Shown here: positions 1 to 45,341 of the stretch, in pieces
How positions within the stretch are numbered: position 1 is the first letter of the stretch
Layout: each line of letters starts with the position of its first letter
Assembly: GCA_000934665.2 (NCBI GenBank)
Contig: JYFJ02003183.1
Coordinates: 1 to 45,341, forward strand
Direction of reading: 5' to 3'
From: Catajapyx aquilonaris
Taxonomy: Eukaryota
Length of the DNA stretch: 45,341 nt
Notes under the pieces: model-generated
Database searches by the model: none
What the model was told of the DNA's origin: nothing
The model's input: only the letters and a program-made list of their open reading frames with translations
Made by a program: the position numbers and the translations under genes

Positions 1-69
1 TTAAAAACAATTTAGGAATGGACAGGTTTCCGTTACACTCAGGGTCCGTTATGAACAGGTTTCACTTAT

Positions 70-341
70 AACGACCTGATTTTGCCAGAATTGAGTTTCT
101 CGACCCTGAAAACATGGGAAATGACACCAGAATGACCACCGTAGCCCAACAAATACGCAGATAACACGCGATTTTCACTTATGCCACATATAAAACTTTG
201 CGGGGGTGTACAACAATTACCAGATACCTTTGGAGGTGGCTCCAACCCTCAAAATGCTCCTTATGGTGCGTACATCACGAAAAAAATTTAAAATCGCTTT
301 TGGCTCGAAGTGCATAATACTTTCAATAAGCCGCCGTACTA
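70..341. mobile_element. One end of a non-autonomous TIR transposon (Academ-like terminus)
   Basis: Ends ...AAGTGCATAATACTTTCAATAAGCCGCCGTACTA, the same TAGT...ACTA terminus type as the 9745-12663 element. The partner end is not in the window and the start coordinate is approximate. Confidence 0.35.
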
Positions 342-660
342 TCTATACTTTTACTGACTCAGGTTGAGCCACCGATAAGCAAAGGCTGCAGAATAAAGCT
401 GTCATTTTAAGGCGTGTCACTCGCTGGTCCAGACTGCAGCCAGTGCAGTGCTTTGAGTTCGAATCTGACATACAGGTAAATTTATGCAAAAGGTTTGGCA
501 AAACAGGTTCAGGGGGGGTGGAAATCAGCTAATTAGTGTGAAAAAGATGTTACACTGAAGTGATGACCAAGGACATCAGTTGTCCTCATGTAGGTACACT
601 AGAAACGTTGACCACAATTTTTTTCTGACATTTATAATTGCAATGTTTGTTGAATTACAG

Positions 661-741
661 AGTGAAGTTCAGCAGCAGGTCCACTGGTAGCAACAGGTTG
701 GCCCTTGGAAATCTTTCTGCACAAGCAGACGACTCTATCCT
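661..741 (+). other. Non-coding 5' leader mini-exon, cassette 1
   Basis: TTACAG acceptor ends at 660 and GTGAGT donor starts at 742. Homologous exons with both splice sites kept occur at 5509-5590, 12972-13053, 16511-16578 and 32450-32531. Confidence 0.6.
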
Positions 742-2376
742 GTGAGTATAATAATGTTCATTTAATCTACCGGTACCGGTACTGAAATAATAGTCAAAGA
801 AAAATTTTCTTTTCCTAGAAAGAATTTCAACTTCAACAGAATAAACTTCCAAAAATTCTTGTGAAACAGCTATTTTGTGACTTCCAATAGTAGCCTATTA
901 GTGTGTGGCTCAACATACAATTAGTAATTTAATTCTTTATAGTGATGTCACAGGCGCATGGTGGAAGGTGGACTTGAAATCAAAATTCGGCAGATACGTC
1001 TCTTGGCTTAGAATATGTTGGTGGACTTACCCAGAAATCGAATTTTTTGGACTTAACAATAGTATTGATCTCACCCGACGATTTTTAACCTGCGCATAAT
1101 TCTGTAAAAAGTAAAAACGATATCTGATCATATTTAATGGAGTTTATTTTTAAGATGTTGTCACATAATGTCACCTGTATTGCCATTCATGAAACGAGAG
1201 AGGAGACAAGAGTGGTGTCATCATGTTTTTTCACTAGTGAATTCTCGAGTGAAGTACTCTCATTTACTTTATTAGGCTGTGTAAATTGCTTAGTGTAGGT
1301 GTATGAATTTGGTGGCAGATTGCGTCATGTTGCTGTTCCAAACTGATTACAAAAAATCTTTTAAAAAATTGGTGTTTTTAGTATATAGAAAATATTATGT
1401 TACTAATATTTTTAGTTGGAACTTGAATATAACTGCTGGTGTTTGGTTTTGGCCTGAGATTGCTGTAGCTGCATTGCAAAATTGTACTTTTTCAGCCTGT
1501 GTGTATATAAGTAGCCTGGCTTTTTCATCCTAAAATTTTTGGTAGTAAAACTTAATGCACTTCAGCTATTACCACATACACTATGTGCATTAATATAGTG
1601 TATGAAGCACCAGGTCCATTTACAGAAATCATGGCTTATTTTTGCATTTTGTATATGTTACCTAAAGGTAGCGTGGCCGAGTGGTCTAACGTAAGTACTT
1701 ATATGTTGGTCGTTGTTAAGAGCGGTAATCATACAGGACAGGTAACACATATGAAACATTTGCCCTTATGTCAAATCTCCTTATTTCTTTTACCGTTGTG
1801 TTGGCACCAGATAATTATAATTACATGATAATAATCATCATAACAGGTGGACAATATCATACCAACTGAGCATAAATGGAATTATTTGGTAGCTCGATCC
1901 TCTTGGATTTTGATGTAAAATATCATGGATGTTTGTATGAGTGATTGCGTGTATCAAAAACCATGTTTCAGGACTTTCCTACACCGCTGTAGCAAGATTC
2001 GCATAAGTAAAATAAGGCATTAAGTGAAAAAAATTATTGTGCTTGTATTTGGAGTACAGTTGTGACGTTTTATAATCATTACATCCAACATTTCAGCTAG
2101 GTAGTTTCCATGATAATTTGAAGACAATGAGATGTTGACTGTTTTATAGGAACGAAATCAGATAGTGCAAAAAATGTCTTGTAAAGTGAATTCCCTCCAG
2201 ATTTTTCATTTAGGACTTGATCACTCTTCACTGTACTTCACTGTACTTACAGGATAACAAAAGTATCATATTGTTTTGTGCAATACAATTATTATAGTTC
2301 TGGGCAGTGGAAACAGTACATTTATTTAAGACAGTAATTTTTGTTCTTGCCTATTTTCAGAACTGATTGAAAAAAA

Positions 2377-3393
2377 ATGTCTACTGAACATCCAACTGAA
2401 CAACTCACCATAACAGCACAGGTGAAGCCATTTCATTTTAAATGGCCCATTGGAGATTACAAGCTCCATGAAATGGATAAGAAAATAATTAAATCTGATC
2501 TATTCACCATCCGAGGATTGGAGTCAACACAGAAATGGCAGCTGCACCTTCATCCCAAGGGCAATAGGCAATCTAGTGAAGGTCACACCTCTCTCTTCCT
2601 TCATTGTCCTTCTGATACTCATAATTTCCAATTCCCTACCATGTTTTCCCTCAAAATTAAGAGTACCAATGGCAAAAAGGACTACACTCGCAATACTACA
2701 AGGATTCTCACATTTTCCAGGCAAAGTCAGTCTTGGGGCTTTCCTAAATTCATTGAAAACAAAGTCTTGGAAGAGAGAGCTTCTGACCTTCTTCCAAATG
2801 GTAGCCTGACATTGATTTGCACCGGGAATGTCATTTTGGATATAAAGACACCTGAAGTTTGTGGCCGTGGATTGTTTGAAGATGCGAAGTGCATGCGGGA
2901 GTCCCATGCTGGCAGGGGCGTAACTCTGGTGGCAAGTGATGGAACAGAACTTCCAGTGCACAAGTTTATTTTGTGTGCCCGAAGCCCAGTGTTTGCAGCC
3001 ATGTTTGACCACGACACTGAGGAGAAGAAGACAGGAAGGGTTGTCGTCAAGGACGTACGGCCAGATGTTCTGAGAGGCCTCGTTAGTTTCATGTACACTG
3101 ATGAAGCCCCTGAAGATGTGAAGGAATTGGCCATAGAACTGTTGATTGCATCTAATAAGTATCAGATCCCTCGTCTTCTGTATCTAATTGATGAGCATAT
3201 CAGAAACAATTTGACTGTTGAAAAGGTACTGAACATTTTGAACCATGCCATCTTACTTGATTTGCCAACAATGAAGGATGTATGCTTGCAGTTCATCCAG
3301 TCCAATGCAAAGGAAGTCAAAGAGTCTCAGTCTTGGAAGGAATGTGCTGATGTTGATGTCTTGAAGGTCCTTTCTGAATTCTTGCTGAAGTAA
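2377..3393 (+). CDS. MATH-BTB protein (SPOP/roadkill/TDPOZ-like CUL3 adaptor), copy G1, 338 aa, clade A
   Basis: MATH motifs FHFKWPI, WQLHLHPKG, SLFL, SWGFPKFI, LLPNGSLTLIC; BTB motifs VHKFILCARSPVFAAMF and FMYTD; BACK-like tail. Acceptor TTTTCAG ends at 2360, just before the ATG; CDS has no introns. Confidence 0.95.
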   Translation: MSTEHPTEQLTITAQVKPFHFKWPIGDYKLHEMDKKIIKSDLFTIRGLESTQKWQLHLHPKGNRQSSEGHTSLFLHCPSDTHNFQFPTMFSLKIKSTNGKKDYTRNTTRILTFSRQSQSWGFPKFIENKVLEERASDLLPNGSLTLICTGNVILDIKTPEVCGRGLFEDAKCMRESHAGRGVTLVASDGTELPVHKFILCARSPVFAAMFDHDTEEKKTGRVVVKDVRPDVLRGLVSFMYTDEAPEDVKELAIELLIASNKYQIPRLLYLIDEHIRNNLTVEKVLNILNHAILLDLPTMKDVCLQFIQSNAKEVKESQSWKECADVDVLKVLSEFLLK

Positions 3394-4356
3394 TCTACAT
3401 TAGATAGCTTATTGAGATGAAAGTATGTGCAGTTATTTGGTCCTTTTTGTATCTGAGGAATTATTTAATAGGAACTGTCGTATCACTTTCGTACAGTCGT
3501 TAGTCATTTTTTTCATGGTAAGTACGTGATTGTCGCCTTTAAACTGACCCTTTTATGTTTTTTGTTCGAGTAAAACAGAAGTTTGCATGTCACTGCTACT
3601 TCTAGACTGCAGAGAATGGTGGAAGTTAGATTGATAGCTGAGGCAGTGTTGCTTACCGGCATATAAAAGTTTCCAAAATGCAAAATTAGATCACAAAGTT
3701 TATTGCCAATTTCTAGATACACAAATTGGCAGCTTCCTTTTTTATATGTCTTTTTATTTTGGGCACTTATGCAGTCATGCTTCACTTTATTTGTTCGGTT
3801 GCTCTTGATGAAACAGATCAGAGTAAACTCTGATGTATTGTCATTCTGATGTTATCAGATTGTTCCCTTTATTTTATTATCTACCTTGTTTGGTGTTTGG
3901 AGATCTTCAGGAGGGAAGCAACTGGTGGTGCCAAATGTCATTCAGATTTTCCACAAAGAGCTTTCTCAAAAAACATCTTTATTCCATGTTGCACTACATA
4001 ATGCGGTCTGAGAGAGAGTATGTTTTCTAATGCATATGCTCACGGCATGCATTTATTAGTATAGTCTACTTAGTATTTAATGATTGTGTGTGGGTATTTG
4101 GTGAGAATTTTTCTGTTGTTGTCCAGACATGTATTTCTGTTGGAATTTATTCCAACTGAGCTTAATATTTTAAATATTCAGTTCTCCGGTCAGTTTTTAA
4201 ATAGAAAAGGGTTCAAATTGGATTTTTATTTATGTATTAAATTTTATTTTGGACAATGTCTTACCCCCGAGATTAAGCCATCCAAATAAGTATCCCTTTT
4301 CAAACTGTATGCCTATCTAGTGCATTGGAATGTTATCCAGGTCTTATAAGCTATTA

Positions 4357-4362
4357 AATAAA
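4357..4362 (+). terminator. Putative polyadenylation signal of G1
   Basis: AATAAA in a context conserved downstream of the paralogs (23853, 31476, 35767, 41801). Confidence 0.6.
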
Positions 4363-4890
4363 GTTCTTGAACTTTTCCAAAACAGTGAGACTTGTAATTA
4401 ATTTTTGTCAGTCGCAAATCAACTGCAGCATTTACAAATGCAGATACTGCACAAACAACTGCCAAGGTATATAGGTAAGATGCTAATGTTAGGAATAATG
4501 TTTAGGAAAAATTATTTCCATAGTGAATGTGTTGGTGTTTGATGACACAACACAAATTGTGATAATTAAATTAAAATTTAGACACAATTAAGAAAAACAT
4601 TATGTAGGCTACAGTTGCACAACTAGTATGTCACTGAGTTTTTAAAAACATTATTATGCCATGAGTTTCAGGAAGTAGAATACTAGATCAATAAAATTCT
4701 GGCCGAAGCTCATTATTTCCATCTGCTGGACGACCTGCGCTGGCTATTAATATTGAAACATGCCAATGAGTTAGATACATTATTGAAAAGCTCATTTAAC
4801 CCCTTTTGAAATGTTGTATACATAATATTGCAGCACACTAAATTCGAAGGTGAGGCAACCTTCCACAAAATAATTTAATCCCAATTCGAA

Positions 4891-5049
4891 TGTGGAGCCA
4901 CTCTGTAACTTTAGAGCCACCCTGTAGAGGACGCATTGCGACCCACGCTTCTCTGGTTCATTCCGGTCCGTTCCTCCCATCTGGACGACATTTTCTCATC
5001 AACTACTGGCCTGCAAATTTTTCTGTTCCAGTCAGTATTTTAGGTAAGT
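4891..5049 (+). promoter_or_regulatory. Conserved promoter/first-exon block, cassette 2
   Basis: GAGCCACCCTGTAGAGGACGCATTGCGAcCCACGC...CTGGTTCATTCCGGTCCG, with Inr-like TCATTC at 4958-4963 and GTAAGT donor at 5044. The block recurs at 24285 and 42496, and partially at ~9200, ~15860, ~31810 and 37255. Confidence 0.6.
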
Positions 5050-6203
5050 GGAGAAAATTCGAGAGAATTAAGGGGCAGTCTCTGCACGTACATTGTCTCT
5101 TGGACACCCAGATGCCGGCACACCCAGAACTTAGCCTGCAACAATCACTATATCCCATTAGTAACATATTACGTACATAAATGTTGCATCACATGAAAAG
5201 GTGGTGCATTGCATATGATACGTGGAATATTTTCATTTATGAGCAGCTCCACTGGTATGGAACGTAATTTGACAGCTTTCTGCAGTAGAATTATTTTTTT
5301 CTTGTCTAATCAAGAAATATCTTTCTCTGCAGGACATTGCAAACCTGCGTGTTAAGTGTGTGTCGTATGACCAAAATCTCCATAATGCAATATTTTGCCG
5401 CAATGTCATTTTTTTACTGGTGTCATCATGGATGTCTAAAAAACAATTAATTTAATTGTTACGTATTATTTTTATAACCTTCAACATTACAATCTCATTG
5501 CATTACAGATTGTGGTTTAGGCAGAGGTCCAACGGTAACGGCAGATAGGCCCTTGGAAATCTTTCTGTAAATGCTGACAACATTGCATTGGTGAGTATAA
5601 TAGATCTTTAAATTTTTTGGAATGTAATGTAATAGTCCAATCAGATGTTTCTTTTTTTAGACCAAATTAAACTTTGACACTACTTGCGCATTCTCTAAAA
5701 CAATATATTATGATTATTTTTAGTACAATTTCATTTTTTAAGTGTTGTCATGTTGTGCCACTATGATATTGCCATTCATGTCTAGAGAGAAGAGCCAAGA
5801 GTGGTGTCATCATGTTTTATCACTAACAATTATTTAAGCTGTGATTATTGTATGATGCGCAGTTCTACGAATTTGCTGGCAGATTGTGTCCCATTGATGA
5901 AAATTGTTATTTTCCAGCTGGTGTGTAATATAAGTATGGCTAATCACTCATGCAACTAAAAAATACATATGATATAGATGAATTTTACAATAATTTTCAA
6001 ATAGCTTAATTTTTCAGGCGCAGACGAGGAGTTATGCTTATGTTTGGAGTACGGTTGTGGCATTTAATTACCACTTAGTCCAACACAGTCAACGTACACA
6101 GATGTGATCGAAAGCGGAGGGAAAATTGGACAGAGTTATGAAATAATGGGTCAACCCACAAAAATGTCAAAATTGAACCAAGCCCAGGAACATACACCTA
6201 AAG

Positions 6204-6399
6204 CAGAGGTTCTTAACCTTTTCAGGCCTCCGCACCCCTTTGTAGACAATATGTGGGTCCTTGTCGCCCCCCCCTTTACCAGGGGTGATTGATTAACTTC
6301 ATAGTTAGACCAGTTATTAGCTCTTGGTTAGATTAAGTCCAGAGATGCACCTTTCTCGCACCCCCTGGAGGTGTGGGCACCCCTGGCCAAGAACTGCTG
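6204..6399. mobile_element. hAT-type MITE
   Basis: Termini CAGAGGTTCTT...AAGAACTGCTG with a perfect 8-bp TSD ACCTAAAG (6196-6203 and 6400-6407). Confidence 0.85.
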
Positions 6400-7514
6400 A
6401 CCTAAAGGATCCTACTTAATTCAGTTAAAATCACGCAGGTGAAATCTGCATACTTCTGCCATAAATGACCGAAAAGAACACTGAATTAATTTCACAGGTA
6501 TGACCTTCAAAGCCCTTTTTCTCAAAACTGGTCTCGCGTGGGTTGACGCATTATTGCATAACACCGTCCAATTATCAAAATAATACAGTAGGTACCCGTT
6601 TTACACCCCTCCATTTTACGCCATTCTACATTAACGCTTGTTTGAAAATGACATCATAAAATTTTTAAATTGAAAAATTGTGATAACATGGAAATTATGA
6701 TAGCTTGCTGGTTGTGAAGTGGCCAAGAAAGATTTCCCATGCGGGAAGTACCCGTTTTACGCAGCTCCATTTTACGCCGTTTTGCATTAACCCCGGTTTT
6801 AAAATTACATTTGAAAATTTTGTATCAGAATTTCTTTTTTGAATATTTGATGATAACACAATCTGAACATGAAGGCATCACTCCAACACTTCTGAGACCA
6901 AACACACGAACGTATACCTGCTCTTCTTTCCTCTGTGTTTCCTGGTGCCTTGTGGCAGGTTCTATCGATATATGAACTGTACAGTACTGTATTGTTCGGT
7001 ATTGTTGATCTCGGCACTCTCCGAAGTACCTTAGGTACTCCAACCGTTAATAAATTGTTACAATACCCTACGTGTACTGCAATTATTATTCTTGCCAACC
7101 TGCCCGTTGTTCTATTGTTTTCATTGTTGAATATGCAATGTTGATTATTGTAGAACATGAGTGAGAGAGGCAGATCCTTCCTTTGGGCTTGTTGACAGCG
7201 AGCTAGGGTTGCTAGGCAATTTCGAAATCTGCTGAAAACCGCCCTTAGACTCAAAAAAGTGCGGGTTTAGGACTTTTCAGGGGGTCAGTGATAGGTAAGA
7301 CATGGCTGTGAGAAATTTGAGTGCTCTCCGTACCCGGGAAGTGGCTTAATTAGGTGTGACATAAATATGTACAAACTTTCAGCTTTATACATATATATGG
7401 GGATGCTTTGTATGAAATCTAATTACACCATTATTATTCCTTTACAGGGTTCATAATACATTTACTTCAGAACACACTTTTTGGTCTTGCTTTTCACAGT
7501 TGAATTGGAAAAAA

Positions 7515-8532
7515 ATGACTGCCAGACAAAAATTCTTCATGACAGCAGATGTGATGACATTTTGTTTCAATTGGACCATTGAAAATTACAATCCCTATGG
7601 AATGGATGACGAAGTGATTATATCTAATCCATTCACCATCAGTGGATTGGAGTCAACAAAATGGAAACTGGAGCTTTATCCCAATGGCCACAATGATAAG
7701 GATGATGGTCGCATATCTCTTTTCCTTCAATGCTGTTCTGATGTGGATGATTTCCAATTCCCTACCAAATTTTCCCTCACCATTAAGAGTACCAATGACA
7801 AAAAGGACTACACTCGCAATGTTACAAAGATTCGCACATTTTACAAGCAAAGTGAGTCTTGGGGGTTTCCTAAATTCATTGAAAACGAAGTCTTAGAAAA
7901 GAGAGCTTCTGACCTTCTTCCAAATGGTGCCCTGACTTTGATTTGCACAGGGGATCTCATGTTGGATATGGATTGTGAAAAGACAGCTGATGTTCGTGGC
8001 CCTGGATTGCTGGAGGATATGAAGTGCATGCTGGAGTCCCATGTTGGCAGGGATGTAACTCTGGTGGCAAGTGATGGAACAGAACTTCCAGTGCACAAGT
8101 TAATTCTGTGTGCCCGAAGTCCTGTGTTTGCAGCCATGTTTAAGCACGATACTGAGGAGAAGGAGACAGGAAGGGTTGTCATCAAGGACATGCAGCCAGA
8201 TGTCCTGAGAGGCCTCATTACTTTCATGTACAGTGATGAAGCCCCTGAAGATGTGACCGAGCTAGCTGGCCATGGATCTCCTGATTTCATCACACAAGTA
8301 TCAGATCCCACGTCTTCAGTTTCTGTTGGTGAAGCATGTCAGCACCACTTTGATTGTTGAAAATGTACTAAGCATTTTGAGTCATGCCGTCTTACTTGAC
8401 TTGCCAACACTGAAGGATGGGTGCTTGCAGTTCATCAAGTCAAATGTAAATGGGGTGACAGAGAGTCAGTCTTGGAAGGAGTTGGCTGATGTTGATTCCT
8501 TGAAGGCCCTTTTTGAATATGGGATGAAATAG
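7515..8532 (+). pseudogene. MATH-BTB copy G2 with a 4-bp frameshift (clade A)
   Basis: ORFs 7500-8360 and 8272-8532 together give a full paralog of G3. AGCT is duplicated at 8260-8267 relative to G3 (GAGCTGGCC). Likely ATG at 7515, after the acceptor ending at 7499. Confidence 0.85.
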
Positions 8533-8966
8533 TCTGCACTGGATAGATTTTTGAGATGAAAATGTGTGCTATTATGTGGCCCTGTTATGACCTATTGCAA
8601 CACCTGTTGTTGTTTTTTTGGTCCTGTATGAATGAATGAAACTACCCAATCTGCTCTGTTTAGTTTGAGTGTTTATGGCTCTATGCAGTGATGTTTCACA
8701 TAATTTGTTCTCCTGTTGCTTGAGACTCTTTATTGAAATTTTCAAATGTGATTATTTATAATGCTGTGTATCAGGCTGTGGCTAATGGTTATTAAAGATG
8801 GAAATTTCTAACATGTAGTTTTCTTTTGTTACTCGTACATTCAAGATGTAATAACAGTGGAAACCAAAGGGTCAAAGTGTGTGTTTGTAAACCTTCAGGA
8901 GTTAAGCTGGGGCCAAATGACTATCGGATTATGTTATATGGAGTGTTCTCAAAGGGCATCCTTATA

Positions 8967-9152
8967 CAGTAAAACCTCCATTTAACGCTCTTCACCTGGG
9001 AACCAGGTAAACCGAGCTGTCTATGCGGGAAAGCATCGACAAGCGCTATAAGCTGGAAAATTTACTATTGCGCCTTATTATGGAGCTGATCAAGGGACTG
9101 GAAAAAAGCGGGAAAGCGTTATATGCGGGATCGTTATATCGAGGCTTCACTG
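8967..9152. mobile_element. pogo/Tigger-like MITE
   Basis: TA|CAGTAAAACCTC...GAGGCTTCACTG|TA. The corresponding copy is at 15611-15813. Confidence 0.75.
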
Positions 9153-10539
9153 TACTTTAATTTTTTCAGGTAATACGGTACTGTATATTATTCAAGGCCG
9201 ATTCTGGTCCACGCTGGTCCGTTCCTCTGTCTAATTTTCTCTCATCAGGGTGTCCAACTGTAATTATACGGTTGAGTCGAATACGGTGAGGCCTTCTGGG
9301 GTAGGTAATTCTAATTAGCTAATTATGCCTCAATGCTACAAAATTGCGGAATGCTAAAAAGGTGCATGCATTAAGCTATCCAATGTGAATATTTTGCGCT
9401 GCTCAGGGGACTCCCCTCTCCCCACTCTTGACTGATGGACCTTGTTCTTTGTCAACTCTCTCAAGGTTACTCCTGGGCATGGTGGAAAGAGAAAGCTCCT
9501 GGCCCCTGGGCAAGCGAAAAGGATACTGGCTGAAAAAAAGGCAGGCATTTTTTGGGTGTGTCCGGGAGTCAGTATTTTAGGTAAGGGGAGAAAATTCTAG
9601 AGAATTAAGGGCCGTCTGCACGTACATTGTCTCTGGGACACCCAGATGCCCACCCAGAACTTAGCCTGTAACGACCACCATTAGCACATATTACGTACAT
9701 ATGTTGCATCACATGCATATGCATATGCATTGCATACGATACGTTAGTGGGGGGCTCTTAGGGTCCAAATTCGACCAGATGGGGACAGGTTGGACAAAAG
9801 CACCATATTTTTTCTGTGGAATCTGTATTGCTTACGCTTTAGATTTTTGGTAGGATGATCCACGTGATCAAGACAATGGATCATGAGTTATATATATGAG
9901 TCATTATCCATGTGACCGTGTCAGCCGGTGGATACTTCTTCAATTGTTGATACTACCGCATTACAAATAACAATAAATAGTTCCCCGCAAACTACTCATG
10001 TTATTTAAGTGTTATTTAAGTGTTACTTAACATAAGCCGCACAGGGGGTCGATCAGGTGTATGATCAGTGTGCATGAATGTAATGGTAATTGTATGGGGC
10101 ATTCTGCGTCAATGGGGCTACCCGTTATTGCCATGACCTTTTCAGGTTTTGGTCGTATTGAAGTATATTGTAGTACCAACAGACCGGTTTGCGTAACCGA
10201 GTTTGTTTCTCGGTACGACGAGTGGTTATGAAACTACAGGCTGCCAAATGTGCCAATTTTGCTCCATAAGCATCTGTAAGCTGTTACTTGGAGGGCAACT
10301 CCCAGAGGAACAGTTAATTCCTAAACTTTGTGTGCATTTGAAAGGTAATTTCACTCCTTATGAGATGGTTATACTTGTAATTAAGAAGACAAAAAAATTT
10401 AAATAAAAATGATGGTCAAAAAATGTATTATTTTGATGTTGATCATTAATGGACCTCTGCGATTTATTTTTAACAGCACTTAAAATGATAAGTGAAATGT
10501 TTACTTGGGATTCCGCAAAATCTGGAGAACCCCTGTTCC

Positions 10540-11770
10540 CTGATTCAAGAACTCTACCGAGGTAACAATAAATACTGATGTCAGTGGCCGAGTAAAATGA
10601 TAAATTGCATGAAGTTAAAAGAGATTCCCATTTTAATGGGCTTCTCAGTGAGGAAGGTGCAAGTTTCAGAATCTTTCTTGTCGTGTATGGATGGCCAAAA
10701 AAATTATCCCATGGCTGAGTGATTGATTGGATATTTGTCGATCCAGAAATAATATTACAGCTGCCACTTCAGCATTTACGTAACTGTTATTAAGCAACAA
10801 TATGATAAAATGTTCTCTTTAAAACCGCTGACCATACGAACTTGACGTGTGGACAGTTGCCAATCCAGGGACACATGCGACAATAATGGTATTTTGGAAT
10901 GATGTTGTATATGTCGTATTTTGTGTTGGGCAGTTTATCAGGGTTCATTGTTGAACACAAGAATGGACTAACTGTGTACATAGGTGGATGGAGCAACATG
11001 AAGATTCTTCCATAGGCCTCCAGCTATGAGCATGCCTTTCTCTCTTGTGTCCAACAATGAACCCCGATAAACCGCCCTACGCGAAATGCATCATTCCAAA
11101 ACACCTTCGTTATATATATGTCCCTGGAGCAGTAACAACCCAAGCACGTGTTACGATGCTCAGAGATTTTGAAGAGAGCATCTATCATATTGTTGCTTAA
11201 TAACAATTAAGTAAGTGCTGAAATAGCAACTCTAATATTATTTCTGGATCTACAAATATCGGTACCCATTAAATCGCTGAGATACTTGACAATTTTATTG
11301 GGCATCCATAAATGACACGAAAAATTCTGAAACTTGCTTCTTCAGAAGCTCTTAAAAATTGTGGTCTCTTAATTAATTTAATGTGATTTATCTTATTACT
11401 CAATGACATCGGTATTCTGTGCCTGGCTGTTGGACTGGAAGGTCACAAGAGTGGTTGTTCCAACCCCATCATGGCTCAACACCGTCGCCTAGGAGACATC
11501 TGTCAACAAGCACCCCCTGGTGAGATAGAGTCTTCCTGGGTGTTTCTGGTTGTTTACATCGCCATCAACAATCCATTCTGTGCCTGGCTGTTGGACTGGA
11601 AGGTCACAAGAGTGGTTGTTCCATCCCCAACATGGCTCAACACCGTCGCCTAGGAGACATCTGTCATCGCTGGTAACCCCATCTTGATGGGAATATGCCG
11701 TGAATGAATGTATGTATGTATGTATGTACATCGGTATTTATTGTTAACTCGGTCGAGTTCTTGAATCAGG
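10540..11770. mobile_element. Fold-back element with ~270-bp imperfect TIRs, nested in 9745-12663
   Basis: 10540-10810 is an inverted match to 11180-11416 plus 11739-11770 (CTGATTCAAGAACTC / GAGTTCTTGAATCAG). Confidence 0.7.
11417..11727 (+). mobile_element. 5'-truncated non-LTR retroelement/SINE 3' end
   Basis: 11-bp TSD ACATCGGTATT (11406-11416 and 11728-11738), a (TGAA)(TGTA)n tail, and an internal ~90-bp direct duplication (11417-11505 vs 11578-11667). Confidence 0.75.
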
Positions 11771-12120
11771 CTTTCTCTCATTATCATATGTACGTGGTAG
11801 GCATTTATTTATTTTTAGAGCAACAATATTATTTTGTGAAATTTTGTTGCCAATTTACGGGATTTCTAGGTTTGGCGCACAAAATGCTTTTGATATTTGG
11901 CAGATATCGAATTTCTGATCTCCAGATTTGGCAGCAATCTCAAGCAAACATTTCCCGTATTATTTGAAACGCCATTCAAAATCAGTAGTAGGGGTCGATT
12001 AATGAGTAATATAAAAATTTTGGGAACCATTTTGAATTTAAATTTTGGATTTTCTTGTGCATATGTATGACCATCTCATAGAAAGTGAAAATACCTTTCA
12101 AATGCACACATTAAATTTAA

Positions 12121-12276
12121 CCCTGTAATGCCACTAATCTAAGTAATGCCCACTGGGTCATATCTGGCCCACCATTTAGTGCAATTTTTGCAACTTTTGC
12201 AATTTTTATATTTCCTGTAAGTGTGCCAAATTGCACTAAATGGTGTGCCTGATATGACCCAAGGGGCATTACAGGG
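12121..12276. mobile_element. piggyBac-type MITE
   Basis: TTAA|CCCTGTAATGCC...GGCATTACAGGG|TTAA, with internal inverted symmetry. Confidence 0.8.
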
Positions 12277-14081
12277 TTAAGATTAAACCTGATCTTGTGG
12301 TCCTCCGAAGTAACAGCATATATGGGTCAAAAATGCTAGAAAATGGGCACATGTGACACCCTGTAGTGTCGAAACCAAGCATCGTACACATAAACTCGGT
12401 TGCATAAACCCATATATGGGCACTACAACATACCCAAATATGGTCAAAATCGGAGAAGGTTGTGTGGCCAAGGGCGGTCCCTTTGACGCGGAATCCCCCT
12501 TTGCGCAGGGCGATTTCTGAGAAAATGTCACGTGACAGGACCCATGTACACTGATCGCGTGGATCCTACCAAAAATTATTAGCATAGGTCCAAACAAAAC
12601 TCCAAGCAAAGTTTGGTGCTTTTGTCCAACTTGTCCCCTTCATCTCGCTAAGAGCCCCCACTATGTGGAATATTTTCATTTATGAGCAGCTCCACTGGTA
12701 TGGAACGTAATTTGACAGCTTTCTGCCCAGCTTTCTGTAGTATAATTATTTTTTTCTTGTCTAATCAAGAAATATATCTTCCTCTGCAGGATTATTGCAA
12801 ACCTGCGTTAAAGCAATAAGCGCGTGTCCTAAGACCAAAATCTCCATAATGCAATATTTTACCGCAATGTCATTTTTTTACTGGTGTTATCTTGGATGTC
12901 TAAACAACAATTAATTTAATTGTTATGTAATTTTTATAACCTTCAGCATTACAATGCTCGTTGCATTACAGATTGTGGTGTAGGCAGAAGTCCAACGGTA
13001 ACGGCAGATAGGCCATTGGAAATCTTTCTGTAAAAGCTGACAACACTGCATTGGTGAGTATAATTAATCTTTAAATTTTTTTTGAATGTAATGTAGTAAT
13101 AGTCCAATCAGATATTTCTTTTTTTAGACAGAATTAAACTTCGATGACACTACTTGTGCATTCTCTAAAACAATATATAATTATTTTTAATACAAGTTCC
13201 TTTTTAAAGTGTTGTCATATTGTGCCATTGCCATTCATGTGTAGAGAGAAGAGCCAAGAGTGGTGTCATCATGTTTTATCACTAACACAATATATTCTCA
13301 TCTAATTAATTAAGCTGTGTATATTGTATGATGCAGTTCTACGAATTTGCTGGCAGATTGTGTCCCATTGATGAAAATTGTTATTTTACAGCTGGTGTGT
13401 AATATAAGTGTGGCTAATCATTCATGCAACACAAAAATACATATGATTTAAATGAATTTTACAATAATTTTCAAATAGATTAATTTTTCAGGCGCAGACG
13501 AAGAGTTATGCTTATGTTTGGAGTATGGTTGTGGTATTTAATTAGCACTATGTCCAACATTATTTTCAGCTAGATCGTTCCTAGAGTAATTTGATTATGC
13601 TGAGATGCTGCCTGTTTTCTAGGAAAGAATCCCGAAGAATCCACATTGCCAAATATCATGTAAAGTTTGACTTCCCAGCCCTAGATTTTCCATGTGGGTT
13701 TAGATCGAGCTTTGATTTAGTTACACCCATTGAGGCATCTCTTCAGGACATTACATTTATGAGACTTACAATACAATAGCAATTACAATACAATTATCTC
13801 ACATTTCACCATAATTATTATGACAAGATACTCATACATAGAGGAATCAAAATTGTCATAATTTGAGTACCGTAATTATGTCTACCCATGCAGCACAGTT
13901 CAGAATGCATAACTAACACATATGAGTTTGTAGTCCTGTTGAGCTCATTTTAATTTTCTTAAGGTTGAACTTATATAAGATGCTTTGTATGAAATCTAAT
14001 TACACCATTATTATTCCTCTACAGGGTTCATAATACTTCAGAACACACTTTTTGGTCTTGCTGTTGAATGCTGGGAAAAAA

Positions 14082-15095
14082 ATGACTGCCAGAAAAAAAT
14101 TCCTCAAGACAGCAGATGTGAAGACATTTAGTTTCAATTGGACCATTGAAAATTACGAGCCCTATGGAATGGATGACAAAAAGATTACATCTAATTCATT
14201 CACCATCAGTGGATTGGAGTCAACAAAATGGAAGCTGGTGCTTCATCCCAATGGCAAAGCAGATAAGAATGAGGGTCACATATCTCTCTTCCTTCATTGC
14301 TTGTCTGATGTGGATGATTTCCAATTCCCTGCCAAATTTTCCCTCACCATTAGGAGTACCAATGACAAAAAGGATTACACTGGCAATTTTACAGAGATTC
14401 ACACCTTCTCCAAGCGTCGTCGGTCTTGGGGCTTTCATAAATTCATTAAAAACAAATACTTGGAAAAGAGAGCTTCTGACCTTCTTCCAAATCGTACCCT
14501 CACATTGATTTGCACAGGGGATCTTATGTTGGATGTGGATTGTAAAAAGACAGCTGATGTTTGTGGCCTTGGATTGCTGGAGGATACGAAGTGCATGCTG
14601 GAGTCTCAGGTTGGCAGGGATGTAACTCTGGTTGCAAGGGATGGAACAGAACTTCCAGTGCACAAGGTCATTCTGTGTGCCCAAAGCCCTGTGTTTGCAG
14701 CCATGTTTGACCAAGATACTGAGGAGAAGAAGACTGGGAGGGTTGTCATCAAGGACTTCAATTCAGATGTCCTGAGAGGCCTCATTAGCTTCATGTACAC
14801 AGATGAAGCCCCTGAAGATGTGACGGAGCTGGCCATGGATCTGCTGATTTCATCACACAAGTATCAGATCCCACGTCTTCAGTTTCTGTTGGTGAAGCAT
14901 GTCAGCACCACTTTGATTGTTGAAAATGTACTAAGCATTTTGAGTCATGCCGTCTTACTTGACTTGCCAACACTGAAGGATGGGTGCTTGCAGTTCATCA
15001 AGTCAAATGTAAAGGGGGTGACAGAGAGTCAGTCTTGGAAGGAGTTTGCTGATGTTGATGCCTTGAAGGTCCTTTTTGAATATGGGAGGAAATAG
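14082..15095 (+). CDS. MATH-BTB protein, copy G3, 337 aa, clade A
   Basis: Intact ORF with FSFNWTI, SWGFHKFI, VHKVILCAQSPVFAAMF and FMYTD. ATG chosen by alignment to G2. Confidence 0.93.
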   Translation: MTARKKFLKTADVKTFSFNWTIENYEPYGMDDKKITSNSFTISGLESTKWKLVLHPNGKADKNEGHISLFLHCLSDVDDFQFPAKFSLTIRSTNDKKDYTGNFTEIHTFSKRRRSWGFHKFIKNKYLEKRASDLLPNRTLTLICTGDLMLDVDCKKTADVCGLGLLEDTKCMLESQVGRDVTLVARDGTELPVHKVILCAQSPVFAAMFDQDTEEKKTGRVVIKDFNSDVLRGLISFMYTDEAPEDVTELAMDLLISSHKYQIPRLQFLLVKHVSTTLIVENVLSILSHAVLLDLPTLKDGCLQFIKSNVKGVTESQSWKEFADVDALKVLFEYGRK

Positions 15096-15180
15096 TCTGC
15101 ACTGGATAGATTTTTGAGATGAAAATGTGTGCTATTATTTGGCCCTGTTCTGGCCTATTGCAACCCTTTTTTTATTATTG

Positions 15181-15393
15181 AATTTCAAGTCTCAAGCAAC
15201 AGAACAAATTACGTGAAACATCGCCCCTTAAAGCCATAAACATTCAAACTAAACAGAGTAGATTGGGCTGTTTCATTTATTCCTGTATGAATAAACGAAA
15301 CAGCCCAATCTACTCCGTTTAGTTCGAATGTTTATGGCTTATTTATGGAGCGATGTTTCACGTAATTTGTTCTGTTGCTTGAGACTTGAAATT
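15181..15393. repeat. Inverted duplication (hairpin, ~100-bp arms, 6-nt loop) in the G3 3'UTR
   Basis: 15181-15282 is the near-perfect reverse complement of 15289-15393. G2 has only the right arm. Confidence 0.9.
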
Positions 15394-15610
15394 TTCAAAT
15401 GTGATTATTTAATGCTGTGTATCAGGCTATGGCTAATGGTTATTAAAGATGAAATTTCTAACATGTAGTTTTCTTTTGTTACATTCAAGATGTAATAACA
15501 GTGAAAACCAAAGGGTCAAAGTGTGTGTTTGTAAACCTTCAGGAGTTAAGCTGGGGCCAAATTACAATCAGATAATGTTTTATAGAGTGTTCTCAAAGGT
15601 CATCCTTATA

Positions 15611-15813
15611 CAGTAAAACCTCCATATAACGCTCTTTACCTGTGGGGACCAGGAATACCGAGCTGTCTATGTGGGAAAGCGTTGACAGCAGGAAGCGCTA
15701 TAAGCTGGAAAATTTACTATTGCGCCTTATGAGGCTGATCAAGGGACTGGAAAAAAGGAGTGTTAATAGCGGGAAAGCGTTATATGCAGGATCGTTATAT
15801 CGAGACTTTACTG
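15611..15813. mobile_element. pogo/Tigger-like MITE (duplicate of 8967-9152)
   Basis: TA|CAGTAAAACCTC...GAGACTTTACTG|TA at the homologous position. Confidence 0.75.
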
Positions 15814-16589
15814 TACTTAATTTTTCAGGTAATACGGTACTGTATATTATTCAAGGCCGATTCTGGTCCACAGTCCGTTCCTCTGTCTAATTTTCTCTCA
15901 TCAGGGTGTCCAACTGTAATTATACGGTTGAGTCGAATACGGTGAGAATATCAGGCCTTCTGGGGTAGGTAATTCTAATTAGCTAATTATGCCTCAATGC
16001 TACAAAATTGCGGAATGATAAAAAGGTGCATGCATTAAGCTATCTAATGTGAATATTTTGCGCTGCTCAGGGGATTCCCCTCTCCCCACTCTCGCATGAT
16101 TGATGGACCTTGTTCTTTGTCAACTATCTCAAGGTTACTCCTGGGCAAGAGGAAAAGGATACTGGCTGAAAAAAAAGGCAGGCGTTTTTTGGGTGTGTCA
16201 ATCGCGGGTGTGGACTGCAGCGTATGCTGTCAGTTTGGATAATATGGTGGGCAAGTTTCTACAACACATGGAGAGAGTGCCTGCAAAACTATATTTAGTT
16301 GAAGCAGCACTTGGTTATGAAGAAATGTGCTTATTGCTGAAGTGATGACCAGCACATAGTGCTGGGCTCATGTACTGTACAGTACAATGGAACAGTTGAG
16401 TGAATGTTGATAAGTTATGAAGTGACATATTGTGATATAATAATAACGGACTACTTGCTCTCTGTTATTGTATGGAATTAAGCATTTTAATGTTATTTGT
16501 TTCATTGCAGATTGTGGATTGAAGCCACCCGGATTGGCTCCAGGTAAGCTTTCTCTAAGAGCAGGTGACTTCATCCTGGTGAGCATAAA

Positions 16590-16769
16590 GCATTTACATG
16601 TGAGCGATTTGATTGCGCGATGTCATCACCAGCGGTAACATGGCTGCATAACCAAAGTAACCAGTAATGTTTCGGGCAAAAATCGATTGTTACTTTCACC
16701 TCAAACAATTTGATTCATTGCTCGGCGATAACATTGTGCAATCAAATCACTCACATGTAAACGCACCTT
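16590..16769. mobile_element. Palindromic MITE, possibly PIF/Harbinger-like; related copies at ~38995-39140 and ~41905-42060
   Basis: TTTACATGTGAGCGATTTGAT / ATCAAATCACTCACATGTAAA inverted ends. The core GGGCAAAAATCGATTGTTACTTTC is shared with the 39 kb copy. Confidence 0.6.
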
Positions 16770-17420
16770 AATAATCTTTACATCATTCTACTAAGCAGGT
16801 ATTATCAGGTAATATGGTGTAGTCAAATCAAATTTATCTTTTTCCCTGAGAGAATTTAAACTAATACATAACCTGCATGTTTGCTGGCGGATTGTGCCCG
16901 ATTGCTGTTCCACATGCAGGGTGTTACAACAAAAAAGAAGCAGTGCTTAACAAAAATTATTATTAATATTTATTTGTCTTTTATGGAATATATTACTTCG
17001 ATTGGTTTTGTAGTTGAAACTGGAAAGTAACTGCTGGATTTTTGAACCAGAACAGCCTGAAACTGCAATAGTAGCATTGCAAAATTGTACTTTACCAGCC
17101 TGTGTGTATAAGTCTGGATTTTTCTATCTTACATTGTTGCTACGAAACAGTCATGCACTTCCGCAATGACCACATAAGTGTATTAAACAGCCTCATATTG
17201 TCTGGAGACTGATGTGTATGCCAAGCATGAAATTTTACATTATTGTTTGCCATATATACAGTATCAACAATGGGGCTCTCATTGATATTATAAGCTCATC
17301 AATGCTGCATTGTACTTTCAACTGATACAATAATAGTAAGTAAACTACTCTTGCTCGTTAGAACACTACTGAATGAACATAATTTCTGTAAGCAGTGATT
17401 GTTCATGGCCAGACGACCTT

Positions 17421-17567
17421 GTATCATCAGTTCAAAAATAATTGTCCCAGTCATCCTGATGTGTGTGCTGCCTGCTCGACACACACCATGTAACTTACAT
17501 GGTGTGTGTCGAGCGGCCAGCCCACACGTCAGGATGACTGGGACAGTTCTTTTTGCACTGTTGATAC
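17421..17567. repeat. Palindromic element (~70-bp arms)
   Basis: Symmetric around CATGTAACTTACATG (~17493), e.g. TGTCCCAGTCATCCTGA / TCAGGATGACTGGGACA. Confidence 0.75.
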
Positions 17568-17976
17568 AGTGCTGGCCAAATTAGCCGTCGCTGAATGTTT
17601 TTTTTCGGCGGCGACGGCGGCGGTGTTACCTGGCAACCCCGTCCGGCGGGCCAATTCAAACATCAGCCCATGGAGAGCGCTTCCATTGTTGCCACTGTTT
17701 ACAAATCGAGTGAGTGACCCCAAAATGACTTATTGCTTCGAACATCATTATTTTTCCCGTTTTCTCCTGCCTATCCCTGCAGATACTGTGTGAGCAGACA
17801 GAAGAGACCATCGCTGGGTCGTCCACGTCACTCACTCGATTTGTAAACAGTGGCAACAATTGGAAGCACTCTCCATGGGCTGGTGTTTGAATTGGCCCGC
17901 CAGACGGGGTTGCCAGGTAACGCCGCCGCCGCAGCCGGAAAAAAACATTCAGCGACGGCTAATATGTCCAGCACTG
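17567..17976. mobile_element. Tc1-like MITE with ~150-bp TIRs
   Basis: TA|CAGTGCTGG...CCAGCACTG|TA, with arms 17567-17718 and 17827-17976. Confidence 0.85.
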
Positions 17977-18846
17977 TACGGTACTATTAACCGCAAAAGT
18001 AACGTCACGACTGTTTATGTGTTGGTAATCCTGGGCGCTGACAGGTTATGATATGTTTATATCGCGATGTTCCGGAATCCACAACACTATGCTCACCAGT
18101 CATGCGGCCACACGGTCCGCGGCGCGGTTTGAGAGAGCTGATACTTATTCGTGCAACATTACTTATTTCTAGGTTATATAGTGTCTGCGTATTTATAAAC
18201 CAGAACCAACTCGTTTATCAGCGATTTAATCCACACTGCAATAAAATAGTACTCCATTAGTTCTGAACATGATTTCACTTGTTCGAAAACATTGTTCTTG
18301 GATCTTGCCGTGCAAATTGGCTGATTCCATTGTGTTATTGCCACTTGCCACACAAAACCAAGACATATCATGCCAGCACCTGGTGGGTTATAATCCAAGA
18401 GGGCTGGTCAGTGAAGAAGACTATACTATTCACTCTCAGAAATGTCCGGGTTAAATATCCATGACAAAAGTGATGTTTTTTTCCCTGGATAAATGTATGC
18501 GACAACAGTCATGATTGTACAAAGGCAGTCATGTGTAAAATTTATTTATTTATACTTGACTGACTTTATACAATCATGACTGTTGTCGCATATATTGATC
18601 CAGGGAAAAAAACATCACTTTCATCATGGATATTAACGCAGACATTTCTTAGAGCGTAACCTGATATGGGAACCCAGCCTAACCTGACTCTGACGTAATA
18701 GGTTCACGCCTTTCGCCTGAAGGTACAGTTGACGGAAATCTGCCGAACGCACCTCTGGAACCTTCCACTCTTCCTGTTTCCAGGGGTATGCCTTCATGCA
18801 GCAATAGGAGCAATTACTCCTATTGTTGCATGAGGGCAATGATAAT

Positions 18847-19311
18847 AGGCGTATTCGGCAATTCAGGAATCTGACTTCCTGGGCTGTTTGGATGTTCGGC
18901 AAATCAGGTGCCACGCCCCCTGAAGTAAGTGCGCATGCGCCCTACCTGACTTCCCAAGCTCAGGAACTTAGTGTACTCCTGACCTGACTTACTTGCTGAG
19001 AAACAATTAACAAACAAATTATTGTTATGGATGCAGCAGTGTTGCCAATGCAAAATGCCCCAAAACCCCGCGAGAGGACCTGAAAATACCCGATTTTACC
19101 CGCATTTTCATTTTACCCGCACCATTACCCGCAAGCGTCCGAAATACGGCACCGAAATACCCGAACATTGGCATATCACTGGGATGCAGCACAGGCGGGT
19201 AGGGGGGGTCTCTCAGTTCGGCCGTTCGGCAATAATCTTCTGAGGGACAGGGCTAACAACTCAGATATCACGTGACGCATCGCAGAATAATCTGAATTGC
19301 CGAATACGCCT
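18847..19311. mobile_element. TIR MITE (Harbinger-like termini)
   Basis: AGGCGTATTCGGCAATTCAG / CTGAATTGCCGAATACGCCT, flanked by duplicated AAT (or TAATA). Confidence 0.7.
19037..19181. mobile_element. hAT-type MITE
   Basis: CAGTGTTGCCAATG...CATTGGCATATCACTG with an 8-bp TSD GGATGCAG (19029-19036 and 19182-19189). Confidence 0.85.
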
Positions 19312-20097
19312 AATAGAACACTGTTTTCTCCTATTGTTGTGTGAAGTGAATTTCCATGGAAAAAGGAGGAGTGGAAGGTTCCAGAGGTGCATTTGGCAGA
19401 ATTCCATACCCTATAACTTGGAAAACAAATGTGTTACTTCGCAGTCAGCATGTTAGGCTTGGTCCCCTACAGTATTTTGGTTAACTACTGGGCATTTCAT
19501 TTCATTTGCCAATGTCCGGCGCAACATCTGAAGTTTGTTAGGTTTATAAAAAAACTAGTTGATGATGACTGCAGTGTTGTTGATGCCAACCTGCCTGTCA
19601 ATCTGTCTTATACTGTACTATTTTATTGCAGTGTGGATTAAATCGCTGATAAATGAGTGGGTTCTGTTTTATAAATAGCCAGACTCTACATACACTAGAA
19701 ATAAGTAGCAGGAATAAGTAGCGGCAAGAGTAAGTAGCGGCGCTCTCAAACCTCGACCGGGACCATCCGGCCACGTGACCATGGGACTTGTCATATCTGG
19801 GGGGAAAAAGCAAACAACTTAATTATCTGTTATAACCTTATCCACGCAAAAAATGTAATTTTAGTTTTTATGCAAGTGCAATGAGCTTATGACAGTACCA
19901 GGAGCTTACCACCATTACAGTTGGATGACCTCTCACATTAAATCTCGCTTTATCCTCCACTAACCCGATGTATTTATTCTTGACTATTAAACTACCTGCA
20001 AAACTTTTGGTTTTTATCCCCTGTACTCACATTAAGTGGGGGCATCACGAAGCCCTTTTGTTTACCGGCTCCTCTTGTGGTATGGGCAGCATCTATA

Positions 20098-21507
20098 CAG
20101 GGTGTATCAGAGTCACGGGTCAAGCACGCACGGGGAAAAATCGTAGGTGGCGATAACACCGGTCAGTTTTATAAAACAATTAGAAATAAGGGAGTAATCG
20201 ATTTTTAATTACGGCATTATGGCGTGACGTCATGTCCTTTCCGTTCGAATTGAGAAGCGCGGAAAGATGAGTACGGTGCGTACAGCGGCTCTCTAGCCGT
20301 GCCGGTTGCACTGAACAAGGTGCTCTCATGCTCTCCCGCCTTCCCACGCAAAGCATTGGGCCGGGCTTACACCTCGGTAACCCCTCTTCGTGACCTGTCC
20401 ATGCAACGGTGCACCAAGAAATGGCGGAGGATGTCGAGCACCGATGTCTCTGTACAGGCAGGAATGACAGCAAGCATACCATGTAGATGTCCTCCTCATC
20501 GAAACATCACGAAGAATGTTTCTTGCGGTGGACAGACTGCTGTGTGAGGCCGGTACCGGCTAGTACATTGCGAGCCAGGCAAGATACGTCAGGTACGTAC
20601 AGTAGTACAGTGTGTTGTACACCAGTACTGTAACAGTGCTGTATTGCACAATGCACCTCGGACCGCACGTGCAATGGAGGAAGACGTTCTGGACATGGTA
20701 GCCATGGACCCATCAATCAGCACCCATGAAGTTGGTAAGCGTACTGTCCGTACGCATACCATGACCACAGCAAATCCTGGAACTTGCGTGCGCCCATTCG
20801 CTCGGATGCTGTCATGGATGATCCTTCACACATTGGGATGAAGGCTGTGCACTCTACACCCGACTTCACGGGTGCTGGTCGATGGGTCCATAGCTACCAT
20901 GTCTAGAACGTCTTCCTCCATTGCCATGGTACGTGCGGTCCGAGGTGCATTGTGCGATACAGTACTGTTACAGTACTGGTGTACAACACACTGTACTACT
21001 GTATGTACCTGACGTATCTTGCCTGCCTCGCAATGTACCAGCCGGTACCGGCCTCATGCAGCAGTCTGTCCACTGCAAGAAACATTCGTGATTTTTCGAT
21101 GAGGATGACCTCTCCGCGGTATGCTTGCTGTTATTCCTGCCTGTACAGAGACATCGGTGCTTGACATCCTCCGCCATTTCTCGGTGCACCGTTGCATGGG
21201 CAGGTTGCGAAGAGGGGTTGCCGAGGTCCAAGCCCGGCCCCATGCTTTACGTGGGAAGGTGGGAGAGCATGAGAGTGCCTGGTTCAGTGCAAGCGGCAAG
21301 GCTAGAGAGCTGCTGTACGCACCGTACTCGTCTTTGATGCTTCTCGATTCGAACGGAAAGGACGTGACGTCACACTGTATTGCCTTAATCAAAAATCGAT
21401 TACTCCCTTATTTCTAATTGTTTTATAAAACTGCCCAAGGTTATTGCCACCTACGATTTTTCCCCACCCCCTCGTGCGCGCTTGATCCGTGACTCTGATG
21501 CACCCTG
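20098..21507. mobile_element. 1.4-kb fold-back derivative of a Tc1/mariner transposon
   Basis: TA|CAGGGTG...CACCCTG|TA with ~630-bp inverted arms. Each arm ends in a transposase HTH remnant (PRTAR..MEEDVLDMVAMDPS.ST.EV). Confidence 0.85.
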
Positions 21508-21822
21508 TATACCAGATCAAATTGTAATTTCCAAGCTTCAAAACATAGCAAAGTTCATCTCTGTATGTGTTACTGTTTTTGAATTTTAAAAATACTCACA
21601 ATGACTTTTGACTCAGCCCATGTAACTTCAAAGTCATTGGGTCAGAGATGACCAAAACATGATGAATACAATCTTTATTATGTCTCCTATGATGAGAACA
21701 AGGCAATAGTATATTTTTTTTTCTTCCCAATATCATAAATGTGTGGAGTACAGGGTTATAAGGTGAAGTCAACTAATATTATTTCTTCGCATAATCCCTT
21801 TTTCTCAGATACTTGCTTAAAA

Positions 21823-22866
21823 ATGGCTGTGGCACGAGCACAACACCAAGTCACTGCTCCAAAAGTCCAGCCAATCTTCTTCCGGTGGTCCATCAAGAAC
21901 TACAGCATGCTGAAAATCAAAGATAATATTTCCTCTGTTCCATTTACCTCTGGTGATTCTGTGACTCCTACCTCATGGCGGATTCAAATTTTGGGCCAAG
22001 ATGATAATAGGCAAAGTCTGATGGCATACCTGACGTACCTTCCACGTCACAAAACTGATTTCATAGTAACAGCTAAGTTTACTCTCAGCATTGGGAACTT
22101 TTTCTCCTATTATGTGTATTCAGGGCAATTTGAATTCTCTGCAGATCGTTTGCGCTGCGGAGGTAATCTCATATCCTTCTCAGACTTGGAAAAATGTTCA
22201 AAGAAACTACATGTCCTTCCAAGGGATACCCTCACCATTACTTGCAAAGGAAAGATTATGTGTGGGTTTCGCAGTGGGCCCCAAGTAGTTCCTATTGACA
22301 TTGATATTGTTGCTCCTGGATTATCCACTGACATGAAGCATCTCTTGAAGTCCGGCAGAGATAGCGATGTGAAGTTGATGGCAGGAAGATCTTCATTTCC
22401 TGTTCATAAGCTCATTTTGATTGCTCGAAGTCCCGTGTTTGCTGCCATGTTTAACCATGACACCCTGGAGAATGAGACAGGAGAAGTAGTTATCAAGGAT
22501 GTAAAACCAAAGGTGTTGGAGAGTCTGATTTACTTCCTGTACACTGACGAATCGCCCCCAGATCTGTCCGGAATGGCCACGGAGCTTGCTGCAGCTGCAC
22601 ATAAGTACATGCTTCCTCGTCTCCAGTCAATGTGTGAGAAGCACCTTGCAAATGCTCTCACAGTAGATAATGTTATTGACAGGTTGGGTGTTTGCATTAT
22701 TTACAACTACTCCAACAAACTGGAGAAGGCTTGCTTGCAATTTGCCAAGTCAAACTTGAAGGAGGTGCAAGAAAGCAAGTCATGGAAAGCAGGTCTCCCT
22801 GTGGAAATCGTCCCTCCTCTTTTTGAGTTCTGCAGTGTGACATGTGACATACCACCTTCGTGTTGA
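21823..22866 (+). CDS. MATH-BTB protein, copy G4, 347 aa, clade B (divergent MATH)
   Basis: IFFRWSIKNY, WRIQI, LMAYLTY, LPRDTLTITC, then VHKLILIARSPVFAAMF, FLYTD and AAHKYMLPRL. Acceptor ends at 21808; ATG at 21823 by alignment to G6/G7. Confidence 0.93.
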   Translation: MAVARAQHQVTAPKVQPIFFRWSIKNYSMLKIKDNISSVPFTSGDSVTPTSWRIQILGQDDNRQSLMAYLTYLPRHKTDFIVTAKFTLSIGNFFSYYVYSGQFEFSADRLRCGGNLISFSDLEKCSKKLHVLPRDTLTITCKGKIMCGFRSGPQVVPIDIDIVAPGLSTDMKHLLKSGRDSDVKLMAGRSSFPVHKLILIARSPVFAAMFNHDTLENETGEVVIKDVKPKVLESLIYFLYTDESPPDLSGMATELAAAAHKYMLPRLQSMCEKHLANALTVDNVIDRLGVCIIYNYSNKLEKACLQFAKSNLKEVQESKSWKAGLPVEIVPPLFEFCSVTCDIPPSC

Positions 22867-23311
22867 AGATCTGGAGTTGCTTGGCTCAAGGCAAGTTTGC
22901 ACAGTATTTTGAGATTTTTAAATGTATAAAGGTGGAGTATGGACAGGGGAGGTGGAAAAACCCAGAAATCTACGGAAACTTACCTTGGGCAAAGTGTAGC
23001 AAGGTTGGCAGGCATCATATTATTATGCAGTGTACTTGTGAGGTCGCCAATGTAATGTGTAATATTTGTCATCTTGATGTTATCCATATTTTTCTCCTTT
23101 AGTTTTGTTAACCATGTTTGGTGTTTGTAGCCCTTCAGTTGTGGGGAAGCAACTGTTGGGGCATTCAGATTTTCTTTCTGGACATCTTTATTCCATGCTG
23201 CACTACTTAACGTAGTGTGTTTGAGAGTTATGTAATGCATAAGCTCACTGCATATTTTTCATCTATTAATCTTGTGTTATTTGGTGGGAATTTTCCTGTT
23301 GTAGACTAGAC

Positions 23312-23619
23312 CAGTGGTTCTGAAACTGTGGTACGCGTACCACTGGTGGTACTTCAATCCATGCCAAGTGGTACTCATGTGGCGTGCGCATATGACTTTG
23401 CAGTCGTTTTACCTGTTTATACGCCTCGCGCTTTTTAAAACCTATTCTTTAACTAGTTTTATATCACTTTAACCTCATAATATTATAGTCATTACAGTGA
23501 TTATAGTGACATTTTCTTCAAAACAACACTGGTGTAAATTAACCATTCATTGACAGTGGTACTTCAGTTTACTGATCGTCACGGAGTGGTACTTGTTCAA
23601 AAAAGTTTGAGAACCACTG
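23312..23619. mobile_element. hAT (Charlie-like) MITE in the G4 3'UTR
   Basis: CAGTGGTTCT...AGAACCACTG with an 8-bp TSD GACTAGAC (23304-23311 and 23620-23627). Confidence 0.9.
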
Positions 23620-23852
23620 GACTAGACCAGCATTTCATTTTGAAAACATTCCAAAGTAAATCCTGGTCTAGTCACTCTCGTTCACGAATGTTTAATATTC
23701 AGATGTATTTGTAATAGAAAATAGTTCAACATAGTTTGGGTGTTTTTTTTGAACAGTTCCATATACACATAGGGTGTCCTCTGCCAAACTTTGTGTGACT
23801 GTCGCTCCAGTGGATTTTTAAGTTTCTATCAATTGTACACTCCAGGTCATAT

Positions 23853-23858
23853 AATAAA
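23853..23858 (+). terminator. Putative polyadenylation signal of G4
   Basis: AATAAA at the position homologous to 4357, 31476, 35767 and 41801. Confidence 0.6.
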
Positions 23859-24284
23859 GTAATTGTGCTAATTCAAAACAGTAAGACTTATTTTTCAGTC
23901 ACGAACAACTGCTGCCTGAACAACTATTTACAGATTTTCCATGCAATATGTGGAGACGAGTCATACTCCCATACAAACTCTTTTTTAAAAAGCTTTCAAC
24001 AGGTGTAATATTTTGACTCACATTCACTAGTACTAATCCAATTTTTTACACGATTATACCACGAGTTTCAGAATAATTATTAACTTAATTAATATCTGGC
24101 AGACACTTGTTTCCATCGTCAGGACCCGTCGCGCGCCGAATACCTTTTAATGTACCGCCTGAGTTAGATGCACTGTTAATAAGCTCAATTTAATGGGCTT
24201 TAAATGTTATACATAACACACACCGAGTTTGACTTGGTGAGGCGAGCGTACGTTCAAATTTAATCCTTTGCGAATGACAGCAAA

Positions 24285-24441
24285 TGTGAGCCACCCTGTA
24301 CAGGGCTCATTGCGATCCACGCCTCATTGGTTCATTCCGGTCCGTTCCTCCCATCCAGACGACATTTTGTTTTATCAACTGAACTGAAAACGTCTCTCGC
24401 TTGAGCACCTCTGGCTTTTCAGACAAATTTGATGGGTAAGT
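24285..24441 (+). promoter_or_regulatory. Conserved promoter/first-exon block, cassette 5, directly upstream of the MEP-1-like gene
   Basis: Close match to 4914-5049 (GAGCCACCCTGTA...GGTTCATTCCGGTCCGTTCCTCCCATC.GACGACATTTT), with GTAAGT donor at 24436. Confidence 0.65.
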
Positions 24442-24639
24442 CCAGAATAATTGGACCTAATTAAGGGCAGTCTGCATGCTTAACTTTATGTGGTGGGCAA
24501 CACGTACTTAGGCTGTACAATAAGCCATTATAGTATTGGGAAAATAATGATTTGTCTTGCTCATCACACTATGCATATTATGCAAGTAGGCTATGCAGGG
24601 ATAAAGGCATAATGAGTTGTAATTTACCTCTAACTTCAG

Positions 24640-27600
24640 ATGCACCACATGGCTGCACCTAGCAGAGAGCTCGAACCAGCTGTGGTCCTATCGGAAGATG
24701 ATGTGTCCATAGGTGAACCAGGTACGTGTCGAATCAAGTGCACCAAAGAAACAGAAAAAAAAACCTTACAGAAATATTGCTCCATTGCAGGTGAGCCGCA
24801 ATTGAATGGCGAGATGATCAGCTCTTCTGATGGTGACCCAGTTGACGGGACTTCCGGGACACAAAAGCTCGATAGTGAAGACGGAGCTGAAGAAGTTGGT
24901 ACTAAGCGCACATGGTTAAGTTCCCCACTAACTAAATCTGACAATAGTGATTGTGAGTTGGACTCCAGTCCAGATGCAGGTGGTAATGGTGTCTCAGCTG
25001 GCAGTGGGGAAGGTGAACAGACAGTTAACAAGGACACTGATGAGAAGTATATTCACGACGATGATGATTGGAGTGTAGTTATGTCGAGTGGTGATGAGGG
25101 AGAGCAGGAGACCTCAGACAATGAGGTTGAGGAAGTGAAAGATGAAGACGCGGAGGACCATGATCCTGACGACATCAGTTCTGACAGCGGTGGAGAACAA
25201 GATGCAAGCAATGGAACTGGCAGCCAGCTATGGGAAGGTAGTCAGGCTGTCATATTGGCTTTGGCCAGGTTAAGTGGAGAGACTATGCGTGACTCAGGGG
25301 TAGTTGCAGATGAAGGTGCAGAATCTGACAGTGGTGCTGGGGGTGATGATCTAGAACCTATGCCACTTATAGACAGTGACAAAGAGGACAATGAAACAGA
25401 AGAAGCCACTGAAGATGTTGAGAAGGGATCTCTAAGTCGAAAGGAAGGTGCACAGGACAGTTCTGTAAATGTTGCCACATCTCGTAAGACTCGTAGTGAG
25501 AAGCTGACTGGAGAGCGGCAGGAAGAAAGTGATGATGATATAATAGAAGAGAAACTTGTGGAAAAGAACGAGCCTATGAAGCACAGTTCAGTTACCCGAA
25601 AGCAAGATGATGATCCTGATGTCCAGGCTGTAGATCCTGTGGATCCTCTAGCAGACCCACGAGAAGTTCCTGATGTCCAGGCTCCTGTGGATCCTCTAGC
25701 AGACCCTGTAGTTATAGTAGATACCAATTCAATTTTGTCTGGAAAAGGTCCAGTTCCAGTGAACCTTGGAATGTCAACCACATCTACAACCACTTTGCCA
25801 CCAACTTCACTGCCATCACAGTCAATCTGTAGGATACGAAACATCCCAATCCACACTGGATCTGGCTTGACTGCAGGAGGGACCAACCAGCGACAGTCAT
25901 CATCAGCAACGTCCATGTCTGTAAAAGTTACTCACGAGTGGCCAGGTCTTTCAGACGATATGTTTGTAGTTGAATCACCTAGTTTCATAGTTCCATACGT
26001 TTATGAAAAGCCACCTAAAGAGAGTGTGAAAGAGTTTTGTAGCAGATTGGAGAAGAGTGGGAAGGGTGAAGAGGAAAAAAAGGGTGAAAGTAGTCAGGCA
26101 GAAAAGGACAAAGCGGAGGATGACAAAGTGACTGATAAGGAAGAACGTAAGAACAAGTTGCTGTATCCTCATGACAACTTCTTCGACAGTTCACTGGGCA
26201 AGTTCTTTATTCAGACTGGAATGAACTTGGTGCAGGAATATGTCCAGACAGACTTGCTGCGGGCTGTAAAGCGTAAGGCAGAGCGTGAAAGGGAGAAGAC
26301 CTCTGCTGCCACCCAACATGCAATCTCATCCCTCTTGCGTAACCTTGAAGATTCAAAAGAGAACAATGAGCCTTTCCACTTTGAAACCAAAAAGTGCGAA
26401 TTTTGTAACTTTAAAACTGAGTCGACTCTTGTCATGGCACGGCACCTGGAGACCCCACACATGCGCTTGTACACATACCGTTGCAATTTCTGTCCCTTTG
26501 AAACTCGCTCTCCACATGACATATTGTTTCACATGGAAGCAGAACACAATGTTAGAGGACATTTGGAAAGAGCCCCAGCTTTTCATCAATGTGTAAACTG
26601 CTCTTTTGAGGACAATTCAAAGATTAAGCTGAGCCGACATATACTGTCATGTATGAAGAAGTTCCGTCATGACTGGACTCAGGAGCCAATTACTTCTCAC
26701 AGGGAGCTGCCAGCCAAGATTTATCACGTTTCACAGGGACATCCCGCAACTCTAGGGCCTCGATTTGCCCCAATTAAGCCCACACCTGCAACAATGGCCC
26801 ACCCACTGATGTCCAAGCAGGCCCCAGCCCCTGTTCGTTTCACTCCGGCACCAACACTCATTCCTCTTCGAGGACGTCCACCTGGGCCTGCCACACTGGC
26901 TAGCAAGCTTGGGGTAGATGCCCGTACCCTTCCCTCCAGGTCACTGAGCTCAGCCAGTCACATCCGACCAGGTCAGTGGGCATAACCATGGCAGTGAGAT
27001 TTTGAATGTATATGTTTGAAGGACATGACAATTTTCTTTCCGCAGGAATGATTTACCGACCTCCATGGAGCCAGGTGCATGTCCCTTCATCGTTTGCATT
27101 TAAAAACAACTCTATTTACCCGGTAAGTAATTCTTGTTCTGGGTGCACTTTTCCAATACCAAAGTGTGATTTCTGGGGTTCTTTTAGATTGTGACATTCA
27201 GTAGTTACATGTGCAGTTGTAGCCACTTACCCATGCACTTCTGCATGTGGTTCAGTGGTTGCGATGTCAGTCTTAGTCTCTCACTGCTGTCTGTTATCTC
27301 TTTCGCATGTTAAACTTGTAGGTGGTAAATCGCCCAGGTCATATGGTACCGGTGATGACTGGTGGACCGATCAACGTGCCTCGCCTAGCGTTAATGCCCT
27401 CTGGAGTCGGCGGCTCAGGCGGAGGTGGGGCCCATGTCCCCATGGCCCTCATCCCCAACCTCACTTCGGGAGCCATATCCATCACCATACAAGTGAGAGC
27501 CATGACATAGTAGTTGTGGGTGGGGCGAGGGTCTTGGGGGCTATTTAGAACTGAGCGTGACCTAAATGACAAGAAAACAAAACCCATGACCTTTCAGAGT

Positions 27601-28619
27601 GCATTGAACAGGACCATATTGCCCAAGGCACCACAGCAGCCCAGCATCTCCATCACACCCTTGCCGAGGCAGACAGCAGCAGCGCCTGTGTCACTGAGTT
27701 CCATCGCACAGGGAAGTTCTCCCAAGGCAACTACACCCAGCAGTTCAGCACCCAGGCCCAAGACTACGTTGGTCATCTGTGAAATATGTGATGGATATAT
27801 CAAGGTAAGTTCTGGCCCCATAATCGGTGATTTGTACATTAGGATTTCAGACCACATATCTGATCTCCATCAGTCAAAATGATGAAAAAATGATATACTA
27901 TACTTAGAAGATGTTTAACTGTTTTTCACAGGGCTTGGAGCAACTGCGCACCCATATGCAGTGGGTACACAAAGTAAAGATTCACCCGAAGATGTTATAC
28001 AAACGGCCCCCTCTTAACTGCCAGAAGTGTCAGTACCGCTACTTCACGGACCAAGGTCTGGAGCGCCACTTGCTGGGCTCACATGGGCTGGTCACCTCAA
28101 GTATGCAGGAGGCTGCCAACAAAGAGCAGGATGGTGGACGATGTCCAGTGTGCAGAAAGGTAAGAGATGACACTTAACTTTTCTGAGGAGAGGGACATTC
28201 ATAAATGCTTGTTACAGGAGTATCAGAGGAAATTGCTAAATCATGTGGCCAAAGACCACAATCTGACACTGAAGCCAGCATACTTGTCCTACAAGTGCAC
28301 TCTCTGCACTGCTACATTTGGCATGTACAAGCAATTTGAGTACCACGTCTACTCAACTCATAACGCCTTAGCAAAGCCTGGTGATAAGAAGGGAGGAGAT
28401 GTGAAGTTCATGCCTACTTCCTCATCCGCACAACATTTGCTATCACAATCGCAATCCCTACTAAAACCGCTTAAAATCACAGATGAGATCACTATCATTC
28501 CTCAACCTGTGAAGTCAAGTCCAACTCCATCCTCAACAGCATCAACTGCTATCACCGGTGAATCAAGCCGTAGCACCAGCCTGGTACAGGGTCAACAAGA
28601 AGTTGAAGTGTCAGGTTAG
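24640..28619 (+). CDS. MEP-1: MEP-1-like C2H2 zinc-finger protein (Mi-2/NuRD/MEC partner family), ~1,138 aa, six coding exons
   Basis: Exons 24640-26971, 27046-27122, 27322-27492, 27598-27804, 27932-28159 and 28218-28619, all GT-AG and phase-compatible. Family motifs FVVESPSFIVPYVYEKPP, GMNLVQEYVQTDLL, HMEAEHNVRG.LER.PAFHQC, VICEICDGYIK, HMQWVHKVKIHPKM, FTDQGLERHLLGSHGLVTSSMQ, LSYKCT.CTATFGMYKQFE. The 3' end is uncertain (possible donor at 28615). Confidence 0.9.
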
Positions 28620-28806
28620 TAGTTACACTGGGACGTGATGAGTGGATTGCAAAGACAAGGTTGTGAACTAGGGTGTAAGCACTATCTTGCTAGACCAGAT
28701 TTGGCCACAGCTTTAATCCACCTGTAAGTGCGCCTTTGGGATGGGTTTCCGACCATGGGTGTCCTATCTCAAATTGCTTTCCTAGGCAGCCCCTAACATC
28801 CTAGTA

Positions 28807-29561
28807 CCATATTACCTCACTTATCGCGGCATTCCGGTATGAAACGAGGTCGACCTCATACCGGTATAACCCACGGGAAGCCGGCATCCCGCAATACCCG
28901 AGGTAGATTTCCATTATTTGTATCCTTGTGAAATTTTTTGGAATGCATCTGATACTGTACTAAAATAATGTTACAGTGAAAAATGTGCGAGTACAGGGTT
29001 GTGAGAATGCAAGTTCATTTGTTGCACAGGGACCAATCCGAATGTCAGCCTGCTCCGAGAGGGGAACCCCCGAAACATTACAAAGGATCAAGGCAAATTC
29101 CTTCAGTCCTTCATGTTGCTATCAATAGTTCGCTGGTCGCAGATCTCGTTGACAATCAGAGGATCACTGTGCCGGATCACTTTGCGTAGTGGGATGAATA
29201 TTTGTCTGAGAAGTCTCGTCACTCTGATAATAAAATCCAAACCAAAGTACTCGTCTGTAATATCCTGGTAGGTATGCTTCCCTTCTAGCAGCCTTGCACT
29301 TTTAATGGAAAATGTTGCCGTAAAATTTGAACTTAACAAACGATCTTATGGGATGTGTCAGGCGATAGAAGTGTCCTGGGCTGTATCCGTACCGTAGAAC
29401 ATGGTGTAATGCATTCCTTTGAGTAATAATAATTTTCATAGAGCTCGTGTAAGAAAACCTCGCCTTATACCGGCATGCCGGTATAGCCACCAGATCGAGC
29501 ATTTCTGAAAACTGGTCAACCTCTCCTACACTGGCATGCTGCAATAAGTGAGGTAATCCGG
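28807..29561. mobile_element. TA-flanked TIR element (Tc1/pogo-type)
   Basis: CCATATTACCTCACTTATCGCGGCAT vs ATGCTGCAATAAGTGAGGTAATCCGG, with TA on both sides. Confidence 0.65.
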
Positions 29562-29664
29562 TAGTTAGCATCATAGTAACCCATATTTAATTTTCCTACT
29601 AAAGGAATATCAAACAAATGTCGCTTTGCCAATTAGAGACACCAATTTTACAATTACTGTTAGT

Positions 29665-29985
29665 CATATATTCGCTTTGCGAAATGATTGAGGGGTTCTA
29701 GGCAATCAGTTTAAGTTCCTGCAGCATGGGTCTCCGCCGCAGAGTTACAGAGATAATGGGCTTCAAACACAAGGTAATTTAATTTTAATTTACGATCCTA
29801 TTAGGTGTAGCAGGGAATGGCCTAGGTGACGGAAGTGTCGTAAGCTGTATCCAAAACCTGCAAGCCTGTATAATATACTTTTTATTTTATGCTAATTATC
29901 TCAGTAACTATGCTGCAGAGACCCATGATGCGACCACTTCAACTGATTGCCTAGAACCCCCCTATCATTTCCCAAAGCGATCGCA
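29665..29985. mobile_element. MITE with ~90-bp imperfect TIRs
   Basis: GGGGTTCTAGGCAATCAGTT / AACTGATTGCCTAGAACCCC and CATGGGTCTC / GAGACCCATG. Ends are approximate. Confidence 0.6.
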
Positions 29986-30259
29986 TGACAAAACGTCTTC
30001 ACCTGTATATGGAGTGGAACCCAAATTGTCGTAATTATAGTAAGTGTACCTGTGCAACAGAGCTCAATACATGAAAATTACAGATGTAATCTTCTTGGGC
30101 TCATTTTAATTTTCTTATGGTTGAACCTATGGTTGAACTTAAGGTAGATTCTACATATGAAAGATAATGACAGCATTATTATTTCTGTGCAGTGGAAGTA
30201 ATGCATTTGTTTCAGAAAGTAATAATTTTTTTGTTCCTGCTTTCCACAGGTTGGTAAAA

Positions 30260-30788
30260 ATGAATACCAGACAGCAACTCTTCATAACAGCAGATGTTAA
30301 GCCATTTTGTTTTCAATGGACCAGTGACAGCTACAAGCCTCGTGGATTAGATAAAGAAGAGTGAATACATCTTCTCCGTTCACCATCAGTGCATTAGAGT
30401 CAACACAATGGGAGCTGGAGCTTCATCCTAATGGTTACACAGATGAGGATGATGGTCGTATTTCTTATTACATTTGTTGCTGTCTGATGTGGATGATTTC
30501 GAATTCCCTACCACATTTACCCTCACCATTAGAGTACCAATAACAAAAACACTTGGGGTGTTACATAGTTCCGCATATTTTCCAAGCAAAATGCGACTTG
30601 GGGCCTGTCTCCGTTCATTAATATCAAAGTCTTGGAAGATCGAGCATCTGAACTTCTTCCAAGTGGTACCCTGACCTTGATTAGCACAGGGGATGTCATG
30701 TTGGATCTGGATTGTAAAAAGACACCTGAAGCTCATGGCCCTGGATTGTCTGAGGATGCAAAGTGCACTGGAGTCACATGTTAGCAGG
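30260..30788 (+). pseudogene. Decayed MATH-BTB copy G5 (clade A), BTB domain deleted
   Basis: MNTRQQLFITADVKPFCFQW, PFTISALESTQWELELHPNG and SDVDDFEFPTTFTLTI lie in different frames with stops. Homology ends at ESHV, and paralogous 3'UTR sequence resumes at ~30930. Confidence 0.9.
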
Positions 30789-31475
30789 GCAGGGCAGCTG
30801 ACCATTTTCACCTCCTGTTCACTCCACGTCTATCCTATGTTTGTTTTTTAGTTTTTTTTTTACTGGGAGCAGTTCACTTGCTGTTTTTTTGGTACTTTGT
30901 AATATGTAACTGTATAACTTCTGTTCATTGGATTGGGTGTTGATGTGTTTCACTTAAATCGTTCTCCGCTGACTTGAGGCTCATAAGGAGTGACCTTTAT
31001 TTGTCCTTCTGATTTTAATCGTATTTTTCTCCTTTTTTGTTATGTACTACCCAATTTGGTGTGTTTAGACCTTCAGTGAGGAAGTAATAGTCTGCTTTGG
31101 TAAATTGTCATTCAGATTTTTTATGTGGAACTTTCTCAAAGGACATAACTTTACTCCATGCTGCACTACATAATGTGGTGTGAGAGAGTTTTGTAATGCA
31201 TATGTTCACGGCGTATATCAGTACTTTTTTTAATTTTGTATTTATTTGGTGGCATTTTTTCTGTTATTTTCCAGGCGTGCATATTTCTGTTGGAATTTAT
31301 TCCAAATGCACTTAGCCTTCACGCAACTATTCAGTATTTGGATCTACATTCGTAGAAGAAAAGAGTTGAAGTTGCTTGGAATTTATGATTTTTGTATTCA
31401 TTTTTATTTTTGAGAGTGTGTTTTCAAACTTTGTCTAGTCAGTGGACTTTTAAATTTCCACAATCTGTACACCCC

Positions 31476-31481
31476 AATAAA
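31476..31481 (+). terminator. Putative polyadenylation signal of cassette 5
   Basis: AATAAA followed by the conserved ...GAACTGATCCAAA. Confidence 0.55.
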
Positions 31482-33434
31482 AATATTGAACTGATCCAAA
31501 GTACCAAATGTCAGTACAAACGACCTTTTTTTTTTACAATGAAAGGGAGAGCATCAAACAGACGGAAGATGCTAAGTGTCATTTTAAATGCAGGTGTTCA
31601 TAGCTGTATGCTTACTGACACCTGTGTCTGATGATGTGCTACAAAAAACTTCCAATTAAATTTAAATACAATTAAAATAATTATGTACAGTTGCAAGTCA
31701 TGATAATTATTATCAGGTAAAGCAGAATCCTATTATTATCATGGAAAATATCCTTACCCCGTAGATTCACCAGCAAATTCCAAAACTGTTCCTCATCGAC
31801 AATTCAACATTCCTGGTCAGTTTCTCCTTCTCATTCCCTCTCATCAGGGTGTCCAACTGTGATGAAACTATTAGTTCGAATACTATACAAATATCAGGAC
31901 ATAATTATGTGTAGGTGATTTTAATTAGGCAAAAAATATGGCTCGCTACCGTATTACGAAATCATAAAAATGTAGTGTACATTCTTTAAGCCATCCTACG
32001 GGGATTCCCCACTCATAATATGAGTTCTGCATGGACTTGTTTTTGTCTCAAGGTTTTACTACTGCGCATAAAGCAGTGAAGCACTGGCAGAAAACACAGG
32101 CCCAGGCATTTTAAGGCGTGTCACTCGCTGGATGCAGACTGCGGCCAATGTTTGGAGTTGGAATCTGGCATACATGAAGGTAAGTTTAGGCAAAACATGC
32201 AAAAGGTTTTTCACAAAAGGTGTAAATGAAAAAAAAAGTGCTAATTAGTGTGAATTTTATGCTGAGGTGATGACCAGTACATTATTCTGTGGTCACCTAC
32301 TGTACGCTAGAAAAGTTGAGTAAATGTTCATGAGATTTGAAGACACTAATTATTGTCATCATCGTCGTTGGAATGAATGTGTGGTGTTTAATTTATTGGT
32401 TACATAATTTTTATGATACTCTGCATTACAATGCTTTGTTGCATTACAGATTGTGGTTTAGCAGTGGTCCAGGTAGTAGCAACAAATTGGCCGTAGGAAA
32501 GCTTTTCGCAAGTACAGACGACTCGATCCTGGTGAGTATAAATAATAATCTTTAAACTTACCGTACTCAAATAATATAGTCAAATCACATTTTCATTACT
32601 CGAGAAATAAATTAAATTTCAACATAACCTGTGCATTAGCAGTACTGTACGTGATTATCTAAAACAATAGCTGATAATTAAGGGTTAATAGGAGTTCACT
32701 TTTCAAACTGTTTGTGCCACTGGCATTGCCATTTGTATCCAGAGAGAGGAGCCAAGGGTGGTGTCATCATATTTTATCACTAGTACAGTATACATACGGT
32801 GATCTAGTTTATTATGCTGTAATTATTGTATGGTATTGCAGTGTGAATATGTTGGCAGATTGTCTCCCATTGCTGTTCCACATACAGGGTGCTCCGACAA
32901 GGAAGAAAAACTTTCATTGCAGAAATGAATCAAATGATTAATATTTTTCTTTGTTGCACTAAAAATGTTTTTACTTATTTTTGTATTTGAATCCGAAAAG
33001 TTACTGCTGGTCTTTGCACACGAATAGCCTGAGACTGCAAAAGTAGCATCGAAAAATTGCAGGCTTATTATTTTTTCAGACTGTGCTGTGTGTAAGTATG
33101 GCTTTTCCTGTACTTAAAAATATTACGAATGATACATAATAATGTACCCCTGTAATTACCACATACACTGTGCATGAAACATCCAAATATTGTCTGGAGA
33201 CGTAAAAACAACGTGTACCACAAGCATGTTGTTTGTCACATATACTCATTGTCAGTGGGGACTGGTAGAATATGCATATATGTTACGTTAGTACAGTACA
33301 ACTGAATTGTCTTTGCTTGTTGAAACACTACTGGATGAACGTAGGGTACTGTACTCTATAATTATAAGCATGGGTCTTCATTGCCAGACCGATCCAAATA
33401 TCTGACATTTAATCATTTGCCTGTAATTCAATGG

Positions 33435-33594
33435 GTTTTGATGGTGGGAGGAAATTGGAGAGCCCCGAGAAAATGCACGCGAACACGGAGAAAACTCATC
33501 GAAACTCTATCCACATAAGTATTCTCTGTCCGATCCGGGGATCGAACTCAGGACCTCAGAGGTGGAATGCTGTGGCAATAACCACTAGACCACC
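33435..33594 (-). mobile_element. tRNA-derived SINE fragment (V-domain-like core)
   Basis: Minus strand shows A box TGGTCTAGTGG and B box GAGTTCGATCC, followed by a TTCTCCGTGTTCGCGTG...TTTCCTCCCAC core. Confidence 0.7.
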
Positions 33595-34063
33595 TTGTAT
33601 ACATTACATTATTACATTATAACCCAGAAGTATAAAATATTGTGGATTCCAATCTAAAGTTGGGGGAGTTCATGGACCTTGCAATGAGCCGTCACATCTG
33701 GGCAAAAAAAATCAACCAATCTAATTCTCTGTTACATCATATTATATCCGCACAAAAAATTTGAGTTTAACTTTTTGCCCAAGTGAGATTTTTTATGAAA
33801 AGTACTAGGAGCTCAGTACCACTACAGTTGGATGACATATATCTTGCATATTTTCGCATGGTTGTTTTATCCTTGGGTATATCATCAATGGCTACATGTC
33901 CGAAGCTATTAACAATATGGCATACATACCGCCACAGGCAAAGTGGCTGGCGTTATAGGCTTGTGGCCTAAGCGAGCAAAGCGAGGGTTTTTCTAGTACA
34001 TTCAATAATTTAACACTCTGGCTTTCTTCAAATAAATCCATCTTTCCAGGTACATGCGTGAAA

Positions 34064-35086
34064 ATGACTGAACCACAAGGTCAGCACAATGTCACATCTC
34101 CAGAAGTGCAGCCAATCTTCTTCCAGTGGTCCATCAAGAAGTACAGCTTTTTTAAAACTCGAGCTAAGATTAGCTCTGGTCCGTTTACCATTGGTGATTC
34201 TATGACTCCCACCACATGGATGATTGATATCTTCGGCCAAGATGGTACTAGGCAGTATCTGATGGCATACCTGACTTACCTTCCACTTCACAAAACTGCA
34301 GAAGATTTCCCAATAAAAGCCAGATTTACTCTCAGCATTCAGAGCGAATTGGAGAAAGTTTTTTCTTTGGATTCAGAGCTGGTCGAATTTTCTGCAGGTA
34401 ATTTGACCCATGGAGGTAATGTTATAACCTTCACAGACTTGGAAGCTAATGAAGCAGCCCTGCTTCCAAATGATACCCTCACTGTTACTTGCAAAGGAGA
34501 GATTATGTGTGGGTTTCGCAGTGAGCCCCAAGAGGTTCCTATTATTGAGATTGCTGCTCCTGTATTATCCACTGACATGAAGCATCTCTTGAAATCCGGC
34601 AGAGGTAGCGATGTGAAGTTGATGGCAGAAGAATCTGCATTTCCTGTTCACAAGGCCATTTTGATTGCTCGTAGCCCTGTGTTTGCGGCCATGTTTGAAC
34701 ATGACACCCTGGAGAATGAGACAGGAGAAGTAGTTATCAAGGATGTGAAGCCACAAGTGCTGGAGAATCTGATCTACTTCCTCTACACTGACGAGGCACC
34801 CCAAGATCTCCCGGAAATAGCCACGGAGCTTGCTGCAGCTGCACAGAAGTACATGCTTCCTCGCCTCCAGTCAATGTGTGAGAATCGCCTTGCAAATTCT
34901 CTCACAGTGGACAACGTTATTGACGTGATTGGTGCATGCCTGTTCTGCAACTACTCAAACAAACTGAAGAAGACTTGCTTGCGGTTTGCCAAGTCACACT
35001 TGAAGGAGGTGCAAGAAAGCGAGTCCTGGAAAGCAGGTGCCCCTGGGGAAGTCGTCAAAACTCTTTTTGAGTTCTGCCATGTGTAA
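34064..35086 (+). CDS. MATH-BTB protein, copy G6, 340 aa, clade B
   Basis: Intact paralog of G4/G7 with VHKAILIARSPVFAAMF and FLYTD. Acceptor ends at 34049. Confidence 0.93.
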   Translation: MTEPQGQHNVTSPEVQPIFFQWSIKKYSFFKTRAKISSGPFTIGDSMTPTTWMIDIFGQDGTRQYLMAYLTYLPLHKTAEDFPIKARFTLSIQSELEKVFSLDSELVEFSAGNLTHGGNVITFTDLEANEAALLPNDTLTVTCKGEIMCGFRSEPQEVPIIEIAAPVLSTDMKHLLKSGRGSDVKLMAEESAFPVHKAILIARSPVFAAMFEHDTLENETGEVVIKDVKPQVLENLIYFLYTDEAPQDLPEIATELAAAAQKYMLPRLQSMCENRLANSLTVDNVIDVIGACLFCNYSNKLKKTCLRFAKSHLKEVQESESWKAGAPGEVVKTLFEFCHV

Positions 35087-35694
35087 AATCTCACATGTCA
35101 CCTTGATGCTGAAGATCTCGTGTTGGCTCAAGGCAATAACTTTGCACAGTTTTCTGAGTATTTTCTTGTGAGGTGGAATGTGGAAAGGAGTACTAGATAA
35201 ACCCAGAAAACCATGCAAACTTATCTTGGACCCACTCCATGGATACTAGCAGGCATGAGGTTAGTGTAATCTCTTAAATATGTCATTTTGATGTTATTCA
35301 GATTTTTCTCCATTTAAGTTTGTTATTTACTACCTCATTATGTTTGTAGACCTTCAGTTGTGGGAAAGCAACTGTCGTTGCCAAAAATGTTATTCAGATT
35401 TTCTTTCTTCATTCCATGATATACACATAATGTGGCGTGTGAGACAAGTAAGTAATGCATATGCTCACTGCATTTATTATTTCTTGTATCATTATTTGGT
35501 GATAATTTTTCTGTTATTGTGTAGACCAGCATTTATGTTGGGATCTATTCCAAATGACTTTGATATTTACAAAACTTCAGTTACAGTTCAATATTCAGAT
35601 TAATTTGTAATCTAAAATAGTTCAAGTTGTTTGCATTTTTTCGACATACACATTAGATGAAGCCATCTGATTGAGTGTCCTTTACCAAACTACT

Positions 35695-35715
35695 TGTGTG
35701 TGTGTGTGTGTGTGT
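35695..35715. repeat. (TG)n microsatellite
   Basis: About 10 TG units. Confidence 0.9.
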
Positions 35716-35766
35716 CTCCAGTACTGGATTTTTTAGTTTCTGCAAACTGTATACACTCCAGATCAT

Positions 35767-35772
35767 AATAAA
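35767..35772 (+). terminator. Putative polyadenylation signal of G6
   Basis: AATAAA...ACTGATCCAAAA, conserved among cassettes. Confidence 0.6.
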
Positions 35773-36939
35773 AGTTATTGTACTGATCCAAAATAGTGTG
35801 AATTATTTTTCAGTCATAAACAACTACTTACAAATACAGCTACAGCAGCAAACAACTGCGGAGGTGGGTAAGATGCGGCAGCATGCGGTAAGGAACATTT
35901 TAGGTTCAATAGTTTTAATTGGTATGCTCTCTACTCTCTCTTCATCCATAAGTAATAATACGAACTTGGTCATTGTTATTGTTCAACAGGTATAATATTT
36001 TGACTCATATAGTTACTAGTACCCCATCCAATATATTTTTAACATTATTATGCCACGACGAGTTTCAGAATCAAGATTAATGAAAATTTGGCAGATATAT
36101 TACTACACTTAATTTCCATCAGGACCTGTTGCTTAGCTAATCTCATCGGGAAGTGATGGCAGCATGCAGGATTGCAAGCAGTGATGGCACCACCAACTTT
36201 GCAAGTGGCTCTCCAAGAAGCAGTGGCAGTACCCGAACTTAAAGCGGCTCTCCAAGAAGAGCTGGAAGTAGCAATTCAACCACAGGTGCAAAAGAATGTT
36301 AATGTGTATAATTATGCTGCAGACTAATACTAACACAATATATTGCTGACGACCAAAAACGGCAAAAAGGGGACAATCATCAGCCCAGCAGATTAGCAGC
36401 CAGCAGGCACCACTGCCGCCGCCGCCTTCGCACCCTCCTGCCATGTAGATTGTAGGTAATCTGTAATGATGAGGTATTTCCTTCGAAATGATAAATTATT
36501 GTTCATGATATACCGTAAGTATTTGATTCCTTCAGCGAAAATGGCATGCAAGCAAGTGTGATAGCGATCAAAGTAATGTGTATGAGGGCTATGACCATGT
36601 GATTTATTGAAACTGCGTTGGGTACGGAGAGTATTCATTCAAAGTACAAGGAATGCCGTATGTTCAAGAGTGAGTGTCGTTATTCTTTTGCAGGTTCGGA
36701 CTGTGAATTGTTCATGTGTAGACTGTATTCTGCAGACTATGCTGCGAATGAGATGAATGCAAACTTACGTTTCCAGTTATTCCAGTTATTACAACAATTT
36801 TAACAAAACCATACCATAATTACCTGCATGTACCTTTTAAAACTCCTATAAGCACATGTATAGATTTACGTTCTTCATTCCTGACGATGCGTTTCTGCGA
36901 GAATAATTGACTCATTCAGAGCGACACAGCCAAGTTTTC

Positions 36940-37230
36940 AACAAAGTTGCAGAAACCGCGGACTCTCATTTTCTGAAGGAAGGAGTGATCCCATGAGATG
37001 GTAAATTTGCCCTTGCACTTTGAATGTAGGCATGAAGCCCCCTTAACTCTAACAACGTTGGCCCCAAAAGATGTCATCTGGAAGGCCGAATTGTAATTTC
37101 TGATGGCCTTCAGGAAATGTTTTGAATCAGGTGATGTGCCTATAAGAGGAGCATTTTAAGTAGCTGTGGAGGCTCAGCCAGGAGAGGAAGGCTAACCTTT
37201 CCAATGGAGCAACAGATCGTCTGTGGTCTG
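36940..37230 (-). mobile_element. Helitron RepHel N-terminal coding remnant (frameshifted)
   Basis: Manual translation across two frameshifts gives ICCSIGKVSLPLLAEPPQLLKMLL / GTSPDSKHFLKAIRNYNSAFQMTSFGA / GFMPTFKVQGQIYHLMGSLLPSENESPRFLQL, motifs typical of animal Helitron RepHel. Not shown in the ORF track. Confidence 0.8.
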
Positions 37231-37254
37231 GAGACGATTGTCTCATTCGTATCG

Positions 37255-37660
37255 CTGGTTCATACCGGTGATTCTGTTGGCAATAATATTGTTCCTCATG
37301 AAGTTGTGTGAGGCAGAGAGAGAGAGATACAGAGCAATAATTTATTCTAATTTACAAGAAAGAGATAAAGCCAGATTGGATTTATTATAAATGTTATTTG
37401 TGCGCCATCCAATGAGCGATTGTGTGGGGAATTCCCTGTGATAAGTTTTTTTTTCCATCTTCTTTTTTCTTTTTTCTTCTTGCTGCATGAATATGAGTGT
37501 TGAGGATTGCACAATATAGACGAAACAGAAAAGACGTACCCGTCCAGGCCACCAAGCTTGCAGGAGAAAGAGGTGACAAAATTCTCGGCTCATTATTGTC
37601 TGCTGGGCAGCCAACATCTTATCCAGTTAAAGCAGGTTAAAGTCACTGTTTTGGGTAAGT
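37255..37660 (+). promoter_or_regulatory. Promoter remnant/first exon of cassette 7
   Basis: CTGGTTCATACCGGT, TTTATTCTAATTTACA and TGCGCCATCCAATG are shared with 42549-42886. GTAAGT donor at 37655 is followed by the same intron start as at 5044 and 24436. Confidence 0.55.
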
Positions 37661-38151
37661 GGAGAATATAAGTTCAGAGAATGAAGGGCAATATCGGTAT
37701 GCTTAATTTTGTCTGGTGGGTGGGCATCAAGCTCGTAGACTACAACTTACTATCCAGTATTTACCATCATGGTGTAGGTCAATAATGTGTGCGCGCAAGT
37801 AATCCATGTTTTATTTCGTCCCATTTTTGGTGTCAACTTACTGTACTGTACCACTTCGTTATTAACCCAGATATGCCCGGAAAAGTTTTTGTTGAATTTT
37901 TGAACTTTCTTTGTTTCTATTAGTTCATATTAGTTCCTGTGCAAAACACAAAAATCGAGATAAAACATTTTTCTGAACTCTTATTGTTTGCGAGAAAATG
38001 GCCATTCCCTATAATTACGGGATGCTAGGAAAATGTAACCTTATAGTATGGTAATTGTGTAGACTGGTGTAGATATGTAGATTGACCCAATCATAATAAT
38101 TAGTGAGTGGGCGGAGACGGATATTATAGGCAACTCTTCTGTTTCCTGCAG

Positions 38152-38731
38152 TGAACCTACAGCAAACTTCAAGAAGATTATGCCAAAGTTATGGCAGCAT
38201 TATTGTTATGGTGTGCCCGAGTGGGGCGAGTTGCCTGATAGTCCTTTGGCCAACTCCGCCATTCTCAAACCAAAAACCCCATCTGCCCTGCCCAAGTCAA
38301 CCACAGGCGGAGGGGGGCAAGACAGAGGGGCCCTCTCACAGCAGGCACATCACTCAGGAGGAGGCTGGCGCCAAAATCCCCTGGACCAAATTCCAATATG
38401 GCAGGTGTGCTGATGTGTTAACACATCAGCACACCTGCCATCCTGAAATGTGGTTTCTCCAACCAGGGACCATCATTGCCTGCAGCAGTCGTGATGCAGA
38501 CAGAGCCTCCAAATCATATCAAACAGGCCACCGTGGACAAATCAAAGGAGGTAAGGGCCAAGGACAAGAACCCCAACAAAGAGGAGGTGGTGAAGAAGAG
38601 TGAGGAACATCTGCTGGACAACAAAAAACCTGAGGAATCCCTCATCACCTGCTTCCGGGAGCTCACGGTTCCTGAGAGGCTCATACCAGATGTGCTCACT
38701 TTCATTAGGAGCAAGACACCTGGTAAGAGTG
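38152..38731 (+). CDS. eIF4G2: eIF4G2/DAP5/NAT1-like gene fragment (MIF4G-MA3 linker and MA3 start), two exons
   Basis: Exons 38152-38404 and 38467-38722/38731 joined by a 62-nt phase-0 GT-AG intron. Peptide ..NFKKI..PLANSAILKPKTP..EPP..IKQATVDK..KDKNPNKEEVVKK..FRELTVPERLIPDVL resembles eIF4G2 (PRFSKK..SLRPA..PSKEELLK..VREMRAPKHFLPEML) from recall. The fragment may be non-functional. Confidence 0.6.
38398..38441. repeat. Perfect 44-bp palindrome
   Basis: ATGGCAGGTGTGCTGATGTGTT|AACACATCAGCACACCTGCCAT is self-complementary with no spacer. Confidence 0.95.
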
Positions 38732-40037
38732 GTTAGTGCAGCCAAATATTGTTGCTCAGTTATTTTTACAAGCATTTCAGTTGTTTGCTGTGTGTACAGT
38801 ACACAGTTGGGGCTGCCACAATAAGATAAGTGCTGTGTTGTACTTTCAACTAACACAGTAATAGTCTCTGAATTCTTCTTGCTTGTTAGATTGCAACTGA
38901 ATTCAGTACACAGGCATTCTCTAAGTAATGTTTATTTATTACTGGACCAGCCTGTACGTTGATCCAAATCCTCAATTGTTTTAAAAATGCATTAAGTCGT
39001 GTTTACATGTGAGCGATTTGATCAGCTATGTCATCTCAGAGCGATGAATCCAATTGTCTGGGGCAAAAATCGATTGTTACTTTCGCCCCAAACACTTGGA
39101 TTCATCGCCCGGCAAATTGATGCTCACATATAAACACATTTATATGTTCATTACATGGCTTTTAATTAAATCCCATTTTCTAATCACATGGAGGTTCAAA
39201 TATATGATCAACATAATATATGAGTGACCTATCAAAATGCCATGTGAAATTGCCGAAGTTAACTTGCGTAATTTTGTCTTAGAAAATCTCGATAGAGGTT
39301 GCAATAAGAATTTGCAATGGTGACTTTATATGGAAAAACCTGGGTAACTAGCCTATATCCACTTGTACTTAAGTTTGCAGACACTTGAAACGACTATTAG
39401 CCTACAATTTGACACTCTCTGGTCAAAACATGTGCTGCATAATTATGTACTTAATTATGCCTGTGATGCATCGTTTCTGTGCATACAATTTCATTACACT
39501 TTCATTAAAGTGTGTAGTAACAAGGTCATGAAATATATGACTCCCTTGCTCAAGGTAACCCTAGAATTTTCCAATCATGAGGGTCAGTACAAGTACCTTA
39601 GCATGCAGTGAAGCAAATTCAGAAAAATGCTCGGTATAGCCATAATTATATCCTCAGATATTTTTTCATAATTTTGCGCAAGTGCAATTCACTTTTGACA
39701 GCGTCTGGGAGCTGAATATGATGGTACTGTTAAACAACCTGATGAAATGAATGACAACTTTATCTTGTATTAACCCGATGTAATTTATTATTGACTAAAC
39801 CACCCACTGTGGTGCCCTCAGGAAATCCTTTGTTGTGGTTGCATGACTTGTTGACCAAGTTTTGTCTTTAATGCATGATCTTGCTGAAAAAAAGGGATAC
39901 TTCGGCAGTAAGGTACTTGGTTGATTCATGTAGGATTGCATTATATTTGCACCTGCATTTCACTTGTAGATCCTTTAAGCAGGAATTAAGTGTCGTCCTC
40001 ACCATATACTGCCTTCTTTTCAGAAGCATGTGTGAAA

Positions 40038-41075
40038 ATGGCTGAGCCACTTGGACAGCACATTGTCACTACTTCAGAAGTGCAGCCAATTTTCTTCCAG
40101 TGGTCTATCCAGAACTACATCTTTTTCAAAACTAGAGCTAAGATTAGCTCTGATCCATTCACCACTGGTGATTCTGTGACTCCTACGAGTCCTACCACAT
40201 GGATGATTGAAATTATTGGCCAAAGTAGTAATAGGCAGAGCCTTGGGGCAAACCTGACTTACCTTCCACGTCGCAAACCTGCAGATGATTTCCCAATAAA
40301 AGCCAGATTTACTCTCAGGATTGAGAGCGAATTAAAGAAAGTTTTCGCTTGGGATTCAGGGCTGGTTGAGTTTTCTGCAGATAAATTGACTCATGGCGGT
40401 GATCTTATAACCTTCACAGACTTGGAAGCTAATGAAGCAGCCCTGCTTCCAAATGATACCCTCACCATTGCTTGCAAAGGAAAGATTATGTGTGGATTTC
40501 GCAGTGGGCCCCAAGAGGCTCCTATTGACATTGAGATTGATGGTCCTGGATTATCCACCGACATTAAGAATCTCTTCAAGTCTAGCATAGGTAGCGATAT
40601 GAAGTTGATGGCAGGAGAATTTGCGATTCCTGTTCACAAGGTCATTTTGATTGCTCGGAGCCCTCCGTTTGAAGCCATGTTTGAAGAAGACACACCAGAG
40701 AATAATGCAAGTGCAGTAGTTATCATCAAGGATGTGAAGCCAGAGGTACTGGAAAGTCTGATTTACTTCTTGTACACTGATGAACCACCCCCAGCTCTGC
40801 CCAAAATGACCTTGGAGCTTGCTGCAGCTGCACAAAGGTATATGCTTCCCCGCCTCCAGTTGATGTGTGAGAAGCACCTTGCAAATACTCTCACCGTAGA
40901 CAATGTTATTGACACGTTGGGTGCTTGCCTTACCTGCAACTACTCTAACAAACTGAAGGAGGCCTGCTTGCAGTTTGCCAAGTCAAACTTGAATGAGGTA
41001 AAAGGAAGCGAGTCCTGGAAAGCAGGCCCCGCTGTGGAAGTTGTCACTGCTCTTTTTGAGTTCTGTACTGTGTAG
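40038..41075 (+). CDS. MATH-BTB protein, copy G7, 345 aa, clade B
   Basis: Intact paralog of G4/G6. Acceptor ends at 40023; ATG at 40038 by alignment. Confidence 0.92.
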   Translation: MAEPLGQHIVTTSEVQPIFFQWSIQNYIFFKTRAKISSDPFTTGDSVTPTSPTTWMIEIIGQSSNRQSLGANLTYLPRRKPADDFPIKARFTLRIESELKKVFAWDSGLVEFSADKLTHGGDLITFTDLEANEAALLPNDTLTIACKGKIMCGFRSGPQEAPIDIEIDGPGLSTDIKNLFKSSIGSDMKLMAGEFAIPVHKVILIARSPPFEAMFEEDTPENNASAVVIIKDVKPEVLESLIYFLYTDEPPPALPKMTLELAAAAQRYMLPRLQLMCEKHLANTLTVDNVIDTLGACLTCNYSNKLKEACLQFAKSNLNEVKGSESWKAGPAVEVVTALFEFCTV

Positions 41076-41800
41076 CATGACATCTAGACGAGTTGGCTCA
41101 AGGCAAGTTTGTGTTTGGTCTGCTGTATGTTTTTTTCCATCCTTCCTTTTGTGGTGAAGTGTGGACAGGAGGGCTGGAAAAACACAGAAAGCCATGCAAA
41201 CTTAACTTGTGAGATGGCACTATACAGATTCCAGCAGGTCAGTGTGATCTCTAATTGTCATTTTGATGTTCATTCAGAGTTTTCTTCTTATTTTTGCGTT
41301 ATTAACTACCCCACTAGGTATTGTAGACCTTACGTTTGGAAGAAACTGTTGGGGACGTATGTCATTCAGATGTAATGTATGCTGGAGATCTCTCAAGGGA
41401 CATTTTTATTCCATGCTGCTTACATAATTTTGTGTGAGTCTTACATAATGCAAATGCTCACTCCCTATATATTAGTGGTCTACTTATTTTGATTTTGTGT
41501 TTTTTTTAGGTGAGAATTTTACAGTCATTGTCCAGACATGCATTTCTGGTGGACTTTATTCCAAATGAGGTAATTAATTTTCAGTTTTTCACTAATGTTC
41601 GGTATTCAGGTCAATTATAGTAGGAATTTGTTACAGTTGCTTATTTTTTCCCTTTTAATTTTAATTTTGCACCTCCCTGTCTTACACATGAGATTAAGCT
41701 ATATCCAAAACAGTGTCCTTTTCCAAATATTGTATGTCTCTCCACTGGATTTTTAAGTGTCGACTAGCATGCAGTACCCTCCAGCTAGCTGCTAGATCAT

Positions 41801-41806
41801 AATAAA
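41801..41806 (+). terminator. Putative polyadenylation signal of G7
   Basis: AATAAAGTTACTGAACTGATCCAAAACAGT, conserved context. Confidence 0.6.
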
Positions 41807-42495
41807 GTTACTGAACTGATCCAAAACAGTAGGCTACTACTTAGTTGTTTGTCTGTCATAATAAACAACTAGTTACCTATGCGGATACAGCAGCAAACAC
41901 ATGCGACTAGTGATTTTAAGAGCGATGACATCGCTGAGTAACCGGAGTAACCAATATTGTTTGAGGCGAAAGAACGCTCTTCCTCAAGCAATACTGGTCA
42001 CTTGGGTTACTGAGCAATGTGATAGCTAGTCAATAAATCACTCACGTGTAAACACGGCTATATAAGGTGGCTAAGATGCTAAGGGACATTCTAAGTGCCG
42101 GAGATTAAAATTGCATATATGTGCTCCCTCGTCCATGTATAAACTGGATATAGTGTCATACATTGATCATCAATCAATAATCTTTTTTTTTGTGGACTAT
42201 AATACTATCACCACATCCTGTTTGTAACGTTATTGTGTCGCATGAGTTTCAGAATCGAGATTAAATGAAAGTCTGGCAGAATAAGCTCCAATTTCTAGGC
42301 AATTTCTTTTGAGCAGGACTACCTGTCGGCGCTGTCGCCTAATCTTGAAACCTGTCGAGGAGTTATAGATACACCGGATACACCAGTGGAAACCTCATTT
42401 AGCGAGCGTCAAATATTTATACGTAATACCACTGCCCTCCGATTGTGAAGGCGAGGCGAAAGTTCGCAAAAATATCCCGTCACTAAGGACCATAA

Positions 42496-42886
42496 TGTGA
42501 GCCACCCTGTAGAGGACGCATTCTGATCCACGCCTCACTCGTAGTCACTGGTTCATTCCGGTCCGTCCTTCATCCGCATTCCGTCAGTCCAGGTGTTCCC
42601 AACTGTGATTCTGTTGGCACCGGTGCAGTGATGCAACGTGATTATATTTATTCTAATTTACAGTAAGTAAAATAATCACGGATTTGGATCACACTTAAAA
42701 TGAATGTCATTCTGCGCCATCCAATGGGAATATTTTCAGTTGATTGCAGGGATGACTCAAAGCGTCAAAGGCCTCTGCCGCGTCACTCACTTTCCCTTCA
42801 AGCAGGCTGAAAAGTGGACAAAGAGGAAACAATCCGACTGGCCACGCAACTTATCCTAGATTCAGTCAGTGTTTTATTGGGTAAGT
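42496..42886 (+). promoter_or_regulatory. Promoter/first-exon block of an eighth cassette (cargo not in window)
   Basis: TGTGAGCCACCCTGTAGAGGACGCATTCTGATCCACGC...CTGGTTCATTCCGGTCCG, with GTAAGT donor at 42881. Confidence 0.6.
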
Positions 42887-44035
42887 GCTTAAGAAGAAAA
42901 AAACTGGATGATAAACTCCAGTCTGCTCACTTACAACTTGTCTGGTGTGCACATGCTAGGAGTTACGGTGCAGCACGATGAGCAGTACAAAGCATGGTGT
43001 ACATCAATAGTGTGGTTGTAGTGCTACCACATACCACATGGCCTGCTTATTGCTGCGGTTTCAGAATACAACTTTTCATCCATCTATAGATCATAATTGG
43101 ACCCACTTCCACTTGCCCGACCATCAAAACAGTATGGGCGTAATAAGCTTTCCAGGTGCTGTTGAGAAGGTGCATTAATTAATTTAATGCAAAAGTAGGG
43201 TGTACCTGAGCAAATGGGCAATACTCTGTACAAAAGGTGTGGGGGTTTTGGAGCATGTAGGGGTTTTCTTGAAGATGTAGTGTGACTCTGAGAATGTTTT
43301 GCTTATAAACACATGGCCTGTAGCATATGGTCAGGAATTACATATGATCATGGAGTGGCAGAGTTCCAGGGGAAAAATATACGCCCGGTATTAAATGTGA
43401 TGACACAAGCAATGAAAGTTAATGAAATAAGCAGGCAAGAGGTCTGTCGCAATATGTATGTGCAGTGATATATACTGGTGGTAGAGCGGTTCATTGATGT
43501 ACATTTTGCTCATCATGAGCTTGGATAGTGTCTGTGGCCTGAAAACGAAGATGTTGACACTGTAGATATTGGAGGGGTTGCAAGAGTGTTGCCTCAGCAT
43601 ATGGCAGACAGACAAAGGAACTCGGTTCACTTACGAAGTCAGTTTCATGGAGTCAGTATTGAATGAAATATACATTGCTTGACCACAGTGATGTTACAAA
43701 ATCACAATTTTTGAGTTGTACAGTGTTGGTCATAAATTGAGGCATATTGCTAGCGACAATTTCAGAAGCGGGAGAAGAAGGAATCGAAGATAAATATTTT
43801 TTAGCTTATTTATTTATTTATTTTATTACCCCGTAACAGGGCAGAGCCCTTTTGGGGGGACACTTTTGACATCACAATGTACGTACAGACGCTCAAAAAT
43901 ACATCCGCTTCCCGACATTATCAAAAAAATTGAATAAGCGGTATAGCACCTCGTTTGGCAAGTATTCAAAAAGTAGGTGGGTTTTATCGGGCGGGAAAAC
44001 ATTCAGATCCGAGAGCACCAATTGGTCCTGTTTAA

Positions 44036-44037
<2 letters not shown>

Positions 44038-44115
<78 letters not shown>
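44038..44115. repeat. (TAT)26 microsatellite
   Basis: Perfect trinucleotide run. Confidence 0.97.
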
Positions 44116-44424
44116 GAGAAACGGTGACAGATGAAGTAGAAGTGGGTTCATCTGCTGTGCGCTGGCAGTGCCAAGAATGTCATCCATAAGGACCAATGCG
44201 ATCGTTGAGGTTTTGCTAATGTTGGAATAAAACGGAGGTGAACAACATGAGAGAGGCAGTTTCAATGAAAGTACCTAGTCTTGCCATAAATTCTGTCCCA
44301 CATATAAATAGGGTTGTAACTATGCAGATACCTGCAACTCCCCAATTTTTATTTCCGGGCATGATAAGCAGGTCCTTAGGTACTGATAAAAAGTCACATC
44401 ATGTCAGGGAGTCGAAGGGTGAAC

Positions 44425-45075
44425 ATGGAATTGGGCCTCAAAGGAAGCCGTGTGGCAGTGATTGCACTGCACAAGTGCAGGAAATCACCAAGTGAGATTT
44501 TCAAGCTCCGGAAGCTGCTGCAAATATCGAAGAAATTTGTTCATCGTACCATCAAAAGATACAATCAACTGTCCTCTCTGGATGACAGACCAAGAGCTGG
44601 TCGTCCGCGTGTATCAAGAACGCCAGCAGCTGTTAAAGCAGTTGGCGAGAGAATTTGCAGAAATCCTCTCCGCAAACAGAAGATAATGGCAAGAGAGATG
44701 AAGATTCCGACAAGAACCATGTCTCGCATCATCAAAGAAGACCTGAGGTTTGGGGCTTACCGGAGAAGTACAGGACACCGACTTACAGCAGCTTTACGGA
44801 ACATCAGGGCAACCAGATCGAAAAGGTTGTTGGAGCAGCACGCAAACGGAGGGCACCGCAAAATCCTGTTTTCAGACAAGAAAATTTTTACGATAGAGGA
44901 AAAATTAAATCGTCAAAATGACGGAGTGTATGCACACAACTCCCAAGAAGCTGCTAAGAAGATTTCCAAGGTGGAGAGAGGTCATCATCCAGCATCAGTG
45001 ATGGTTTGGTGGGGAGTGTCCTACGATGGAGTCACAAAACTGCATTTTTGTGAAAAAGGAGTGAAAACTAAGGCT
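44425..45075 (+). mobile_element. Truncated Tc1/mariner transposase, maT (DD37D)/Bmmar1-like
   Basis: RVAVIALHK, GRPRVSRT, RNPLRKQKIMAREMKI, GGHRKILFSD, RGHHPASVMVWWGVSY, FCEKGVKT. Homology stops before the second catalytic Asp. Confidence 0.9.
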
Positions 45076-45341
45076 TGGGTGCAGTTTAGAGCCGCAAAAA
45101 TCTTGCAGGTTTCTATACATTTTCTGAATCTACTCGATGAGCTGAGTCTAATGACACTATTCCTTGTGTGCGGAAATGTGTGGTTCAAGAGTAATTGAAT
45201 TTTGAAATTGCATGTAATAACAATGAATAAAATGAAAGTAAACAAGTGTTCCTTTGTTGAGACTGTTCACTCCCATTGTTGCGTCAGGTGATTCTCCGTG
45301 GAAACGTGCTGTGAGGGATGCTGAATGATGTAAATAAACGG

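Follow-up and report, generated by a model that had tools for sequence, protein, structure and literature searches.

A mosaic tandem array of SPOP-like MATH-BTB genes around a MEP-1 gene in Catajapyx aquilonaris

In the window, that is, the whole analysed stretch of 45,341 nucleotides from Catajapyx aquilonaris (contig JYFJ02003183.1), coding exons of very different sequence stand between recurring 5' and 3' blocks, and the locus raises the question of how such combinations came about. The original prediction described it as a head-to-tail series of expression cassettes bearing fast-evolving adaptor genes together with captured host-gene sequence.

Units and recurring blocks of the array

The head-to-tail repeated architecture was borne out by self-comparison of the window (26 direct-repeat families), by self-BLAST (50 matches, many with E<1e-20) and by the nhmmer profiles made from the blocks, and the block homologies are far above chance level. 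There are eight units, A to H, of 4.3-8.4 kb, with every feature on the forward strand. The profiles recovered all copies in the window and little else, namely three copies of P1, five of E1B, three of P2 and one remnant, three of E1A, four of E2 and one remnant, four of I2 and one remnant, and five of U3 with remnants in units B and C. The first-exon block, which had been taken as common to all units, is indeed present in eight, but in two classes with no visible alignment between them, E1A (n=3; units A, D and F) and E1B (n=5; units B, C, G, H and MEP-1), connected only via the upstream blocks P1 and P2 and the hybrid in unit C. All seven donors named earlier have GT at the exact coordinates (476, 5044, 9581, 24436, 32180, 37655 and 42881), six as GTAAG and that at 476 as GTAAA, and G/GTAAG is the longest invariant run of the five-copy E1B alignment. 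The claimed leader exons were likewise found: E2 is a conserved 81-nt putative non-coding exon, complete in four units, with the acceptor TTACAG and the donor GTGAGTATAA invariant in 4/4 complete copies; donor and acceptor dinucleotides are fixed while the adjoining alignment columns vary. The 3'UTR blocks were also confirmed, U3 being followed by a conserved AATAAA context in five units (A, D, E, F and G). The blocks presumably represent transcribed exons and promoters.

The blocks were placed by alignment and nhmmer (I2 of unit A and all U3 by nhmmer), with all seven named donors checked and exon 2 of units B and C located by splice-site alignment. Unit A begins with E1A at 390..611 (nhmmer E 1.7e-60; aligned with D and F), followed by putative non-coding leader exon 2 at 661..741, within the E2 block 602-801 and with the invariant splice signals, by I2 at 1114-1340, the coding exon at 2377..3393 (acceptor at about 2360), U3 at 3823..4325 (nhmmer E 1.2e-134) and AATAAA at 4690. 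Unit B comprises P1 (4907-5004) and E1B (5020-5110), together 4907..5110, the leader exon 2 block (5448-5647) and I2 (5697-5899), together 5448..5899, the coding exon at 7515..8575 and a U3 remnant at 8881-8965. In unit C, P2 (9199-9562) is joined to E1B (9558-9644) as a hybrid spanning 9199..9644, with the exon 2 and I2 blocks at 12912..13373 and the coding exon at 14082..15095. Unit D has P2 (15858-16199), E1A (16170-16399) and a decayed E2 remnant (16469-16588), together 15858..16588, then the coding exon at 21823..22866, U3 at 23063-23322 and AATAAA at 23853; its orthologous E1A donor is GC and the E2 remnant no longer has its splice sites, and because its ORF is intact nevertheless, the 5' modules may be dispensable for expression. 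Unit F carries P2, E1A, E2 (32389-32591) and I2 (32661-32880) within 31801..32880, the coding exon at 34064..35086, U3 at 35266-35696 and AATAAA at 35767, while unit G carries E1B at 37631..37719, the coding exon at 40038..41075 (acceptor end 40023), U3 at 41244-41750 and AATAAA at 41801. Unit H shows P1 (42492-42577), a P2 remnant (42557-42744) and E1B (42851-42945), together 42492..42945, and its cargo lies beyond the window end.

Coding exons and the divergence of their flanks

The coding part of each SPOP-like MATH-BTB gene lies in one exon, without an intron. Seven such exons were found, as predicted, but only five are open, namely those of units A (338 aa), C (337 aa), D (347 aa), F (340 aa) and G (345 aa), located by Pfam and alignments or, for unit C, by Pfam and the PDB. 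The exon of unit B, aligned with A and C, is put out of frame within BTB by 4 nt inserted near 8256-8262, so that the ORF stops at 8360; that of unit E (30156..30848; self-BLAST and alignment) is a truncated pseudogene with several frameshifts and the BTB half deleted. One frameshifted and one decayed copy fit birth-and-death turnover. Units A, B, C and E form subfamily 1 and units D, F and G subfamily 2; unit E falls inside the former, being 77% identical to B, 73% to C and 71% to A (self-BLAST). BTB scored above the Pfam cut-off in 6/6 ORFs (in unit A at 4.3e-23), and for MATH_2 three of the six were above it (unit A at 1e-19), two below and one was not listed. Unit C aligned over its full length with SPOP in the PDB (E 5.7e-38; query residues 12-322 to residues 27-340 of the human chain), and the array proteins are presumed to be CUL3 substrate adaptors. 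Their predicted fast evolution was upheld for the MATH domain, with omega about 1 (0.9-1.4 in subfamily 1; values above 1 are not significant, the bootstrap intervals including 1) versus about 0.4-0.6 for BTB. Between units B and C, identity is 98% over 8264-8563 / 14827-15126, compared with about 86-90% in the remaining long B-C repeats that were listed, and this stretch looks like a conversion tract.

The divergence across units is a mosaic. At four-fold sites K is 0.18-0.31 within subfamilies and 1.0-1.85 between them, near saturation and with identity of only 31-44%, whereas the between-subfamily flanks have K of about 0.3-0.4, that is, 3-4 times below the synonymous sites of the coding exons. 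For U3, K is 0.28-0.41 and about equal in all 10 pairs, the divergence within subfamily 2 (0.28-0.41) being equal to that between subfamilies, and identity is fairly even, 68-77% over 250-480 aligned bases (43-46% in shuffled controls). For E2-I2, K is 0.06 in B-C, 0.57 in A-B and A-C, and 0.36-0.39 for F versus A, B and C. The predicted modularity, with different cargo between the same flanks, is therefore upheld by K of U3 and E2-I2 relative to four-fold K. Simple duplication alone does not explain such flanks, and their low divergence needs flank homogenisation, exon replacement or constraint. In addition, the intron sequence immediately 5' of the coding exon of A was not alignable by self-BLAST with that of B and C, although coding four-fold K is only about 0.2, which calls for additional turnover or for exchange in blocks.

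It is likely, in our judgement, that SPOP-derived MATH-BTB genes form a lineage-specific tandem cluster here, grown by duplication and reshuffled by unequal recombination. In each gene a single 3'-terminal exon would hold all of the coding sequence, with one or two short non-coding leader exons ahead of it and the common 3'UTR/poly(A) block behind. The cluster would have grown by head-to-tail segmental duplication and been reshuffled later by unequal (non-allelic) recombination, gene conversion and deletions, a history that we infer from the blocks, so that P1, P2, E1A, E1B, E2 and the tail U3 are now variously combined with two deeply diverged coding-exon types. The founder MATH-BTB gene was presumably of retrogene origin. 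An intact MEP-1 would have come to lie inside the array with a copy of the P1-E1B module as its 5' leader, and the eIF4G2-like piece would be a single exon that was duplicated and left behind in the first intron of unit G.

MEP-1, the eIF4G2-like fragment and competing histories

The identification of MEP-1, the gene of a conserved chromatin repressor, holds. The gene (24640..28619) encodes a protein of about 1,080 aa and has four coding exons with an open spliced model (provisional introns 26976-27548, 27805-27907 and 28160-28220), and the search found 446 homologs, with the best E 3.7e-94, named MEP-1 or 'MOG interacting and ectopic P-granules protein 1'. Identity to insect MEP-1 is 43-64% in the searched part (the zinc-finger half), and the match runs colinearly, up to the C-terminus, along residues 354-1060 of a homolog of 1073 aa. 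The proposal that it is a captured piece was rejected, the gene being full-length, with four coding exons, and colinear with its homologs; it looks like an intact conserved gene. MEP-1 is known as a zinc-finger partner of Mi-2 in the dMec/MEC complex, as far as the available texts of PMC2965115 and PMC7272611 describe it; the array gene matches it in sequence and the protein itself is unremarkable. What is unusual is the genomic setting, with a putative leader homologous to those of the neighbouring MATH-BTB units B, H, C and G, as had been proposed. This leader (24281..24500) consists of P1 (24281-24380) and E1B (24409-24500), with the donor GTAAG at 24436 and the acceptor end at 24639, and the MEP-1 body sits where units B and C have E2-I2. 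The decayed exon of unit E follows downstream, and then U3 (30990-31414) and AATAAA at 31476; no leader exons of unit E itself were found between 28620 and 30085 by self-BLAST and nhmmer.

A directional version of the recombined tandem cluster is suggested by this setting, and it is advanced only tentatively, as somewhat less than probable. An ancestral MEP-1, present as a single copy, would have had P1-E1B as its native promoter and leader, and a founder intronless MATH-BTB copy would have landed 3' of this gene, with unit E as the relic or a descendant of that copy; the founder would first have been expressed through splicing from MEP-1 exon 1, and later duplications with the MEP-1 body deleted would have spread copies of the MEP-1 leader along the array. 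MEP-1, being ancient and intact, always had to have a promoter, and the 85-nt P1 core, 82-90% identical between MEP-1 and unit B where the flanks drop to 25-68%, looks like constraint on a working promoter. The MATH-BTB exon and U3 directly 3' of MEP-1, without leader exons of their own, agree with this course, and intronless coding exons fit retrogenes in need of borrowed promoters, of the kind described in the available text of PMC2724483. However, in units C, D, F and H an additional block, P2, separates the P1 remnant from exon 1, and unit E, inside subfamily 1, is not basal to both subfamilies. One P2 insertion and one deletion are equally parsimonious, and hence the P2 distribution gives no direction of module transfer.

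The second supposed host-gene piece is an exon-shaped fragment at 38152..38722 in the unit G intron, flanked by AG and GTAAGA. Its homologous part covers about 80 aa, the linker and the start of the MA3 domain, with demonstrable homology (tblastn) only at 38470-38697, and its one match was P0123 (E 2.3e-5), which in turn matches the human eIF4G2 chain 3l6a (E 4.7e-12). The link to eIF4G2 is thus transitive and the identification holds weakly, and the expectation of two units with intron-containing pieces of host genes failed, MEP-1 being a complete gene and the fragment a single exon-sized one with no demonstrable intron. A palindrome (38385-38454) lies at the frame switch of the fragment. The fragment may be intronic debris and most likely has no role, or none beyond that of a 5'UTR exon.

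The reading proposed originally, in which a fixed promoter with leader exons and a 3'UTR/poly(A) block acted as a promoter trap, repeatedly acquiring foreign coding cargo (MATH-BTB exons of two unrelated types, a paralog of MEP-1 and an exon of eIF4G2) and forming a co-expressed module that might serve in germline conflict or genome defence, appears unlikely. It would account for cargo with saturated synonymous sites between the same flanks, for the MEP-1 body in place of E2-I2 with the downstream MATH-BTB exon decayed, as expected if by-passed, and for the eIF4G2-like exon, which keeps both splice signals and, if joined to the unit G coding exon, is in frame from ATG 38494. But no capture mechanism is visible and no terminal repeats were found around the cargo segments, MEP-1 is full-length and conserved rather than a fragment, the palindrome breaks the eIF4G2-like exon, in-frame joining is expected by chance in 1 of 3 cases, and in unit D the cassette parts are decayed while the cargo is intact.

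Purifying selection on regulatory 5' and 3' UTR of two anciently duplicated paralog lineages, with no recent exchange or cargo replacement, would explain why conservation is clearly higher in the splice signals and the P1 core than in the sequence around them and why the AATAAA context is kept, but it is a quite improbable account of the evenness of U3 identity, which shows no conserved islands in saturated sequence, of the sharing of the intron block I2, and of the equality of U3 divergence within subfamily 2 and between subfamilies, which is compatible with neutral decay from a single flank that the units recently had in common. Tandem arrays are easily mis-assembled and the 4-nt frameshift of unit B could be a sequencing error, but it is hardly credible that mis-assembly made these units out of a smaller number of real genes, since the copies differ by 10-40% and have unit-specific insertions, far too diverged for collapse or expansion, and the window has no N runs and a longest identical block of 74 nt (repeat family D19).

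Related gene families and the place of the array

The array proteins are colinear with SPOP in MATH-BTB-3-box/BACK over SPOP residues 27-340, but their identity to it is about 30% or less and their coding exon has no introns. Subfamily 1 keeps W-G-F of the 'DWGF' stretch, which we take to be the substrate groove, while subfamily 2 has C/H for W and G for F in these columns, and it is doubtful that the proteins of units D, F and G, lacking that W and F, bind degrons in the manner of SPOP. In young chimeric genes that were assembled from neighbours and arrayed in tandem, such as Drosophila Sdic, the promoter or leader of one gene was joined to the body of another and the chimera was then amplified; the array resembles them in the leader of one gene on another's body and in tandem amplification, but its sharing is only in non-coding leaders, with no chimeric coding sequence shown. 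Expansions of MATH-BTB genes reportedly combine a fast-evolving MATH domain, the substrate-binding one, with a conserved BTB domain, and we know of no flank modules common to deeply diverged coding exons, or to MEP-1, in the C. elegans BATH and grass MATH-BTB families. According to the available texts of PMC4091423 and PMC6883508, these families expanded in tandem in a lineage-specific way; the array resembles them in tandem expansion, fast-evolving MATH and conserved BTB, but belongs to a different lineage, and its omega excess is not significant.

The closest comparison is with the rodent Tdpoz/Rtdpoz clusters of retrogenes (rat 2q34, mouse chr 3), likewise SPOP-related MATH(TRAF)-BTB(POZ) genes, clustered and multiplied through segmental duplication, which in the available text of PMC2724483 have, in rat, a 3'-terminal exon with the uninterrupted coding sequence, ahead of it 2-3 short non-coding 5' exons, exon cassettes that were duplicated, and a leader common to several genes, and in Rtdpoz exonised foreign sequence in the 5'UTR that creates uORFs. 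The array differs from them in its origin, which is independent (the database search with protein C matched only two proteins, at 27-29% identity), in its compact units (4-8 kb), each with its own leader copy of one of two classes instead of the one unique exon 1a described there, and in that the leader module also stands on the conserved non-family gene MEP-1.

With P1-E1B as the putative leader of MEP-1 too, MEP-1 and several of the adaptor genes are probably under homologous promoters. The window is best read as a lineage-specific gene-family expansion of a known kind, the build of which is unusually mosaic.

Repeated units and their signals

The window carries split genes on one strand, of eukaryotic type, at a G+C content of 35-48%, and its comparison with itself returned 26 direct-repeat families and 50 self-BLAST matches. 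The non-coding matches were sorted into seven blocks, with one profile per block, and the window was scanned with nhmmer: two upstream blocks (P1 and P2), two first-exon classes (E1A and E1B), the leader exon 2 (E2), the intron block following it (I2), and the 3'UTR block (U3). The exons, promoters and poly(A) sites spoken of here are inferred from conserved signals. The repeat architecture of the original prediction proved largely right and well above chance by the self-comparison and block profiles, and its count of eight units (A to H, all on the + strand) matches the block map.

Unit A consists of E1A (390-611), E2 (602-801), I2 (1114-1340), a coding exon (2377-3393) and U3 (3823-4325). 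P1 (4907-5004), E1B (5020-5110), E2 (5448-5647) and I2 (5697-5899) form the 5' modules of unit B, with its coding exon from 7515 to about 8575 and a U3 remnant at 8881-8965, while unit C is built of P2 (9199-9562), E1B (9558-9644), E2 (12912-13114), I2 (13167-13373), a coding exon (14082-15095) and a U3 remnant (15525-15609). Unit D has P2 (15858-16199), E1A (16170-16399), an E2 remnant (16469-16588), a coding exon (21823-22866) and U3 (23063-23322). The following unit, with P1 (24281-24380) and E1B (24409-24500), contains MEP-1 (24640-28619), then the MATH-BTB remnant E (30156-30848) and U3 (30990-31414). Unit F comprises P2 (31801-32121), E1A (32091-32319), E2 (32389-32591), I2 (32661-32880), a coding exon (34064-35086) and U3 (35266-35696), and unit G comprises E1B (37631-37719), an eIF4G2-like exon (38152-38722), a coding exon (40038-41075) and U3 (41244-41750). 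Unit H retains P1 (42492-42577), a P2 remnant (42557-42744) and E1B (42851-42945), its cargo lying beyond the window. The repeated blocks behind the proposed common first exon are present, but they fall into two classes, E1A and E1B, not one; these do not align with each other and are linked via the upstream blocks, namely in unit H, where P1, the P2 remnant and E1B stand together, and in unit C, where P2 is fused to E1B.

All seven donors named earlier begin with GT at the predicted base, six of them as GTAAG and that at 476 as GTAAA, and G/GTAAG is the longest invariant run in the five-copy E1B alignment. The TTACAG acceptor and the GTGAGTATAA donor of E2 are invariant in its four complete copies, versus a mean column identity of 77%. 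An AG acceptor 8-25 nt 5' of the ATG is kept in six of the seven coding exons, that of unit C being lost, with an upstream TTCAG kept, and a conserved AATAAA context is found 3' of U3 in units A, D, E, F and G. These features argue that the blocks contain real splice and poly(A) signals. In unit D (16170-16588), the orthologous E1A donor reads GC and both E2 splice sites are lost, with the coding exon intact, and an alternative start site may be in use there.

Several other elements interrupt or border the units. About 2.9 kb in the first intron of unit C (9744-12662) have no counterpart in that of unit B and probably came in as a transposon; they contain a direct repeat of 92 nt (11414-11505 and 11575-11666, 98%) and an inverted pair (10329-10528 and 11919-12110, 73%). 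A foldback-type inverted repeat (20132-21465) lies in the 5.5-kb intron of unit D; its arms (20132-20735 and 20860-21465) are about 600 nt long and 90-94% complementary, and several nested inverted repeats lie upstream of it (17420-19707); no match was found by Pfam on the ORFs of this inverted-repeat region. Downstream of the first exon of unit H, a long (TAT)n run (about 44040-44125) precedes an ORF of 272 codons (44380-45198) with the Pfam domains HTH_29 and HTH_32, which we read as transposase-like, possibly of the Tc1/mariner type; in the scan of 60 further ORFs of at least 75 aa, picked from 111, Pfam matches were confined to this ORF. Between the MEP-1 stop and pseudogene E (28800-29560), short CCGGTAT- and ATACCGG-rich strings occur in both orientations at about 28830-28870 and 29465-29490 and are possibly the ends of a small inverted-repeat element. 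A string in the unit A intron (1669-1692) presumably resembles a tRNA 5' half; ARAGORN called no tRNA anywhere in the window, and no Rfam family reached the gathering threshold in it.

Coding exons and their flanks

The BTB domain scored above the Pfam cut-off in all six long ORFs (E 3.7e-18 to 1.8e-24), and MATH_2 scored above it in A, B and C (71.6-88.9 bits) and below it in D (24.2 bits) and G (26.3 bits), F not being listed for MATH_2 at E<=0.01. The six MATH-BTB ORFs are colinear in the alignment, with the MATH part N-terminal in each. Protein C aligns with residues 27-340 of human SPOP (E 5.7e-38), the MATH domain included, and for the 3-box/BACK region behind BTB, BACK_BPM_SPOP reached 17 bits in C and G, under its cut-off of 27.4, while the SPOP alignment extends to residue 340. 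The relatives of protein C recovered by the word-indexed search were only two proteins at E<=0.001 among 1,177 candidates, with 27-29% identity, and by this search the MATH-BTB family of the window is isolated.

Amino-acid identity is 62-67% for A versus B and C, and about 35% between subfamily 1 (A, B, C and E) and subfamily 2 (D, F and G). The coding sequence is uninterrupted, as single ORFs of 337-347 aa, in five units; a 4-nt insertion shifts the frame inside the BTB of B and shortens that copy of the domain, and E has several frameshifts, with its BTB half gone. The seven copies therefore comprise five intact, one freshly broken (B) and one decayed (E). Pairwise dN/dS of the MATH part was 1.03-1.41 for A, B and C and 0.48-0.88 for D, F and G, with 0.41-0.77 in the BTB part. 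Positive selection on MATH was rejected as a claim, omega above 1 being not significant, and since the bootstrap intervals include 1, the claim is limited to fast or relaxed MATH evolution, such as was reportedly described for expanded families by Thomas in 2006. The W-G-F residues aligned to the DWGF of SPOP, whose W131 and F133 we take to be the substrate-groove aromatic residues, are retained in A, B and C, with substitutions in D, F and G. The adaptors are presumed to act with CUL3.

At four-fold sites, the coding exons are 75-84% identical within the subfamilies (K 0.18-0.31) and 31-44% identical between them (K 1.03-1.85, with 50-56 sites per pair), whereas U3 keeps 68-77% identity in all ten pairs regardless of subfamily (K 0.28-0.41; shuffled controls 43-46%), and E2-I2 of unit F differs from those of A, B and C by K 0.36-0.39. 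The low K of the flanks, set against the high four-fold K between the subfamilies, means that the flanks share a far more recent ancestor or are under far stronger constraint, and the modular flanks common to different cargo, as a part of the proposed cassette, are thereby upheld. E2-I2 shows K of 0.06 for B versus C and 0.57 for A versus B and C, yet K of the A-C coding exon is 0.20. B (8264-8563) and C (14827-15126) share 98% identity along a 300-nt stretch at the coding exon's 3' end, compared with about 86-90% in the remaining long repeat blocks listed for the pair, which suggests a gene-conversion tract. The 4-nt frameshift insertion of unit B is situated at the 5' edge of this stretch. 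The intron DNA just 5' of the coding exons was not alignable by self-BLAST for A versus B and C. A mosaic of this sort is expected from recurrent unequal recombination and gene conversion within a tandem array.

MEP-1 and the eIF4G2-like exon

Of 2,847 candidate proteins, 446 matched the ORF at 24634-26985 (783 codons) at E<=0.001 (best 3.7e-94); among the matches listed, the identity is 43-64%, and many bear the name MEP-1 or 'MOG interacting and ectopic P-granules protein 1'. With six homologs, tblastn was colinear through 28514, which spans residues 354-1060 in an insect protein of 1,073 aa. With three short introns spliced out, a model remains open between the ATG at 24640 and the stop codon at 28617-28619; it encodes about 1,080 aa, versus 1,027-1,336 aa in the six homologs, with colinearity over the full length, including the C-terminal C2H2 fingers, the model being provisional because the donor of the second intron is weak. 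By its homologs, colinearity and open spliced model, MEP-1 is a whole conserved gene instead of the captured piece that had been proposed.

The acceptor of the first MEP-1 coding exon ends at 24639, and the E1B donor at 24436 lies about 200 nt upstream, with P1 just before. Unit B and the MEP-1 unit are most alike over 4918-4997, at 82-90% identity, with 25-68% on either side, so that P1 looks either constrained or recently converted. TTCCGG, which we take to be an ETS-type site, is common to P1 of B, H and MEP-1; a CCAAT box was discarded as a shared motif, ATTGG occurring in the MEP-1 copy only and being absent from B and H. Also set aside were ten exact 18-mer matches of the P1 core in metagenome contigs, all of them unrelated and mostly G+C-rich, with a single match (contig L008) extended, to 20-31 nt, which we take to be chance. 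MEP-1 is reported to be a partner of Mi-2 and to act in piRNA-guided silencing (PMC2965115, PMC7272611).

For the eIF4G2-like piece of unit G, phmmer against PDB gave no match at E<=1, none of the 52 longer proteins proposed by the word-indexed search matched, and the ESM Atlas gave no usable match. Pfam found no relevant family at E<=1 in ten ORFs of its region (35.7-39.6 kb), SAWADEE and YgaP-like_TM being weak there and far under the cut-off. The sole match in an exhaustive search of 1.84 billion representatives was the protein designated P0123 (E 2.3e-5, 42% identity), in which MA3 scores exactly at the Pfam cut-off (23.2 bits), and the best solved relative of which is human eIF4G2 (3l6a, 4.7e-12), with PDCD4 behind it at 4e-4. 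This match, via P0123 only, covers about 80 aa of the linker and the first part of MA3; by tblastn, the similarity is confined to 38470-38697, the remaining MA3 being absent from the window, and none of MIF4G, MA3 and W2 was listed by Pfam in the same ten ORFs and 60 elsewhere in the window. The piece appears to be a gene fragment, not a member gene. The chain through P0123 weakly favours the predicted eIF4G2 identity, but the piece is a single broken exon, not an intron-containing one.

A polypyrimidine-AG acceptor (38151) and a GTAAGA donor (38723) frame the piece, which thus resembles a single genomic exon that was copied together with its splice sites. A palindrome at 38385-38454, with 35-nt arms, 89% complementary and without spacer, sits at the frame switch of the piece and may be an inverted-duplication scar. 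If the piece were spliced to the coding exon of unit G, the ATG at 38494 would be in frame with MATH-BTB and give 426 aa, the in-frame joining being expected in one of three cases by chance and several ATGs preceding it. A second eIF4G2-like copy at 36.1-36.3 kb, considered for two collinear 15-mers, was rejected, blastn and tblastx giving nothing significant. A plant MATH-BTB protein interacts with eIF3 and eIF4A subunits, according to PMC6883508; for the eIF4G2 piece this is a distant hint, not evidence.

History of the locus and related families

The locus is best read as a lineage-specific MATH-BTB tandem cluster of a known kind, in which the notable feature is a conserved chromatin regulator with the leader module of the family. 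Most likely, SPOP-derived adaptor genes have turned over here by birth and death in a tandem cluster; their coding exons are intronless, which may point to retrogene origin, and their expression would run via short non-coding leader exons. MEP-1 lies inside this cluster with the same P1-E1B leader module. The closest known system is the rodent Tdpoz/Rtdpoz retrogene cluster (PMC2724483). Its TRAF/MATH-POZ/BTB genes each keep the coding sequence in one uninterrupted exon behind two to three non-coding 5' exons; exon cassettes are duplicated there, a leader exon is common to the genes, exonised foreign sequence creates uORFs, and expression is in testis and embryo. Like Tdpoz, the units of the window have a one-exon coding sequence and putative non-coding leaders marked by conserved splice signals. 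Fast MATH evolution in expanded families is reported from nematodes and grasses (PMC4091423, PMC6883508).

The sharing of P1-E1B has two explanations, one or the other of which would hold: the promoter native to MEP-1 was copied and put to use by the MATH-BTB founders, or the promoter of a MATH-BTB unit came to stand before a MEP-1 copy. P2 is absent from the B and MEP-1 units and present in C, D, F and H, and one insertion or one deletion would explain this distribution equally well; the decayed exon E and U3 stand directly behind MEP-1 without a leader of their own, which fits both directions of transfer. We consider it improbable that the common flanks form a functional expression cassette that has taken up one cargo after another (two unrelated MATH-BTB exon types, the whole MEP-1 and the eIF4G2 exon), with a Mi-2 partner on the same promoter as the diversifying adaptors and unit G as a chimera with an eIF4G2-derived N-terminal extension, in a co-regulated module that could act in germline or transposon conflict.

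As a lineage-specific cluster, the array is an independent, compact MATH-BTB expansion in which the history of each module is readable, and such expansions are thought to track fast-changing targets. MEP-1 with the leader/promoter module of the young adaptors gives a concrete case for promoter gain by new, probably retro-derived genes, and bears on whether promoter sharing couples the expression of young genes to an essential neighbour. Co-expression of the units, if it holds, would make the locus a natural place to study promoter borrowing; without it, the array would be an ordinary birth-and-death cluster.

Follow-up and report, generated by a model that had tools for sequence, protein, structure and literature searches.

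How does an intact copy of a conserved regulator come to lie inside a gene unit of an unrelated family, and from which promoter is it read? This question is raised by positions 24285 to 31481 of a stretch of 45,341 nucleotides from Catajapyx aquilonaris (GCA_000934665.2 JYFJ02003183.1:1-45341), which we analysed at its full length and call the window. In this segment a MEP-1 gene is followed by the remains of a MATH-BTB gene, and the original prediction had seen here a new gene born by capture of a promoter and a terminator. Our proposal is that MEP-1 was inserted at the DNA level into a MATH-BTB cassette and is now read from the cassette promoter. Judged from the sequence, we give this proposal as a whole a probability of around 45%.

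The window is a regular tandem array of MATH-BTB cassettes and contains seven MATH-BTB coding exons, G1 to G7, including the dead G5. A cassette begins with a 5' module, made of a promoter-like block (block P), an exon 1 that is short and non-coding, and a conserved stretch at the start of the intron; a leader intron of 2-6 kb, a single coding exon and a 3'UTR follow. The genes of the array carry MATH, BTB and BACK domains, and a search outside the window with MATH-BTB gave 19 proteins at E<=0.001, the best of them with 41% identity over 46% of the query. None of ten further open reading frames of the region matched Pfam, including an antisense one at 25242-25931 and a transposon one at 29302-29586.

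Modules with block P are found at 4914 (G2), 24288 (the unit of MEP-1 and G5) and 42494, and a donor with the intron start is present too at 9566 (before G3) and 37593 (before G7). Furthermore, there are diverged variants of the 5' module at 9203 (before G3), 15873 (before G4) and 31813 (before G6), which are tied to block P by weak reciprocal profile hits (E 0.0014 and E 0.0023) and by alignment. Regarding the order of the units, the stretch from G3 to G4 is collinear with the one from G5 to G6, and block P with G2 is collinear with block P and G5, between which MEP-1 is found. MEP-1 fills the leader-intron position of this unit and lies inside a MATH-BTB cassette, just as predicted. A block common to the leader introns of G1, G2, G3 and G6 (620-1340, 5219-6085, 12662-13559 and 32388-32875) is absent from the MEP-1 unit, and this is the trace expected of a replacement. 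The regularity of the array and the collinearity of its units speak for the proposal, and so does the position of G5 inside one clade of the family, described below. Tandem arrays are easily misassembled, and a false join inside the repeats could in principle bring unrelated pieces together. However, the identities between the modules at the borders and their paralogues amount to no more than 63-86%, a divergence far too high to mislead an assembler, so that we find an artefact of this kind hardly credible.

Table 1. Features of the MEP-1 unit, with positions counted from the first nucleotide of the window.
Feature	Positions	Strand	Remarks
Promoter-like block P of the cassette 5' module	24283..24380	+	Homology to two copies in the window
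Putative non-coding exon 1, ending at donor GG/GTAAGT	24381..24435	+	Donor aligns with the G2, G3 and pre-G7 copies
Cassette-derived leader-intron start	24436..24497	+	Homology to 5031-5081, 9580-9620 and 37652-37720
Unique 142 nt before the MEP-1 ATG	24498..24639	+	Ends with CTAAC, pyrimidine tract and AG acceptor
MEP-1 coding exon 1	24640..24721	+	ATG 24640; 27 codons + 1 nt; gene model
MEP-1 large exon: acidic N-terminal region, conserved core, zinc fingers 1-3	24791..26971	+	Database match E 9.6e-98; tblastn
MEP-1 exon	27046..27122	+	Junction ...IRPG/MIYRP contiguous with relatives
MEP-1 exon, variable region	27322..27492	+	Frame-keeping GT-AG model; homology weak
MEP-1 exon; start of zinc finger 4	27598..27804	+	Homology and gene model
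MEP-1 exon, zinc fingers 4-6	27932..28159	+	About 73% identity over 92 aa to insect proteins; junction contiguous
Last MEP-1 exon, zinc finger 7, stop TAG 28617-28619	28218..28619	+	Homology and gene model
Transposon-like insertion with 34-nt terminal inverted repeats	28805..29563		Holds the first AATAAA past the MEP-1 stop (29229)
Palindromic foldback element	29660..29992		Arms of 122 nt, 78% complementary
Remnant of cassette leader-intron 3' end	30013..30259	+	Matches 13840-14080, 7402-7514 and 2288-2376; three candidate acceptors
G5, dead A-type MATH-BTB gene, MATH half only	30260..30830	+	Stops, frame switch, no BTB half
Cassette-type 3'UTR	30990..31422	+	67-72% to the 3'UTRs of G1, G4, G6 and G7
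AATAAA	31476..31481	+	Second canonical poly(A) signal past the MEP-1 stop, first outside the transposon

The MEP-1 coding gene has seven exons and six introns, all of them GT-AG, and an open reading frame of 3345 nt without internal stops that encodes 1115 aa. A protein search with it gave 540 proteins at E<=0.001 (best E 9.6e-98), and the named proteins among the 120 matches listed are insect MEP-1 or bear automatic names for MEP-1. Residues 6-1089 align with residues 16-1201 of a 1209-aa insect MEP-1, with three exon junctions contiguous. The second exon begins with LNGEM, which many relatives have equally far from their start, and insect relatives have one intron site in common with the gene, their open reading frames ending right after the same point, ...IRQG or IRPG. 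MEP-1 of C. elegans and Drosophila has seven C2H2 zinc fingers arranged 3 + 4, and the family acts by Mi-2 binding and transcriptional repression. In the Catajapyx protein a regular-expression search found all seven fingers intact, three at 563-648 and four at 898-1030, together with all 28 zinc-binding positions, while its zinc-finger matches in Pfam were weak and below cutoff. There is no close relative among the database matches listed (best identity 64%). A quick tree with 17 named and 21 unnamed insect-type sequences placed MEP-1 outside all of them, with a branch length of 2.7. This position and the long branch suggest either a distant, poorly sampled lineage or a fast evolution of MEP-1. 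Among look-alike clusters the taxon most often found is the arthropods.

Because MEP-1 looks complete and conserved, end to end with its insect counterpart, calling it a new gene is not supported. Regarding its mode of arrival, a retrocopy is ruled out by the six introns of the coding region, three of them confirmed by contiguous homology, in agreement with what the original prediction had argued from the introns. In addition, the sequence has no A-run 3' of the MEP-1 stop. Might it then be a young duplicate, silent and too recent to have decayed, with the working copy elsewhere in the genome? Neither a promoter nor a poly(A) signal is obvious in the segment itself, which would fit. Nevertheless, the whole reading frame and every zinc-binding position are intact, and old-looking transposons and the decayed G5 surround the gene, even if these date the neighbourhood and not the insertion; we therefore regard a silent duplicate as very unlikely.

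Ahead of MEP-1, positions 24288-24380 are 86% identical over 93 nt to 4914-5004 upstream of G2 (E 1.5e-24), and positions 24283-24345 are 78% identical to 42494-42566 downstream of G7. Block P holds ATTGG (reverse CCAAT) and TTCCGG motifs, although these names are our reading of the sequence. A small-RNA gene or a SINE was also considered for this block and rejected, as Rfam gave no match at the gathering score in the whole window. In the alignment with the G2 copy the two donors coincide (24435/24436 in the MEP-1 unit), GGTAAG is common to the modules, and further copies of donor and intron start lie at 9566-9643, before G3, and at 37593-37720, before G7. The MEP-1 unit shares around 60 nt of the cassette intron start; the AT-rich 142 nt that follow (24498-24639) have no second copy in the window by sensitive BLASTN. 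They end in an acceptor AG (24638-24639) that directly abuts the ATG, and two codons ahead of this start there is a TAA in the same frame. The promoter-like block, the donor of the putative exon 1 and the acceptor just before the start codon agree with the original prediction.

We infer from this arrangement that transcription would begin at the cassette promoter and that exon 1 would be spliced from its donor to the acceptor at 24639/24640. The proposed leader intron has 204 nt, near the size of the other MEP-1 introns (58-199 nt). The splice geometry, that is, a donor GG/GTAAGT and an acceptor with CTAAC and a pyrimidine tract, counts in favour of the proposal, whereas two observations count against it. 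Firstly, the putative exon 1 has an ATG at 24432-24434 that is peculiar to this unit. If spliced as proposed, this ATG would open an out-of-frame reading frame of eight codons overlapping both candidate starts, and this upstream frame would damp the translation of MEP-1. Secondly, block P is 86% identical to its G2 counterpart on the best 93 nt and 73% on 189 nt, compared to 77-80% between the dead G5 and G2, so it appears not clearly better preserved than neutral DNA. Its conservation was therefore discarded as a proof of promoter use.

The same two observations would suit a nested but independent MEP-1 gene, with its own transcription start within 24498-24639, or transcribed without splicing from further upstream. 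In that case the 5' module would be as much a relic as G5, or it would drive only a non-coding transcript from exon 1 to G5. The uniqueness and AT-richness of the 142 nt agree with such an arrangement too. However, the whole promoter would be confined to just these 142 nt, and a textbook acceptor and branch-point motif abutting the ATG, with the in-frame stop before it, are typical of an internal and not of a first exon. We consider an independent nested gene possible but somewhat unlikely.

Regarding the 3' side, the unspliced MEP-1 reading frame ends ...VSG at its own stop codon, about where its relatives end. A donor G/GTTAGT (28614/28615) overlaps this stop and, as predicted, its junction to 30250 reads ...VSGW followed by a stop. 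However, since the reading frame stops at its own TAG, the protein does not require the splice to G5, and a terminator capture in that sense finds no support; we expect that the protein would stop there. The mRNA might end at a non-canonical site, at the AATAAA in the transposon or at the AATAAA at 31476, with or without splicing to the candidate G5 acceptors (30192, 30216 and 30250). Three AGs are candidates for the acceptor, and the one at 30249/30250 has no counterpart in the intact G3. Between the MEP-1 stop and 31476 the only canonical poly(A) signal is the one at 29229, inside the transposon, and this favours the proposal. The original prediction described the signal at 31476 as conserved: the signal is present, but when five 3' ends are aligned, G1 alone has a signal close by, and that in a different column. 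The two transposon insertions that precede G5 look old, with arms 78-82% complementary.

The predicted homology to the pre-CDS intron of G3 was recovered, as 30013-30260 matches 13840-14080 with 63% identity over 265 nt (E 4e-18), and the match of 30085-30789 to 13929-14619 reaches 73% (E 3e-115). Of the 338 residues of G3, only residues 1-172 find a match in G5, and the BTB half is missing. Within around 530 nt it has six in-frame stops, and the frame switches from 3 to 2 and back; MATH followed by BTB in one open frame, as in a working gene of the family, is not found. By these lesions G5 is a pseudogene of the MATH-BTB (SPOP-like) family, the decayed resident gene that had been predicted, and its decay would have followed the arrival of MEP-1. 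That MEP-1 is undecayed next to such a ruin speaks for the proposal. In the tree, G5 groups with G1-G3 in the A-type clade with 100% support, although the order of G5 and G1 inside the clade has a support of 32/48. It is 77-80% identical to G2 and G3 and around 50% to the B types. Its place inside the A-type clade makes it an ordinary member of the family and not the founder.

These homologies are explained most simply by MEP-1 having intruded into a cassette that was already there, and from them we infer both direction and timing. In this view the central part of the leader intron would have given way to a genomic piece of around 4.3-4.6 kb with the whole MEP-1 coding gene and its introns, beginning 142 nt ahead of the ATG and reaching a few hundred nt beyond the stop. 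Most likely, this DNA-level insertion, by duplication or relocation, would have happened once the A and B types of the cassette had separated. The borders of the piece show no signature of an insertion, neither a target duplication nor a poly(A) tail nor transposon ends, which counts against the proposal. Alternatively, MEP-1 may have been in the intron before the unit was duplicated and then lost from the sister unit. With the branching order of G5 and G1 weakly supported, this timing requires about as many events and counts against the proposal.

The direction could also be the reverse. Block P and exon 1 would then be the ancestral promoter and leader of MEP-1, borrowed by a downstream MATH-BTB exon as an alternative last exon, and copies without the MEP-1 body would have seeded the array. 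MATH-BTB genes with one coding exon do need a leader exon, and the tree ((G5,G1-3),B) is compatible with this course. Furthermore, the 5' copy beside MEP-1 looks the most complete, because it shares its upstream part with the copy at 42494 and its downstream part with those of G2 and before G7. Nevertheless, the MEP-1 body would have to be lost precisely and repeatedly, and the intron block common to A- and B-type cassettes is missing at the MEP-1 unit. In addition, G5 is not an early branch, as its identities to G2/G3 and to the B types indicate, and seven 5' modules belong to cassettes while only one adjoins MEP-1. We think this reversal quite improbable.

Two extensions go beyond the insertion of MEP-1 itself. 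In one, MEP-1 would be the only copy of the organism: an ancient and essential chromatin regulator would have lost its own promoter and be carried by a MATH-BTB cassette, a fast-evolving and lineage-specific host whose promoter and leader exon it would use, and perhaps also its poly(A) site; this we consider unlikely. In the bolder one, a unit of the array may be one transcription unit, in which the leader exon is spliced to alternative terminal exons, MEP-1 being one of them.

If true, the insertion would be a clean natural case of a conserved, intron-bearing regulator brought under the promoter of an unrelated family by a DNA-level move, leaving the host exon to decay. It would illustrate how an essential gene can come under new expression control by moving, and how tandem arrays offer ready-made promoters. 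Regarding annotation, the MEP-1 model should begin with the putative non-coding exon at around 24381-24435, and its 3'UTR may extend into the pseudogene.

According to the parts of two papers, MEP-1 (MOG interacting and ectopic P-granules protein 1) is a zinc-finger partner of Mi-2 in the MEC complex (PMC5295584, PMC10074086). The Catajapyx protein resembles MEP-1 of C. elegans, Drosophila and other insects in its order of acidic N-terminus, three C2H2 fingers, linker and four C2H2 fingers; unlike the known ones, its gene lies inside a MATH-BTB cassette. Relocated or duplicated genes can capture a promoter or a 5' exon, as retrogenes do when they recruit the first exon of a host gene. The MEP-1 unit is similar in that a promoterless gene body lies in sense orientation in an intron, downstream of a host leader exon and with an acceptor just before the ATG, and, as promoter capture calls for, the host family has 5' modules homologous to the one found here. 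In contrast to retrogenes, the passenger retains its introns and thus moved as DNA and not via mRNA; the host coding exon is dead and the use of the host promoter is putative. Nematode BATH genes and rodent TDPOZ genes are lineage-specific tandem expansions of MATH-BTB, and grasses have such expansions too. Those of grasses include pseudogenes, according to part of one paper (PMC4091423). The present array is like such SPOP/roadkill-like expansions in its tandem order, its pseudogenes and its fast divergence. Unlike in them, each unit here seems to be equipped with a small 5' module and a long leader intron of its own, and one of these introns houses an unrelated, conserved gene.

The window, eukaryotic DNA of about 40% G+C with short GT-AG introns, carries seven MATH-BTB coding exons, G1 to G7, all on the forward strand. 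Pfam matched MATH_2 (E 4.4e-25) and BTB (E 1.3e-23) in G3, and both domains also in G4. The family is distant from all database proteins: a protein database search returned 19 at E<=0.001, the best with 41% identity across 46% of the query, and those of the matches that bear names were 'roadkill-like' or SPOP-like proteins of Diptera, with an identity of about 30-40%. Further lineage-specific MATH-BTB expansions include nematode BATH and rodent TDPOZ. In grasses, such expansions with pseudogenes have been described (PMC4091423).

Self-comparison revealed that in every unit of the array, here called a cassette, a 5' module is followed by a leader intron of 2-6 kb, then by a coding exon and a 3'UTR. 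The stretch from G3 to G4 is collinear with that from G5 to G6, and the stretch from the promoter-like block of the 5' module (P) through MEP-1 to G5 parallels that from P to G2. A leader-intron block is common to G1, G2, G3 and G6 (e.g. 87.5% identity between 5219-6085 and 12662-13559). G2, the MATH-BTB gene whose 5' module is closest to that of MEP-1, passes from frame 3 to frame 1 around residue 251 (8260-8270) and is either a second pseudogene or the site of a sequencing error.

Coordinates of the features in the window
Feature	Position	Strand	Remarks
G1	2380-3393	+	A-type
5' module	4914-5004	+	before G2; among clearest three
G2	about 7510-8530	+	A-type
G3	14079-15095	+	A-type
G4	21820-22866	+	B-type
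5' module	24288-24380	+	before MEP-1; among clearest three
MEP-1 coding exon	24640-24721	+	gene model
MEP-1 coding exon (large)	24791-26971	+	gene model, homology
MEP-1 coding exon	27046-27122	+	gene model
MEP-1 coding exon	27322-27492	+	gene model
MEP-1 coding exon	27598-27804	+	gene model
MEP-1 coding exon	27932-28159	+	gene model
MEP-1 coding exon	28218-28619	+	gene model
Transposon-like insertion	28805-29563	.	34-nt terminal inverted repeats
Transposon-like palindrome, 333 nt	29660-29992	.	self-complementarity
G5	30260-30830	+	A-type remnant
Cassette-type 3'UTR	30990-31422	+	67-72% identity to four other units
G6	34064-35086	+	B-type
G7	about 40036-41075	+	B-type
5' module	42494-42566	.	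after G7; among clearest three

The MEP-1 gene is located between a cassette 5' module and G5, and its position within a MATH-BTB cassette, as originally predicted, is real and well above chance. On the left, the module before MEP-1 shares 86% identity over 93 nt with that before G2 (E 1.5e-24) and 78% with that after G7. The homology with G2 extends via a short exon to an aligned GG/GTAAG donor and persists about 45-60 nt into the intron; cassette homology ends at ~24497. On the right it restarts at 30013, where a remnant (30013-30260) matches 13840-14080 of G3 (E 4e-18). In BLASTN, the 142 nt before the MEP-1 ATG, the 185 nt past its stop and the 96 nt that separate the two transposons had no other match in the window; the space from the stop to G5 is mostly filled by these two transposon-like insertions.

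Donor and intron start recur at 9566-9643 (before G3) and 37593-37720 (before G7). The copy before G3 is without the promoter block, severed by a tandem duplication that copied 5030-9562 to 9567-16199 with its junction inside exon 1 (9562-9643), leaving G3 only the ~12 last nt of the leader exon and the donor. Blocks at 9203, 15873 and 31813 occupy the expected module positions of G3, G4 and G6 and look like diverged variants; the evidence tying them to P is limited to weak reciprocal matches between profiles (E 0.0014 and E 0.0023) and an alignment.

Regarding other elements, the G3 leader intron holds a ~2.9-kb insertion (9778-12641) flanked by long inverted repeats (9778-10581 vs 12641-11728), probably a foldback-type transposon, and within it a 92-nt direct repeat, 98% identical (11414-11505 and 11575-11666). 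The G4 leader intron contains, within 17565-21417, several inverted-repeat pairs (17565-17718/17978-17827, 92%; 18099-18252/19779-19615) and mirrored ORFs (20254-20547, forward; 21054-21407, reverse), probably nested transposons; Pfam gave no match for the two ORFs 20254-20547 and 20548-20841. After the last promoter block (42494), ORF 44380-45198, with HTH_32/HTH_29 matches just below or at Pfam cutoffs, resembles the N-terminal portion of a transposase of the Tc1/mariner type.

Every MEP-1 intron is of the GT-AG type, with lengths of 58-199 nt, and once the exons are joined the reading frame runs for 1115 residues with no stop. The large exon matched 540 database proteins at E<=0.001 (best E 9.6e-98, 44-64% identity); among the best 120 of the 540, the named ones were insect MEP-1 ('MOG interacting and ectopic P-granules protein 1') or bore automatic names. 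The look-alike clusters in the atlas are MEP-1 clusters as well, with arthropods commonest. In worms and flies, MEP-1 belongs to the MEC complex, as the zinc-finger partner of Mi-2 (PMC5295584, PMC10074086). In tblastn, 12 relatives delimited identical exons on the window, and residues 6-1089 align with 16-1201 of a 1209-residue insect MEP-1. Seven C2H2 fingers are intact (layout 3 + 4), and an LNGEM motif lies ~30 residues from the N-terminal start, likewise in many relatives. The motif, the end-to-end alignment and the fingers therefore indicate a coding region complete at both ends, and the claim of a newly born gene is unsupported. A quick tree put this MEP-1 on a long branch that falls outside all of the insect sequences sampled.

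A retrocopy is ruled out by the introns, including a site apparently common to relatives, and here the original prediction was right: three junctions (IRPG/MIYRP, GYIK/GLEQLR, CRK/EYQ) are contiguous in the alignment with insect MEP-1. In the tree, several unnamed ORFs group with the cockroach sequence; each of them ends a few codons past ...IRQG, the point where the large exon ends, and they may represent gene calls confined to the exon or a short isoform with three fingers. The pattern fits an ancient intron site shared with relatives. In the window, read-through past the large-exon donor (26972-26985) meets a stop 4 codons on. The first intron in the coding region (24722-24790, 69 nt) is in frame and stop-free; its retention would add 23 residues, and spliced and retained forms are both possible.

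G5 is indeed a pseudogene: it aligns solely to residues 1-172 of G3, only the MATH half being left and the BTB half lost, with six in-frame stops plus a frame switch. It is an ordinary A-type member: a nucleotide tree built from the MATH half joins it to G1-G3 with 100% support and keeps the B types separate (branching order within the A clade has low support, 32/48), and its identity is 77-80% to G2/G3 and about 50% to B types. Furthermore, 5' modules accompany seven cassettes but MEP-1 only once, and the intron block of G1, G2, G3 and G6 is absent exactly at the MEP-1 unit. Taken together, these three observations (A-type membership of G5, module counts, absent block) suggest that MEP-1 entered the intron of a cassette that was already present, either before or after duplication produced the sister unit P-G2-G4, and that the middle of this intron was lost. 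We regard the reverse direction, a MATH-BTB family that borrowed the leader of MEP-1, as improbable.

Judging from sequence, MEP-1 must be under selection and transcribed, unless it is very young, because its 3345 coding nt show no decay, although the adjacent pseudogene G5 has gathered six stops within some 530 nt. The cassette module is the closest sense-strand promoter-like element, 200-350 nt upstream, and the ATG exon, with a strong acceptor at its start and an in-frame stop just upstream, looks like an internal exon. For these reasons we favour transcription from the cassette promoter, in which a 204-nt leader intron would be removed; on this 5' side promoter capture is plausible. However, exon 1 has an ATG, present in the MEP-1 copy only, which after splicing would start a short out-of-frame reading frame spanning the start codon, and this counts against use of the cassette leader.

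On the 3' side, terminator capture by a splice from 28614 to 30250 would yield a protein ending ...VSGW, but the protein does not need it, since the unspliced frame has its own TAG (28617-28619) after ...VSG and relatives end similarly, about 13-15 residues past the last conserved motif. A candidate AG does exist at the proposed G5 acceptor (30249/30250), but it is one of three, and intact G3 has lost the corresponding AG; only the most upstream of the three is retained across all four A-type copies. From the MEP-1 stop to 31481, AATAAA/ATTAAA occurs only at 29229 (in the first transposon) and 31476, and the positional conservation attributed to the latter was not seen when five 3' ends were aligned.

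Insertion of a gene into an intron, where it takes over the promoter and leader exon of its host, is a known route, chiefly reported for retrogenes. In contrast to retrogene promoter capture, here the passenger would have moved as intron-bearing DNA, and the coding exon of the host died.

Follow-up and report, generated by a model that had tools for sequence, protein, structure and literature searches.

A probable eIF4G2 gene fragment in the putative leader intron of a MATH-BTB paralogue of Catajapyx aquilonaris

Partial gene duplicates and young chimeras that arose by exon shuffling are exemplified by jingwei and sphinx of Drosophila, for which both a chimeric transcript and selection have been demonstrated. 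The SPOP-type MATH-BTB proteins, which are CUL3 substrate adaptors, are described as forming lineage-specific tandem arrays in nematodes and grasses (Stogios et al. 2005, PMC1257465; PMC4091423). Among the matches listed for papers on MATH-BTB tandem arrays or lineage-specific expansions, eIF4G2 is absent. The window analysed here, 45,341 nucleotides of contig JYFJ02003183.1 of Catajapyx aquilonaris, contains such an array, in which the gene that we refer to as G7 and at least five paralogues lie in tandem and encode proteins with a probable MATH and a BTB (and a weak BACK) domain. They differ from the described arrays in being very divergent and in having a single coding exon each behind a shared leader cassette, which is also used by a neighbouring zinc-finger gene. 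The region upstream of G7 resembles the jingwei and sphinx cases in that a few exons with their splice sites lie within the predicted transcription unit of another gene, in the sense orientation and in a compatible phase.

The exons in question are two open, GC-rich blocks bounded by AG and GT on the forward strand, at 38152-38404 and 38467-38722. The features of this region, including the predicted parts of the G7 transcription unit, are as follows.

37254 to 37654, forward strand: leader cassette 7, predicted to hold the promoter region of G7 as well as its non-coding 5′ exon, with donor GT at 37655-56.
38152 to 38404, forward strand: block 1, exon-like, an open frame of 84 codons, with acceptor AG at 38150-51, ATG at 38180 and donor GT at 38405-06 in phase 0.
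38385 to 38454, no strand assigned: palindrome with 35-nt arms and no spacer, including a perfect 20+20 core at 38400-38439.
38467 to 38722, forward strand: block 2, exon-like, 85 codons plus one base, with acceptor AG at 38465-66.
38781 to 38956, forward strand: dispersed repeat X, which includes an acceptor-like AG at 38888-89.
38980 to 39160, no strand assigned: palindromic MITE-like element Y (inverted repeat I2).
39672 to 39797, forward strand: repeat Z, a dispersed-repeat copy in the putative G7 intron.
40024 to 41075, forward strand: G7 coding exon, with acceptor AG at 40022-23, ATG at 40038 and stop at 41073-75, encoding 345 aa.

We regard the two blocks as probably a young, DNA-level partial duplicate of an eIF4G2 gene of the DAP5/NAT1 type, a two-exon fragment that would be without function and removed with the G7 intron, and that would appear at most in a minority of G7 transcripts. 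A piece of about 0.6 kb of the host's eIF4G2 gene, made up of a pair of exons with their intervening short intron and neighbouring splice signals, would have entered the MATH-BTB array by DNA-level copying. There it would have come to lie in sense orientation within the 5′-UTR intron predicted for G7, flanked by the conserved non-coding leader exon and the G7 coding exon, with dispersed repeats downstream in the same intron. What it encodes would be confined to the linker between domains, which is disordered, and the initial 45 or so of the 113 MA3 positions, and since this amounts to a linker and a partial MA3, no eIF4G2 domain could form from it.

The composition of the blocks sets them apart from their surroundings. 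The GC content of block 1 is 0.538 as compared to 0.371 upstream of it, and that of block 2 is 0.512 as compared to 0.362 downstream, and the edges of this GC island are sharp and coincide with the predicted AG and GT splice sites. The splice consensus is good, with strong pyrimidine tracts and a GTAAGA donor. The length of the open frames is by itself unremarkable (9 of the 3229 stop-to-stop frames outside genes in the window reach at least 104 codons); what exceeds chance is the match of the GC island to the splice sites together with the homology of block 2 to eIF4G2.

Block 2 is derived from eIF4G2 (DAP5/NAT1/p97), corresponding to the linker that precedes MA3 and about the first 45 MA3 residues. 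With a profile made from an alignment of seven eIF4G2 sequences, hmmsearch gives an i-E of 9.3e-15 at 38479-38718, matching profile positions 468-552, and hhalign of block 2 against the eIF4G2 alignment gives 97.4% and E 9.8e-12, so that the expectation in the initial annotation of an eIF4G2-like peptide holds for this block. All seven eIF4G2 queries match it in tblastn (E 4e-11 to 1e-6), and a phmmer search of 1.84 billion representative proteins returns a single match, P0003 (E 2.3e-5), which itself matches insect eIF4G2 (E 1e-38) and Pfam MA3. Identity to insect eIF4G2 proteins is 34-42%; the aligned motifs include IKQA..DK.K, KDK.P.KEEV.KK and.P.R, and of the 26 columns in this stretch that are invariant in alignment A1, the window by manual count has the same residue at 16. 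The homology ends within three codons of the GTAAGA donor at 38723.

Pfam yields no family for either block at E <= 1 or at E <= 10, and no MA3 in block 2; a PDB sequence search with block 2 gives no matches at E <= 10, none of 52 candidates scored in a word-indexed homologue search of block 2 against longer proteins, and a search of a protein atlas with block 2 produced no usable match. A shuffle test using tblastn at its default word size is uninformative, since it misses the real match and 81 of 200 shuffles reach the score. In a metagenome scan with block 2 one of 282 candidate stretches passed (locus L001), but we treat this as spurious; the opposite strand there carries a putative cytochrome-P450-type, fungal-looking frame, and the locus has no eIF4G2 gene.

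Assignment of both exons to eIF4G2, as originally proposed, stands for block 2 on significant homology, while an eIF4G2 origin of block 1 is weakly supported: its score against the eIF4G2 linker sub-profile is reached by 26 of 2000 shuffles, and hhalign of block 1 against eIF4G2 gives a non-significant E of 0.15-0.17. The best blastp match of block 1, P0007 (E 0.015), was rejected as low-complexity and non-colinear.

While block 2 aligns to a conserved stretch of eIF4G2 before and at the start of MA3, the similarity to that protein goes little further, with about 85-170 of roughly 870 residues represented and no credible MIF4G, complete MA3 or W2 domain. Neither tblastn nor profile searches find another credible part of eIF4G2 on either strand of the 45 kb, and the eIF4G2-derived piece is a fragment rather than a member gene. 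Nothing in the window matches the MIF4G (HEAT-1) domain significantly, the best candidate, at 35849-35941, scoring about 1-5 bits with E 0.66; a complete MA3 is not present, the alignment reaching only the start of this domain; and for the C-terminal W2 domain profile and tblastn searches give nothing beyond position 552 except for a chance match at 38940-39011 that is a composite of repeats.

These two weak matches bear on whether the fragment could be what is left of a processed (retro-)pseudogene of eIF4G2 that was later broken up. They look colinear, they rank second and third among the profile matches in the window, the first of them is at a MIF4G motif, and the score of each is reached by 1 of 300 mononucleotide shuffles. 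The match at 38940-39011, however, spans repeat X, a spacer of 20-odd nucleotides and the MITE-like element Y, and being composed of two repeats it cannot be a single relic; we reject it. That at 35849-35941 is doubtful as a relic, lying within a 3′ flank that is common to the G5, G6 and G7 units. Moreover, the homology ends at a GT donor, at a point from which a copy of the cDNA would have gone on into MA3, the blocks are split by a 62-nt GT-AG gap, and no poly(A) tract was noted on reading 38723-39000. A retrocopy thus seems to us highly improbable, and because the homology and the GC island end at exon boundaries a genomic rather than a processed copy is indicated. The example also illustrates that repeats can compose weak, colinear-looking 'relic' matches.

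The placement of the blocks within a G7 intron depends on the model of the G7 transcript, in which cassette 7 would be used as the leader. The initial annotation had proposed an intron from the leader donor to the G7 acceptor, and this is plausible, resting as it does on conservation: GGTAAG is invariant in all five cassette copies in the window, as compared to a mean column identity of 43% (blastn matches among the copies are weak), and a pyrimidine tract and AG precede the ATG by 12-40 nt in all six MATH-BTB genes. For the zinc-finger gene, the copy at 24260-24440 serves as the spliced leader and demonstrably abuts the start-codon exon.

G7 itself has a BTB domain (PF00651, E 2.5e-20; the score of 73.2 bits exceeds the cut-off of 20.5) and a match to MATH_2 (PF22486) at E 9.6e-6 whose 26.3 bits fall under the curated cut-off of 32; PF22486 is present in four of five listed G7 homologues. 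The match to BACK_BPM_SPOP is weak. The nearest proteins found are SPOP-like and cover 46-64% of the query at 29-34% identity; neither G7 nor G6 has an exact counterpart in the protein collection searched. The paralogues G5 and G6 share 73-78% nucleotide identity with G7.

A fusion of the two blocks to G7 had been put forward in the initial annotation, and upon recomputation its coordinates, donors, phases and frames all proved correct. The 62-nt GT-AG gap (38405-38466) between the blocks preserves the frame, and both candidate donors, GTAAGA at 38723 and GTTAGT at 38732, are in phase 1. Joining 38180-38404, 38467-38722 and 40024-41075 gives the anticipated frame of about 510 aa, 510 codons with a lone terminal stop at that of G7, and the same join via 38731 gives 513 codons, again with a single terminal stop; the chance prior of such an in-frame match to G7 is about 1 in 3. 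Joined instead to 38890, the frame stops after 163 or 166 aa, in agreement with the short frame of about 165 aa that had been predicted for this acceptor, and if the 62-nt gap is retained it stops after 77 aa.

The unbroken frame raises the question as to whether the locus could be a true chimeric gene, in which the leader, both blocks and the G7 exon form one mRNA and translation from the ATG at 38180 would yield a protein of 510 or 513 aa with an eIF4G2 linker and partial-MA3 extension on a MATH-BTB body of the CUL3-adaptor type. AG and GT are present at all junctions, the blocks lie in sense orientation inside the putative G7 intron, and there is an A at position -3 of the ATG. Against this, a frame match is expected about once in three by chance, the N-terminal extension has no complete domain, and G7 retains its own ATG 14 nt past the acceptor, a layout that is the same in G5 and G6. 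Nor is either MA3 or MIF4G found in any of the five relatives of G7 (370-486 aa, 29-34% identity; precomputed Pfam, with lengths of 189-604 aa searched). In addition, the block 1 donor lies inside the perfect 20-bp stem of a strong hairpin, described below, and on balance we consider a chimeric gene very unlikely.

The hairpin corresponds to the palindrome listed above, which was absent from the initial annotation and covers the block 1 donor along with the greater part of the 62-nt gap. Its core is unique in the window, two matches being found in none of 100 shuffles, and RNA folding of 38375-38470 gives -55.7 kcal/mol (z -9.98), a value equalled by none of 200 shuffles. Because the predicted hairpin holds the block 1 donor, it speaks against ready removal of the gap by splicing, a step on which the fusion depends. 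We also considered whether the gap could be a mirtron or pre-miRNA and rejected this: the stem, centred at 38419/20, pairs exon with intron, with about 15 bp lying wholly within the gap by our reading, the base of the hairpin is not formed by the intron ends, and the gap matches no Rfam family. Rfam and tRNA scans across the window likewise gave no matches.

A second possible consequence of splicing is that the blocks serve as exonised 5′-leader exons in a regulatory uORF or poison-exon switch, where inclusion of block 1, either alone or accompanied by block 2 or by an exon at 38890 that lies in a repeat, would place a uORF of 77 to 166 codons before the G7 ATG and lower the translation of G7 or the stability of its mRNA. 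Retention of the gap does give a frame of 77 aa, and joining to 38890 one of 163 or 166 aa; splice signals are present, and the hairpin could make the choice of splicing conditional. The acceptor ending at 38889 had been taken for that of the native next exon, but it falls within dispersed repeat X and has no eIF4G2 similarity; the second copy of this repeat, at 17243-17423, is 66% identical over 186 nt and 76% over a 72-nt core. Since any intronic ORF yields such a picture by default, we consider a switch of this kind unlikely. The two outcomes can be combined in a newborn module, in which transcripts started at the leader carry both eIF4G2-derived exons and give either the 510-aa chimera or, by hairpin control of gap removal, a uORF of 77 to 166 codons that silences G7, in effect a structure-gated switch; this appears improbable.

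The favoured reading of a functionless fragment is not free of difficulties, in that both blocks are fully open and share a frame with each other and with G7. The copy looks young, however, as judged from the open frames, exon-like GC content, intact splice consensus and the retention of the eIF4G2 residue at 16 of 26 locally invariant positions, and if it is young then selection is not needed to explain the open frames. Some inclusion of the blocks in transcripts is nonetheless plausible, since the splicing machinery often does pick up sense intronic exons of such splice quality. Were they spliced into the G7 mRNA, this would be very young exon shuffling caught before decay, with a segment of a translation factor attached to a member of a fast-expanding family, a ubiquitin-ligase adaptor, and with the critical splice site lying in an RNA hairpin. 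The more likely case is that they are not spliced in, and the blocks are then an ordinary gene-fragment relic. Even so the locus is of use for annotation, in that it cautions against naming it a fusion or a paralogue of eIF4G2.

As to how the fragment arrived, capture or transduplication by a transposable element could be considered in place of simple segmental duplication or break repair. Known events of capture by transposable elements involve short pieces that include intron sequence, and the piece here is short (about 0.6 kb), includes an intron and lies in repeat-rich surroundings, the remainder of the putative G7 intron being occupied by repeats X, Y and Z. Convincing terminal inverted repeats or target-site duplications are, however, lacking around the GC island, the sole candidates being arms of 21-22 nt (I4, I5) with 76-77% complementarity, and the fragment has no second copy in the window; we therefore think such a capture distinctly unlikely. 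The flanking repeats do recur: element Y has a second copy at 16593-16785 that matches in both orientations, and repeat Z is 68% identical to 19866-19986, with a related stretch at 33691-33836 that matches 19790-19929.

Two exon-like open blocks lie upstream of the MATH-BTB gene G7, and three repeats (X, Y and Z) lie downstream of block 2:

38152-38404, + strand: block 1; acceptor AG 38150-51 with a strong pyrimidine tract, ATG 38180, donor GT 38405-06, phase 0
38467-38722, + strand: block 2; acceptor AG 38465-66, donor GTAAGA 38723, alternative GTTAGT 38732, both phase 1
38781-38956: dispersed repeat X; second copy 17243-17423
about 38980-39160: palindromic MITE-like element Y; second copy 16593-16785, matching in both orientations
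39672-39797: repeat Z

The initial annotation read the blocks as eIF4G2-derived exons in frame with G7, a possible chimeric gene. All of its coordinates (block ends, splice sites and ATGs) were correct on checking, and the in-frame join holds: blocks 1 and 2 (donor 38722) plus the G7 exon give 510 codons with one terminal stop, and use of donor 38731 gives 513, again with a single terminal stop. The ORF of about 165 residues proposed for joining to 38890 was likewise recovered, with the stop computed after 163 or 166 codons; if the 62-nt gap between the blocks is retained, the frame stops after 77. The block ORF length is by itself unremarkable, because 9 of 3229 stop-to-stop frames outside genes in the window also reach at least 104 codons. 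Two features stand out, eIF4G2 homology and a GC island with splice-site edges; GC content is 0.538 in block 1 and 0.512 in block 2 as against 0.371 upstream and 0.362 downstream, and the steps coincide with the predicted AG and GT.

The feature is real, and from sequence comparison the eIF4G2 attribution is right for block 2. When its peptide was run with phmmer over 1.84 billion representative proteins, one hit was obtained at E <= 0.001: P0003 (E 2.3e-5), which has a Pfam MA3 match exactly at cut-off and matches named insect eIF4G2 proteins (7 hits, E 1e-38 to 2e-21). Against an alignment (A1) of five full-length eIF4G2 proteins with P0003 and P0011, hhalign gives block 2 a probability of 97.4% (E 9.8e-12), six-frame hmmsearch of the whole window places the match at 38479-38718 (profile positions 468-548, i-E 9.3e-15), and all seven tblastn queries hit the same place (E 4e-11 to 1.4e-6). 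By our own count, the window has the identical residue at 16 of the 26 A1-invariant columns of this stretch. Block 2 spans the linker just before MA3 and about the first 45 of 113 MA3 profile positions; Pfam reports no domain in it and PDB sequences give no match. For block 1 the attribution did not carry over directly, its similarity to insect eIF4G2 proteins not being significant. Compared with a sub-profile for the weakly conserved linker directly upstream, it matches at a '...PL..P..LKP..P' motif immediately ahead of the region of block 2, and 26 of 2000 shuffles score as high. A common origin of the blocks is nonetheless likely, given their exon-like GC content, their adjacency and the frame-preserving GT-AG gap.

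The next-best profile matches on both strands of the window, ranking second (35849-35941, a MIF4G motif) and third (38940-39011, with an in-frame TAA), both lie on the + strand, in colinear order relative to block 2, each with a score reached by 1 of 300 shuffles. We rejected both as relics: the latter extends from the end of repeat X over a brief spacer into the beginning of element Y, and one relic could not hold its frame across two independent repeats, while the former sits in a 3′ flank alignable among the G5, G6 and G7 units. Since both lie in repeated DNA yet pass the shuffle test, mononucleotide shuffling is too permissive a null here. With these matches set aside, eIF4G2-derived DNA appears limited to about 38152-38730. 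The acceptor at 38889, earlier suggested as the native next exon, is inside repeat X and lacks eIF4G2 support. Judged by every domain criterion, the eIF4G2-derived piece is not a member gene.

A consensus donor marks the end of the eIF4G2 homology and of the GC island alike, at a point where a cDNA copy would run on into MA3, and a GT-AG gap lies between the blocks; a retrocopy does not fit this pattern, and partial duplication at the DNA level, with the splice sites carried along, does. Capture by a transposable element is improbable, as no convincing element termini bracket the piece and a second copy is absent from the window. The piece is classed here among partially duplicated genes and candidate cases of exon shuffling, of which jingwei and sphinx are known examples.

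The location of the piece depends on the structure of G7, for which inferred non-coding leader cassettes are informative:

about 4890-5260: leader cassette
about 9430-9780: leader cassette
about 24260-24660: leader cassette
about 37230-37760: leader cassette
about 42470-43060: leader cassette

GGTAAG is invariant in all five copies, against a mean column identity of merely 43%. The 24260 copy has its donor GT at 24437, with an acceptor about 200 nt further on, directly before the zinc-finger ATG at 24640, and a pyrimidine tract and AG precede the ATG by 12-40 nt in each of the six MATH-BTB genes. The conserved donor, this precedent and the shared tracts together suggest, as the simplest model for G7, a leader exon to 37654, an intron of 37655-40023 and a coding exon, in which case the eIF4G2 piece and repeats X, Y and Z would all sit within the leader intron. 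Unrelated genes of the array appear to share duplicated promoter/leader modules, since cassettes recur between MATH-BTB genes and one serves a MEP-1-like zinc-finger gene as 5′ leader.

A palindrome at 38385-38454 (70 nt, unique in the window) has 35-nt arms, zero spacer and a perfect 20+20 core, and the RNA fold of 38375-38470 has an energy of -55.7 kcal/mol (z -9.98); no Rfam family matches it. The perfect stem contains the block 1 donor GT and occupies most of the 62-nt gap. Stems of this kind are expected to hinder donor use, and the unremoved gap brings the early stop, so the palindrome weakens the fusion reading. A selected chimeric protein is very improbable: a matching frame is expected by chance one time in three, no foldable domain is present in the extension, and G7 retains the start-codon layout of its family. 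Recruitment of the blocks as leader exons that act through an upstream ORF is unlikely, if somewhat less so. We favor a young, functionless eIF4G2 partial duplicate, probably lodged in the G7 leader intron and usually spliced out with it, and the chimeric-gene reading appears less likely than such a relic.

The MATH-BTB genes form a tandem array, all on the + strand with one coding exon apiece, in a window of about 40% GC:

2371-3393, + strand: G1, MATH-BTB
about 7416-8360 (span up to 8617), + strand: G2, MATH-BTB
14034-15095, + strand: G3, MATH-BTB
21739-22866, + strand: G5, MATH-BTB
24640-28619: large C2H2 zinc-finger gene inside the array
about 30156-30789 (to 30829), + strand: truncated MATH-BTB copy, MATH half only
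33959-35086, + strand: G6, MATH-BTB
39990-41075, + strand: G7, MATH-BTB; coding exon from 40024, ATG 40038
44380-45198: Tc1/mariner-type transposase remnant; HTH_32 and HTH_29 matches, 272 codons open

G7 has a BTB domain (E 2.5e-20), MATH below threshold and a weak BACK match, and the closest relatives recovered for it are SPOP-like proteins sharing only 29-34% identity. At 314 codons the G2 frame stops earlier than those of G1 and G3, and its C-terminal portion reads differently; G2 and the 30156-30789 copy are probably decayed array members. The nearest protein-atlas clusters of the zinc-finger gene are MEP-1-like, for the most part arthropod. Lineage-specific MATH-BTB arrays are already known (PMC1257465, PMC4091423). 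A wheat MATH-BTB protein is reported to interact with the translation-initiation machinery (PMC6883508), a curiosity that is no evidence for the present locus.

Both copies of element Y, whose terminal inverted repeats are of the GTGTTTACATGTGAGCGAT type, are situated upstream of a MATH-BTB gene (38980-39160, G7; 16593-16785, G5). ARAGORN finds zero tRNA genes across the window; a minus-strand stretch ahead of G6, 33480-33600, looks tRNA-derived and SINE-like by eye. Near-identical peptides from opposite-strand reading frames at 20180-20547 and 21054-21417 indicate that an inverted repeat pair, in all probability two transposable-element arms, precedes G5 by a few hundred bases. A 5-codon mini-ORF (ATG to TGA) that begins 11 nt ahead of the main ATG and overlaps it is present in G7 (40027-40044) and G6 (34053-34070); in the alignment, this upstream ATG is missing from G5.
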